Shown: positions 1 through 64,000, numbered from the stretch's first letter. The stretch: DNA of 64,000 nucleotides from Oculina patagonica (GCF_052425735.1 NC_135765.1:33480001-33544000); one strand, 5' to 3'. Notes: a model not told the origin generated them from the sequence alone. Numbers and translations: made by a program.

Positions 1-248
1 ATTTTTCCAAAGATTTCCGATCATTTTTCGAAGTTTGTGCGAGCCTCGATCTTCTAAAAATTTCGAGAGAGTTCGTTCCAAAGCGTGCCAAGATATATCC
101 TAAAATGTTTTGTTTCTGCATAACTTCCTCTAACATAACAAACAATACAGCAATCCTATGGTTTGCGGTCTTTTACTGTTATGCGTTCGTCTGTCTACTT
201 CACATGTTGTTGTTTTTATTTGCCCGTGTAAACAGTGAACAATATCAC

Positions 249-2047
249 CTGTCACATAACACGTTGTTCCCAGACTGACACGTGACCCGTGTGACGGCAG
301 GCAGATCGTGCCGATTTTCCCGCCAAGAGTTGCTGGGCGCGACAATTTCAACACTGCTACGTCATGACGTAGACGCTGCATGGTGAATTGAGGATGTTTG
401 ATGACGCGGGAAACTCGAAAGACCTCTCCATCACCGGTTCTTCTATGAGCTCCTGTTTAGACAAATATATCGATAATGAGATAGTATGTCGGGGAAATAC
501 AGAGTGAAAAGTTTCAAAAACTTTGTAATCATTTTGTTTCGTTGCATCTTAGGCTTCTTCCAGTAACCATTCAGAGAAATGCTTACTTCAACTTATCAAG
601 AGCCGAGAAAATATCTGCCTTGTTTCAACAAGAGGTGCCCAGCAGGCTGACAGAAAAGGCCTGAAATTCACTAACAGCCACCTTTCCTCCCCCTTAGGGC
701 CCCTGGCTAGACCAGGGGGCTAAGTGGAATGCCTAGTCACCTTCGATGACAGCCAAGCTGTCAAAGGGCTGCAGACAGCTGCCAAAAACTTGACGATCGT
801 GAGTTAAATACCAAAACATTGCTCTGACTGGCAAATTCTGGTGAAATTGGCCCAAACCTTGACTATGCCCACCCCGTTAGCAAGCCAACAATTCAATGTC
901 TGATCCTGGGATCCCTAGGGCTGTTAGGTCAATGACTCATCTACTCGGCACAACCTTCCATGACGGAGCATCCCCCCCTCCCACCCCTCAATTCTCCGGG
1001 CGGGACTGGCTCGAAGTCGCACTACCGTCGGCCTTTAAACACAGATCCCGGAGTCCACCTTTTGTCAAATCAATGTATATATGTACAGTCAAATCTCTAG
1101 GAAAACAAGATCACAGAGGGGAAGTTAACGTACCGATAGCCAGTGTATATCGATTAGGGTCACTGCTATGGTCGACGCAATGGGCTGCAGAAACAACCCA
1201 ATCTTTGTTAACAAGGGAGGCGCCACAAATGTGCCGTCCATTATAACGAAGGGACACCTGCCAGGGCCATGAATGACGGGGTGCTTCTTCGCCTCCCACG
1301 ATTCGGGACCCAAACGGCTTCTGCCCGCATGCTGTTGAAGGTAAAAGATTGGTTAATATTTGTATTTAAGGTAATTATTACCCAAAAAGTTTTTTTCTTT
1401 CAGAGAGTGGCTTCGTTTTGTTATATAAATGAATAACATTTGAAACATCTTTAACATCAAATGTGTAGTGTATCATTGTTGAACAATTCATGTTCATTAC
1501 TTCTCACTGGCTTAAAATTTACCATCTTTATTATTTACTACACACTTGATGATCCTAGCAGTATGCAGGACGCGTGTCACATATCAACCTAGTCCCGGGG
1601 GTCGGGGGGCCGGGGTTTCAATTGACTGATGCATAAATGGCCCAGCTCATCACGAGTCTCTCGTAGCTCAGTTGGTTAGAGCACCCAACTAGTTTCTGGG
1701 AGGCCATGGGTTCGATTCCCGTCGAGGACTCAGATTTCTTCATGTTCCATGCTCGTGTTATTGTTGAACAATTCATCTTCATTATCTTTAACATCTTTAT
1801 TTTAAACCCAAGTTGGTTGACAGCAATATACTTTCAATACATCCATGAAAATTTTGTCTTTTTGTCCAAGTCAGAAGAAACTAGAGAATATTTCAATCAT
1901 CTTGAATTTGCTTTCCGTAGTATTAACCTACAAACAATTTAATTTGAATAATTTGTCATTTTAATGGTGAAAGACTTGCCTTTAAATCTTACCTTCTATA
2001 AAGGAGGGCGTTAAAATGCACACCAGCAAGGTGAGAACGAAAAACAT
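249..2047 (-). CDS. Secreted trypsin/chymotrypsin-like serine protease (S1A), 5' three exons: 2047-1993, 1331-1134, 452-249; continues beyond the window start
   Basis: Signal peptide [18 protein letters not shown]; activation site CGQKPFGSR|IVGG; [20 protein letters not shown] (catalytic His), HDVAVLKL (catalytic Asp), ICLP, CYVTG. Both complete introns are GT-AG and all three donors are phase 1, in frame. Confidence 0.93.
1500..1790 (+). mobile_element. tRNA-derived SINE-like repeat in protease intron 1
   Basis: A-box TAGCTCAGTTGG (about 1664) and B-box GTTCGATTCC (about 1710) in a tRNA-like segment at 1656-1729; the anticodon arm does not pair. Boundaries approximate. Confidence 0.65.
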
Positions 2048-2117
2048 CTTGGTGGTGATCTGAACAAAACAGGGATGAATTCTTCTTTTAGGCTGCCTTT
2101 CAGTTGCCAGTCATTTT

Positions 2118-2365
2118 GTGCAGCTGTGTTTGAGTCATGCTTTTGGCGACAAAAATCAGTCAAAACTAGTATAAACAGTCTAAAACCAGTCGTCATGTAT
2201 TCTAGTGTATATGTTGTGAACACAAAAGGGTGGCTTGTTCTTTTATGCTGCTCCTCAGTCAATTCTTGCAGCTGTGTTTGGACCATGCTTTTGGCGACAA
2301 AAATCAGTCATTTTTTGTATCAACAGTCTCAAAAACCCGTCATCAAGAATTCTCAGTATATGATC
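2118..2365. repeat. Imperfect direct duplication (period about 150 bp) just upstream of the protease start codon
   Basis: GCAGCTGTGTTTG..CATGCTTTTGGCGACAAAAATCAGTCA occurs at about 2120 and about 2268. Confidence 0.8.
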
Positions 2366-3337
2366 AATCATGTTTTGTTAACCTGAGGTAAGAAAATTTC
2401 CAAATTACATAGCAGGCTATGAGATTTAATCATCTGGTTTGCTGTGCTTTCGTGTCCATTATGTTATGCGCAAATACTATAAGTGGTAGCAAAACAATTT
2501 ACAGACAGTTCCATGAAAATTTAAAATAAGACTTGACTTATGTCATTTATACCCCGAATGCGATAATATATATGTAGCTGGATGCATATGAAAACGTTAA
2601 AATGGAGAGTTTCTCTTGGAAACAACCTGAGGGAAAGAAGCTATATCCATATATTTGAGAACTATCATTATTCTTAATAACTGCTTTGCTATTGAGTGGT
2701 CGTTAATGTTAAAGTTGCATTGCCTTTAAGTTTATTGGTAAAAATATATTGTAATTATAAACCTGTTTTAAGGTTAAAGTTTGTGTGATATACCAAAATC
2801 CTTATTCATTGGTTGTCTAACGAGCTTACATAATTATATAAATACGCCAGCGCGTCTGCATCTAACATTGCTTGTTGTTTTTTGGGATTTGAATTGAGCG
2901 CTAGAATACACTGGTGCAAGCTATCTTTGTGAATCTGAATGAATCTAAATGACGGTTTTGTTCGTGCGAGTTTACTGATCCTAAGTGTCTTACTTACCTA
3001 CATCGCTTTGTATAAACATCAAGGCTGTTGTCTATTCTGTAACGCAGGTGAAAGGAACGTTATTTTTGTAGCTGGAATGTGTATGTTTTCTCAGCCGATC
3101 TTAGCCGGTCTTATTGTTTAAATAAAATATTTTTCTGTTCATGTTTTTCCCAATATAATAATTGGATTTCTTTTGAGGTATTTTCCTTGAACTTACTTTA
3201 TTTCGGTTGATTATTTTCAAGTTCGGTTAAAAAAAACGTAGTAAAATAAAATCTTAATCAATGTCGGATTGTTAACCGTTTTGATTAAAAAACTCTAAAG
3301 GCCCAGCGATCAAAGACATGGTCAGGAAGAACTGAAT

Positions 3338-3698
3338 GTGGAGAACGTGCTTAGAACATCAGATGATAATATTTAATTTTACTTGATGTGTCCGGGTAGG
3401 CAGAAGTTTTTGCTAAGAGTGATTAGGATTGTCCAGTCTGGAAAGAAAGAAACAATAGCACTATTTTATAAAACGGGAAAAGAAACTCAACTTGAAAGGT
3501 GGCTTTTAATTTGCATGGAAAGGGGCCGTGGAGAACGTGCTTAGAACATGATAACATTTTAATACAATTAATGGGGCCGGGTAGGCAGAAGTTTTTGCTA
3601 AGAGTGATTAGGATTGTCCAGTCTGGAAAGAGAGAAACAATAGCACTAGTCTTTACGACGGGAAAAGAAACTCAACTTTAAAGCAGGCTTTTAATTTA
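3338..3698. repeat. Tandem duplication, unit about 190 bp
   Basis: GTGGAGAACGTGCTTAGAACAT...CCGGGTAGGCAGAAGTTTTTGCTAAGAGTGATTAGGATTGTCCAGTCTGGAAAG...GAAACTCAACTT occurs twice. Confidence 0.9.
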
Positions 3699-3901
3699 CG
3701 TCAGATTATCTTGCCATTTTTCAGACCAAATCTTTATTCTGACCTGTCACAAACGCTGCTAATTTTTAACCTCCCTTGTTCGTCAGTCTTGTTTTTTAAA
3801 TTCGATTTGAAGATATAATTTCACAATTATGTATGCATAGCTCTTTTGCAACCCAACTCATGTGAATTTCGAGCCGTCTATTTGTGATTAATTGTATTTT
3901 A

Positions 3902-5229
3902 GGCATCGTTTACACGGACGCGGTTATTAATCAACACGGTTTCATAACCGCGAAACCGCATCGAAAACGACACGGTTTCGAAGTGTTTACACGAAACATA
4001 TCCTACCGTTTTCTAAGTGTTTCCAAACGTGATTGTAAAGCAAGCGCTGCACTCTGTGCGAGGTTCGTCATGTTTACCCCTCGCGATCCAGTCAATTTGT
4101 GGCAAAACACTCGACCGTTTTCACATCAATGCGGTTTTGCCGTTTACACGACCAATGAAACCGTATTGTTTTGAAAACGCTCCACTTTTGAGAGCGTTTT
4201 CAGAACGATCCGGTTTCATTTGTGTCTCGACAAAACCGCATATCGGTCCTCTAAATTCGGTCATTATCGGAGATAATCGAATCGACTGGGTAAAACACAC
4301 TCGCCTTTTGGGCGTCACTATCGATGACCGGCTGGCCTGGTCACATCATCTTACAGATGTAAAAAAGAGTTTTGTGAACAAACTGAACCTCTTAAAGAGG
4401 AGTTCGTTCTTAAGGAGAGAAGCCCTTCTGGATTTGTATTATAAGGTCATCCTGCCGGCAGTTCTTTATAGTCTTGTCGTCTGGGGCGGTTGTGTTAATG
4501 CAGAGCAACTAAATTCTTTGGAAGTGCTCCATTGTAGGGCGGCCAGAGTGATTTACAACCTGCTCCGCGCCGCGATATGCCATCCGCTGAAGTCTACCAG
4601 TATACGAAATGGAACACACTAAACTACTTATACAAACTCCGGATAATTAAACTAATTTACAGGGTGGTAAACGGTGAAGCACCAGCTGCATTGTCACACC
4701 TAGCGAAAAAAGCCAGGATTTCTTACAGCCTCAGAAGAAACAATAACATCGTGGTCCCTAGATTTAATTCATACTTTGTAAAAAATTCAATTGAACATAG
4801 GGGGGCCATCCTATGGAATGCTGTTTCGTCGTATAATACAGGATCCCAATTTTCGGTTTTCTATCGAAAAGTGAAAAATGACAATTATATTAAGGAGCTT
4901 AATTTCAATGCTCAGTCGGTTCAGTCGCTCCCTAGGCATTACAATGACTTTAATGTTACTGATTGTTATGTAATTAATTATTTTTATAGTAGATACGATC
5001 CAATTTAGTATATAAGCATTTAGTTGTAATTTAGAAATCTATTAGTTTATTAGTATTTTGTAATATTAAGTATAATACACGACCCCACAAGCATTGTGCT
5101 TTAAACCCTATCGTGTGTAAATAAAGGTTTTGATGATGATGATGATGATCGGCGCCGTGTAAACGAAAGGCGTAACCGCATCGAAAGCGACGTGGTTACA
5201 AATGAAACCGCGTCCGTGTAAACAGTGCC
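3902..5229. mobile_element. PIF/Harbinger-type MITE carrying a nested LINE fragment
   Basis: TIRs GGCATCGTTTACACGGACGCGGTT / AACCGCGTCCGTGTAAACAGTGCC; flanking TTA target-site duplication. Confidence 0.75.
4247..5147 (+). mobile_element. 5'-truncated CR1/L2-group LINE (RT C-terminal region, frameshifted near 4575)
   Basis: LLGVTIDDRLAWSHH, LYYKVILPAVLYSLVVWG, YSLR, RGAILWN; AATAAA followed by a (TGA)n tail; ATCGG repeated at both junctions. Confidence 0.88.
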
Positions 5230-5233
5230 TTAA

Positions 5234-5341
5234 ACTTAAACGCATGACGATACTTAAACGCATGACGATACTTAAACGCATGACGATACTTAAACGCATG
5301 ACGATACTTAAACGCATGACGATACTTAAACGCATGACGAT
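5234..5341. repeat. Perfect minisatellite (ACTTAAACGCATGACGAT)x6
   Basis: Six identical 18-bp units with no spacers, abutting the MITE end. Confidence 0.95.
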
Positions 5342-6206
5342 AGCCGATCTGCGATTTGGGTGGGGCATGTCTATATTTGGAGCATTTGCGTTGATGATTC
5401 AATTCATCATTCATTCATCACAAGGGCTTACCCCCAAAGCTTTGTTTACATTATCAAATGAAAACAAATTGTTTCAAAGTTAAACTGGTTTCATGATCAA
5501 GTGATAGCGGGTGTATTAACATCCCTCAAAACAAATCGGAGAGGAGGTGTGTTTCCTTGCCGGACCAAGTGCGATCATTTTCACTTTCGAGCGAGTAATC
5601 CCCAGAGCTTCAACTCAGTGTGGCATAGGGTTTATAGTCATAAGTTCTTTATTCTTTATCCAAACTTCAAATAATTTTGAAAATATCGACTCTTAATATT
5701 TTCAGTTTCTATAAACTGAAGTGCACTTTAGCGCTTAGATATTCTAAATTATATCAACAAAGAGCAAAGTTATAAGCATCAAAAGCATGAGGTTATCGGA
5801 AATCCTGGCAGTGTTTCCTCTTTGCAATTTACCTTCATTAATAAAATAATCCCCCCTCGTTAACCCCTAGACCTCCATTGCTCTACGATAAAATAAGGAA
5901 CAAGCTTTCAGTGTGTACATAAGTTGCCTATTAACTGACTGAGTAGTCCAGACGGGAAAATCTTTCGAATGAGATCATGACGTACATGCAAGCGACTGAT
6001 ATTCCCACTTGGCTCGACTGACCAACCCAGACAATAAGTATCTTATCTAATGAATCTTTCCTCAATACGATTTAAAGAAAAAAGAAATGCTTTGGTACAA
6101 TTCAAACGAGAGATTTGTTGAAGTGCTCCTACTTAGCGAATAGCTGACGCATATAATGTAGGATGGCCTTGCTCGCGTCATGGCGTGGGACTGTTTTTCT
6201 ATAGAA

Positions 6207-6370
6207 TGACGTCAGTGGGGTTACAAGGGTCACGTGATAACACACTGATGTTGTTTTCAACGGTACCTTGTGCGTTACATTCTAAAGTGCCACACAATGG
6301 GCTCTGTTCCTTAAATAGCGGATTAACACTTCAGTTTGCCCATCCCAATAGCTTATACGGGTGTATATAA
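6207..6370 (+). promoter_or_regulatory. Putative promoter of homeobox gene A: CRE, E-box, MADS-like box, TATA
   Basis: TGACGTCA 6207-6214, CACGTG 6231-6236, CCTTAAATAG 6309-6318, TATATAA 6364-6370; ATG at 6476. Confidence 0.55.
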
Positions 6371-6475
6371 GCAGGTGACAGACTAATTCTAAAATACTGA
6401 CTAGTCAGACTGATACCACCATTTTCGCTTTCCGTAAAGGTAAAATATTGTCTATTCACTGTCGCCGTTATTGAA

Positions 6476-9400
6476 ATGGAATCTCGTCAGCCAAAAGTTA
6501 ATGTCTCCTTTTCCATTGAAAATATTTTACGAGACGATTTTCCTTATCGACAGAAAGCAAACGAAACTGTCAGTCTACCAACAAGTGAAACAAATTTTGA
6601 ACGATGGCCAAATACAGCAGTTTACCAGTATTATGCAGCTCATTTCAGTCCCGTTGTTGTCAGGAGTCTCCCCAACATGCACAGAGTTGAAGGAAGATTC
6701 AATGGATGTAACGGAGGAAGAGAACAGATTTTATGTCAAGAGCATAACACGACAGCAGGTTATTCAAGATGCCAAGATGAATCTGCGCTCCAACATAAAA
6801 AGGGTAAGAATTATGTTTTTCCAAACTTGATGCTTGGCGAAATGACATCCCGGAAAAATTTATTGTTAAAATATGGCTTATTCCGAACATTAAATTGACT
6901 ATATCTTTTAAATTCATAAAATAAAACACGATTAAAAAATTTAAATTATTACATATCAAACAGGCGATAACATTACTTTGGTATGCTAATAGGGTATAAC
7001 GTGTTTATTTTGTAACGCTCAAATACAAACTGTAAACCGTGATTGAGTTTTAAGCTGTGTGTTGGATAAATTGAATTTCTCTGATGGGAAAAAGGAGACT
7101 GATCTTGTGAAAAATATTCATTGTCATACATACCCTTCAAGAATACAGACAATATATAGAAACATTAATTCGCTATGACGCACTAACATTGTCGTAGAAA
7201 CAAATTTCACTTTTCAAGTTAAGGGAGGTGAAAAACCCCAACGTACTGAAGTCAGTAGCTTAATTTATTCGACTTGGAAGCCAATTTTTGTTCCCTTACT
7301 GTAAAATTCAAACAGAAAAAAAAATAGATGAAAATAAGAGGTACTAAATTTATTTCATTGAAAACTACAGTTGTAAGCATTGTTGTAAGCATTAATAAAA
7401 AAAATAATAATAAAAAAAATAAAAAATAATAAAAAGAAAAAAAGAAAACTACAAGCATATCATGACTTGCTCAGGGTCTGCAGCTCAACACCCGGGCGAA
7501 CTGTAAAGCGTAACTCTCGAGGAATGCCCGTCGGCATTGAAGAATACCCTAAAAGCTCAGAATCTCTTTCAACTTTAAACTGCCAACCCAGAAATTGCAT
7601 GGAACAACTTCTACACTCAGTTTTGCAGAATTACTCTTTTAAATTAAAGTAACCGCGATAGAAACAGCTGTGAGCTGTATCCCTAAGTTATACTAAAAGT
7701 AGTATATCCCCAGCATACAAAATAGGAAATTATCTTTCAAAACTTAACTCTTAATGCTGAGTCATTTAAGTTTGCGTGTTGTAGACAACCGCAAAGTTCT
7801 TTTGATTTCATTTCGTTTCCGCGGTACCCATGAAGTCAATTGCTTACAGCCTTATATTACACTATAAATTGTAATGAAAAGTGGTTACGAAACATGACTA
7901 TGATCCTGTTAAATTTCTTCTCATGAGATATGTTTTTAACCATCCCTTGTTGTATTTACCTTAAAAAAAGAGGTTCGGGTAATTCATTTGTTGGTATGGA
8001 AAACAAAAACTGTACCCAAAGGGCTGTTCCATGTACACAACGAAGTTAATTCTCGTTGCAATATATATAAGGATTCGTGTTCTCTTTGCTATTTTTATTT
8101 GGTTTAACATAAACTTAAGGTTAAAATAAAAACTGGGTCGAAGGTGTAAGTGCCACACCCCGACCACAGCTGTTTCTAGACATAAAATCTCTTTTGTTCT
8201 TTATTTTTTCAGCTGAGTATAGGATATGATATCGGTTTTCCAAGCATATTTTGGTTTCGTGCTTCAGTGCTTTAGCTAACAAAAGGGTGTGACCGATTTG
8301 AGAGCCCTGGCGACATAGCTGTCCGCCTTACAATATTTTCAAAAATGTCGTGACAGTTAACAGTAAACCTTTGAAATTTGTACGTTCTTTAATATTGACC
8401 TTTCAGCTGGTCACATTTAGTCTCAACTCTGAACGAACTCGGGCATGGGTAAACATGCATGCAATAGTTACACAAAGATTCAAGGTGCAAGAAATCGTAT
8501 CAGGAAAATTGTATGATTAAGTTGCAATGGTAACTTTAAACTTTACACTTAAATTAATATGAAGTAATAAATTGCAGCTTTAATTAATTAATTGAGCTGG
8601 TCAACTGCTTGGACGTGCTTCCTAACCTCAGTGAAAAAAATATCTAAGTATAAGTTTTTTCAATTGTTTCCATCCGCTGCAGTTGTATTTCAGGAAAGAC
8701 TTGAGTGTTTGTTTTGCTTTATATAGTGGCTTTTGAGAACTATTTTATCAGTTTAACCTTGTGACTGTGTTAAAAAGTATATTGCTTGAAGCGGCGCGCT
8801 GTAAAAGCAACTGTTTTTAGGAGGATAACAGACCTGCCAACTCCCACGGTTCTGCAGTGAGTCTCCGATTTTTATTTTTTTTCTCACGGTCTCACGACAA
8901 GGCTACCAAATCGCGATTTTTGAAAAATCATTCTGAAATGAAATATTACCTTGTTGAATATGAAAATGGAACATTTATGGGTTATGTTAATGCCTTAAAG
9001 TAATGACTTATCAAAACACTGCACTACTACATTTTGTACCGTACTGCGTGTTTTTACTACTGTTTGCCGTTTCTTAGTTCCAAGGCTTCTGCTTAAAAAT
9101 TACCTGCAACGGTTGTTAACTGTTAATGAACGAAGGGAGATTCCATCCCATGCTGAATTTCCCAGTAATCTTTGCAGTTTATTAATCTTGATCGGGAAAA
9201 AAATGAATCCCACTTCTTTTTAAAAAATCTTCCGTTGGGTCTCTAGAGTTTTCGTTATTGGGGTTTGGCAGGTTTGAGGATAGGATATCAGGCTGCCATT
9301 TGACTTATTAACTTTACGCTTTATATGTAACAATAGGGTATTCAAATTAAAAATATTAGAACGTTGGTAAATATAAAACGAATTGATCGGATATTCTCTT

Positions 9401-10218
9401 ATATACTTTCTAGTCTTTTAAATTCAATTTGTATTCAGACGTTTAAATATAGAAGGAAAAATTTAAGTATATACAATAAATTAACATCTTTTAAAAACTG
9501 CAACTGTTTTTACAGATATATTTAATTCCGGGTATGCATTGTTATTTGCAAACAATAACTGAAACCTTTTTGTTGAATACAGCCATGTTTTATTTTAAGA
9601 CCGGTATTCTATATCTTGGTGTTGCAAAACCGTTTTTGCGTGCCCTGTCTCCAATTGTTTATGCGTAAACGTAGGTGAATATTTTATTAGATAATTTGGA
9701 TATTTTATTCACTGCTTGATAAGTAATATGGATTGAACGGTTACCGCAACATGCAATGTAAACACTTATTTATATTGAACCAGCGTGCAATGCACATCAC
9801 GACCCAAAACTCCTCAATACGTCTCTTTTTAATCAAAGCTTGCAAACTACATCTTAATCTAAACAACTGTTATTTCTCAGGCCCCAAAATAAACGGCAAA
9901 GAAGAAGAATCATTCAACTCAAAAGCGTGTAGCAGTGACGATGGCACGCGTAAACGAAAGAAAAGAAATCGCAGCCATTTCACCAAGCATCAACTCGAGT
10001 ATTTGGAGAAGCTGTTTTCCCGCCAAAAGTACCTAACGCGCGACGAACGCACACTTTTAGCGAGAAGCCTGGAAATGACTGAACTACAGATCCGAAACTG
10101 GTTTCAAAACCGGAGATACCTGAAACGACATCAAGCCAATAGAAAAACACAAAGCAGGATGAACCGGATTCTTCAACGCGTGTACGCGTGTAAAGCAAAG
10201 TGGCAAGTTCGATGTTAG
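6476..10218 (+). CDS. NK-like (NKL) homeobox gene A, join(6476..6803,9881..10218), 221 aa
   Basis: eh1/TN motif FSIENILRDDF; donor G|GTAAG at 6804 and acceptor TTTCTCAG|GC at 9880 join in frame; HD RKKRNRSHFTKHQLEYLEKLFSRQKYLTRDERTLLARSLEMTELQIRNWFQNRRYLKRH. Confidence 0.9.
8701..8750 (+). promoter_or_regulatory. Conserved intronic element (NK site + forkhead-like), gene A copy
   Basis: TTGAGTGTTTGTTTTGCTTTATATAGTGGCTTTTGAGAAC; paralogous copies lie in the B, C, D and psi1 introns. Confidence 0.7.
8829..9276. mobile_element. Non-autonomous DNA transposon in gene A intron
   Basis: TIRs CAGACCTGCCAAC / GTTTGGCAGGTTTG; AGGATA on both flanks. Confidence 0.6.
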
Positions 10219-10959
10219 TGATGGAATAGAGATGAAACAGTTAGCAAACGCGAGTGTTAATCGAAAAATAAGCAAAGCTAGAGAAAATATATTTTTTCGA
10301 TATAAAATTATAATATATGGCGCAAATGTTCCTTCCATAGTGATCGGTTGCATCTGTCGCCATGAAAACCTAAAGTACTTAATAGTTTACTAGCCTACTA
10401 TGGCACTATGCTGTTGTTAATATTCTACACTTTAAAGTGACTAAAAGCATTAATCTTGAGGTAATTTCCAAGTCGATCTGAGTGCTATTAGTTTTGATTT
10501 TCAATTTTTCCTGTCCTTCATTAGCCATATCATCGACACCTTGCTAGGTTTTTAATGCTTTTGGTCCTAAAAGTATCTTCAAGAAGACCATCGCTTTAGG
10601 TTTTTCGTACGTAGTGAACAACAGTGCTTTTAGCTCCATTAAAAGAAATCAATGCTACAATGTAAATGGCAGTTGCGTCTCATATAGCGTTTTGTATCAC
10701 AGGAATCAGAAATATTGAATGAACAAAATGTTGCTAGAAAGCATCGCAATTTAAAGCAAGATCTGGTTATAGAGCATGGTAAAAGAATAAGACGGACCTT
10801 ACTTACTCGGGGATAAATGAAATTAACGTAATTGGGACAGATTTTACCAACGATGTTTTCTTCCGAAGTGACTACGGATTTGCGTGCGAGATTAACCTTG
10901 CTTCAAATAACCGTAGATGCCTTTAAATCAATATATTTGCCTAAAACAACAGCTATGCG

Positions 10960-11197
10960 GGCTCACAAACGGATGGCTAAAGGTCTCTTTAATATATTTT
11001 ATTTGAAGATCGGTCATTTCTTAACCGATTGCGTGCGTTCGTCGCGTATTGTATTCTTTTGTGGGCGGGAAACTAACGTCTTCAGATATCAGACGATATT
11101 GCTGTTGAGGCTGGATAAAACGGCATTACTTTGGCTCTTAATTAGTTTGGTAGCGTATTCTCTGAATTAAAGAGTGTCATATCATTTTTAGAATCAT
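10960..11197 (-). pseudogene. psi1: decayed homeobox exon of an inverted NK-like paralog
   Basis: Exact 17-bp GCGTGCGTTCGTCGCGT (11031-11047) shared with the C/D homeobox; collinear matches TCGGTCATTTC, GGCGGGAAA, CAGATAT, GTTGAGGCTGG; acceptor CAG|ATGAT at 11198/11197 as in the paralogs; many indels. Confidence 0.8.
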
Positions 11198-11564
11198 CTG
11201 CTGTTAAGAATGAACGCTTCGTAAAAAGGTCAAACAAAAAGCTAGCCACTTCGTGCAAGTAAAAGCATTGATCATTTCCTTACCAGACAACAAGTTAACG
11301 TTATGGTATGTTACCTTGAATTGCATGTAAATTTCGTTTTTAATTTGTCTACGTTAAAGCTGTTGTCGTGATGTTTGTTTCAACCTGATTCAATATAATG
11401 CACCTATAACTACCACTGATCTATTTTTAGCAAGATTTCGAGAACCTTAAAAAACAAACCTTGATCATAGAAAACCACCCGAAAAATAATGGTTTGTTCG
11501 TGCTTTCATAGAAGCGTACTCGACCAATGACAGGAACCCATTAGGAAGTGAGGACGACTTACGG

Positions 11565-11878
11565 TTTTTTTTTTCGCTCGTTCGATCGCGGCTTCGCCAC
11601 TCTCTCGACGATTGCGGCTTCGCCGCTCTTTGTCACCAAAAAAAAAAACCTTCTGGAACCCAGGGTAGCTGTTTTCGGTCCTAGCCACAGCAAGTCACAT
11701 TTGCCTTTTAACAATGCAGGAGTAGAGTCAGTAGAGGCTTGTTTCCATATCGTTTTCAAATTATATTGGGTTTTTTTTTGCATCATCCATTATCAAGTAC
11801 ACAAATTTGTGTGTCTTTTGCGGCTTTGCCGCTCTTTGTCACCGCAAAAAAAAAAAAACCCTCTGGAACCCAGGGTAG
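11565..11878. repeat. Two fragments of a dispersed repeat
   Basis: CGGCTTYGCCGCTCTTTGTCACC..A-run..CTGGAACCCAGGGTAG at about 11615-11669 and 11820-11878. Confidence 0.65.
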
Positions 11879-12679
11879 AAAACAGCTTGTTTGGTTCTTA
11901 AGTCAACGTTAAAATGTTTCATTGCCGGGAGTGCATGCTGAAAAACCGAGTGGCGGCTTGGCTAAGCACTCTTCTCTTTCTAGATTTTAACAGTGTGTAA
12001 AGCGAAAAATGATGATATTGATTATCAAAGAATTAAGCTAAAACCAGAAATCATTCTAATTAACGTTAATAGTACTTCTTCAGATATATGCTTGAATATG
12101 AGTTATAAATATTTTTTTTTCCTCATGTAACAAGGATGAATAAAACTAACCAAAACAAGAGTTAGTTTATTGTTCGCACAACTGAAGCCTCCGTTTCGCT
12201 GAGTTTGTTCGGCCACCATGTTTGATATAACTGCCAAAAATAAACTTAACTTGGTGATGTTTACATAAAGAGTAATCTGGCTGCACAATTTTCACAAGTT
12301 GCACTTTATCAATTGAAATATTCTTTTTTTTTATCCAAGCAAAAAGTCAACATCATTAACAATACTTAAGTGTTGTCGGACTTGCATGTAAATGTGGTTA
12401 TAGCTTGCTGTTATTATTGGACCGGCCAAATAGAATAACTGAACAAAGATTATTTGTTTCCTAATGTTACTTGTTTAATGTCTTTCTGATCACAAATATC
12501 CATCGCATGCTACCTCAATGTAAATTGGGCCACTTGTAAACAATTTGTAACTGCTTTACTTACCTATCATAGATTTCGTTTCATTCTGATTTAATTTGTT
12601 GTAAAAGACAAAAATCCTGTATGTTATCCACTAGCAAGTAATCGTTTACTAAAAGCCCTAAAAACGTCAAACTTATGAA

Positions 12680-12728
12680 TGGTTTTTTATATTAGAAGTC
12701 ACTATATCGGACAAAACAAACACTTGAA
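12680..12728 (-). promoter_or_regulatory. Conserved intronic NK/forkhead element, orphan psi1 copy
   Basis: CAAAACAAACACTTGAA at 12712-12728, read TTCAAGTGTTTGTTTTG on the minus strand; flanks align with the gene D copy. Confidence 0.65.
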
Positions 12729-14158
12729 AACGTCTATTAAAGCCGACATGTACAGAGCAATGCTTTATGATTAGTACTATTAATAGTATTAATAGACCGC
12801 TTGACGACAAAACACGCCCTGCTATAAAACATAGTCTTTTTTCGCCGTTATTTATAACCTACAGTTTATATCAACATTTTAAATGACTCTTGCAATTTTG
12901 AAACATCGTTAAGCAGATAGTTGGTGACTATAAAATTAAGAAAACATCAACTGAGCTGGTACTGTTTTAAAGTTCCACCAAACTCTCAGAAATTAAATTG
13001 AAAAGCATATTTGGCAATTTATCAGGAGAATTGAAACTTTAAGGTTTGGGTGAACCCACAATTGAGCTATTTTTGAAGCTAACTACATACGTCTATTGTT
13101 CAAAGTCACGGTTGCGAGTTGATATTGCGAAGCGGGCATAAGGTGTCGCCAACGCTAACTAGTTTGATTATACAAAATGGACCACACCCAACCACAAAAC
13201 AACTCAACTGAAGCACGGAACAAAAGCACTTTGCAAGCCAACTGATATCATATACAAAGCTAAAATAACATTAAGGCAATTAGCATATTTCTTTCGATGT
13301 TTTTTTTCCGCTATCTCGACCTCTTTAAAGCGTTTTCTAAACCCACGGAGCAATTGACGTCAACGATCGTAATTTGAACACAAGAGTGTATTTTTAAAGT
13401 AAAAGAATTCAATTATAAAGCTGTGTTCTGTTGGTACAAAACAGGTTTGATGTTTTGGTTTTCTTCCTCTTTTAAAAACTGTTTTCTTCTTAATCCTGAC
13501 TCTTCCCTGGGAAAATAGGGCCATTGTTGATCAACATTTCTGTAGAAACACTTACTTTGGTTGAAACGGTTAAGAGACAACAGTAACTGCTTCCAACCAT
13601 TTCATTAAATTGAACAAAATGATCAAACATTAATTAACCCATATAGTACATGCCCTTAGTAGAAAGTCCGCAGTTGTATATAATACTAATCTCTTGATAT
13701 ATATTCATCATCACTCAAATAAGCTCTGTGTACGAATTTGATTAAAAATTACCCAGTCTTGGAGTCTTCTTTACAAATTATTGTGGCGGGTCCTTGTTTG
13801 GTCCACAACTCATTATATTTACGCAATCGCACCCTTAACTTCTGAGCTTCATTTCCTTTACAGACATTACTAACCCAGGGGTGACTTGTCAGCGAGCAAT
13901 ATCTAATTAAACGACTTCTTCCATAAGTTTTCTATAAAATTCTTTAAGGCTTGACTTGCGAGCATAAAGCCGGTAAAAGGGTTAGAGAAAAACAACAAGG
14001 CTGATATAGATTCTCTCCACTAAAAATGGTGAATTTGGTTTTGAGCTTAGTCAGGGTGAACACTTGCGTTATTATTTTTTTTTTTTTTGCAGCCAAGGAT
14101 ACGGTCGAGTCTTCTATCCAAGTCACGGTCGTGAGTCGATATTGTAAGGTGAGCATAA

Positions 14159-14342
14159 AGGTGGATTACCACTGACGCGTAATTTTTTTACGTGCGTTAA
14201 CGTGCGTGAAAAAATTTACGAACAATGTATGAGCGACGTGCGTAAACGTTTTCGCACGTCGTTCATAAATTGTCACTAAATTTTTTCACGCGTTACAGGC
14301 GCACGTAAAAAATAATTATTACGCGTCAGTGGAAATCCACGT
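14159..14342. mobile_element. Palindromic Harbinger/Tourist-like MITE inserted in repeat unit 2
   Basis: TIR AGGTGGATTACCACTGACGCGTAA; TAA TSD; absent from the other three units, which show the empty site. Confidence 0.85.
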
Positions 14343-15420
14343 TAATTTGTCGCTGCGTAAGTTTGATCAGATAATACAAAATGGGCCACACCCAGCTACA
14401 AAACAACTAAAGCACGGAACAAAAGCACTTTGTAAGCCAACTAATATCATATACAAAGCTAAAATAACACTAGGACAATAAGGATATTTCCTGCGATATT
14501 TTTTCCGCGGTCTCGACCTCTTTAAACCTTTTTTCGTAGCCCACACAGCAATTGACGTCAACGATCCAGTAATTTGAACCACACAAGGGCTAGTTTAACA
14601 AAAACAAAAGTGTTTCAAAGTAAAAAGTTACAGTTATAAAGCTGTGTTCTGTTGGAACAAAACAGGTTTGATGTTTTGTTTTTCTTCCTCTGTTGAAAAC
14701 TGTTTTACACTTACTTAATTTGTTGATCATTATCTCAGCAGCCAACGAGCCCTAACTTTGGTTGAAACGGTTAAAAGGACGACAGTAACTGCTTTCAACC
14801 ATTTTATTAAATTGAAAGAGAATTGAATCAGATAATCAAACATCGAAAAATCGATTTATAGAACATACCCTAGGTAGACAGTCCGCAGTTTTATATAATA
14901 CCAATCTCTTGATTTATATTTATCAGACTCAAATAAGCTCCGCGTACAAATGTACTTGAAAATTTCTTTTTGAAGTCTCCTTTACTCACTGTGCAAGTGA
15001 ATCGCTGCAATTTTTTGTGGCCAGTCTTAGTTTGGTCTACAACTCATTGTATTTACGCAATCGCACTCTTAGCTCCTAAGCTTCATTTCCTTTACAGACA
15101 GCTGATCGAGGAGTGATTTGTCAAGGAGTTATATCTAATTAAACGAATTCCTTCATAAGTTTTATAGAAAAACCTTAAAAATTGACCTGTAAGCAGACAC
15201 CTGGTAGAAAGCATAGGAAACACACATCAACAAGGCTGATATTGTCTCGAATGCACCATCATGTTCTCGCATCTAACATCAAAAGAAATGTATGACACTT
15301 GTCACTTGTGTATAGCCGGCCAGGGTGAACAGTTAAGCTATTTTTGTAGCTAAGGATACAGGTCTTTTGTTCAAAGTCACGGTTGTGAGATGATATTGTA
15401 AGGAGGGCATAAGGTGTCGC

Positions 15421-15645
15421 TATAAGCTCCAATCTTTTGGGTGGTCAACCCTTGTTGAATTACATGATTTTTTTATATTTTTAATCATGTTAATTATATT
15501 ATCTATAGTAGCTAGCATTTTTATATTGTATATATTTTAATTAATTTAGATTTTAGTTTTTAATTTCGTGAAATAACTGTAAACTAGCCGTAAAGCTAAG
15601 ATTATTTCACGCTAATAAAGTATCTATCTATCATCTATCTATAGA
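15421..15645 (+). mobile_element. Short LINE 3'-end fragment inserted in repeat unit 3
   Basis: Interrupts the unit; ends in AATAAAG followed by a (TATC)n tail. Confidence 0.55.
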
Positions 15646-16807
15646 CCACACCTAGCTACGACTGAAGCGCAGAACAAAAGCACTCCGTAAGGCGAGTGAT
15701 ATCATAATACAATGCAAAAATAACACTTAGACAATTAGCACATTTCCTGCGTCGTTTTTTTCCCGTGATCTCGACCTTTCAAAACCCACCCAGTGACTGA
15801 AGCTCATAGCCTGCAAAAAAATAAACTGGGTTATAACCGAGAATAATATGTTCCCAGTTATAATGGATGATGCATTAAAATTTCAGCGAGTATAAAAGTT
15901 ACTGTTATAAAGCTGTGTTCTGTTGGTACAAAACAGGTCGATGCATTATTTTTATTTATTATTTTTCTATTGAAAACTGTTTTTCAATGATTTTCCTGAT
16001 CAACTTTTCAGGAACCAGCGGGCCCTGAATCCAGTTGAAACAGGGACGGTATAACTCGCTTCAAACTATTTCAACAAAATGAAACATACTTAAACCAAAT
16101 AAACCAAAGTTTGTTTTAAAAGCTTGGACTATATCAGTCCCTTTAATTATGACATGACAAGGAGTTGTAAATCAGTGATGCACATTTGTTGATTTGCATC
16201 ATGATAAGCTTCAGTTGGTGTTCGAGTTGAAAAACAAAACTCATCTTGGAATCTTCTTTACTTACAAAGCTACAAAGTATTTTAGCCATGCAGTCTCAAT
16301 GTATTTAATATGCAATCTCACACTTAGCGACCTTCTTAGCTTCATTTCCATTACAGACAGTTAATTGCGGAGCTGTTAAGCTATTTTTGTAGCTAACTAT
16401 ACGAGTCTATTGTTCAAAATCACCGTAATGAGTTGATATTGTGAGGAGGGCATGAGGTCTCGCCAACGCTAAGTTGGATTAAACAGCCGGATAACACACC
16501 ACACCCAACCGCAAAAAAACCACAGAACAAAAGCACTCTGTAATACAAATCAAAAATATTTGCATATTCCCTGCGAGTTTTTCCGCAAAGTCGATCTCTT
16601 TAAAACTTTTCTTAAACCCACTCAGCAACTGACGTACTAACCTGCAAAACAATGATCCAATCACTGTATTTATTTTCATTTATTTATTGTAACCTCACGA
16701 ACTAAATTAAAAATGGTAAGAATTCAACGAGAGCAATTACGTATCTATTTTGCGTCTTTTGTTGAGCACTCTTTCCCGTCGATTTTGAATTGCTGAACAA
16801 GTAATAA

Positions 16808-17045
16808 TAGAGAGGTTAAGCATGACGTTAACGGCAGACGGCAAACGGCAAAGATGACTTCTGATTTTAAGTTCTTTTCTTCTAATCGGTAAATAAAGCA
16901 CACAAAAATGGAATAACGTCTCCTACTATTCATTGCAAATACAAATAATTTCACTCTTCTGTACATGGCACAACTGAAGAGAGACGGCAGAAGTTTCATT
17001 TTTGCCGTTTGCCGTTTGCCGTAAACGTCATGCTTAACCTCTCTA
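16808..17045. mobile_element. MITE
   Basis: TIRs TAGAGAGGTTAAGCATGACGTT..ACGGCA / TGCCGTAAACGTCATGCTTAACCTCTCTA. Confidence 0.85.
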
Positions 17046-17728
17046 ATAACATTTATTTCACCTCGGGTTGATGGGGCTGAACAGGCCCCAAGCAAAAATT
17101 GCTTATGTACCGAGAAAAAAAGGCAAAAAAAAAAAGGAAAATACACAAAGTTATGAAACTGTTAATAATCATACCTCAAAAAACATTAGCAGACGTGCGA
17201 TGCAGTGAAGGACAACTACTGACGTACTGCCTTCTTTATGCCTTTATTGACGTCAACGTCTGCATGTGTCAGGGATCGAGTTCCACGCCTTAGCAGCAGT
17301 ATATGAAGTGTGTTTACTTTGGGATGACCAACTTATTCATCCCTCGCAAGTACTTTACATTGTCCCTGATGCTTAACAAATTTCTAAGGTATTCATGTGC
17401 GGAACCGTTCATTGCCTTAAATACTAAGCATATCTTGTATGCAGCGGTCTTCTAGAGTATAGCCAATGCGATTGGCCAGACAATCAAACAATCTTTTTCT
17501 TAAAGGTTGAACCATCATGATCAGTCCCGATAGAACACGGCCTATGTGTCGATAATGTTCCCGCTACTTTTAATTCAATTCGTATTCTTGACTCGAATTG
17601 TTTTTCTCACTGGTCATAAAAATTTAAAACATAATTGCTGCCTACCGCTGATTACCACACATCTACATTTATTTTAACGTTACAGTCGAATACCGACTTT
17701 TCAAACCTCCAAGGGAAACGAAAATTAA

Positions 17729-17898
17729 ATTGCTGGGTTGCAGCTGACGTCAGGGCGGCCATGCCGGTGGACAAGAACAAAGCATTTCCCTCCGCTGGGA
17801 ACTAAACTCTTTTCTGATCATGCAGATTCTGCGAGAAGATTTTTTATTGTTTTGACCACCAACATGGCCGCCTTGTCATGTGGGTGCAATCCAGCAAT
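17729..17898. mobile_element. MITE
   Basis: TIRs ATTGCTGGGTTGCA / TGCAATCCAGCAAT; internal GGCGGCCATG / CATGGCCGCC. Confidence 0.7.
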
Positions 17899-17907
17899 TG
17901 GCCATGT

Positions 17908-18291
17908 TCAAAACGAGCAGGGGACTGGGTACGAATATTCAATATCGATTGCACTGAAAAACTGGGCCCATCATCTGAAAGAGCATCCAAAAATTAGTAA
18001 CGCAACCAAATTTGAGAGTTATTGGTTTAAACGCAAAGGCATGGAACTCTTTTAAAAATCGTTAAAATAAGAGAGCTTAGTATGGCTGGATGGACAGCTG
18101 TCCCTCCAATCCATACTAAGCTCTCTTATTTTAGCAATTTCTAAAAGTGAACCATACCTATGCGTTTAAACCAATAACTCTCAAATTTGGTTGAGTTACT
18201 AATTTTTGGATGCTCTTTCAGATGACGGGCCCAGTTTTTCAGTGCAATCGATATTGAATATTCGTACCCAGTCCCTGCTTGCTCGTTTTGA
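17908..18291. mobile_element. Foldback element: near-perfect palindrome of about 380 bp
   Basis: Arms of about 190 bp are reverse complements; centre GGACAGCTGTCC at about 18097, with no spacer. Confidence 0.85.
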
Positions 18292-19739
18292 GTATGGGAG
18301 CTGAAATTGGGGGTTGAAAGGAAATCTAGGGTGTCTCGGGAGAGGTGAAATCGGGATTGCACTGCATTTTGGAGAAATTGTTGGTTTATCAAACCATGTA
18401 GCTCCTGTTGCAAGTTGGCGAGTGTTCATCCTTTTATCGCCACTGTCCCTGACAATAAAGTGATAAAGTAAATGTATAATAGTGGCTCGCAGTTTGTTAG
18501 CTCTGTGTATGTGTCTAGATAGAACATGCATATGGTCAAATTTAGCAGAAAAAAGAATGAAGAGAATTATTTACACTATTCGCATGAATCATTTTTCGTT
18601 GAAGGATAGTTAAGGGGGCAGTGAGTCAGTCACCCAGAGCAGCCAAACCCGATAGCTAGAAAAAATTATTCTCGGAAATCTACAAAATAAAAGTAAAAAG
18701 AAAAACATACAAGGCAAAGCATACTTTTAACAAAATTTATGTTCTCTTCATATTTCAGTCAATAATCATTTCTTAAACTTTGGGCGATTCCTGGTTTTAA
18801 TACATGTTATACTTCATCACCGACCAGCACAACCCTTTCCAAAAGATTTCCTATCCGTCTGTGGGCTTCATCAACGTTTCTTTGTGCTTTATATTATTTG
18901 TGGAGTCGTAGCCACTTGGAAAGATAGGGATTGCCATGCTAATTAAATTACAGAGGAAACTTAAACTGAGAGTAGGTCAGTAAACCCTCTCTAGCAACTG
19001 AACATAACAAACCTCGACTGACAAGAACCTCCAAGTTATGGTTTTAAATAAATACACAAAAAACACGATCGAAAAGCTGGCAAGGGAAATCGTCGAATTG
19101 TTCAGATGTTGAAAATTAGACAAGCTTGGAACGTATGGCTTGACAAAAGTTTTGACTGCTATAATTTGAAAGGCCGCGGAAATTTGGGAAATATAGTTAT
19201 ATGCGTCTGAATTTTCAGATATACAAATTATAAAGGCCTATAATGGCTATGATACTCATATACTCTTTTCTTGGTAACTTTATGATTTTATTGATGAATA
19301 TAGCAGCCTTATGTTCGTTAAGCAACTGAATATAAGCACAGCATGTCGTAACCAAACCCAGTTTAGACTCCGTATCTAGCCTCTATCTACGCAATCATGG
19401 TACTCTTAGCGACTTCCTGAGCTTCCTGAGCCTCGTTTCCTATACAGACAACTTATTGAGGAGTGACTTGTAGACTTGTCTACGAGCAATATTTGAATGA
19501 CTTCTTTGATACAAAAGTTACATTGTCTACAAGGAAATGACTCCTTGTAAAATTGACAAGCATAATAATAATTTAGGAGTGGCTGCTTTTAGCTACGGAA
19601 TAAAACTTTGTCCGGCAACATGTGGTTCCGGCTCTCACCAAACTCACTTAAACACACTTCCACTAAAAGTACCTGAGCCCAAAAATGGGAAAAGCAGTCC
19701 CAAACTATTGAGAGCTATTAAAGAACAAATAGCACTTTG

Positions 19740-20100
19740 TGAAAGTGCAAATAAGTAGTTTTCATTTGAATGGTCAGAAATAAGGGTATCATCCACAGAC
19801 TTAAAAGTAAGAACTTATTTGTACAGCAAAATAAACAGTACCACATGAAAGTACTGCTCAAAGCGATGGCCGCACTAGGGTTTTATCCATAGACTTTAAA
19901 GTTAAAATTTTATTCGTACCGAAAATAAACATTGTCATATGAAGGTACTGACAGGCTAATGGTCCCCATTAGATTTCTATTCACAAGCTAAAAAGTTTAT
20001 TTATTTACTTCCACCGTATTCAGCATAAAATAAACAGTGCCACGTAAAAGTATTGTTCGGTAGCATTTGCATCACCCACACTAAGGTCATCACAACTAAA
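19740..20100. repeat. Dispersed tandem repeat family (unit about 100 bp); also at 37180-37650 and 53115-53180
   Basis: Recurring variants of AAACAGTACCACATGAAAGTACTGCTC..TTTCATTTGAATGGTCA..CTAGGGTTT..ATCCACAGA. Confidence 0.75.
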
Positions 20101-20759
20101 GACATAGAATTTTGTTTTTTTGGTTAGTAAAACTCAGGGTTTCCTCCTAAGAAGGCTTGGAAATAGGCCTTTTGTGTTATCAACCGATTTTAAAACCGTT
20201 CGTCTTCTTTCTTTATTTTGTACATCTTTTCGCTGATTAATTTCCACTGAAATATGTTGTTACATCAAAATAAACAATATCCCTAATGCGTCATAAATGT
20301 AACAGACTTGCCATGTTTATAATGAGTTCTGAGTAGCAGCCTAGAATATTTATATAAAAAGACATTAAAATAAATATAAGAGCCGATCTGTCGCGCGATG
20401 AAGATATTAAAACAACTGGATTGTTTCAATATTTGATAATTAATCTGCTCGATTAAGCTATATGTCACGATACGTTACTGAATTCACGCATGTTTTGTTA
20501 TCGACGGAAACCCCCGGGCCCAAAATAATTGTTTACTGAGGTATAAAAATGCCATAGGTAATAATAGGGCGAACCAAGAAGTTGAAAAACTTTTACTAAT
20601 TTGTGCCACAATTTTAATTGCAGTTGAACGTGTGATTCCAGTTGACCGCATATATTTTGTAAAACAACTTTATTTGGTATAAATGCCATGTTGAATAGGC
20701 AAAGGTCATTTTGTAAAGTGACACAAGCTTAGTCATGCGCGAGACACCCAGGATTAGAA

Positions 20760-20810
20760 AAGCGATATTTTTGGTGAAATCAACATGACTGACGTCACCG
20801 GAAGTACGTT
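20760..20810 (+). promoter_or_regulatory. Upstream CRE+ETS composite element of gene B
   Basis: TGACGTCA (20790-20797) directly followed by CCGGAAGT (20798-20805); paralogous elements at about the same distance upstream of C and D. Confidence 0.65.
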
Positions 20811-21454
20811 TAACGGGCTTACAATTGGGAAGCGGAGGATACCCTTAATTATCGACAAGTAGAATGGGTTAATTTATACTTTAAGCTGTTAAAAGATTGA
20901 TCGTGTAGTTGGCGCCGGCGGTGTATACATTTCCTACGATTGTTTTTCATCAACGTTTTAAATTGCAATCGGTCAAATGCATTCAGGGGTTTACCCTCCG
21001 AGTTGAGTCATCTGAGCATGTCTAAATATAAACGTGTTTCGTCGCTTAATTGGGTGTCGATTTCCCAGTAGTACATATCTGCTTAATCTAAACTGTAACA
21101 GAATGCATACAATACAGGCCCACGTAGATTCAGGGGGAAAAATTTAACATAACTTTTATTTTAATGAAACAATGTACTAGATGATTGAATGTTTAATCCT
21201 AACTGAGTCTTAGATGAAGTCATTTCTTTATTCAAACCACGGTGATTGGAAATAGGAAATCATAAGGAAATCCTTCTTGGCATATTCGGTTTTGTGGTTT
21301 TACATCAGTTTTCGAAAGTGAAATCGAACTTATCACGGAAAATCAAAACAATATGAACTTTGAGTTAACTTCTCGAGCTGTCATGTAACGTAAAATTACG
21401 AGCTTCGCTTTAATATCAAAGTTGCCTTTTATAGACTCCTTATCCAATATCAAT

Positions 21455-21654
21455 AAGTAAACAATATCTCTGTGTGTTCCTAAAATAGCTCAGCCCTTGA
21501 ACACGCGGGTCCCGACAGGTATTGAGGGCGGGAACTTGGGAAATACGCGTGACCACAAAAATTGTGTATTTAACGAAAAGACAATTTCACTTTCGACAGA
21601 CGAGCTGACGGGTCGACCGTTGAATAACATAAGGTCACTGCAATTGCTTTTCCA
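21455..21654 (+). promoter_or_regulatory. Proximal promoter/5'UTR of gene B, alignable with C and D
   Basis: GTAAACAA, TGTTCCTAAAATAG, GGGCGG, TGTGTATTTAACGAAA..TTTCACTTT and TAAGGTCAC blocks, most of them shared with C (35346-35520) and D (44572-44770). Confidence 0.6.
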
Positions 21655-24600
21655 ATGGAGTTTCACCAGCGCAAAGTTAATCTATCTTTTTCAATTGAGA
21701 ATATTCTTCGAGACGATTTTCCACACCGGCAAAGAGCAAATTTGCCAAAGTTACAAGAGTCGGGTTTGGAAAGGTGGAGCAAGACACCATATTACCGATG
21801 CTATACGGTTCGCTACAGCCCTATTTTTATTAAAAGTCTGCCCAGTATGTACAAAGTTGAGGGAAAATTGCATCGAGTAAGTGAAGGAAAAGATGGTCAA
21901 ATTCTACATGAGCAGCAGAAAAAGATTGAAGACGACCGCCTAAGCTGCAAGGACGAAGCACTCCAACTGAGAGACGGTATGTGTTCAATAATAATTTTCA
22001 AAATTTACTCAATCGTATCGTTATTCGGATTTAAAAAAATTGAATAAAATTATGATCTTTCGAGACAAAACTTCAAATAACGCCAAATTTAGCGCTTACC
22101 TTGCAGTTAGAATTGTAAAATATTTATAAATTATTGGCCGTTTATGCCATAACATGTTTTTTTAGCACTCCTTGCGTGGGTTGAGTTAAACATTGCCACG
22201 CAATTAGTTCTAATTTGTTTTAGCTTGGTGGTTGCATGAATTTTAGGGATGACAGAATTGTAAACTATCTATTGTTTTTAGAGGGTTTCACCTTCATGCC
22301 CAAACTTGCGTTTTTAAGGCACGTACGCGGAAATTTTACCCTATCAAGTTGAAAAACTTCCAAATATCATCTATTATGCTAACTTTGTCACTGGGAGGCT
22401 TAAAAAAACACATTTCCGTTAAAAAAAATTATTTTGCTGCTGTGTAATAATACTTAAAACAAAAGGAAGTATAGGGAAATCGAAAAGGTTCAAATTATCT
22501 GGAGTTCGAGTGTCGAGGGTAAAATTAGTAATAAATTGACCTGAACGGGAATCGAAAAAGGTTTGAGTTACTGAGGGTTCGAGTTATCGGGATTCAATTG
22601 TAGTTAAGTTTACATTCGTAGAGAGAGTTTTTTTTTTCTTCCAACTATTTCCTTGTAAAAAATTCGGGCTATTTGCAAATGGCCGTTTAAACTCAGAAGG
22701 ATATGTTGCGTTGAGTGCCAGATTGCAAGGGTCACTTTATAATTAGATAATGCTAATAGTTTAACCGAATGCGGAAAATATCTCTTTACAACCAAATAAG
22801 CTCACCTATAAATACTTTCAGGCATTATGGTTGTACAGGGTTAAGTATTATCCGAGTACTTAGGTCGGGGTATTGATGTTTAACTCGCTCTTTAATCAAA
22901 TTGATCGCATTTTTTCGTTGACTAGACACGCAAGGAAATTATAGTTTAAATTCTTTGCAAGGAAAACTGACTGCTAGTGATAAAATGTGTCCGGGGCACA
23001 AATCCATGAGTTTAGTGTATTTCTATAAAACAAGAAAATCATAAAACAGTTAAGACTGTACTTGTCGATGAAAAATACATACAGCTGAGAAATAATGGTA
23101 ACAAATATTAAAATTCCTTAAACTTATAACTTCATTGCTGTTTAAGTGAAGAGGAAACAGCATTATTTTTGGAAATAAAATTTAGCTTTCTGGTCGAGGA
23201 TCGAGAATTTTCCGGCATGTTAGTTCCTATACTTAAGAACTTGAATATAGTCCAGAAAGGATTGAAAATAAGCCTAGATTTTCCTGTCAAGTTATGTCCC
23301 TTGTTTACGATAGCAATTTTGTCAATTTTGGTTTCGTGAGTGTCTCAGTTGTTTATCTAATACATAAGGGTCGTTTTTGGCGACAACAGATATCTGCCTG
23401 CGTTCATTACAATATCAGCTGGGAAACAATACGTGACCCTATGGCAACAAACCAGTATTTTGTACTTAAATATTGGTCATCGAGTATTCTTCTTCACTTT
23501 TTGCGTTTATAAAGCCAACAATTTGGCAATAAAAATTACGTTCAGGAGTACAAAAACTTGGCCATTGAAAGCGTATCAGAATGAGAAAGACTACCTGCTA
23601 TATTTGAAAGTTCAACTGAATACACCCATTATGTATGGGAGGGTTTTGTTATTACGTGTTTCGGTTTGATCAACAAGGGCTTTAAGTGTTTGTTTGGCTA
23701 AATAGCGGCCTTTGAGAACTCATTTATCCGTTTTGGCAATATATATGATCTTCAAACTGATGAATGCGTGATAGGGACGTGCTAAATTACGCGTCCTCGT
23801 TGAGCACTTTAATAGGTCTTTTTGAAATGCATTCAACTGTAATAAGCTAAGAAGTGAAATCCACTTTAAAATTATTTATATCATGCACCTAATTCTGTGT
23901 AAACTGTACTAACTATAATTAACTTTTAAAACAATAAGTACTACAGAAAGTGAATTATTTTGAACATTTGCATGTTCACCTAATTGCTTAAAGGATCGAA
24001 CCTTTCTTAAAGTAATATGCCAGCCATTGTATTTCTTAGTTCAAAATAAGCCGTTAAATATAAGTGGAATATGATCATGACTTAGCTATTCCCAGTCGAT
24101 AATTTTGTCAAATACTGAATAGTATCAGTTCCCTAACACTGATGAAGGACTTGCCTTTACAAACTGGTGTAGCTTTCATTTGACTCAATTTATTTTGAAG
24201 ACATGCACTTAAAAAACTAATCATGCAAATCCATACTATGAGTTAATTTGCCATACAAACTTGTGTGAAAAAAGAGTGCTAGCATTTTCTAGTATTAAAC
24301 TCTTGTTAGTTCGACTTTTTTTAGTATATTTGGAAGAAAAGACTTTACTGAATTGTAAACATTTTTCTGGCTGTCGGCTTAAAAATAGTTTTCAAATCAT
24401 TTAGTTTGATACAAATATTTAGGTTTACTTCTCGTTGAATTTGTTCAGTCCTGTAAATTTACAAATTTACCAAAAAACTTACAAAATTTACAAAACATTT
24501 TCAAAATTCCGGCCCTTATTCACTTTCGTGACACATTTGTTTGTCAGGACTGTACAAGGAATTTCATGTGGGCTAGCCACGATAAGGTATTGAACTACGA

Positions 24601-25322
24601 GCAACAGCACTGTCTATCTCGATAGAGTTAATAACGAATAAGTGCTTCATATTGAATTAACGTACATTGTACATCACGACAAGAAATTGACGGCCTTAAA
24701 TTTGGGTCTCTTTTTGGCTTTCAGCTCATTAAATGACTTAAGGACGGCAAATTAGAGAAGTGGAGTGAAAATACTTCACCATGCAGCTTATATTTGGTTA
24801 TTTGTGTGTCATCGTGATGAACAAAGGAATGAACGACAATCTTTATTGTGAACGAGAGTGATATATTGAAGCAGTTAAAATTAAACATCACGAAAACAGA
24901 TCAACAACAACTTTTCATTCGCAACTATAATATATAGAAGAGTTGAAGTGTAAAGTGAAACTGTCTTCTTCAATGGAAATCTATCTTATAAGTATTATCT
25001 TTTCTTTTCTACTTCAGATGAAATCAACGACAAAGAAGTCAAGAAGTCAAAAACGTGCTTGGTTGAGAAAAACCCTAAACGGAAGCGACGGAATCGAAGC
25101 CATTTCACCCAGCGTCAACTCCAATATCTAGAGAAGATATTTTCCCGCCAACAGTATCTCACACGCGACGAACGCACGCTATTGGCGAGGGGCCTGGAAA
25201 TGACTGAACTCCAGATCAGAAACTGGTTTCAAAACCAGAGATATCAAAGAAAACATCGCACCAATGAAGAAAAGAAACAGGAAACACCAGATTCTTCAGT
25301 TTGTGTGAAAAGCGAGGCTTAA
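21655..25322 (+). CDS. NK-like homeobox gene B, join(21655..21976,25018..25322), 208 aa
   Basis: FSIENILRDDF eh1; donor G|GTATG at 21977, acceptor TTCAG|AT at 25017, in frame; HD KRRNRSHFTQRQLQYLEKIFSRQQYLTRDERTLLARGLEMTELQIRNWFQNQRYQRKH. Confidence 0.9.
23681..23732 (+). promoter_or_regulatory. Conserved intronic NK/forkhead element, gene B copy
   Basis: TTTAAGTGTTTGTTTGGCTAAATAGCGGCCTTTGAGAACTCATTTATCC. Confidence 0.7.
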
Positions 25323-27149
25323 GTTCAGCGTGGACCAAATCCTGCTAAACTCCGACAATTGCTTGCCCTTCTAGCGAAACACATTCGACGAAAATACGCA
25401 CAATGTTTATTGACATTTACGAAAATGCAAGCAGTCATAACGCACTATGCTATTTATCAAAGCTTAGAAGATTTTCAAAGCCGGTTCTGCTTTCATCACG
25501 AACTGAAAATTGTGAAATACAGATATCATTTACGAATAGTAAAACTATAAATTATAACGGAGAAGTTATTTGTAGTGTTAATTTACTCATACGTTGGAAA
25601 GTTAATTTATTAAAAACGTGTACGTACATTAATTTGTTAATCTGAACAACTGACGCCAGCACTAATAGCTGGAAAACATTTGTAGTTGGACAGAAATTTT
25701 AATATAAAGGACGCAAAAAGGTGGAGGACTTCTACATCATCTATTGACATCTATGCTGGAAATACCAACATAGCTAGAAACTGCAAAACTATATAGCTTA
25801 TTTTATCTTCAGACTTGTATACAGTTGGAAAAATATTTTATTAAAGATTTGTATTAAACTGACATGCTGTGTACATTGATTGACGTTGGGAACACCTTTG
25901 TTCATTTTACCCTTTTAAAGGTTCGTCAATAACAGTAACTCGGATATTACAGCTAAAACATTCTTTCAGAATTTCCCAATCATTATTATAAAATGAACCC
26001 ATAAGGGACGACCTCTTCACAAAAGCAGAGTGAGATTATTAAAACCGCCCTATATAGCTAGCTACCAGAGACTAAAAGTTGCATAGATGTCAGTTTTTTA
26101 TTTAGGATATCTGAAGTATCAGGTTAGGCCATACATTCTTTGGCTTTAGACTTAAAAATTTAAACCTCAGTTAACATCTCTACTTTACACACTCATTTAC
26201 ATTTAAAGCTTACAGTAAATTTATACTGGTATGACACTGAAATATGAGTTCGTAATGAGGAGTAAGGGAGATGTTGTTCACTAACCATGCAGCAAATTCG
26301 CTGCATACATGAAAAGTTATTATTAAAATACATATTTTTAATAACAACATCGTTTTCGATTTATAATTTCCCTAAAAAAAAGCCACAAAAAGGAACTAAG
26401 TTTTTTTTCACGTCACATTTAAACTATTAAACTTTGGTGCAAATATGGCCGGCATATAAGACAGAAATTGTAACAGGGAGGCGAAGCAATAGCTGACTTA
26501 TAACTATCCAAACAATAATCAGGGTTAAATTTATTGGCTTAGTATTTTCAGTTGAACTTTTTGAAACAGAGGTGCAAAAGGGCCACTGTCAAGGGGATTT
26601 TAATGCTTTTCGCTAAGAAGTACTGAAATTGGCGAATAGGCCGTCTTCTCGTTCATGAAATGCACCCAGTACATCAAGATGGAGATATAAAGTAAATTGA
26701 TGTTGAAAGAAGAAGGGAGCCATAAATAAATAAATACTGAATAAATAAATAAAATATAAATAATATTCTAGCTCAAGTTCTTTTAATGAATAAAATTCCA
26801 CTTCTCGACACTTTCTCGCAGTTTTAAGAAACATACAGTAGCAACTTACACCTTGGAATATGTAGATACATACTTATAATACTATATGCTTATAATGAAA
26901 GTCGCGTTTAGCTACTCCGTACAGGTCTTTATCTTTAATTAAAGGTTAATTAAAAAAATGAAAAGCTCGCAAAGTTTGGAGTGGCACAAAAATACGAGGC
27001 CGGCCCTTGTTTTTAGATTGTATAAGTGATTGCATACTTGATCATACTTGTACTTGACGAGCAGTGTTCGACATTATGAATGGTCACCGGCAAGTTTTAT
27101 CAAAATTTATAACAATATGTTGAATACGCTCTCTTTTCTCCTAGAATTT

Positions 27150-27495
27150 ATTTTATAAGAATATCAAGGCTGAAATTTGCAAAATTTTAAGAATACTTTA
27201 AGAATACACCTGAGGCTGAGATTTTGAATAGAATAGAATATTTTGTGTGCTGAAAATTTGTAAATACAATACAATTATATGTTCGAGTAAACCGTATAAA
27301 ATTCTTCCATTCTCTAAACGACAAAACTAGCCAGTAAAGATCAGTAAAACGATAGAAACCTGCCCTGGCTAAATGTTCGTCGCTAGTACGGTACAATTCA
27401 TCTCAGAGTATTCACAAGAATATTTTCAGCCTAGCATCGGCAGAAAAATAAGAATATTCAGCCTGAGCCGGAAAAACAATATTCTTATAGAAAAC
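27150..27495. mobile_element. Foldback/MITE-like element
   Basis: Inverted TATAAGAATAT / ATATTCTTATA and AGGCTGAAAT / ATTTTCAGCCT; boundaries approximate. Confidence 0.55.
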
Positions 27496-27854
27496 CACGT
27501 GTGCAAGGCTATTTTGAAAATTTCAACACCGCACAATTCTTTATTGCTATCGATAACATCTGGACACCGTTTGTCTCTCTTGTCCTCTCTTTGCAGGTTA
27601 ATTGAGACTAAAAAGAGTGTCGTTCAGTATTCGTTCGCAGTAGTTCTCGAAAATATAGTAAATAGCAAAGGAAATATTATAATAACATTGCTACCTGTAC
27701 ATGTTTTGGGCGTCGTAGCGTGAAAATTAAACACTAATAAGTTCAAACAACAAGATTAAAATACGGTCTCAGAAAAACAGGAGACTACTACGGCTCTGTT
27801 GCTGTATTTCCAGAAGTTTCGAGGATTGAAATAATTCCTTACGTATTGTTTTAG

Positions 27855-28130
27855 CGACTAAAGTTAAGGATACAAGGCATAAAGGCAAAGTGTACTTAGA
27901 GTCGAGTGCAATGAACTGATAGCGGCGAAATTGATGTCAATTTACCCAGCGTCAACTCCGATATCTAGACGAAGATATTTTCCCGCCAACAGTAGTTTAC
28001 ACGCGAACACCGCACGCACCCGACGCGGGGATTGGATATGACTGAATTTCAATACCCAAGGAGCTTGTTTTAGAATAGGACATACCAGAAATGTCACCGG
28101 GTGAACGAAGACCAAAAATAAGTCAGATAA
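27855..28130 (+). pseudogene. psi2: decayed homeobox exon
   Basis: TTTACCCAGCGTCAACTCCGATATCTAGACGAAGATATTTTCCCGCCAACAGTAG matches the B/C homeobox. It has a 1-nt insertion, TAG stops at the Y25 and Q50 positions and W48 changed to L; acceptor TTTTAG at 27854. Confidence 0.9.
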
Positions 28131-29279
28131 ACAGGATTTTCCCTTCAGCGTGCAGAAATCGATCAGAGTCAATGAGATATGTGACTTAACATAGTTGAGG
28201 TTTCCGTTTTTGATATACGATCGCCTGGACTATGTCAGCCTAACTGTTTATACCACTTCTAACGCTTTTTTCAAGACGTTTAACTGCCAGGAATTTTCTC
28301 TTTGAAATTAAGTTAATATCTAAGTACTGTCGTTCTCTTTGAAGTCTTGAAAATATCCAAAACATGTGTATTTAAGTATATTTAAGATAACACTCTCGGA
28401 CGCCATCTTGCGTGCGCAAAGATAAACTTCACAAGTGCGTGAAAGTTCTCGCTGATAGACAATCTTATCAATTTATAATTGGCTTTTGATTATTCAATCT
28501 ATTGACTATCATCGATATAAGAAGGAATGCAAGACAACAGATAACAGATGTATTTTTAATCGATATACTGTACTTGACAATTTGAGTCAACAATAAACTG
28601 AAGGTGGAACCGAGAATCCCCACTCCCCCCTCCCTTTCGACTCAGTGTGTCTTTCATTACCTCGGACGTAATGTGGGTGACAAATTAATAGGTAAGAAGA
28701 CTTTAAACACGGCTTGCAGTCCCTCTAAGTGTAAGAGAAAGTGCGAGAAAGTTCGTGTTATCCACTGATAAAAAATAGTAGTCGAAGCAAAACAACACGA
28801 TATTTGTTAAAGCAAAAAGCCGCTCGACTCTGTCATCAAAGCAAGAAAAAAAGCCTTAAATTCATTTGTACGCAATTCTTACGCATACTTTTATCAGACA
28901 ATACCAATACAGTGGCTTCATCTACTACAATTTAGCTCTTCGACAAAACAGGTAAAATGTATGCTTTCTTTAGCGTTTTTACTTTTGTTGTTGTCTGTGG
29001 CGAGCACTGGTGATGACATCGGCATAAAGGTCTTTAACTAACTAAACACTTGGATCAAAAAACCAATGTGGCGCCGACTGGATGGGAAGTAATAAGTTTG
29101 TAGTCCACCTTCATCGTAAACATAAGCTTCTAGAGGAATTTTAAAAACGCTTTTGCCCGATAAACAAACCTCGGTAGCGAGTCACGTCTTCAAGCAGGGG
29201 TTTCTGCATCTTTTCCTGTTTATTCAATAGTTTCATAAATGTATACGTGCCTCTTTCTTCATTTGCATGAAAAAAATTG

Positions 29280-31030
29280 CGTGACTCAGCTGCCATTGGG
29301 AAAACCAAACCGGTATGAATTGTATGACACGTGGGATGGCAATGACGTCATACAGATTATCTAATTGAAACCCCTTCCGCGCTACACTATTGTTTATAAT
29401 ATGCCTTCTCCAACATTGTTTCGTGTAGCCAGATCCACAAAAGATATTTCCTTCAATCGTTTGGGCGGAAATTACCATAAGCACACGCCAAATTCTACAG
29501 AATATACCTTACTTCCTCGATTTCCAAGTTTCTTTTTAAACAAAGGGCGTTTAATCCGGGGGTGTGACAAAGGCAAAACTTTTCTTTGTTGTGGTAAATT
29601 TTCTGTTACCAAAAATATTAATGCGGTTAGCATTACATGGTCATGACATTGTGGTTACCACTTTGTATATTTTAGCCATAGTCAACATTCATTGTCATCT
29701 TACTGAATGTTGACAACACTTGTTAGGATGCGGTGTAGCACTCCTGATTTCGAGGCGGGGCGCTAAAATCGGGAGTGAGTGCTAATCCAAAGTCCTCGTG
29801 GCATTAAAGATAGGAATTGCAAAAGAGCATTTGGCTTCCTTCCAAAATATTTGCCAAACTTTGATATCAAGTCAAGTTACGTTTTTACCATTTCAATCAT
29901 TAATAAAAGTCAAATACAAAAGATGTTTCCTTCAATGTAGATGTAGATATTGGAAACCTTTGAGGTTATGCAGCAAACAGAACGCACAACGTTTAGAGCG
30001 CCTGCAAAACCAAGCAATGCGAATAATATTGCATGCTGACCGTAAGACATGTACTCAGGAGATGCGCATCAAATTACAGCTATTATCACTTCACAGTAGA
30101 CGTCTTTTCATCAAGCTACAATATGTTTACAAGATAATTAACAACATTAACTGCCCTAAGCAGTTGACAGGTTATTTAATGAAACGATCGCAGAGACATT
30201 GTCGATCTTTTAGAGATCCAACACTTTTAGATCTACCACAAATTAATACCAAATGTGGACAGACTTCGTTTAGGTTTTCGGCTGCGAGTGCCTGGAACAA
30301 ACTGCCAAGAGAGATTCGCGAGCTCGCAACACTTACACAATTTAAAGGCAAAACATACAGTCATCTCATGAACATGGACAGTGCAAATCACACGTGTACA
30401 ATTTAAATTTTAATTTTTGTATATATATTCACAGTTTTTTAGATTTGTAATTTTAAATTTTATGCTAGTAATTTTTTATGCTTTTAAATTTAATGCTTTG
30501 TAAATTTTATGCTTTTATACTGGTCACCGATTGATACCAGTCAATCTCCTTGATTGACTGACCGGTTTTCCAGGATAAATAAAGTTATTATTATTATTAA
30601 TAAAACGTAGGTAATATAAAGAACATACTTCTAATAAATTTGCTTGCAATTTGCTTATGAGGAGTAGTAGCTTCGTTATAGCTTAAAAACATAAAGAGAT
30701 AAGGTGTAGCAAAGAGCGTCAACTAAAAAAAATGTATGCTCTTCAAAGAGACCACTTACAATTGAATCGTTTTAAAGTGTGTAAGTACATTTTACATCAG
30801 TATGTCTACCCTATAAGTACACACCAACTTGTTGTATTTATTTGAGCTTTGGATCCCAGTACGGCATTGAAAAATGGAGCTTATTTCTTACTGAATAACA
30901 AGACAAAAACTTGCAACGTTTTTCTAAAATACGCAAACAATGAAATTCCAAAGGAAACCCACGGATGAATTCTACATTTCCGCAAAACATAAATATGCAG
31001 ACAGCCAACGGACAACTGGAATGAAATCAA
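29280..31030 (+). pseudogene. psi3: decayed promoter, 5'UTR and exon 1 of an A-like paralog, split by an insertion of about 1 kb
   Basis: CGTGGGA..AATGACGTCA as in the A promoter; ATTCATTGTCATCTTACTGAATG vs A ATTCACTGTCGCCGTTATTGAAATG; after the LINE, TTTGAGCTTTGGATCCCAGTACGGCA vs A TTTGAACGATGGCCAAATACAGCA and ATGGAGCTTATTTC vs ATGCAGCTCATTTC, all collinear. Confidence 0.55.
29798..30600 (+). mobile_element. 5'-truncated CR1/L2-group LINE 3' end
   Basis: RLERLQNQAMRIIL, LLSLHSRR, YKIIN, SFRFSAASAWNKLP; AATAAAG followed by a (TTA)n tail. Confidence 0.85.
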
Positions 31031-32554
31031 CCAATCACATGCATCCCACGCACGTGACAGCTTGACTTGACAGCTGAAATGATTGACAGCAATGTAAAAT
31101 AAAACTGATGGTTAAATTTTGAATTAAGGGATCGCGTGTTTTTGAAACGTTCTGCAATTAAGTTATATTGTTTGTTTTTGTTAAAAAGAACATTCGTCTC
31201 ATTCAAGTAATTGTAATCATGAATCATCTTTACTATATCATCACTGTAAGAATCTACCGCCAAAAAGATGGAGAGTGCTTCAAGCACGAAATCCTGATTT
31301 TCAAATCCATGTACAACTTAATTTTCCTTTATACACCGCAAACGTCTAAAAAACTTACATAAATAGATGTTTGTTTGACGACATCCTTTTTTATTCTTTC
31401 CCTGGTTCTATGGGTTCTACAATGTTTGGTATTAATATTACATACTATTCGCATGCCCTGATAATTTTGCAGTCTCTTGGTAATAACACTTTTTTGTCCT
31501 GTTTTTCTTTTCCAAAAGAAATCAGCGAAGCCCCCGCAGACAGAACGACGTACTGATTATACTTTATAAATAAAGTTCATTTATTTATAAAATATGGTTG
31601 GTTGGTTGATGCATACTGGTTTGAAATAAATATGGGAGCTTAATTTCAAGCAGACGAACGCACAACATATTAAACTATCGCCAATGAGTCAAAATACAAT
31701 CTTCTATTTTTCCAAATATATTTTTTTATTATTCGACTGTAATGATTAATCACAACTACGATAAAGTTACGCTTTATTTATTAGAACTTCTTTGTATATA
31801 CACTTTGATTTAAATTTGTGATATAATAAAAGACTTTGACGCATGGAAGAAGCATCTTTGTAATGTACAAAATTATCTTTGGACTTCAAAATAATGATTT
31901 AATAATAATATAATATATTTTTTTAAATTAATACTACCGTTATTTTTTAGTACTTTTGTCATCTATTTATGGTAAATATAACTTTTTAGTCAATGATCCT
32001 GAAACTTAGTTTATAACATCCTTATCTAAAAATCGCTTAAGACAGAGTTTAACTCTAGTTTAACTAAAAACAGCCTTCAAACAGCTATACTTCGCTGTAA
32101 GCGGCGCAACAGGGTAGAAAAATAAACGTCAACCCCTTTTGTATGGTATTATATTCAACAACTTCAAAACTAGGAAATACAGAACACATTTTGTGTTAAT
32201 CTGTTGAGAAATCAGTTGAGTTTTAATTTGTATACTTTTAAACTCTTTTACGGCATACAGTAAAGTTTACTGTTAATCAACTGATCTTGTCCAGTTTAAA
32301 CTTTCCTCGAACTGGCAATTTATTCAGAGAATGACACAATCCCGTTAACAACAGAACGATACTTAATCAGGTAGTTTACTATATACAGTATAAACACCAG
32401 CCGTCAGATAGCTTTCCCATTAAAAAATTTAACTATAAATAGAGCATAAATATTATCTTTTTAACTCGTTTCAGCGCGTTCTTTAAGATGTAATTTATCA
32501 ATGTACTTTTTGAGGTAGCTTTTGTTCTCATCTCCAGGTATTTTTGTTTCCTTC

Positions 32555-35345
32555 TCATATCGCCACTGACGTAACCGGTTCATCTTGTTTCTTTTCTTCG
32601 TTGACACGATGTCTTCTCTGGTATCTCCTGTTTTGAAACCAGTTCCTGATCTGGAGTTCAGTCATGTCCAGGCCCCTCGCCAATAGCGTGCGTTCGTCGC
32701 GTGTGAGATACTGTTGGCGGGAAAATATCTTGTCCAGATATTGGAGTTGACGCTGGGTGAAATGGCTGCGATTTCGTCTTTTCCGTTTGGGGCCATTTTC
32801 ACTGAAGCACTTCACAGACTTCGATTCCTTCTTGCAGTCCTTGTCGCTAACGCCATCTAAAGAAATTGAGATTTAAAAAAATCATTAATCAGTTTCTATA
32901 CTGAGAGCAAGTGAATGAGCTTTCAGGCAAAACGACAGACTTAATGCATTTGTTGTCGTGCTGACCGAGTTAACCTGTTTCAATATTAAACACTCATTTT
33001 AAATAGAGTAGATCTTTTGCATAAATGACGCGCTTCAATTCCATATCATGATAGCTATCTTGCAAGCCGCATAAGGGCCATATTAGAGCCCATGTTAACA
33101 GACCCTATTTAATACACTTGACATATCTACACGCAAAAACGGAATCACGTCCCTTACATTTAAGGTTTTCTTGTTGTTTGGTTGATGTAGTTAAAGATGA
33201 ATCTTTCATTTTGAGTTGTAATAACATGATAAAAAACGAAATGTCTTTATACTATGTAAAAAAGACTAAATACAACTCAAAAACACGTCAACTTGTTTTT
33301 CAACATTATATTCTATTGTCTAAGTGTACAAGTTAAATTTGGAACCTGTTTATCTTGACGATTATCTAAAGTGAATAACAGAATGTTCGGATGCTTTTCA
33401 ATATTAACAGCTTGACCTCTCTCTATTTAATTTCAATTTTGTTTTTTGTCATAATAACTAAGTCAGACATTTGGTTAAAAGAAAATCTTAATCGTATTTT
33501 CGTTTACGTTTCGTTTACTTTCCAAACATGCCTACCTGCATGATGTTATGGATTTTACGAACGCACGTTTTACAAGTATATTAATTATAAATGAATTAAT
33601 GCATAGATAAGCTAAAACCCGCTGAATGAATTCTTGAAAGCCACTATTTAACCAAACAAACACTCAAGCCTCTTTTAAACCAAGCGGATATACATAATGA
33701 AAGATCTCCACGCTTAAATTATTTTTACCGCCAAAACGTCACACGCATACACACACCCATGTAAACAATGGCTAACAATGCTATAACTTCACCACCATTA
33801 ATAGCTCAATTGATTGTTGCCCATTAGTTTTTAAGTCGTGGTAAAGGAAGAACCTATTCCGGTTTGACTGTAGTCAGTGGATTGCATGTGAAGGCAACTT
33901 CTCGACCAATGAGAAATCAATATTACTGCAGACGAATACTGGTTTATTGTTCAGCGAGTCACGGTATTTTTGAAGATATTGTAAGGCGGACATCTGGTGT
34001 CGCCAGCCGTTTTTAAGCCCGTCACACCCCGGTATTAAAAACAACTGAACCATGCACGAAACAAAACTATGTTACAAAACTGACGCTGAATATTGGATAG
34101 AAAAATTGACCAAGAGATGTTATGTTTGGGTAAAGGCAGCGTGGAACAAAAAACGCTTATAATCCTTTCATTTTCATGCATTTAACGAAAAAATAAACAT
34201 GAACTGGATAACAAAGAACTAATGACTAAAAGCAAACAAATTTTACTTTCTTCGGCTAAAAGGAAAATGCCTTTTAAAGATAAAATGCGGAAAATGTTGG
34301 CCATCGGGCTCGGAAATTTAGATTTGGTTGTCTTAACAATATCTTCTTTGTATCAACTTTACAACTTTACGAAACATTGCAAACTTATCACGTAGAATCA
34401 GCAAATATATTGAAATCAAAATGGAAAAAATGTATCTTTTATTCTACAGACTACACTGAATTATAAAGAAAACAGGCCTGTCTGTTTTTAGCGCCAAAAC
34501 ATTTCTCAGTTTCCTTTAAGAACAAGTATTGAACAGCCACAGCACAAAAACAACTTTTGTCCACTAATAGTCTTCCGCTGCGGACATTTTCAATATTACA
34601 TTTTAGACCTTTCGAAACTCTCTTGAAAAGTGAAATTTCTTACGTACACTTAATAAAATATATTCTCGATAAAAAGCATGTACGCTTCAGCACTAGGGCA
34701 AGAAGAAAACGAAATGGGTTTTCCCTTTATCCGGTTGACCTTTCTCTAATCGGCACTCTTGAACAAAATTCAATTACGTTTGACTATGTTTTCAAATAAA
34801 CAAGCCACGGGGTACGAACGGCGTATATACTAAATTACATGTTTTTCTTTACTCTATTTTCATGGCCAAGATTTATTGCCAAGCTAGATAAAAAAGCTTT
34901 TCTATCCAACAAAGATTTTATACCGCAGTAAAAAAAAAATCCAGTGTTCCAAAATATGCTATTTAAACTTAAGATGTATTGGAGTTTTAAAACACTAAAA
35001 ATTCTTACCATTTTCGTTCTGAATGACTTCATCTTTGCATCGACCTAAGCTGTCTTCGACAGTTGTTTTCGTCTGCTCTCTGAAAAACTGTTCTTTATCT
35101 CCACTTGGTCTATGCAGTCTTCCTTCAACTCTATGCATATTGGGGGAACACTTCATATAAACGGGAGTGTAACGAACTGCACAACATTGGTAAAGTGCTG
35201 AATTTGCCGGCCATCGTTCAAAGCCTGTCTCGTCGCAGGCATTGGGAAGATTTACAAAGTTTGTTCTTCTCCGGTGGGCAAAATCGTCTCGCAAAATATT
35301 TTCAATCGAGAAGGAGAGATTAACTTTCTGTCCGTGAAAATCCAT
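32555..35345 (-). CDS. NK-like homeobox gene C, complement(join(32555..32856,35009..35345)), 212 aa
   Basis: MDFHGQKVNLSFSIENILRDDF; donor G|GTAAG, acceptor TTTAG|AT, in frame; HD ...YLDKIFSRQQYLTRDERTLLARGLDMTELQIRNWFQNRRYQRRH. Confidence 0.92.
33620..33668 (-). promoter_or_regulatory. Conserved intronic NK/forkhead element, gene C copy
   Basis: Minus strand CTTGAGTGTTTGTTTGGTTAAATAGTGGCTTTCAAGAATTCATT. Confidence 0.7.
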
Positions 35346-36171
35346 TTGGATAATAGCAGTTGTGACCTTACGATATTCAACCTGTGATCAAAGTGAAATT
35401 GGTTTCGTTAAATACACAAGTTTTGTAGTCATGAGTATTTAAAGTAACCGCCCCCTTAAGCTGCCGGGAAATGTGTGTAAAGTGTTCGGCTATTTTTGGA
35501 ACAGAGATATATTGTCTACTCATCGGTCAAAGAACATCGGTGAAGTTTGAAAAATAACACTGTTACCAATCGAGGTACACGAAAATTTGGAGCAACTTTT
35601 GTTGCAAAGATGAAAGTTTATGCTAGCGACGCTAGGGCTGGGCGGGTGTCCCTTCATCCGCTGGTTTCTTGGCCGACAAAACGGATTAACTCATATTGTA
35701 TTGTTTTCTTTAGCATTAAAGTTGTTTCCGTGATTTTCTGTTATGTACTTACAAGAGTTCAAAGTGAAGAGACCACAAACAGAATATACCAAGAATGCGT
35801 TTCCTTGACATTCTAGTTTGCAGTCACGAAAACTGAAGTTTACGTTTTGCGAAGAATTTTCGCTTAAGATCGTTTTTCCCCTGCTGTTAGCTTTTTTCTT
35901 CTGTTGTTCAAAAAAATTCAACTTATGCTAAGCCGTATTGTGGTATGTTTTAGAGATTACCACCCAACTAGGCAGACTATAACTTCATATTTGCCGGGAG
36001 TGAATGCGCTTAGTTTATAGTGGATAATTCAGATCTCAGAGACCAAACCCATATCGTGTTTCTTCTCTTGTCCAATCTGCCGAAAAACAAGCATTTTAAA
36101 CTTTTAACGCTATAATCAATCTGTCAACAATTTAAAAGTCGTTTTAACCCTTTAATGAACATGCAGAATTT

Positions 36172-36230
36172 CATGTACTTCCGGTATTAAACCTAAAAAT
36201 GCAATTAAAACCAAGAATATCGCTTTATTT
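36172..36230 (-). promoter_or_regulatory. Upstream ETS element of gene C (CRE absent)
   Basis: Minus strand AAAGCGATATTCTTGGT...ACCGGAAGTAC vs B AAAGCGATATTTTTGGT...ACCGGAAGTAC. Confidence 0.55.
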
Positions 36231-38796
36231 GTAAATTGTCTGCATGTCGAGAACCACACGCGCGGCCCACGCGCGTGGAGAACCTTTGTTTGTCATACAT
36301 TTTCTCGAAAATTTATAGAATTGTGGAATTTGTAATGATAATAGAAAAAATATATTTAGTTTATATAATAAGGTTTAAAATTGTTTTGTGTTTAAATGTT
36401 GCCTACTTAATAAGTTTATAACTTAAAAAGACTCTCACAATAAAAATATAAACGCTTTGTGAAATTTTCGGTCAATTTTTTTTTCTAAACTTGGCGGTTT
36501 CCCTACTTACGATTGTGAAGGTGAAAGAGATATTTAAGATATTAAGATATTTTTGAAATCACACTCTTCCCATATAGAATAGAAAGGGTGTGAACTGAGA
36601 TATGTTGACAAAAAAGGGCAACAATACTCTTTCTTTTTTAAAAAACAATCTGCCTTGTTTCAAATTCATGTCTAGTAGATTTTACGACAACACTTCGGTA
36701 TAAAAACTATGTAAAAGTTATTGTCTCACGATTCTATCGTGAGACAAACGAATAAACGTTCAATTCATTCCTATGCAAAAGTATAGCTTTATTTCTAGGA
36801 AACTAACCCTTCAGAAAATTTCTGAAATAAATTAAGATGCCCCGCAAACCGACGCGGAAAAAATCCAAGCAATTTAGTCCAACATCATAAAGTTCAACTT
36901 GAGTTCTGTGAGTTCAGAATAGATACAAGTTCCTTGAACAGTATTAGACAAATTATGCCATAAATACTGAAAGATAAGGCATAAGATGTTTTTCAGAAAT
37001 GTAGCAAGCCTAACATTTGAATTGACTAATGGATTGTTTTTTATGACTTTTCCCAGGGCCTAATACCTCAGGGGTTACCTCTTAACCAGTGAACTCTGCC
37101 ATTCCCAAAAGTATCTACTACGCCATATCGAGTTCAAAATAAAAGGATAAAACATCCAAAATTCAACTAACAATTAGAAAATAACAGCACCACATAAAAG
37201 TACTGCTCATAAACTTTTATTTTAATGGTCACACACTAGTTTTTTTTCCACAGAACTACTTTGAACGATTTAATTGACAGTAGTACATAAAAGTACTTCT
37301 TAATATGTAGCTTTCATTCGAATGGTCAAGTACTAAAGCTTCATCAACAGACTTCAAAGTGAGAAACACTGACCTTATACAGTATAATAAACAGCACCAC
37401 ATGAAAGTAATGCTCATTAGCTTTTCATTTATTTGAATGTTAACAAACAAGTGTACCATCCATAGGCTAATAGTTGGAACCACTTTGTACAGCATAATAA
37501 ACAGCATCACAAAAATACTACTCATTAGCTTTTATTATAATGGCCATATACTAGGGTTTTATCCACAGAACTAACCAGTGAACGACACAAACAGTACCAT
37601 ATAAAAATGTATTGCTCAATAGTGATGATTACACTGAATAGGGCTTCATCAACAGACTTAGAAAGCTACAATCTTGCATTGGACAAAACCTGTTGAGACA
37701 AATCTAAATTATCCTCGAAAAAACAATATCACACTAAATTCCCAGCAAAAACTGTTATTGTCCCTCTCCCCTCATTCAATGTTTCTTTAAGTCTTCAGCA
37801 AATTCAGTGTAAAGCACATGAAAAACCAAATCAACTTTGACCAGCGAGAAGAGGGATGGAAATTTGCTGTTTAAACATGGGCAAGGGTGTTTTTATATTA
37901 ATGAGTTACGTACAATTGCCTCAACAGTTTTGTCCAAGATTGTAGACTCGACCTCGTCTATTTTTGAACTGTGCTTCCTGACGACAAATATTTTAAATTT
38001 CAAGTACGTTTCTAAAGTACGAAATGGCTCTTGAACTAATAGTAACCCTTGGAAACGCTTAAGGTCTAATTTAGTGCGTCGCATTCAAGTCTGATCATGA
38101 GTAATTGTATATAATTCGACTAAAATTCGCCACCAAAAATACAATACATCCTGCATAGAAACGAATTATTTCTTGCCAACTAATGCAAAGTCTGTTCAGT
38201 AGCCTGCAAGCGATTTGAGCAAATTTTCTGAGAGTCGATATCCATACGCCACGACTTAAATGCCATGTGAAAATTACCTTAACGAGGAGAGAGAGTATCT
38301 TATCTATTTAAAAAAAAATCGATTCAGATATTAGCCTTTTCACGTGCACTTCTGACGCTAAAAATAAAATGTGCCATTCAAAACACACGATAAACCCTAT
38401 CTAAACAATCTTATGAACTTCTAAACATTCGCGAAGGAAAAAGTTCATGGTACTTTAATTAAAGTTTGTAAGCAGGCTCTTAGTTAATTGATCTGTATCA
38501 TGAAAAACTTGATCATTTCAGGCAGTGAGAACTGAGGAAATGAGTATTCTCGTTCCTCGCGAGTGCATTATAGATGCTCCGAATAATCTTTTGACATACT
38601 TAAGTCACTTGACAGAAATATACCCGATATGATGTTAGGGATACCTGTTTTAAGGTTCTAAGAATTAGAGGAACTTGAAGATTCATCGATATTAATGCTA
38701 GTGGTTTAATACTCCGGTTTCTGCACGATGAGGGTACTAGGAATGCATGCCATGAGTAGAATGTAGAACTACCTTGGGTTTTTATTATAGGAAATT

Positions 38797-38806
38797 AAAT
38801 TTTTTT

Positions 38807-38841
<35 letters not shown>

Positions 38842-38852
38842 TTTTTTTTTTT
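38797..38852. repeat. Long poly(T) tract
   Basis: About 50 nt of almost pure T. Confidence 0.9.
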
Positions 38853-39021
38853 ATTTAATTACCCGCAAACTGATTTTACCCGATTGCTCCAACACTAGAG
38901 AGTTTCCGCAAACTAAAAGGGATAAAACAAAACGTCGCTAAACAAAAATTACAATGAATGACTCTGCACGTCAGTTATACATCTTGACGCATTCCTTAGC
39001 TGTCCCGGCCCCTCCCCACAT

Positions 39022-39415
39022 GCGGGGAATGAATTGGTTCGCGGATCGCGGGACGGATTTGGCCTTAAAAGACGCACGGATTGTGGATTTTTGCGATACA
39101 TTAAGCGGATTCGCGGATTTCGAAAATACAGCTGATCGCGGATTAGCTGACTGGGTGAGAACTTTGGGTCCGGAATTCTCATGTCAGAAAGTTTGGTCGT
39201 GGATACTACACGAAGTTCGGATCACTTGATCGGTCTTCGTCGGTATGTTGGCGAATTGCGCAGAAACAAGCAGTGAGACGAAACTTCTTAAACAATTGGC
39301 ATTAAAAACAACATCTTCTGCCCGTTGCAGTGAGACTATACCACACAAAGTTTTTAAGACGGATTCTGTTCGAACGAAAAAAGTGGCGGATCGGCGGATT
39401 TTCATACCCCTATCC
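39022..39415. mobile_element. Probable non-autonomous DNA element with GCGGAT-rich ends
   Basis: GGGGAATGAA start and TTCATACCCC end; repeated GCGGAT motifs. Confidence 0.45.
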
Positions 39416-41814
39416 CATATGACCGCGAAGTAAAATGATCAAATTCTTCGTTGCGCTCATTTGTGAACATCAACATGCGTCTTTACATATTCTGCTATGC
39501 CGTGAGACAGTTCTGAAGGTTTCTGACATATAATCCACACACTGACTAATAGATAAATCAATCGCGAAACTGTTGATAAAAACTGGCGGGTATATAATTA
39601 TCGAATGCTGTCACTTTTTAATGGGGCTTTATCACGGATTTAAACAGATTTTTGAACAGCCAAAATTTACATTTGTGTCGTGGGAAACCTAAAAATTACG
39701 GTCCATTTTTATCAAAAATTGCTATGTTAGAGCTTAACAAGCGTCATTCGCTGTAGATACACGATGGCTAGGATGGAAATGAATTGCAACTTGAAAAATT
39801 AAGGCTTAACTTTTCAAGTTGTTTCCGAGCGTCTTGGTAAAATCAATTTATAGCTGAAGTTTGATTTCTCTCCGCAAATTCAGGTTACATCTTCCTTCAG
39901 ATGTTCAAAGATAATGTTTTTCATGGGTTAGGTTGCCTACCACCAATTTCAAAACAGTTAAGTCCAAAAATATGTGAAATCCCCGTGACGTAACTTCTTT
40001 AATCCGCATCAGTCCTCGTTAAACTCCCTGATGATATCATGCACCCCCCACCCTCACACATTATATGAAAAAATCGGTGGGTGGAAGTTGTTTGTATTGG
40101 CTTTCGCCCGGTTTTTAAACAAAATGAAGTGATATATACGTATAAAATTCCCTTCTACTTCTCGTGACGCAGTTGTTAATTTAGCCTGTATCTCTTTTCA
40201 CCAGCCAAGGGAAAATGAATATTATAAATAAGGTAAACTTTTTCAACAAAACGAACCCGTGATAAAAGGTATGCAGTAAATTCAGCTATATCGAACACTT
40301 CGGAACCACAATTTAGTGTCCGTGATAGAGAAAGTCCGTAATAGTGAGTGCTATTTTTAGTAATGCTTCTCAACCGGTAGAAAAAAGAACCTGTGATAAA
40401 CGGTCAGTGTGTGCCATTCCGGCTTTATCGAACATTTCGCGGGGAGCTACATTTTAGTGTCCGTGATAGAGAAATTCTGTAATAGTGAATGGTTATTTTT
40501 AGTATTTTAAAATCTCCACCGGGACTTCAATTCCTCTCCGCAACAACAGAGTGTCCGTAACAGCGAAGTGTCCGTAAGGCGGGAATTGATTGTAACAAAT
40601 TATTTATACCAGCTTGCCGGGTTTATGCCTGAGAGAACCGCAATTAGCGGGCGAATCGGTTGGCTAGTTATATGGTGTGGCCAAGAGGATAAACTCTGGT
40701 CTACAAATTGAAGAAATCCGGCCAGCTTAGTCCCAGATAACAAAACCAGCGCCCTAAAGCCTGGTTCTCATATGATCGCCCGATCGCTTCTATTGCATCG
40801 ATCGTGTCCAAATACTAAGACGATCGTAGGCGATAGAAGCGATTGAAGCGATCGGGGGTTCTCATATGATGGTCCCGATCGCCTGGTATGAGCGAAACCT
40901 GCAAAAAGCAATCATTTTAGCCCTAGATTCAACACAATGGCAGCTCATATTCTAACTGAAAGAGCAAATACTCCTGGTCTCCTATCTTCTCAGAAATTGT
41001 AGTTTTAAGAACGAGCGAAAGAGAGAGGAAAAAAAAAGCTAGAAGGATAGAACACGGGCGATTCTCACACGATTGCCCCGAAATGCCGCAATACGAAAAA
41101 TCGATTTTATCTTGTTACAGCATAAAAAGTGGACAGAGGTGCGATGGAACCGTCAGCGATTTTCTTCGCTTCAAATCATAAAACACGAATCAAGACACGC
41201 ACTACAAAGAAGCGGAGAGCATAAATCAGCTTGCCTTATAATGCATTTCGTCTATAAGGCATTTTTTTCTGTTTGTAAACACACAAAGTTTTTGGAAGTC
41301 TCCGTTTTGGATAGTATTTTTTTTTTTATTAAACTAACTCACTTAAAATATTTTAATACAACTCTCATTATTCACAATTATATATAGTTACCATGTTCTA
41401 TAAGTTTTAAAAATATCTTTTTGAGTAATACTGTACAATCATCTTTCCTGACAATCAAATAAAGCAACGCCAAGATTATATATCTTGTTGAAGATTATAA
41501 ATAGCATAAGACATAAATAATGTTAAAATAGAAAACTGAAATCGTGCGTTGAATGCATTTTCATTTTTAGGTCAGTTTTTTTTTCTTTTTTTTTTTGGTT
41601 TGTTTCAAATTCAGGGTAGGTCTTCCTGTTTCATCTTTGTTTGCTTGTAGTCGACATGTAAATGTCCGATTACAATGTTATATTTTGTTCGCCCTTAAGA
41701 GCGAATCGTTTTACAAGAACCGCGCATCTAACGTGATCCTTTGCCCTTTCCTGTTATTTTATAAAACAGCTTATTTGCAGTTTTTTAGTTCAATCCTTGC
41801 TGACTCAGTCAGTT

Positions 41815-44571
41815 TTAGACTTCGCTTTTCTCACAGGCTACAGAATCCGGTTTATCCGGGTTCGTGTTCTTGTTAGCGCAATGCTTTTTCTGGTATCTCC
41901 TGTTTTGAAACCAGTTTCTGATCTGGAGTTCAGTCATTTCCAGGCCCCTCGCCAATAGCGTGCGTTCGTCGCGTGTAAGATATTGTTGGCGGGAAAATAT
42001 CTTGTCCAGATATTGGAGTTGACGCTGGGTGAAATGGCTGCGATTCCTGCGTTTCCGTTTCAAAGTATTCACTTTCAAGCACTTCTCTGACTTAGTTTCC
42101 ACTTCGGCTTTCTCGTCCTTTGTTTCATCTAGGAATAAAACATAAGGTATAACGCTTAGAGATTTCTGAAACTCTAACACCAAACCGTATTTAATCAATG
42201 ACTGTTTAAGTTCAAAATGTGTTTATTCTCCGTGATACCTCATTTTAACTGAAGCAATAACAAAGCCATTTTTAATAGTGGATCTTTCGATATAGCTATT
42301 GCGGTTAAATCGAATAATAAGATATGGCTTATTTTGATGAATGTTCCAAAACTCATATTAGTAATAATTTAACTGATTAAGGAGATCTTTACTGACTCTT
42401 CGTTGATCTTGCCGATCGGTGTAAATTTGAGTGCGTAAATTAGAAACTCACGTAAAAACACTCAAGGGAAAAGGAAAAATATTGTATAGAAAATGTCTCT
42501 ATAGCAATCAGTTGCTAAGACAGGCGTTTTTGATATTTTATTGTCTGAAAGCGCGAACAATTAAATTTAGAACGGGAAACTGACTATTAGCCTAGAGAGT
42601 CGCAAGACTCAACTCCTTCTCGAGTATTCTTTAAATTTTAATTGCCAGATTTTAATACAGCCAAATATAGATAGAATTCATGGTGTATTTGCAGCAAGTT
42701 ATTGAGTCGGGGTCAAAATACGATCGGTTGTTATGGGAATATTATACGTACACTAGGTAAAAAAAAGGAGTTAAAATACGGATATAAATGGGTTCTTAAA
42801 AGCCAGTATATAGCCAAACAAACACTTGAATCTCTATAAACATTTGCAAGCGGAAATCAGATACATGAGATTATTTTCGCCGTTAACGTCAATACACACC
42901 CACTCACGCTTAGAAGTGATTTTCCGCGCCCGGCTCACTTACAAAAACAGCATAAATTTATTACTTAGACTTGTTTATCGCGCTTGACGAAAGCATAGCA
43001 GGTCTTAGTAGGGCTAAAGAAAGCACAGCAACTTTAATTCAATGTAGTTAGGTACATTAATGCGAGCTGTGGTATTTTTATGATATAACACGCAAGCGAA
43101 GGTGTATATTTGGTATTGCTCATGGCAACCGTCACGCCCTATTGGGAAATCTACTGAAGCACAACACCACAATACATGTATTATCTGCCAAGCCGGCGTC
43201 GTTACTAAAGATATCTTTGTTGGCAAGGGAATAAGTTTAAAGATTAGAAACAATCTAGGGAAAAAGCAGTGATTTTAACGTTTCGTTTTGAAGTGAAAGT
43301 AAAAGAGAATCTGAAAGCTTCTGAGATTCAATGACGTTTAAGGAAGTTGCACTGGAAAACAGTGCAGCACTGAGGAACCAGTATTTTATGAGTTTTATGA
43401 CCAGTTGTTGAGTGGGCATGATGACATTTCGAGACAATACATGATAAATAAAACTGAGAAATTTGTTATAATGACCTCATCTCCTTAACTTGGGTTAGAG
43501 AGAAGTCGTTACTCCTACGGAGATTTGTTTTCTAACGCTTTGTTCAGTGAAGTCAACAAAAATTTAAAATTGCGTAATTTTTCATGACAAAAATACGATA
43601 GTATAAGAATACTGCAGGTAGGCGTTGTTATAGTCTGGCCAACGATTCTGCTTTCATTACGAAATTCCAACACCATCGCCGTGCAAAGATATAACTGAGT
43701 TTCGGTTTTTCCGCAATCTTTAATTTAATGACGTGAAAGACACCTGACTTTGCTCCTGTTATCAGCAATTATTTCTGTTGTTTTTGATACCTAGAAATAA
43801 CTTAACACGGAATATGGACTATGCCCGGAAAAAGTTCACCTTTAAATTTGGCATTTGTACCCTGTTCGATTTTAGAAAAAAATGTGTACGTGCTTCATAA
43901 ATATAACAATCGGTTTCTTGCCGAGACAAGCTCCAACCGAGAAGGAAATTGGTCAATATATACGTAAATTCTGGACTCTAATCCGTGAAATCCATGCTAT
44001 TTGTCACGCTTTGGGTTGTAAAACAAAGCTTAATCATATGAGCCAAGTTAAGGTTCAACTATGTTTTTAAATAAACACATTATGACTATATACCTAAGTT
44101 ATCCTGTAATCGTTTGATACCCTAATCGGTTAAAACCCAACTCCACGGATTTAAGGTCTTTTTTCTAAGAACTCTAAAAGTCTTAGCTTAATGTTTGATT
44201 AAAATGTGAGTCAATGAATATTTTAGGTTTATTTTAAAATACTTACCGTCGCCCCGAGGTGGTTCAGAGTCTTCGCAGCTCAAGTAGTCTTCTTTAAAGT
44301 TTTTTGGCTGGTCTGAAAATTCTAGCTGTTTTTCTGCATTTACTCTGTGAAATCTTGCACCAACTCTTTGCACAATCGGCACAAAATGCATAAAAACTGG
44401 ACAATAGCGAACTGCACAATAGCGATAAACAGGAGTGCTTGGCCATCTTTCAAAACTTGACGGGTTCGACGGAATACTTGGAACATTTCTTGTCCGTCGC
44501 TGGGAAAAATCCTCTCGTAAAATATTTTCTATCGAAAAAGATAGATTAGTTTTCTGGTGGTGAAAATCCAT
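41815..44571 (-). CDS. NK-like homeobox gene D, complement(join(41815..42128,44247..44571)), 212 aa
   Basis: MDFHHQKTNLSFSIENILREDF; donor G|GTAAGT, acceptor TTCCTAG|AT, in frame; HD ...QIRNWFQNRRYQKKH. Confidence 0.92.
42783..42830 (-). promoter_or_regulatory. Conserved intronic NK/forkhead element, gene D copy
   Basis: Minus strand TTCAAGTGTTTGTTTGGCTATATACTGGCTTTTAAGAACCCATTTAT. Confidence 0.7.
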
Positions 44572-45380
44572 TTGATTAAAACTCGACCGCAACTAAGCCC
44601 CGGCCGTGACCTTACAATAGACAACTTCTGCGGAAAGTGAAAGCTGTTTCGCTAACACATGAATTTTAACTAGGAGTCAGCGATATTTAAAGCAACGGAC
44701 CGCTGGACCTGTCGGGACTCGGATGAAGGATGGTGCTATTTTTAGGAACAAAGAGTTGTTGTTTTTCCGGGCTCACACTTACAAATTTTACCACGCTACT
44801 CGGTAAATTACATCAGTTTAATCCATTATTAAAAGTAACTTTTCCGGGACTGATAGCACTCTGTGGGCAAAGAAATGTTCTCCGAGGTCTCAATAATCTC
44901 TCCTCCAATCACTTCAAAATGTTACAGCGTTTCCGCTGTTACGGCGAAACTGAAAACGGGCAAACAGAAATTTTTTGTTGATTGTGCATTTCGATGAAAA
45001 TGCTCGGTTTGCAGCAAAAACGACACAAAATAAAGAAATCAAAATAATTATTTCCAGGACTCAATACTCCTTTTAATCTAAACAGAGAGAAGTTTGTCGC
45101 CCCCCAAAATCCCGGACTTATGTAAAATGACAGCAATGTATTTGACTATGTGGGTTGTGTTATAAACTCATTTCAGCTCATTCGACACGGTTCAGTTTAC
45201 ATGACGCCTCCCTGGGACAAGCCCCCATATTTTTCGTCATCGTTTCCATTACTAAATTGATATACAATAATTCCTTTGAAAGAGTTATCAAACTAGTTAA
45301 CAGGATAAACATGCACAGGACAATAACAGTGATAGATTACGGTCATTTCAGCAATTTTCTTTGAAGGACTCCATCTGTTG

Positions 45381-45403
45381 GACGTACTTCCGGTTGACGT
45401 CAT
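45381..45403 (-). promoter_or_regulatory. Upstream CRE+ETS composite element of gene D
   Basis: Minus strand TGACGTCAACCGGAAGTACGT vs B TGACGTCACCGGAAGTACGT. Confidence 0.65.
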
Positions 45404-47083
45404 CATTAAAAACATCACGCTTTGTTTGGGTTCAACCCACGCGCGTAGCGTGACATGAACTTCAATCGATTAAAATCACATTTCCGATGTACTTATAATA
45501 ACAACATATTTGCGTTATGATTCTCAGATGAGATCACGAGAAAATCATGAGCTTTTGAGTGTGGGAGACCATGATTCTGCAGAATTCCGTTAACTTTAAA
45601 GGTACAATTTTTAACATCATTATGCCGTAATTAAACTCAGTCTAGCCGCTCCGCCGTGTGAATTTTAATACTCACTGTTGGCTATTGTTTGATTTTTATT
45701 CAGGAGCCGGATAGCTTTAAAACATGCAGGAAGGAAGGAAATATGATGTGTATTGAAACAGCTGTTTATAGCACAACCAAAGAATGGTTAATAGTATGAG
45801 GTCTATGAGATGTCTCGCCAAAACTGACTTAACTGAATCGTCTCGGAATTTTCAGCCGGGGTTCCGCGATTATCATTTTCAAAACTTTGCTTTGTGTCTT
45901 ATTCAATTATCGGGTCAGCCAGCGAAACTCGGCTCGGAAACTTAATTTATATGACGAATTTTCTTTAATTTACAATAGACTTTCTTTGTCGCTTTTATTG
46001 CCCAATATTTTGTAAATATGACATAATTCAACCTTTGGGTTGCAAAGTTATATGAATAAAGTATCTATCTATATATCTATCTCCTTCGGCTCCGCTTTTT
46101 TGAGTCGAAGTGTACATCGGCGCTCCTTATATTTTGAACCAAAAAAATGTTCGTTAATGGTTAAATTTTGGGTACTAAAAATGACTCAGTAGGGCTCGTT
46201 CTCTAGATTGGCGGTCAATCATTACCCTCATAATTATGTTAAAACAAAATAAATGCTTATATTGTTTTCAGTGCAGTTTTATTTTAAAACATGTCTGAAA
46301 CCACCGCCTTAAGCTTGACAAATTTCATCATTTCTAATAAAAAATCATTTTTGGCCGATTTCAGTTTAGAATACTGGCAACTAAATACAGTTTTCCTGTA
46401 CGTCAAGAAAATTAACTGCTTGGCTTTTGTGGCCAAACCCGGCACAAATAAAGCTAAATAACGTAAGAGGATGGGAGCAGTAAGCATTAGGAGAACAATC
46501 AAATAAACTTTAGTTCCTTTAAGGACTTCCTGTCGGTTTTTTAGGCGTAAACAAGCGTAATTCAGATCGCATCCTGACTACAAACAACAAAACAAAGCAG
46601 AACAGGCCAGGGAGCTGTCGCTCCACCTTGACGCAAAAATAAACATTTACTGCATGAATTGCATAAAAACAGAGGCCCTTTTGCACTTCAGACACTTACG
46701 GTTTTCGTTGATGCCTTTTGCGCCTGTCCTTCGATGATCGAAAACGCTCCTCATCGTTTTCATAAAAAACGCACTCTCGTAAATTCACGGCGGAAAACGG
46801 AGCCTCTCTTATCAGTGTGGACGGCCAAAACGGAGGATTTCGTTAACGCTGCTTTTATTTTCTACGATATTCAATTGAAAAAGCGACACTGCCTTGATTT
46901 GGCATCTCGGATGACGTACCGCAACAAAAAGAAAAAGAAACCTAGAACCATAGGACAAGCAAAGTTAAAATAACTTTTGAATATAAACCTACGAGTGTTA
47001 GCTACTGTATCAGCTTTTTCATCAGGAATATTAATATGTGTAGAGCATTTGGAGCTAACGGAACAAATAAATAAACTTGACAT

Positions 47084-47652
47084 AACCTTATTCTTATTTA
47101 TTTTCACAAGAACTAATTTTCGCGATTTTCGCAAATTCAAAATAAATCGCGAAATTTAATACGCGCGAAAAAAAGATTGCGCGAAATTTATGCACACGAA
47201 TATAAATACCATATTATAATATATATCAAAACAATAAAAATTTTAAATGTTTGGAACTGCAACTGTCATCCTTGAAAATATACTGATTTCCGTCTTGTTT
47301 TCGACTAGCACCCTTCCTCTAATTACTGCTTTCTTCAGCTTGTAAATCGGCCAAAACCTCTTTAGTTCAGTCACCAAAGTTTCCGTTTGCAGTCCTTGTA
47401 GTTACTTGAGAAGAGAGGATATGGGAAGAGAGGGAGAGGGAATTGAGCCAGACCTTTGCATATGTCCAGTAATTCCTTAGTCTTTGACGACTGATCGGCC
47501 ATATCACACTGACAAATTCGAATCGCGACACTAATACACTTTTGCTCTACTTTCTTTGCAATCGCGAAAATTAATTAATACTCGCGAAATTCGGCACAAC
47601 ACGAATTTTCGCAATAATTAAGTACGCGCGAAAATTAGTAAGAATAAGGTTA
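47084..47652. mobile_element. MITE with CGCGAAA-rich subterminal repeats
   Basis: AACCTTATTCTTA / TAAGAATAAGGTT inverted ends. Confidence 0.6.
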
Positions 47653-49701
47653 AACGCTTGGTTTAAAGTAACCACTTCAGTGCCTGCATGAAAATTCGAA
47701 AATTGATCCAATTCAACGTTAAACACAAAAGCGCATTCTAAAAGGCGACAACACAGGAAAGAACAGAATTCGTTTATATTGATCATGATGACCAACGCAA
47801 TTGTCTTTAGTCTCGCATGCTTCGCGCCTCATGGAGAGGAAGTTCTCTCTCGGCTACGAAGGAGGCGCAAATTACAGAGGGTCGCTCGTCTTTTAAAAAC
47901 ATCACGGAATCTCATTTGTAGTTCGACCCATTCAGCTTGTCTCTCCCTTATAAACATGTAAAGAGAACTTTCAAAACAAAAAATTAAGTTAGAAACATAG
48001 AAAAATTCCACAATCCGTTTGTCTTGTAAGTTCTCCACATAGCCCACGAATTGGTGCAGAGTTGACGTTGTTCTGCAGATAGCGGCTTCGAAATACTACC
48101 AATATGTATAACGCTCATGCAAAGTTAAATCACTGCTCATGCATGAGTCGCTGGCCTCAGTTTAAAACAGAGCTCGTAGCGCCGACGAGAATTCAGTGAA
48201 GAGTTCAAGCTCTCAACTGTACTGCCAATTGGTGCGATCCCATTAATGTTAACCCTTCGGAGTGTGCTCTCGTAGAATTTAAGAACTCGATTTTGAGTCT
48301 GATTAGAGTTAACAAGTTATCAGTTTAACATATTGAGTATAAAAAATATACTGTTTTCAACTCCTCCATTTTTTTAGAAATACATATTAGCTAGGTAACC
48401 GCTCAGTTGGCCGACCCATCCCAGCTTGTGATCGACCCAAAATGGATTCCCGCGACAAATCAGATTAATTCCAGTGAAGCCTAAATCCGATTTGCCTCAA
48501 AATTGGATTGACTTCACTTTACGCCGTTTCCAGACGTTAGGGCTTGCTACAATTTCCGATCGTACTCAACAAGAGTAAAATATTCACGGGTATATATAAA
48601 AAATCGCTCCCTTATTAGATGGAATCAGTCAATGAAATTTTTGAAGAATTAAAAAAAAATGACAGAGGTATTTTCTCCTGTGGGATGCCTACAGCAGATT
48701 TTCTTCCCTCCATTTGAATTGATAATCAAACTTGCACTGTATATTTTAGCTGAGTATTTTGCAGGACATTGAGTACATTACAATCGGCCGGCAGTCCTGT
48801 TTTCCTTGTTATGATCGAATGTGAGCTTTTCCAGTCAAATAATTGATATCGCCTCAATATGCATGCAATCCAACAAAAACAAGGGACATTTCTCAGTGGG
48901 TTTTTCTCTTGAAGTCCTTAGACATGAAGAGAATGCATGTCACCGCAGTGACTCATCAGGGCATGTACGCACACACGAAAATGTAGCAGGGAGACATGTT
49001 ACAGCGACACGTCCCTGAAAAGCATTAGCACACACGAGGCGATGTGTCGCTGCAACATGTCGCTGAAACATTTTCTTGTGTGAGTGCATGTTGTAATTTT
49101 CACCCTGATACATGCGTGACACACCCTTTGTGTGTGGCAAGACGAGCTAGTTTTGGTGGCAAATAATCCCCAGTCGAACAAGATTGATTTTTGTTAAGAA
49201 ATACCTCATGAAAAATGTCTCTGAAAGAGATTCATAGCTTCTAGATTTCAAACTTTTCTGGAAGGCATACTCCAGAACCCACAAGTAAGATCTTGCCTCC
49301 TCTATATATGGCAAAGGACTGGCTACGGCACTAAACAATGTGTGGAAACAGTTTTCTTCGGAGCATTAAACGATCGAGCGGAACAAGGGGGTGAAACAGC
49401 CCACCCCCAACCCCCCCCCCCCCCCCCGCGCAAACAAATCGTAACAACAATAATGCACTGTATACGGTATCAAATTTATTTATTCACGTTTCCATACATT
49501 GCCAGCCTTAATCAGGCATTATTTCTGTGGAAGATAAACCATTCATTAATCTCAGTCTTCAATTCTATTCAGCACTAATTCATGCGCCAGCGTTATACAG
49601 GAATGAACATCATTCAGTTCTATCTGACACTTTTCAAGCTAGGCACGAATCAAGATCAAATCCATTTTCTCCTGCAAGACATAAAACGTGTAAATCACAT
49701 G

Positions 49702-52104
49702 TCATCGATCGTCTGAAGCATGCGCAGTACAGCCAGTACTGCTGCTGACCAACACTTTAACAGGAACCTGTCTGGCCCGGTTTATTCCGCGGTGCCTCAA
49801 CTGGTATCTCCTATTTTGAAACCAGTTTCTGATCTGCAGCTCTGTCATGTCCAAGGCGTTCGCCAGCAGCGCGCGCTCGTCACGTGTCAAGTATTGTTGG
49901 CGGGAAAATACGTCTTCCAAATACTTGAGCTGCATCTGTGTGAAGTGACTTCTGTTTCGCTTCTTTTTCACCTTGCTTTTCTCTGCCCCAATTGTTTCAT
50001 CGACCTGTTTAGTTCCCTCGGTCTTTTTACTTGAACTGGCAGCACTGTTATCTATAAATGAGAACGGAAAGAAATAATTTTGCTGCTAAAATTTAAAATG
50101 TACGCAGAAAAGAAAAGAAAAGAAAAGAAAAACGACTTTTGTAGGGTAACAAAATTCCTGGTGTTCCAGTAGTTTTCATTGTGGCCCTGAATCCCCAATC
50201 AAATTGGAATTTATACGTGTTGGTTTTTGCAGAGGGAGGAAAACCGGAGAACCCGGAGAAAAAACTTCGGAGCAAGCGACGAGAACCAACAACAAACTCA
50301 ACCCACATATGACGCCGAGACCAGGAATCGAACCCAGGCCACATTGGTGGGAAGCAAGCGCTCTCACCACTTCGCTATCCCTGGCGCGAAAATATAGCTT
50401 ATTTAATTCGCAGACGTAAAACGTTAAAGTTATCTTTAGGTTCGTATCGCTGGGACGATAAACTTAGCTTAGAATATGCTATTTAAAAATGTACCTATTA
50501 TGAGCTAGGTTAAGCGCCCTCAGCACTATCATTGGAAAATACCAAATTTATTTACCCCATAATTATCCCAATGATTTGTGTCAAAAAAAGAGAAATATAA
50601 GAAAAGAAAAATGCGTACGCGGATTATCACTTGATTGTCAAAAGATTTGTGTAAAGGAATGGAACAAATTTCTACCCTTTGCAATATTTTTTTTTCGTTT
50701 CTAAGCTGGCTGTCACTAATTTGCATGGTGGTTCAAAACTAAAAGGCAATACTTCTTGATGAATTTGTTCGTTCTCATTACCCGACTAATTGAAATTGTA
50801 TAATGTTGTACGGAGAAATTATACCATAAACACTGATGAAACTAGTACCAATAAAGATATAGAACGTAAGATAATTAAGTTTGAGTGGATAATTAAGTGG
50901 ATCTCGCTTTACGACCATACTTTAAATACTAACACCATGTTCATTACGCCCATTTTTTTCTTTTTTTTTCTGGCAAGAACAAAAACTCAGCGAATTTTGT
51001 ATTTGAAGAAAATCCCATTCGACCAGCGCGCTGATGCGACCAACGACCACCTTTTAAAGGGCGAATATCTTAGTTTATGAAATTACCACGTTAACACCGT
51101 GAACGATGAATTGACAGAAAGCAAATAGAAACTGAATTTCGCGCAGTTACAATGACAGTAGTGACATCGTTTATTTTATATTTGTGTATTTGCATTTGCG
51201 CTGCATGTCTGATTTGAGCAAACCCTCTGTTAATATGACTGCCCTGTTAATACAATGCAACCAAGATTTTATGGCACGTTGGATATCATATGGAAGGGGT
51301 TTCGCTGTAAAACGAACGCGGGGCACAGGAAAAAAGTAAAACAACGACAACAAAGGCTGTAAAATAAAACACAAATGAAAATCTTAGCTAACTCTCGATC
51401 CCATGGGTCTCTAAAGTGAACCTAAAAAATTAATATTTCGACTTTTATTCAAAACTGACAAGACATGCATTTAAATGGAAATCAGTGAAGTTATTCACGG
51501 CTAACAAACGTGCGAGTTTAACTACGCATATACTTATCCTTTTTCACCTAAAGATGCAGCGCTTCATACATATTAAAAGAGGCGACAATTTTTAAGCTAA
51601 ATTAACCCTAATTGCGTTCAGAATCCGTGCGAACTAAACTCTTTTCTTTACTAAACATTTTCAGCACCTACAGAGCTAGAAATTTCAAGTGTGATGAGTA
51701 ATTAGAAAAACCACGTTCTTTAACTGAACTGCGCTTAATTTTGAGTTGGCAAGAGAGTGGACGCGACTAAGTGAACTGAATAAAAACTTACTAAAGTAGG
51801 TTTGGAAAGATATATTCAGCATACCTCTCTTTCGTTGCTGTTCTTTGACATGGCCGGAGTTTTGAAAGGCCTCTCTCTCCGGATTTGCGGGAAGAGTTTG
51901 AGCGCTGTAGCTACCTCTGCCAAAAAATTCTGTTTCATTGCAGTGGATCACACGTTGATTTAGTTGGCATCTCAGAGCCACAAATGGAACTCTACTGCTT
52001 TCAGGTGCCATGTATAATACTCTCGGCGCTTTTGTAATGCGCGAAGGATGAGGGAAGTCCGAACGAAGAATATTAGCGACAGAGAACGGCAAATTTTGTG
52101 CCAT
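49702..52104 (-). CDS. NK-like homeobox gene E with TN/eh1, Y54 HD and NK2-SD-like motif, complement(join(49702..50051,51825..52104)), 209 aa
   Basis: MAQNLPFSVANILRSDFP; donor G|GTATG, acceptor TTATAG|AT, in frame; HD KKRNRSHFTQMQLKYLEDVFSRQQYLTRDERALLANALDMTELQIRNWFQNRRYQLRH, followed by RQVPVKVLV. Confidence 0.9.
50184..50385 (-). mobile_element. tRNA-derived SINE with V-SINE-like central domain, in gene E intron
   Basis: tRNA-like head (AGTGGTGAGAGCG..GGGTTCGATTCC) followed by TTCTCCGGGTTCTCCGGTTTTCCTCCC. Confidence 0.8.
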
Positions 52105-54080
52105 CGTGCCGGCTTTCACTATATTCAGCAAATTCTGATGGGTCGCATCAAGCTTTACTGAAATGACACTGCCCTAAAGGGGGCGGACTGGCACGTTTAA
52201 GATTGCGGGCACGTGAAAATTGCGCCTAAATTAAGGACTTATTGTTAAATGAGAACAATGGGACTGCCTTTCTTTTGTAGGGAGAAATAAAAAGAAATAA
52301 CAGCGATGTGTGAACTGATGATCGAAAAACGTAAAATGTGACAAATATATGTAGCCACGTTGAGGCAAAAGAAATTTATCTCTCGATAGTTTAATTTTTT
52401 TTAGAAGAAAATTTTCTGGCTTCGCTAATGACATTGTTTGAAAGTTGTACATCGTTAGACAGTTTTCAGTTTAACTATATACTTTTATGGTTATTTTTCC
52501 AATATTTCTTGAGAAACACTTCCGTTGCAACATCGAAAATTTCTTACTCTTAAAAGAATTTCAGCATTTTTTTGAAGATTGTCTCAGTGCGGTTTTAAAA
52601 AGACTTTCTTTTTCCGTTTGTCCTGTAGCTAAATTTTTTTTTTTTTAATTTTTATCTTATTTGCTTTTTACTCGATATCCATGACAGAAACAGAAATTGA
52701 CAACGGATATCCGGTGCTGGACTGGTAACGAACTGAAAGTAGCACCGCACATGTATTCGTTTTCTCAATCGTCAAACCGTTTCGCGCGAACAGGACCGAT
52801 TCGTGCCAATGTTAACGTCCTTAACTGAAACACCGTGGCATACAAACAGAATAAATGAAATTAATTTCACAGCAACTAGACACAAGAATTAACACGAGCC
52901 CACCAATTTTAGCAATTGAGGAAAGTAAAAAATTGAGAGATTTTCCCGTTGAAGCCCTGAATTTCTTTCCGGCTTCTTTTCCCCCAATTGCTTAAATTGG
53001 TGGGTTTACGGTGAAAACCGTGTCAATGCTTGTGCTTACAAACATGTACAGTTTCAGTGGCCATACAGTACAATTTCAACCAGACAGACATAAAATAAGC
53101 CTCTCCTAACGAAACCTTACCACATGAAAGTACTGCTCAATAGCTTCCATTGGCATGGTTCAGTCACACTAGGGTTTCATACAAATGTTAAGTAACATTC
53201 CATTTATGTCAGATCATGCGTTATTCTTTAAATACAGCCTAAAAAAATACGCAAATCAAATTCAGTTTCCCTTAATGTTTCCACTATTAATAAACAGACA
53301 AATCAAGCCCTTTCTAAATGTTAAGTTTAATGACTTTTTAACGCACATTTTTATATCTTGATATTTGATTTCAATTTTAGCGAAAAGCTGAAAACTGAGT
53401 CCGAAAACTGAAAAGTGTTATTTGGTAATTTCAAACCGCGAAACAAGTTTGTGGTGAGAGATTCATGATCGTTACAGTTGAGATTCAGTGCAGCAATTAA
53501 GAATCCACTTGTTACCTGCGGTTTTTTCCTTCGTATTTTTCAGTCCAGAACTGCTACAGTTCGCCGCAGACTTGCCCAGCCAAAGTGCCTTACGTGGATA
53601 GCGATTACAGCCATTATGTGTCAGAGAAGAGCGCTGAACAGACAAAAAACGCGGGAATACCGAGCGGCTTTACGCCATGTTCCTAACGTGTAGTTCCAAA
53701 TTTTTGGTCGATTTCATTTTCTAAAAGTAAAATATGACTTTCATTCACTTGCATTATTTTTTTTTTTTTTTTAAGAGAACGAATGAAAAGAAAAACTATT
53801 ACTTTCAACTAACTCCGTTTTTCATTTTCCAATTAATTCCGAAAACGGTGTTTTACCTATTTTCCAATTTCTCACATAACTTGTTTATCTAAAAATTATT
53901 TTCGATTGAGGCGAGAAATGAAATTTTTTCAGAATTTCATTTCATTTTCGGTTTACCAATTAAAAAGAAACATGAAGTTTAAAAGTTCATGTTCCTATTA
54001 TCCATAATAAAATGATGAAACTGAACTTTCGTTTAACTGATATTACTTTTTCCCAAAAAGTCCATTTGACAACTATACTA

Positions 54081-54544
54081 CAGTAAACACCCGCGTGTAA
54101 GAACCTAGTGGTTTAAGAACCTGCTGGCAGAAATGTGCCATTTTAATACCCCAAAATATAAGAACCTGGCTGTTTAGCCAAGCAAAATTTCAGCAGGTTC
54201 TTATATGTGGGTTATAGAAAATTTTTATGAACATTTTTAACAGAACATCCCAAACTGCATTTACAAATAAAGAAAAGACAGATTCACATAGACTGTAATT
54301 GTCTTCTTTGGACCTTGCATGAGGCTTGAAGCAATACAGTTATGAATAAATGCTGCATAATGAAGGACCAAACCCATTTTTTTTCTTCTCGTACAATCAA
54401 AACTTGAACTATGGCTCCTCCTTAGAAATTAAGAACCTTATTAAGAACCTACTTAGCCTAAATTACCAATAACTACCCCCAAATGCAAGAATCTATTTTG
54501 CCAAACTTAGAAAATTGTAGGTTCTTACACGCGGGTGTTTACTG
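54081..54544. mobile_element. Tc1/mariner-type MITE
   Basis: Perfect TIR CAGTAAACACCCGCGTGTAAGAACCT; TA TSD. Confidence 0.9.
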
Positions 54545-55256
54545 TATACCATTTATGAAACGTGCGTCCACGTACATCAATTACACAGATAAAAATTAAG
54601 TGTGGTCGAAAAAAAATACGGTTGTCATAATCAGCATGATGGCATGATTTAAAACTTACAAATTAGGGTTGTCATTTATTAAAATGTTAGTGGTAAAACG
54701 TTTCGGCCACTTTGGTGACCTTCATCAGTTAAAAAAAATGCAGGCAATATTGCGGTGAACGTAAATAAATATAGAAAAAATATATAGTGATGAAAAATTC
54801 GTTAAATTGTGTTAAAAACTAAAATTAAATTTAAATTAAATTGTGGTCGACTGCTAAATATTTTTGACTTCCTTTCAACATTGTAACAATCAATAAGCGT
54901 TCCTCTCGATACTCCCCCTTCTCCTACTCCCCCAGCACACGTATACATTTTTCGCGCTTCCACTCCAGTCTTTAGATAAGTTTTGAGCCAGGGGCTTGAT
55001 TAAGGACTCCTTGTATTTGCGTATTTCCAGTACGTTACACGGGCTATGCAACGACGCAAACATAGGAATAAGCAAAGATGCCTTTTCTTGTACCTGCGCA
55101 TGCATCACCCAGAGACAGGAAGTTTCTTGTGCTTATGCTTGCGGTAAACCAGGTGTTAGAAGTTGCAGTGGCCTAATGGCCAGTGCATTGAAGTCCGAGT
55201 ACAAGCCTCGCGACTGGCCGTTTTTGCCGTTTTCGTAGAGCTATGTGTTTGGTTGT

Positions 55257-55501
55257 GGGAGGCGTGGTGGCCTAATGGTTAGTGCGCTGGACTTCAGATC
55301 GAACGGTTCGGGTTCGAGCCCTGGCTGGGGCACTGCGTCGTGTTCTTGGGCAGGACAGTTAACTATCACATGTACAGTACCCCTCTCAAGCCAGGTGAAT
55401 AAATGGGAACCTGCGAATCTACTGCTGGGGGGTAACCCTGTGATGGACTAGCATCCCATCCAAGGGGGAGTAGAAATACTCCTAGTTGCTTCATGCTACA
55501 G

Positions 55502-55582
<81 letters not shown>

Positions 55583-56191
55583 GACCTTTATTTAATCACG
55601 ATCTGTTTTAAAGCAAATACATGCTTAAGGGGTCGTGTGGGACTATCTACCTACCTAAGAAAATTAATATTACATTGTAATAAACTAAAATAAACGATAT
55701 TATAGTTTAAAAAGATTAAGATTTAAAATTGAAAACCACACATGTGTTTCGGAGTTGTCTGGATAGACAAACTGCTAAAATTAAGTTTTTTAAATATGGG
55801 GTCCATTCTCGCTTTTTTGCAAAACTGCTTGTGGTTGGTAGCGTTATTAAAGTAGCTTGACACAAAATTCCATAAGACTGGATTGAGTTCTTTAAAAAGG
55901 ACGTTGAAAATCGTGGGACAACCGCTTTTTTGTGTCCTCTTAGGTTGTAGGGTCCGTGTCTCCACGTTACTAAATCTGAAATCGTTTTAGGAATCTTTTC
56001 GATTACAATATTGTAAAACAGCTTAATAAGACTGAGTTTGTATAAATCGAGTATTGAGTCCCACTTAGTGATTTCCATCACCGTATCCGATGGTGTGTCC
56101 CATGACAAGTTGAAGATAATTGAAGAAGATAAACCGGAAAAAGCTCCGGCCTGATGAGCCACATGCTTAGCTCGAACGCAGACCTTTACCT
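55257..56191 (+). mobile_element. tRNA-derived (CORE-like) SINE split by a LINE insertion
   Basis: A-box TGGCCTAATGG and B-box GGTTCGAGCC; body runs to GCTACAGA (55502) and resumes AACCGG..GCAGACCTTTACCT at 56130-56191. Confidence 0.8.
55502..56127 (-). mobile_element. LINE 3' fragment with long (ATT)n tail, nested antisense in the SINE
   Basis: LDLYKLSLIKLFYNI, PYNLRG, VVPRFST resemble the LINE at 4247-5147; AGATAA at both junctions. Confidence 0.8.
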
Positions 56192-56660
56192 GTGTTTTTG
56201 GTAATATGCAACTCAGATGTAAATGAATGCTTGTGAGCTGCTGTACCGGCATCAGCTACTGTCTGTTTGTGTTAAGGTCATAATTTTTCAACCAACTCAT
56301 ATTTAAAATCCAATAAAATGCAACTACTGACACTATAAATGTACGTCAGGTTTCACGTGTTTGATATAATCTTTTCAGTACATCGTCGGCTAAGTATCAG
56401 GCGATATTCCGCGCGATTTCGCAGGGTAATTGTTGAATCAAAGTAAAACAGATACACTATACGTTTGACTTGTTTATTATATACATTTTCAATACACCGA
56501 CTAGGCGTACCATGTTAAACGCTGTATTACCTTATGTTATGTGAAGGCGGTTTTCGATTGAGTGACCTAAGTTATCCCTGTGAGCCAATCAAATCCTCAA
56601 AGGTAACCAAAGCGAAGCGCAGGAAAACGTTTATGACGGAATCGCCATTGGTTTTACTTC

Positions 56661-56945
56661 TAGAACGGTTTTCACTTGAGTGTCGAAAGTAAATTGCGTT
56701 TGCTTTGGTTTTGCATTATAACGCTTTGTGATTGGCTTAAAAATCTCGCGCCACTTTCTCAGCCAATCAGGAGTAAGACCAAAACCAATCGTGACTCGCT
56801 CGCGCACGTTTTCCCGCGCTTCGTGCCGGCTACATGTATTTGCTTCGAGTTTTGATTGGTTCACTGAATTGTCTCTGTCCTTTGTGATTGGCCAGAGTAA
56901 TTACTTGGGTTTTGGTTTTACGACACTCAATTGAAAACTGCTCTA
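56661..56945. mobile_element. MITE; second copy in opposite orientation at 57266-57516
   Basis: TIRs TAGAACGGTTTTCACTTGAGTGTCG / CGACACTCAATTGAAAACTGCTCTA. Confidence 0.8.
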
Positions 56946-57774
56946 TTTGGTCGAAAAATTAATTAGCGCGAGATTTTCAAACAATGCCATGTCCAGAGCG
57001 TAAAGAAGCAAAACAAACGTAGTACTGACCCGATAACTTTCGACACTCAATCAAAAATTGCTCTAATATTTGATTGATTGATAATATGAATGAGCAACGA
57101 CTTGCCGAAGTCTAGGATGTATATGTACCAAGTTTTGTAATGTACACGACGAGCCACTGACTGCGCATGCTTATTTAGAAAATCGTTTTGGCTGAATGAT
57201 AAACTCGAGCTCTGCTAGCCAGAATTTAAAACATACAAGTTTGTACGCAAGATATATCCTTAGCATAGAGCGATTTTCGATTGAGTGTCGTATAACCAAA
57301 ACTAAAGTACTGGCCAATCACAAAGGGCACAGACAATCCAGTGGACCAATCAAAACTCGAAGCGAATACATGATGTTAGCTGGTGCAAAGCGTGGGAAAA
57401 CGTGCGTCAGCGAGTCACGATTGGTTTTGGTTTGACATGTCTGATTGGTTGAGAAAGTGGCGCGAGATTTTAAAGCAAATGGGACTACTTTCGACACTCA
57501 AGTGAATACCGCTCTAATGTAAAGAGGCACTGCTGAATAAAAATATCATAAATACAAGTTAAGCAAAACTGATACAAAATAAAACAAACCAAAAAGCTGA
57601 TTCTAATATAGCAGTATCGAATAAACTGGAAAGTCAGACTAAAATAAATATAATCAATCTATGCAGATCAGAATAACCTTTTTTGTACCATCCTTGAGTA
57701 ATTTGTCCTCATACTATATAATTATAAAGCTCTCGGTGGTCATCATAAACCGACCAAAAGAAGGCGATGTAAAA

Positions 57775-58012
57775 CTACCATTATTTTTTTGGAGGGGGGG
57801 GGGGGGGATGAAAAATATTGAAAAAAATTGTTTGCAGGGCCTGGAAAGACAAAATAAATTGTTTGCAAAAGCGATATGTATAACAAAAAATAGTAAGAAT
57901 TTCGAAAAAAAAATGTTTGCACAGGTGCATAAACTAAAAAAAAAGTTTGCAGAGGAAAATTTTTCATCCCCCCCCCCCACCCCCCCTCCAAGAAAATAAT
58001 GGTCCGTCCCTA
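57775..58012. mobile_element. MITE with G/C-run subtermini
   Basis: ACCATTATTTT..GGAGGGGG / CCCCCTCC..AAAATAATGGT. Confidence 0.6.
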
Positions 58013-58014
58013 AA

Positions 58015-58234
58015 TAGGGTCTGGATGGGAGTGGCAAAATGTCAGTTATCAACTAAACTTTTTAGCGATTTCTTAGCTATCAGTTAAATTTTCATCCCAT
58101 TTCTCAGGTACCAGTAAATTTTGCTGATCTTAGATCTCAGCTATCAGTTCAAAATTAAACGCGTCATATCTCAGCTGACAGTTAAAATTTTGACCAATTC
58201 TCAGTTATCAGATAAACCCCATCAAGACCCTCTA
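58015..58234. mobile_element. MITE with internal CAGTTA/TATCAG repeats
   Basis: AGGGTCTGGATGGG / CCCATCAAGACCCT inverted ends. Confidence 0.6.
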
Positions 58235-60099
58235 TAAATTCTTGGGTGACATAGTAAGGAAAATGGTCAAAACTATATTGTACTCAGACAGGACCCACCA
58301 CTCTGCAAACAGACAGGTGGTCTCTTCATGTACCCTACTTTCCGCACCTTAAAAGATGGTGTCTTGTTTGTATAGCCCCCGCTCTATCAGGAGTAGAAAC
58401 TAAGAAAAAAGATTCAAACCTCCTTGTGCCATTTCTCCAGCAATACAAGCTTCGTGCACACCGAATATGAAAGTCTCAACTTGAATTTTGAGGTCAATAT
58501 ATTTTGTCCATTTGGCTAATCAGACAGGTGGTGTATTGCATAGCCCCCCTACCACTACACAAGGTGGCTCCTTGTCGAGTACACATGTTATGACCACTTT
58601 CCTAAGTTTTATTCAAACAAACGTGGTTTCATACTGTATATTAGATGAATCACTTCTCACAACTTCTTGCTCCTTAGAAATCATGTCCTCAGTTCCTTTT
58701 TTCTGAATTTTTACAGTAATGAACTTCACGACGGCGGATCCAATCATTTCTTTGGTACGAAGTTTTTCCCAGCCACCAAAACTGTACCCTGTTGTGACTT
58801 TACTGAAAAATACTTCTGACATTTTCCCACTTACAAAAACAGCAATAGTGGAGACTATTGCTGACGAGCTATATGCTACTTGAAAGAGGAAAATTGCCGA
58901 CAACGCAATAAAAAAAAAGATGAGAATAGCAACTATGTTCCACAACATGCGGCAAACTTCATTTGCTAATAAGGGTAAAACATTGCACTCGTTACAAACG
59001 AACCAAAAGAGATCTATTGGTATTGTGTCACTGTTGCCCGCAGTGAGCTCTTTCCACTGTTCTGAAATCATTTCTTTGATTGCTTTGTATCTATTTTGCA
59101 AATTGCTGTAGCAAAGAGAAATGTTGTTCCAAACTACAAAGACAAATGTTACATAAGGTACTGTAACTTCCGCGTTTAGAGTTATACCCATCACAATAAA
59201 ACCAAACATTCGTACAACAAACTGACACGAATAGATTGCAACGATGCAAACACTTAGGGACGAATAAACGAGAGTTACAAACAAGAGCCACTTATAAATT
59301 GAGCGTTTGTGTATAAATCTAAAAGTAATTATCATGATGCAACAAATATAAGGAGAAAATATTATAATGCATAAAATGGACGCAAAGAAAACAATTAAAA
59401 AAATCATCAATGCAACTACTAGCCTGGAACTACAATTAATACAGATGCAACAGACCATAAAACACACATTGCATGCCCACACGGGTTGAATGTCGTGAAT
59501 GAAAGAATTAATGACAGAGTGTCGAGAATGAATTATTGAATTAAAGTTTCTATTTCGTAGTATTTTGCACTTCGATTGGTTAAGAAAATCCTTCAATCGA
59601 GGCCACAAGTTATTAGAAATATATTGCGGCATAGCTTTTACATACTCAAGTATTTCCTTTTGAGGAGTAACACTTTTTCTGCAAAGACAGCATTCTTTTG
59701 TTTCATCTGAAGTCTCTGTAGTTTAAGGACTCCAAAACGAAATTACTACACCAGGAATTATAAATAATGGTACGATAAACAGAGCATACACAAGGGGTCT
59801 GTCTAAGCTAAAAACGTTTAAGTAAAAATCTCCTACTTGAAACAGAAGTATTCTGGAAGCCTCGTCAAAATAGTTACTTTTGATTATGAAGTACAATGCT
59901 AACTTAATGTAGAAAAATATTGGAAAACACAGTACCAGAGGAAAAATAATTTAACATTAAATCCGTGGCTTAAAGTTGGGAGCTTTTCGGCACATGTTCG
60001 GGCCATCATCAAGATTGCACAAGTAATTGGACTTAAATCGTCCACTGGGATTTTTTAAAATGATTTTCTTGTGTGGTAACTTTGTTCATGATTATTTAA

Positions 60100-60666
60100 C
60101 CCTTAATATGCTAAGTCAAGAGTACTCCGGGATTTGGAGGAATGGCCATAAAACCATTTATGACGTCACCAATTTACAAATCAGCAGATGTTTGTGACGT
60201 GCAACTTATAGAGTTTGGATAGATCTTTCCACAGGAGTGTTCATTTTGAACATTGACTGTATTCCGACAGAGCTAATCGAAAAAAACGTGATCAGTTTTT
60301 GGTGTAAAATTGGTGCTAAAACAGGCCAATATACCCGTACTTGATCATGGTCTCCTTTCCAGGGTTTTCCATTGATTAAGATCAAAACTTTTCAGGCCAG
60401 TAGAAGGCGTGCACAGACTAAAAGATAGAGAGAAGAAGAAAGCAGAGAATAACGAAAATAAAGGAAAGGAGCAAGGAAAAAAAATCGGAACGGTTCAGCA
60501 AAAGTAAAAAGTTGTACATTTTTACATCGAAATGTCATCAAAAACTTAATGCAGTGTCAAAAAGTGCATTCTAGCAAAGTTAAGAGAAATTTAGGACCAT
60601 AGAGCCAATAAAATCGATTAACGGTTAAAAAACGCGTTTTTTGGAGTAAGTTCAGCATATTAAGGG
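60100..60666. mobile_element. Non-autonomous piggyBac element inside the membrane-protein gene
   Basis: TTAA TSD on both sides; TIR CCCTTAATATGCT. Confidence 0.88.
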
Positions 60667-61229
60667 TTAAACTTTCCCTCACCTTTCGTTACGGTTCCGA
60701 AGTCAGTTTTTACCAAACTCTCACGGGTTTGGACTTCGTCTTCGCTAGTTTCGCGTAATCCGCCATCGAGATCTGCCTCGCAAAAGGAGTCTGGTATGAC
60801 ACATATGAGTATAAAGGCCAGTACAAGAATACAACCACTACAACTGCGGCAAGGATGGTGTTGAAAACAGCCAACCACTTGGTCTCTTTGATATCAAGGC
60901 CGCAGTGAATCGTGTTCTCGTTACTGTGTCCATCTTCTTTACAGCATTGATATTTAAAGCCGCCTCTAATACCGAAAGAGAATTCCTGTAACACCCGAAA
61001 ACAAACAACCCCGCTCCCCTCATTCGACGGTTTGCTGGAAGTCAAGTTTCTTGTGATGCTCAACAGCGCCTAAGCGATCACAATATCCCGACATGTTGTA
61101 TTCAATTCTGCGAGGCATCCAGCGTGCAAAGTTCTTTGAAAACGACGGCCATATTTCTGGCTTGATTGCTCAAAAGACCCAGGGACAGTACATCATAGTC
61201 ATATCAAAGAGATAGCATATGCTCGCTAA

Positions 61230-61458
61230 AGCCTGGTTTTCACTAGCGACGCAAGCGCAAGCACAAGCGCAAGGATAACAACTCTTATTTCACCGTGAAA
61301 ATGGCTTCGACTCAAGCAAAGGCACAAGCGCATTGCAGTTAGATGCTTGTGCTTGTGCTGGCGGCAATCACAAGCACAAGGATAATTTGTTCTTTTTGCG
61401 TCATCGCGCTTGCTCTTGTGCTTGCTCTTGTGCTTGCGTCGCTAGTGAAAACCAAGCT
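61230..61458. mobile_element. Harbinger-type MITE inside the membrane-protein gene
   Basis: TIR AGCCTGGTTTTCACTAGCGACGCAAGC; (GCACAA)n arms. Confidence 0.85.
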
Positions 61459-61875
61459 GAATACTTTGCGTCCATGTCTATCTGTAGGGAAGAATTCTGT
61501 TGGGTGAGTCGAGTGGGTTGTATTGTGGTCTATCGTTGGAGAATTTTAAATATAAATACTCGAGCCTTACTCCTTCTTCGGAGGCTTTGAATCGAAACTC
61601 AGATGATGAGTAACCTTGAATTGAAATCTGGCATCGCGTTTTCAAGAGTGACTTGCGACGATTTAACAAGTCAAACAGGACAAAATATAAAAAAAAAACT
61701 TTCCTGCTTTGGGCCATCTTGTTTGCGTTTTGTGTAATGAGTCGTAATGAATCAACATTCAACTTTTGCTCTACAGGTTACAGAGGGTGACATTTACATT
61801 GGCTTTTCTCGCGACAGTTGCAACAGTGTTGCGTTTTTGATCACGTACTCTGCACTAATTTGCATTTACAAATTA

Positions 61876-62090
61876 AGCCTTGTTTTCACTAGCGACGCAA
61901 GCACAAGCGCAAGCACAAACGCGATCACGCAAAAAGAACAAACTTTAACCCTTGTGCTTGTGCACAAGCATCCAAATGCAATGCACTTGTGCTTTTGCTT
62001 GAGTCGAAGTCGTTTTCACGGAGAAATAAGAACTGTTATCCTTGCGCTTGTGCTTGCGATTGTGCTTGCGTCGCTTGTGAAAACCAGGCT
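61876..62090. mobile_element. Second copy of the same Harbinger-type MITE
   Basis: Same TIR family; TTA TSD. Confidence 0.85.
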
Positions 62091-62429
62091 TTAAAGAATC
62101 CGCGGTTCTGTGGAATTGACCATTTGACATGCCTGTCACTGTAAATTGTCAGATTGTACATCATCTTATTTTGTTTGGTATTTTTTTTTTCAAGAGAAAC
62201 CTGGAACATCACATCGTTTTCAAACTTGCTGTGGAACCAACTAAACCGAACTGCTAGGCATTGACTGTAAAACAGTCGTATTTGTTGGGAACACGCACGG
62301 TCCAGGGCGCAGTCTATTTAGTCATTTTTTAGACTATTTTGCGGTGCAAAATCACCTTCAAATCTCAAAATAAAAAATAGACTAAAAAACACTAAAGAGT
62401 TGATTGCGGGCCCAAGAGAGGCCCGCAAC

Positions 62430-63003
62430 TAGGGCTTTCCACAAGTTGCTCGGCAACTTTTTGGCAACTTTTCATGTTTCGAGCAACTTTTTCCCCTTCG
62501 AGCAACTTTTTTCCTCTCGAGCAACTTGTTGCATTTTGAGCAATTTTTATACCGAACATCTCCGAAGATTATCCGAGTGTTGTTCAAAGGCAATACGAAC
62601 GTTTCCGAAGATTTACGAAGTTTGCCGAAGATTTTCCGGGAACATCTGAAGACGTTTCGAAACTTTTTGAAACTCGTCATCAAAAATGACGTCATCGATA
62701 TCTTCACGATTTTTCTCAGTTAAAGAAATCCTTGTTATTTAACCGTTAATTTGTTATTTGGATACTTTTTTGCTGTAAAATTGCATAAAACTGCTTAGAA
62801 ATCTAACCCGAAAGGGAAATAAGCATATATTTAGAGAAATTGTCTTGATTAGAAGCGGCGTTTTGGATTTTTTGGAGCAACTTTCGAGCAACTTTTATTA
62901 TCAGAAGCAACTTTTTTGGATTTTGGGAGCAACTTTTGAGCAACTTTTTGAGAAATTACGAGCAACTTTTTGGGAAATCTCGAGCAACTTGTGGAAAGCC
63001 CTA
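62430..63003. mobile_element. Non-autonomous hAT element
   Basis: TIR TAGGGCTTTCCACAAGTTGCTC; perfect 8-bp TSD CCCGCAAC; GAGCAACTT subterminal repeats. Confidence 0.92.
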
Positions 63004-63276
63004 CCCGCAACCCTAATCTTGACAGTGACCAGCGGATTGCGTTTTACGCGTGCGCGCCACGTTTATAAACCGAAAAGAGAAGCGGAAGTTGAAATTTTTT
63101 GTTCTTCCACTAAGCACGATCGGAATGCGAAAATGTGTCAATCACGACAGTTTGTCGTAACACCGGAAGAGAAAAATCTGTTCTCCAAGAACGAATGCGA
63201 AAAATAAGTTAATCTCAAAACAGCTTGTCACATAAGATCTAAACCTTCTGTCACATGGAAGGCGTTATGTGTTGCT

Positions 63277-63745
63277 TATTGTCGAGAAATTCGTTATAAC
63301 ACTGACAACATAGCGAGTTAACCGACTGAGAAAAATTCACATCCCGATCAGTTCACACCGCGTGCTCGATTACAATTCCCAAATCGACAATCAAAAGATA
63401 ACTTTGATCGGTTCGCGGCAATAAGCAAAATTATTACATGTATTCCCGTTACTCGGAATAATTGTCTTTTGTCCATTTTATCATTTATTTATCGACACAG
63501 ATAAATTACGGGAAAGCGAATGATTCCTTATGCGCCTACTGGCGCGACGAGAATTGATGATGATGAATGATTCCAACAACGGTTATTGTCGAGAAATTCG
63601 TTATAACACTTACAACATAGCGAGTTTACCGACTGAGAAAATCACATCTCAATTCACACTGCACCGCAAAAATCCTTGCTTGACGCGTTACTCAGAATAA
63701 TTGTCTTTTGTCCATTTTATCATTTCAGTCATTAATTTATCGGCA
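63277..63745. repeat. Imperfect direct duplication (period about 305 bp)
   Basis: TTATTGTCGAGAAATTCGTTATAACACT..CAACATAGCGAGTT..CCGACTGAGAAAA and GAATAATTGTCTTTTGTCCATTTTATCATTT each occur twice. Confidence 0.85.
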
Positions 63746-64000
63746 CTGCCTACCGGTACCTTGTCTATGCAGTCTATGTGCGTCAAGGCCCGCACTTTTT
63801 AACCTGTTACTAGTCACTAGTTAGTAGGAGTCAATCGAGTGATAGGCCCGCTCCTCCTCTCGTGTTCTCTCTCGCGCGGCAAAAACAAACTGCGAGGGGT
63901 ACCGGTACTAGTCTGAATCAAATCACGTGACATGGGTGTAAGGCCGAATATTTCGGACGGCCATGTTGACATTCGTGGCTGAGCGTTAAAATTCCGTTTC

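Follow-up and report, generated by a model that had tools for sequence, protein, structure and literature searches.

Evidence for a deeply conserved cluster of five hexacoral-specific NK-like homeobox genes in Oculina patagonica

Introduction

Homeobox genes, of the ANTP class or of others, have formed clusters through tandem duplication within single lineages, as in the 'ANTP-group-c' genes of the anemone Actinernus, described as a lineage-specific tandem homeobox cluster (Law et al., 2023; PMC10598428), and in mammalian ETCHbox and lepidopteran Shx genes. The canonical NK cluster (NK1, NK3, NK4, NK5, NK6, NK7, Msx, Lbx, and Tlx) is composed of conserved NK-like genes in mixed orientations. 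Relatives of the genes described below are known from Nematostella, where NVHD054 and NVHD081 were listed as ANTP-class homeodomains without a family (Ryan et al., 2006; PMC1779571); neither a family assignment nor a functional study of these two was found in the literature searched. This article is focused on a window of 64,000 nucleotides (GCF_052425735.1, NC_135765.1:33480001-33544000) on chromosome CM126642.1 of Oculina patagonica. The window probably holds a deeply conserved cluster of five genes and two dead copies, all from a hexacoral-specific NK-like (ANTP) family of the NVHD054/NVHD081 type, in which the duplications are old.

Structure of the Locus

Five intact two-exon genes were modelled, arranged as A> B> <C <D <E. 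The features of the window are as follows, in window coordinates.

130..1299 (open reading frames 130-381 and 1111-1299), minus strand: left flank, trypsin-like serine protease exons (PF00089, E 7e-18 and 1e-7)
6476-6803 (exon 1) and 9881-10218 (exon 2), plus strand: gene A, 221 aa, homeobox 9958-10137
11002-11124, minus strand: psi1, the short remnant of a decayed homeobox in tail-to-tail arrangement with gene A (nhmmer E 1.3e-12)
13062..16652, no strand assigned: three to four copies of a repeat unit of ~1.2 kb in the A-B intergenic region (self-blastn)
21655-21976 (exon 1) and 25018-25322 (exon 2), plus strand: gene B, 208 aa, homeobox 25083-25262, diagnostic Q52
27883-28160, plus strand: psi2, the remains of a homeobox exon, interrupted by stops and frameshifts (nhmmer E 6e-41)
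35345-35009 (exon 1) and 32856-32555 (exon 2), minus strand: gene C, 212 aa, homeobox 32782-32603
41815..44642 (exon 1 44571-44247, exon 2 42128-41815), minus strand: gene D, 212 aa, homeobox 42054-41875
52104-51825 (exon 1) and 50051-49702 (exon 2), minus strand: gene E, 209 aa, homeobox 49965-49786, with RQVPVKVLV after the homeodomain
58613..59632, minus strand: right flank, a 339-aa open reading frame for a multi-pass membrane protein, for which no Pfam match was obtained

The intron is in phase 1 in all five genes (3077, 3041, 2152, 2118, and 1773 nt from A to E) and lies between G/GTAAG or G/GTATG donors and polypyrimidine-AG acceptors; in gene A, these are GTAAGA and ..TCTCAG. The N-terminal eh1/TN motif (residues 8-19) is FSIENILR in A-D and FSVANILR in E, and PF00046 matches every gene with E values of 1e-16 to 6e-18. 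GenBank ACROYT_G029748 encodes a protein identical to that of gene A, whereas the N-truncated G029750 has the same junction as gene B and the N-truncated G029751 is an exact suffix of the gene C model, with an agreeing junction. Direct transcript evidence covers gene D in Oculina and the E orthologue in Acropora only. The gene D intron (42128->44247, 2118 nt, CT..AC on the plus strand) is skipped, with an exact joint, in contigs from four of four RNA runs in three studies; the 5′UTR of this gene extends to at least 44642, and the Acropora E orthologue is represented by spliced mRNA contigs (L007 and L008). The original prediction, which had been made from the DNA of the window, is borne out by these models in its five intact genes of 208-221 aa, each with an eh1/TN exon, a phase-1 intron, and a homeodomain exon, in the orientation that it gave to them, and in both flanking genes.

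Definition and Affinity of the Family

The five homeodomains have N47, Q50, and Y54, together with W48, F49, N51, and R53, the latter four as expected for the 60-residue helix-turn-helix domain of the homeodomain superfamily. Among NK-like genes of the ANTP class, position 26 is not proline and residue 30 is negative (10.1101/2023.03.14.532566); L26 and E30 are found in all five genes, along with the N-terminal eh1 motif, and residue 19 (I, L, or V) carries no charge, a feature seen also in Barhl, Hmx, and Nk6. A family signature, consisting of RSHF at positions 5-8, YL(T/S)RDER, and MTELQ(I/V)RNWFQN(R/K)RY, is present in all five, with the single exception of Q52 (NQRY) for R/K in gene B. NVHD054 (DQ206272; XP_032241060.2, named 'BarH-like 2') and NVHD081 (DQ206330) share this signature, with THF in NVHD081, as well as N47, Q50, and Y54; furthermore, NVHD054 resembles gene E in its eh1 N-terminus, two exons, and KQVPVKVLV motif. 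No family neighbour of NVHD054 was found within 10 kb. Nematostella chr4 carries two 'BarH-like 2' NKL genes with ~20 kb between them, and the NK cluster is on chr5; one of the two genes is presumably NVHD054, as judged by name and record number.

Scored with a family profile, 109 homeodomains with N47 and Y54 reach at least 93 bits, against 75 bits for the best non-member and at most 65 bits for NK3. Y54 is invariant across the 109 family homeodomains and the five genes, and F49 is found in all members. Trees recover the family as a monophyletic group on a long stem, with support of 99/97 when the T47 outlier P0166 is counted and of 100/99 in the orthology tree, and its named members are all from Scleractinia and Actiniaria. 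Corals have the tight five-gene cluster and a sixth, dispersed family gene. By these sequence features, the five genes are members of the hexacoral-specific NVHD054/NVHD081 family, which is without a name. The profile gap and the monophyly agree with the predicted lineage-specific family with eh1/TN and Y54, outside the canonical bilaterian families, and the accompanying guess that it might already be partly catalogued is confirmed by the Nematostella members listed in 2006. Automatic names are in conflict, with more than 10 labels including Hox-D9a, Hox-C6a, GBX-2, vent1, vab-15, notochord, and HMX2/3.

Drifted coral orthologues of a named family, i.e., NK3/Bapx, Tlx, or BarH, would be an alternative explanation, which we regard as unlikely. 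NK3 proteins are the nearest full-length matches of the family profile, and NK3/Bapx/Nkx3.2 (amphioxus P0160, Actinia P0170) shares with the family the N-terminal TN/eh1 motif, Y54, and, for E-type members, V-x-V-K-V-L-V after the homeodomain, with 40% identity in an alignment across the homeodomain and SD motif. The SD-like motif is RQVPVKVLV in E and its orthologues and RQVPIEVLV, with E for K, in P0063; it is also found in NVHD054, where it aligns with AKKVAVRVLV of Actinia NK3, and is missing from A-D. By contrast, the coral family differs from NK3 in having N47 rather than I47, R46 rather than K46, Q/L55 rather than K55, and a hydrophobic residue 19. The NK3 helix reads Q-V/I-K-I-W-F-Q-N-R-R-Y-K-T-K-R, compared with QIRNWFQNRRYQ(K/R/L) in the family, and every family homeodomain exceeds the best NK3 by at least 28 bits. 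In the rooted orthology tree, the family falls outside NK3, and a canonical NK3 coexists with it in Actinia (P0170) and on Nematostella chr5, where NK1, NK3-NK7, Msx, and Lbx are clear orthologues.

For the homeodomain alone, the best solved structure is that of Drosophila Clawless, which we take to be a Tlx-family protein, followed by Nkx3.1; Clawless and TLX2 are the nearest by score only, and a homeodomain-only maximum-likelihood tree, in which the references are proteins returned by searches, yields a polytomy with NK3, NK2/4, Tlx, Not, and Lbx. The automatic names 'zampogna-like', 'TLX', and 'BarH-like 2' would also suit a named family but are mutually inconsistent. TLX is defined by T47 and the helix end T54-K-W-R-R, in contrast to N47 and Y54 here, R46 and a non-basic residue 55 are likewise unlike Tlx, and the Nematostella 'Tlx-like' gene NVE10217 is on chr5. 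Bar-class homeodomains have Y49 in place of F49, which separates BarH/Barhl, after which the Nematostella member is named at NCBI, from the family, and the position of the 'BarH-like 2' genes on chr4 places them apart from the NK cluster. Overall, the family looks like an ancient and divergent branch from the NK2/3/4 group that exists alongside canonical NK3. Since the SD-like motif, V(P/A)VKVLV, is kept in gene E, NVHD054, and other E-type proteins, the ancestral protein would have had a TN-homeodomain-SD build like that of NK2/NK3/NK4 proteins.

Orthology, Synteny, and Age of the Cluster

In the orthology tree, every Oculina gene is closer to genes of other coral families than to the paralogues of its own cluster. 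Orthologues of gene A are found in Desmophyllum, Orbicella, and Pocillopora, with none among the named sequences of complex corals. Q52 of gene B is common to the B orthologues of Desmophyllum and Porites, that is, across robust and complex corals, the assignment of genera to Complexa and Robusta being our assumption throughout. Gene C has orthologues in Pocillopora and Stylophora (98/95) and in Porites and Montipora (82/85), gene D groups with Desmophyllum D (98/96), and gene E has orthologues in Desmophyllum, Acropora, and Montipora with a common N-terminus, MAQNLPFS..ANILRSDFPHPSRI, and the tail RQVPVKVLVSS.

The layout in Desmophyllum is that of Oculina (trypsin-A-B-psi2-C-D-E-membrane protein) in order, orientation, and both flanks. 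The Desmophyllum A orthologue is also adjoined by a trypsin gene, with 86% identity between window positions 1127-1349 and Desmophyllum L005 938-1157, and the right-flank reading frame is 75% identical at the DNA level to Desmophyllum L001 4453-5317, which is 5 kb from the E orthologue. Parts of the layout recur in Porites (D> C> <psi2 <B) and Acropora (E> D>). Two near-identical copies of the cluster lie ~500 kb apart on the Desmophyllum scaffold and may be haplotigs, and this would be in line with a reading of the repeated genes as assembly artefacts, i.e., collapsed or duplicated haplotypes. For Oculina, such an artefact is scarcely credible: protein identity among the five genes is only 45-65%, their introns differ in length, each has orthologues of its own, the region is present in DNA runs, and the exon 1 matches of the transcripts are specific to gene D.

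Taken together, the orthology and the layouts in Desmophyllum, Porites, and Acropora suggest that the cluster, including psi2, predates the Complexa/Robusta split. They point to an origin of C, D, E, and B (with psi2) before this split, which is the deepest among living stony corals; gene A is, as far as its sequences tell, older than at least the radiation of robust corals.

Decayed Copies, Gene Conversion, and Turnover

Two decayed homeobox copies were found. Psi1 carries frameshifts and stops, is devoid of the WFQNRR end, and shows 71-77% identity over 58-100 nt to the B, C, and D homeoboxes; no counterpart was detected in a search of Desmophyllum. Psi2 is located 2.6 kb 3′ of gene B on the same strand. 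Its counterpart in Desmophyllum, an orthologous relic in the equivalent place, has a common 3-nt insertion and different stops, and a weak relic with a collinear flank is present in Porites. The psi2 region (27797-28589) is 73.5% identical to that of Desmophyllum, which is the level of the adjacent non-coding DNA. Three decayed copies had been predicted, but no third homeobox relic and no exon-1 relic was found in the window by nhmmer (--max, E<=10), tblastn (E<=1), and an eh1 motif scan, the sole further candidate being a marginal match at 36208-36309 on the minus strand (E 0.14); two reading frames of psi2 may have been counted as two copies. In the A-B interval, 13166-14007 matches 14370-15242 at 74% in self-blastn, with more such pairs present, and the ~1.2 kb unit is single copy in the A-B interval of Desmophyllum. 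TRF missed this unit because its period exceeds 500 nt.

The homeoboxes of B, C, and D are 91-92% identical in DNA. Among these three, silent differences in the homeobox amount to 5-10 of 55 codons in Oculina and 4-9 of 56-58 in Desmophyllum, against 9-13 of 55-60 between orthologue pairs and ~22 of 55 in the comparison with Acropora D. By contrast, exon 1 nucleotide identity is 0.73-0.81 between orthologues of B, C, and D and 0.69 for A, whereas paralogues reach 0.57-0.68. This pattern, drawn from few sites, suggests that gene conversion, limited to the homeobox, has made B, C, and D partly uniform in this segment, although strong codon-level constraint could mimic such a signal.

The original prediction had taken the locus for a birth-and-death cluster with fast turnover; on such a reading, copies would have been made and lost continually within the Oculina lineage. 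The two decayed copies, the absence of a detectable Desmophyllum counterpart of psi1, and the high similarity of the B, C, and D homeoboxes would fit a young array of this kind. However, 1:1 orthologues of each gene exist in other coral families and are closer to it than its paralogues, the cluster is collinear with that of Desmophyllum and in part with those of Porites and Acropora, psi2 is common to three genera, and the identity of paralogues falls to 57-68% in exon 1; conversion together with purifying selection accounts better for how alike the homeoboxes are. We consider a young, fast-turnover array highly improbable, and this part of the prediction is not upheld.

Predicted Function

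The duplications giving A-E are probably ancient, with order, orientation, and flanks fixed since. Each gene encodes a predicted protein of ~210 aa with an N-terminal eh1/TN motif, FS(I/V)(E/A)NILR, a poorly conserved linker across the intron, and a strongly conserved homeodomain. The protein is predicted to bind DNA via the homeodomain and to recruit Groucho/TLE via eh1/TN, resulting in repression. Products of B, C, and D would have near-identical DNA specificity and would differ in linkers and expression sites. More speculatively, the locus might be a hexacoral 'mini NK cluster', its order and orientation kept since before the Complexa/Robusta split by shared regulatory elements, as in Hox/NK clusters; its members might pattern distinct polyp tissues or coral-specific structures, with conversion limited to the homeobox preserving a common set of DNA targets for B, C, and D while linkers and expression diverge. 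We hold this proposal to be possible but doubtful.

Comparison with Known Clusters and Perspective

The find is modest in that single family members were catalogued before. It provides a defined, nameable family in place of the contradictory automatic labels, candidate regulators of coral-specific anatomy, and a case outside Bilateria in which to test if the conservation of a cluster stems from shared regulation. The usual description of lineage-specific homeobox families is one of young, volatile arrays; the hexacoral cluster instead behaves like the ancient Hox/NK clusters. For the ANTP-group-c, ETCHbox, and Shx arrays, a recent origin and varying copy numbers have been described, whereas the coral cluster keeps its members, order, and orientation across distant stony corals. 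By contrast with the canonical NK cluster, which unites different ancient families shared with bilaterians, the coral cluster consists of one hexacoral-specific family, and in Nematostella the two are found on separate chromosomes, the coral-type family on chr4 and the NK cluster on chr5.

Gene structures and transcription

Exon-level tblastn and nhmmer searches of the window (CM126642.1, about 33.48–33.54 Mb of 34.34 Mb) detected five two-exon units, in each of which an exon with the eh1 motif is paired with a homeobox exon. These are listed below with the two decayed homeobox copies, psi1 and psi2.

Homeobox features of the window
6476–6803 and 9881–10218, + strand: exons 1 and 2 of gene A (221 aa; intron 3077 nt)
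11002–11124, − strand: psi1, a short, heavily decayed homeobox piece (nhmmer E 1.3e-12)
21655–21976 and 25018–25322, + strand: exons 1 and 2 of gene B (208 aa; intron 3041 nt)
27883–28160, + strand: psi2, clearly a homeobox, interrupted by stop codons and a frame change (nhmmer E 6e-41)
35345–35009 and 32856–32555, − strand: exons 1 and 2 of gene C (212 aa; intron 2152 nt)
44571–44247 and 42128–41815, − strand: exons 1 and 2 of gene D (212 aa; intron 2118 nt)
52104–51825 and 50051–49702, − strand: exons 1 and 2 of gene E (209 aa; intron 1773 nt)

All five introns are in phase 1, with G/GTAAG or G/GTATG donors and polypyrimidine-AG acceptors. PF00046 is matched by all five genes, and the absence of any NCBIfam match is expected because that library was made for bacterial and archaeal annotation. 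The GenBank protein for A is identical to the model, those for B and C have the same junctions and shorter N-termini, and that for D differs at the C-terminus. Pairwise protein identity among the five is 45–65% overall (31–54% in the exon-1 part and 48–77% in the exon-2 part), and therefore the genes are not assembly duplicates. Splicing of D is directly evident: in four of four RNA runs from three studies, contigs aligned to 40400–46399 skip from 42128 to 44247, and the skipped 2118 nt (CT..AC on the + strand, GT..AG on the gene strand) are exactly the predicted intron. The contigs extend to 44642, thus including a 5′-UTR, and their identity to the window is 95–99%, so that some of them derive from different individuals or close relatives. 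Furthermore, two public transcript contigs (L007 and L008) encode the complete spliced protein of the Acropora ortholog of E.

Age and conservation of the cluster

The original prediction regarded the cluster as a fast-turnover, birth-and-death array; phylogeny and synteny contradict this, and the evolutionary reading is to be reversed, the cluster being old and static. In a full-length maximum-likelihood (ML) tree (51 rows, 215 columns), each Oculina gene clusters with the genes of other corals and not with its neighbors, as follows.

Groupings of the Oculina genes, with paired node values
A: with the Orbicella cluster (P0003), 98/94, and the Pocillopora cluster (P0031), 91/92
B: with Pocillopora meandrina, 97/95
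C: with Pocillopora and Stylophora, 98/95, and with Porites and Montipora, 82/85
D: with Desmophyllum D, 98/96
E: with Desmophyllum, Acropora, and Montipora E, inside an 89/76 group (nearest forks 90/89 and 97/83)

Synteny agrees with this tree. In Desmophyllum pertusum (MU826368.1), the order E> D> C> <B <A followed by trypsin is the Oculina layout flipped; the trypsin-like protease and membrane-protein flanks are common to both species, and the two loci can be aligned at 69–76% identity across both introns and the DNA between genes. A second, near-identical Desmophyllum array lies approximately 500 kb away, and a decayed homeobox is found between B and C there too. The two copies (L004/L005 at 589–640 kb and L001/L003 at 1086–1132 kb), in which exon 1 of D is 100% and exon 1 of B 96% identical, result either from the tandem joining of a haplotig or from a segmental duplication of very recent date. 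Several Desmophyllum gene copies contain frame breaks, which may be assembly errors. The Porites evermanni locus reads D> C> <psi2-like relic <B, and in Acropora digitifera E> is followed 4.3 kb later by D>. The unusual Q52 of B is common to its Desmophyllum and Porites orthologs. Porites and Acropora are complex corals and the other genera compared robust corals; on this placement, the array with psi2 predates the complex/robust split.

Decayed copies and repeats

Three decayed copies had been predicted, of which psi1 and psi2 were recovered; neither a third copy nor any exon-1 relic was found in the window by nhmmer --max (E ≤ 10), tblastn (E ≤ 1), or an eh1 regular-expression scan. A marginal match at 36208–36309 (− strand, E 0.14) was left out of the count. 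The psi2 copies of Oculina and Desmophyllum have a 3-nt insertion in common and different stop codons, and psi2 is evolving neutrally, since its divergence between the two species equals that of the surrounding non-coding DNA (73.5% identity). The psi1 piece is 71–77% identical to the B, C, and D homeoboxes over 58–100 nt. The idea that psi1 is a complete gene, inverted and with its intron amplified, was rejected, as it has no exon-1 relic and the approximately 1.2-kb unit of the supposed intron is ordinary single-copy A–B intergenic DNA in Desmophyllum. The unit is nevertheless truly amplified in tandem between Oculina A and B (13062–16652, three to four copies); Tandem Repeats Finder reported nothing at 10–21.6 kb, the period exceeding its limit.

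Several other repeats were observed. A satellite-like or MITE-like repeat of approximately 70–110 nt per unit forms tandem runs at 19713–19950, 37183–37671, and 53107–53191; numerous further copies lie in the loci of Desmophyllum and Porites, so that this is an old family common to stony corals. The open reading frames (ORFs) at 4017–5008, 29798–30406, and 55716–56252 have similar C-terminal sequences without a Pfam match and probably derive from a single retrotransposon family, pieces of which are scattered within the cluster and near it. A minisatellite at 5108–5483, between a retroelement fragment and gene A, translates to a six-residue repeat (…SIVMRL…) in all listed frames. The ORFs at 17738–18055 (+) and 18141–18413 (−), between A and B, encode nearly the same peptide and constitute an inverted duplicate of approximately 300 nt, which gave a chance eh1-like match.

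Homeobox evolution and putative function

In exon 1, DNA identity between Oculina and Desmophyllum is 73–81% for the B, C, and D orthologs and 69% for A, and only 57–68% between paralogs. The homeobox behaves differently, as indicated by silent differences at same-residue codons.

Silent differences in the homeobox
B, C, and D within Oculina: 5–10 of 55
B, C, and D within Desmophyllum: 4–9 of 56–58
Orthologs, Oculina versus Desmophyllum: 9–13 of 55–60
Versus Acropora D: about 22 of 55

Because the paralogs predate the species, these counts suggest repeated homogenization confined to the homeobox; the sites are few, and codon-level constraint is the alternative. The homeodomain of D is identical between Oculina and Desmophyllum at 60 of 60 residues despite nine silent changes; the homeodomain is under extreme purifying selection, the reading frames are intact, and the D transcript is spliced. 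By analogy with established knowledge of the eh1/TN motif and the NK class, the A–E proteins would be sequence-specific DNA-binding repressors, and the motif would permit repression through recruitment of Groucho/TLE. Approximately 170–200 bp upstream of the B, C, and D start codons are still alignable to one another, the only hint of possible shared cis-regulation.

Family membership

A profile of 11 full-length members, searched against 1.84 billion representative proteins, yielded 42 matches below 1e-30. Among all fetched proteins, 109 homeodomains with N47 and Y54 scored 93–138 bits against the family profile, whereas the next protein scored 75 bits and NK3 proteins at most 65; the gap upholds the proposal of a lineage-specific family. 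Named members are found only in stony corals (Oculina, Desmophyllum, Orbicella, Pocillopora, Stylophora, Porites, Montipora, and Acropora) and sea anemones (Nematostella XP_032241060.2 and Actinia XP_031552777.1). Their automatic names are contradictory (BarH-like 2, Hox-D9a-like, Hox-C6a-like, Hox-A9-like, GBX-2-like, zampogna-like, vent1-like, vab-15-like, notochord-like, HMX2/3-like, and TLX). A sixth, E-like Oculina member (P0063, 207 aa) is located on a different chromosome, among arginase genes (L009, CM126645.1, 20.33 Mb), and a related type on a Tara coral metagenome scaffold (L010) also adjoins arginase exons, indicating that the linkage is conserved. The nearest outlier, at 75 bits, is P0166 (ENA, 140 aa), which has T47, Y54, and the motifs YLSRDERALLA and RYQLRH, is sister to the family (99/97), and might represent it in a different order of cnidarians. 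Predicted multi-homeodomain proteins from the profile search (P0103, P0104, P0105, P0107, and others) are not family members.

Relation to known homeobox genes

As suspected in the original prediction, the family is already partly catalogued: the homeodomain of XP_032241060.2 is, letter for letter, that of NVHD054, and NVHD081 is a second Nematostella member; both appear among the unassigned homeodomains of the ANTP class (Ryan et al., 2006; PMC1779571). In their supplementary data, Zimmermann et al. (2023) list two "BarH-like 2, NKL/ANTP" genes, NVE8565 and NVE8567, 19.7 kb apart on chr4 and away from both the NK cluster (chr5) and the NK2 genes (chr2). NVHD054 bears the NCBI name "BarH-like 2," and the other Nematostella assembly places its gene on the fourth chromosome record, here read as chr4; the second such gene on chr4 is likely NVHD081. 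An anthozoan-specific "ANTP-group-c," expanded in Actinernus (Law et al., 2023; PMC10598428), could be this family or a different one. Literature searches by the names NVHD054 and NVHD081 returned nothing relevant, and no paper describing the coral cluster was found. One member is automatically named "vab-15-like," and vab-15 is the nematode Msx gene. For this reason, four "MSX" genes reported within NK clusters of the robust coral Fimbriaphyllia ancora, with tissue-specific expression (PMC11269664), might belong to the family.

The family homeodomain has the ANTP/NK-like pattern of L26 and E30, with an uncharged residue 19. Its resemblance to the NK2/3/4 group lies in Y54, together with the TN/eh1 motif at the N-terminus of the proteins and the presence of one intron ahead of the homeobox. 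Immediately after the homeodomain, gene E, its orthologs, and NVHD054 carry (R/K)QVPVKVLV (RQVPIEVLV in P0063), which BLASTP of NVHD054 against Actinia NK3 aligns to AKKVAVRVLV. The nearest full-length matches of the family profile are NK3 proteins; membership of NK3 is argued against by the separate canonical NK3 of Actinia and Nematostella, by recognition-helix differences at positions 46, 47, and 55, and by the homeodomain-only ML tree, in which the family and the one T47 outlier sit on a long stem (99/97) that emerges from a polytomy also containing NK3, NK2/4, Tlx, Not, and Lbx. Among solved structures, the homeodomain alone best matches Drosophila Clawless, a member of the Tlx family; Nkx3.1 and Barhl1 come next. 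Taken together, the motif, NK3, recognition-helix, tree, and structure comparisons place A–E in a distinct NK-like family, probably derived from NK2/3/4 stock, with the homeodomain-only tree giving a polytomy for its sister group.
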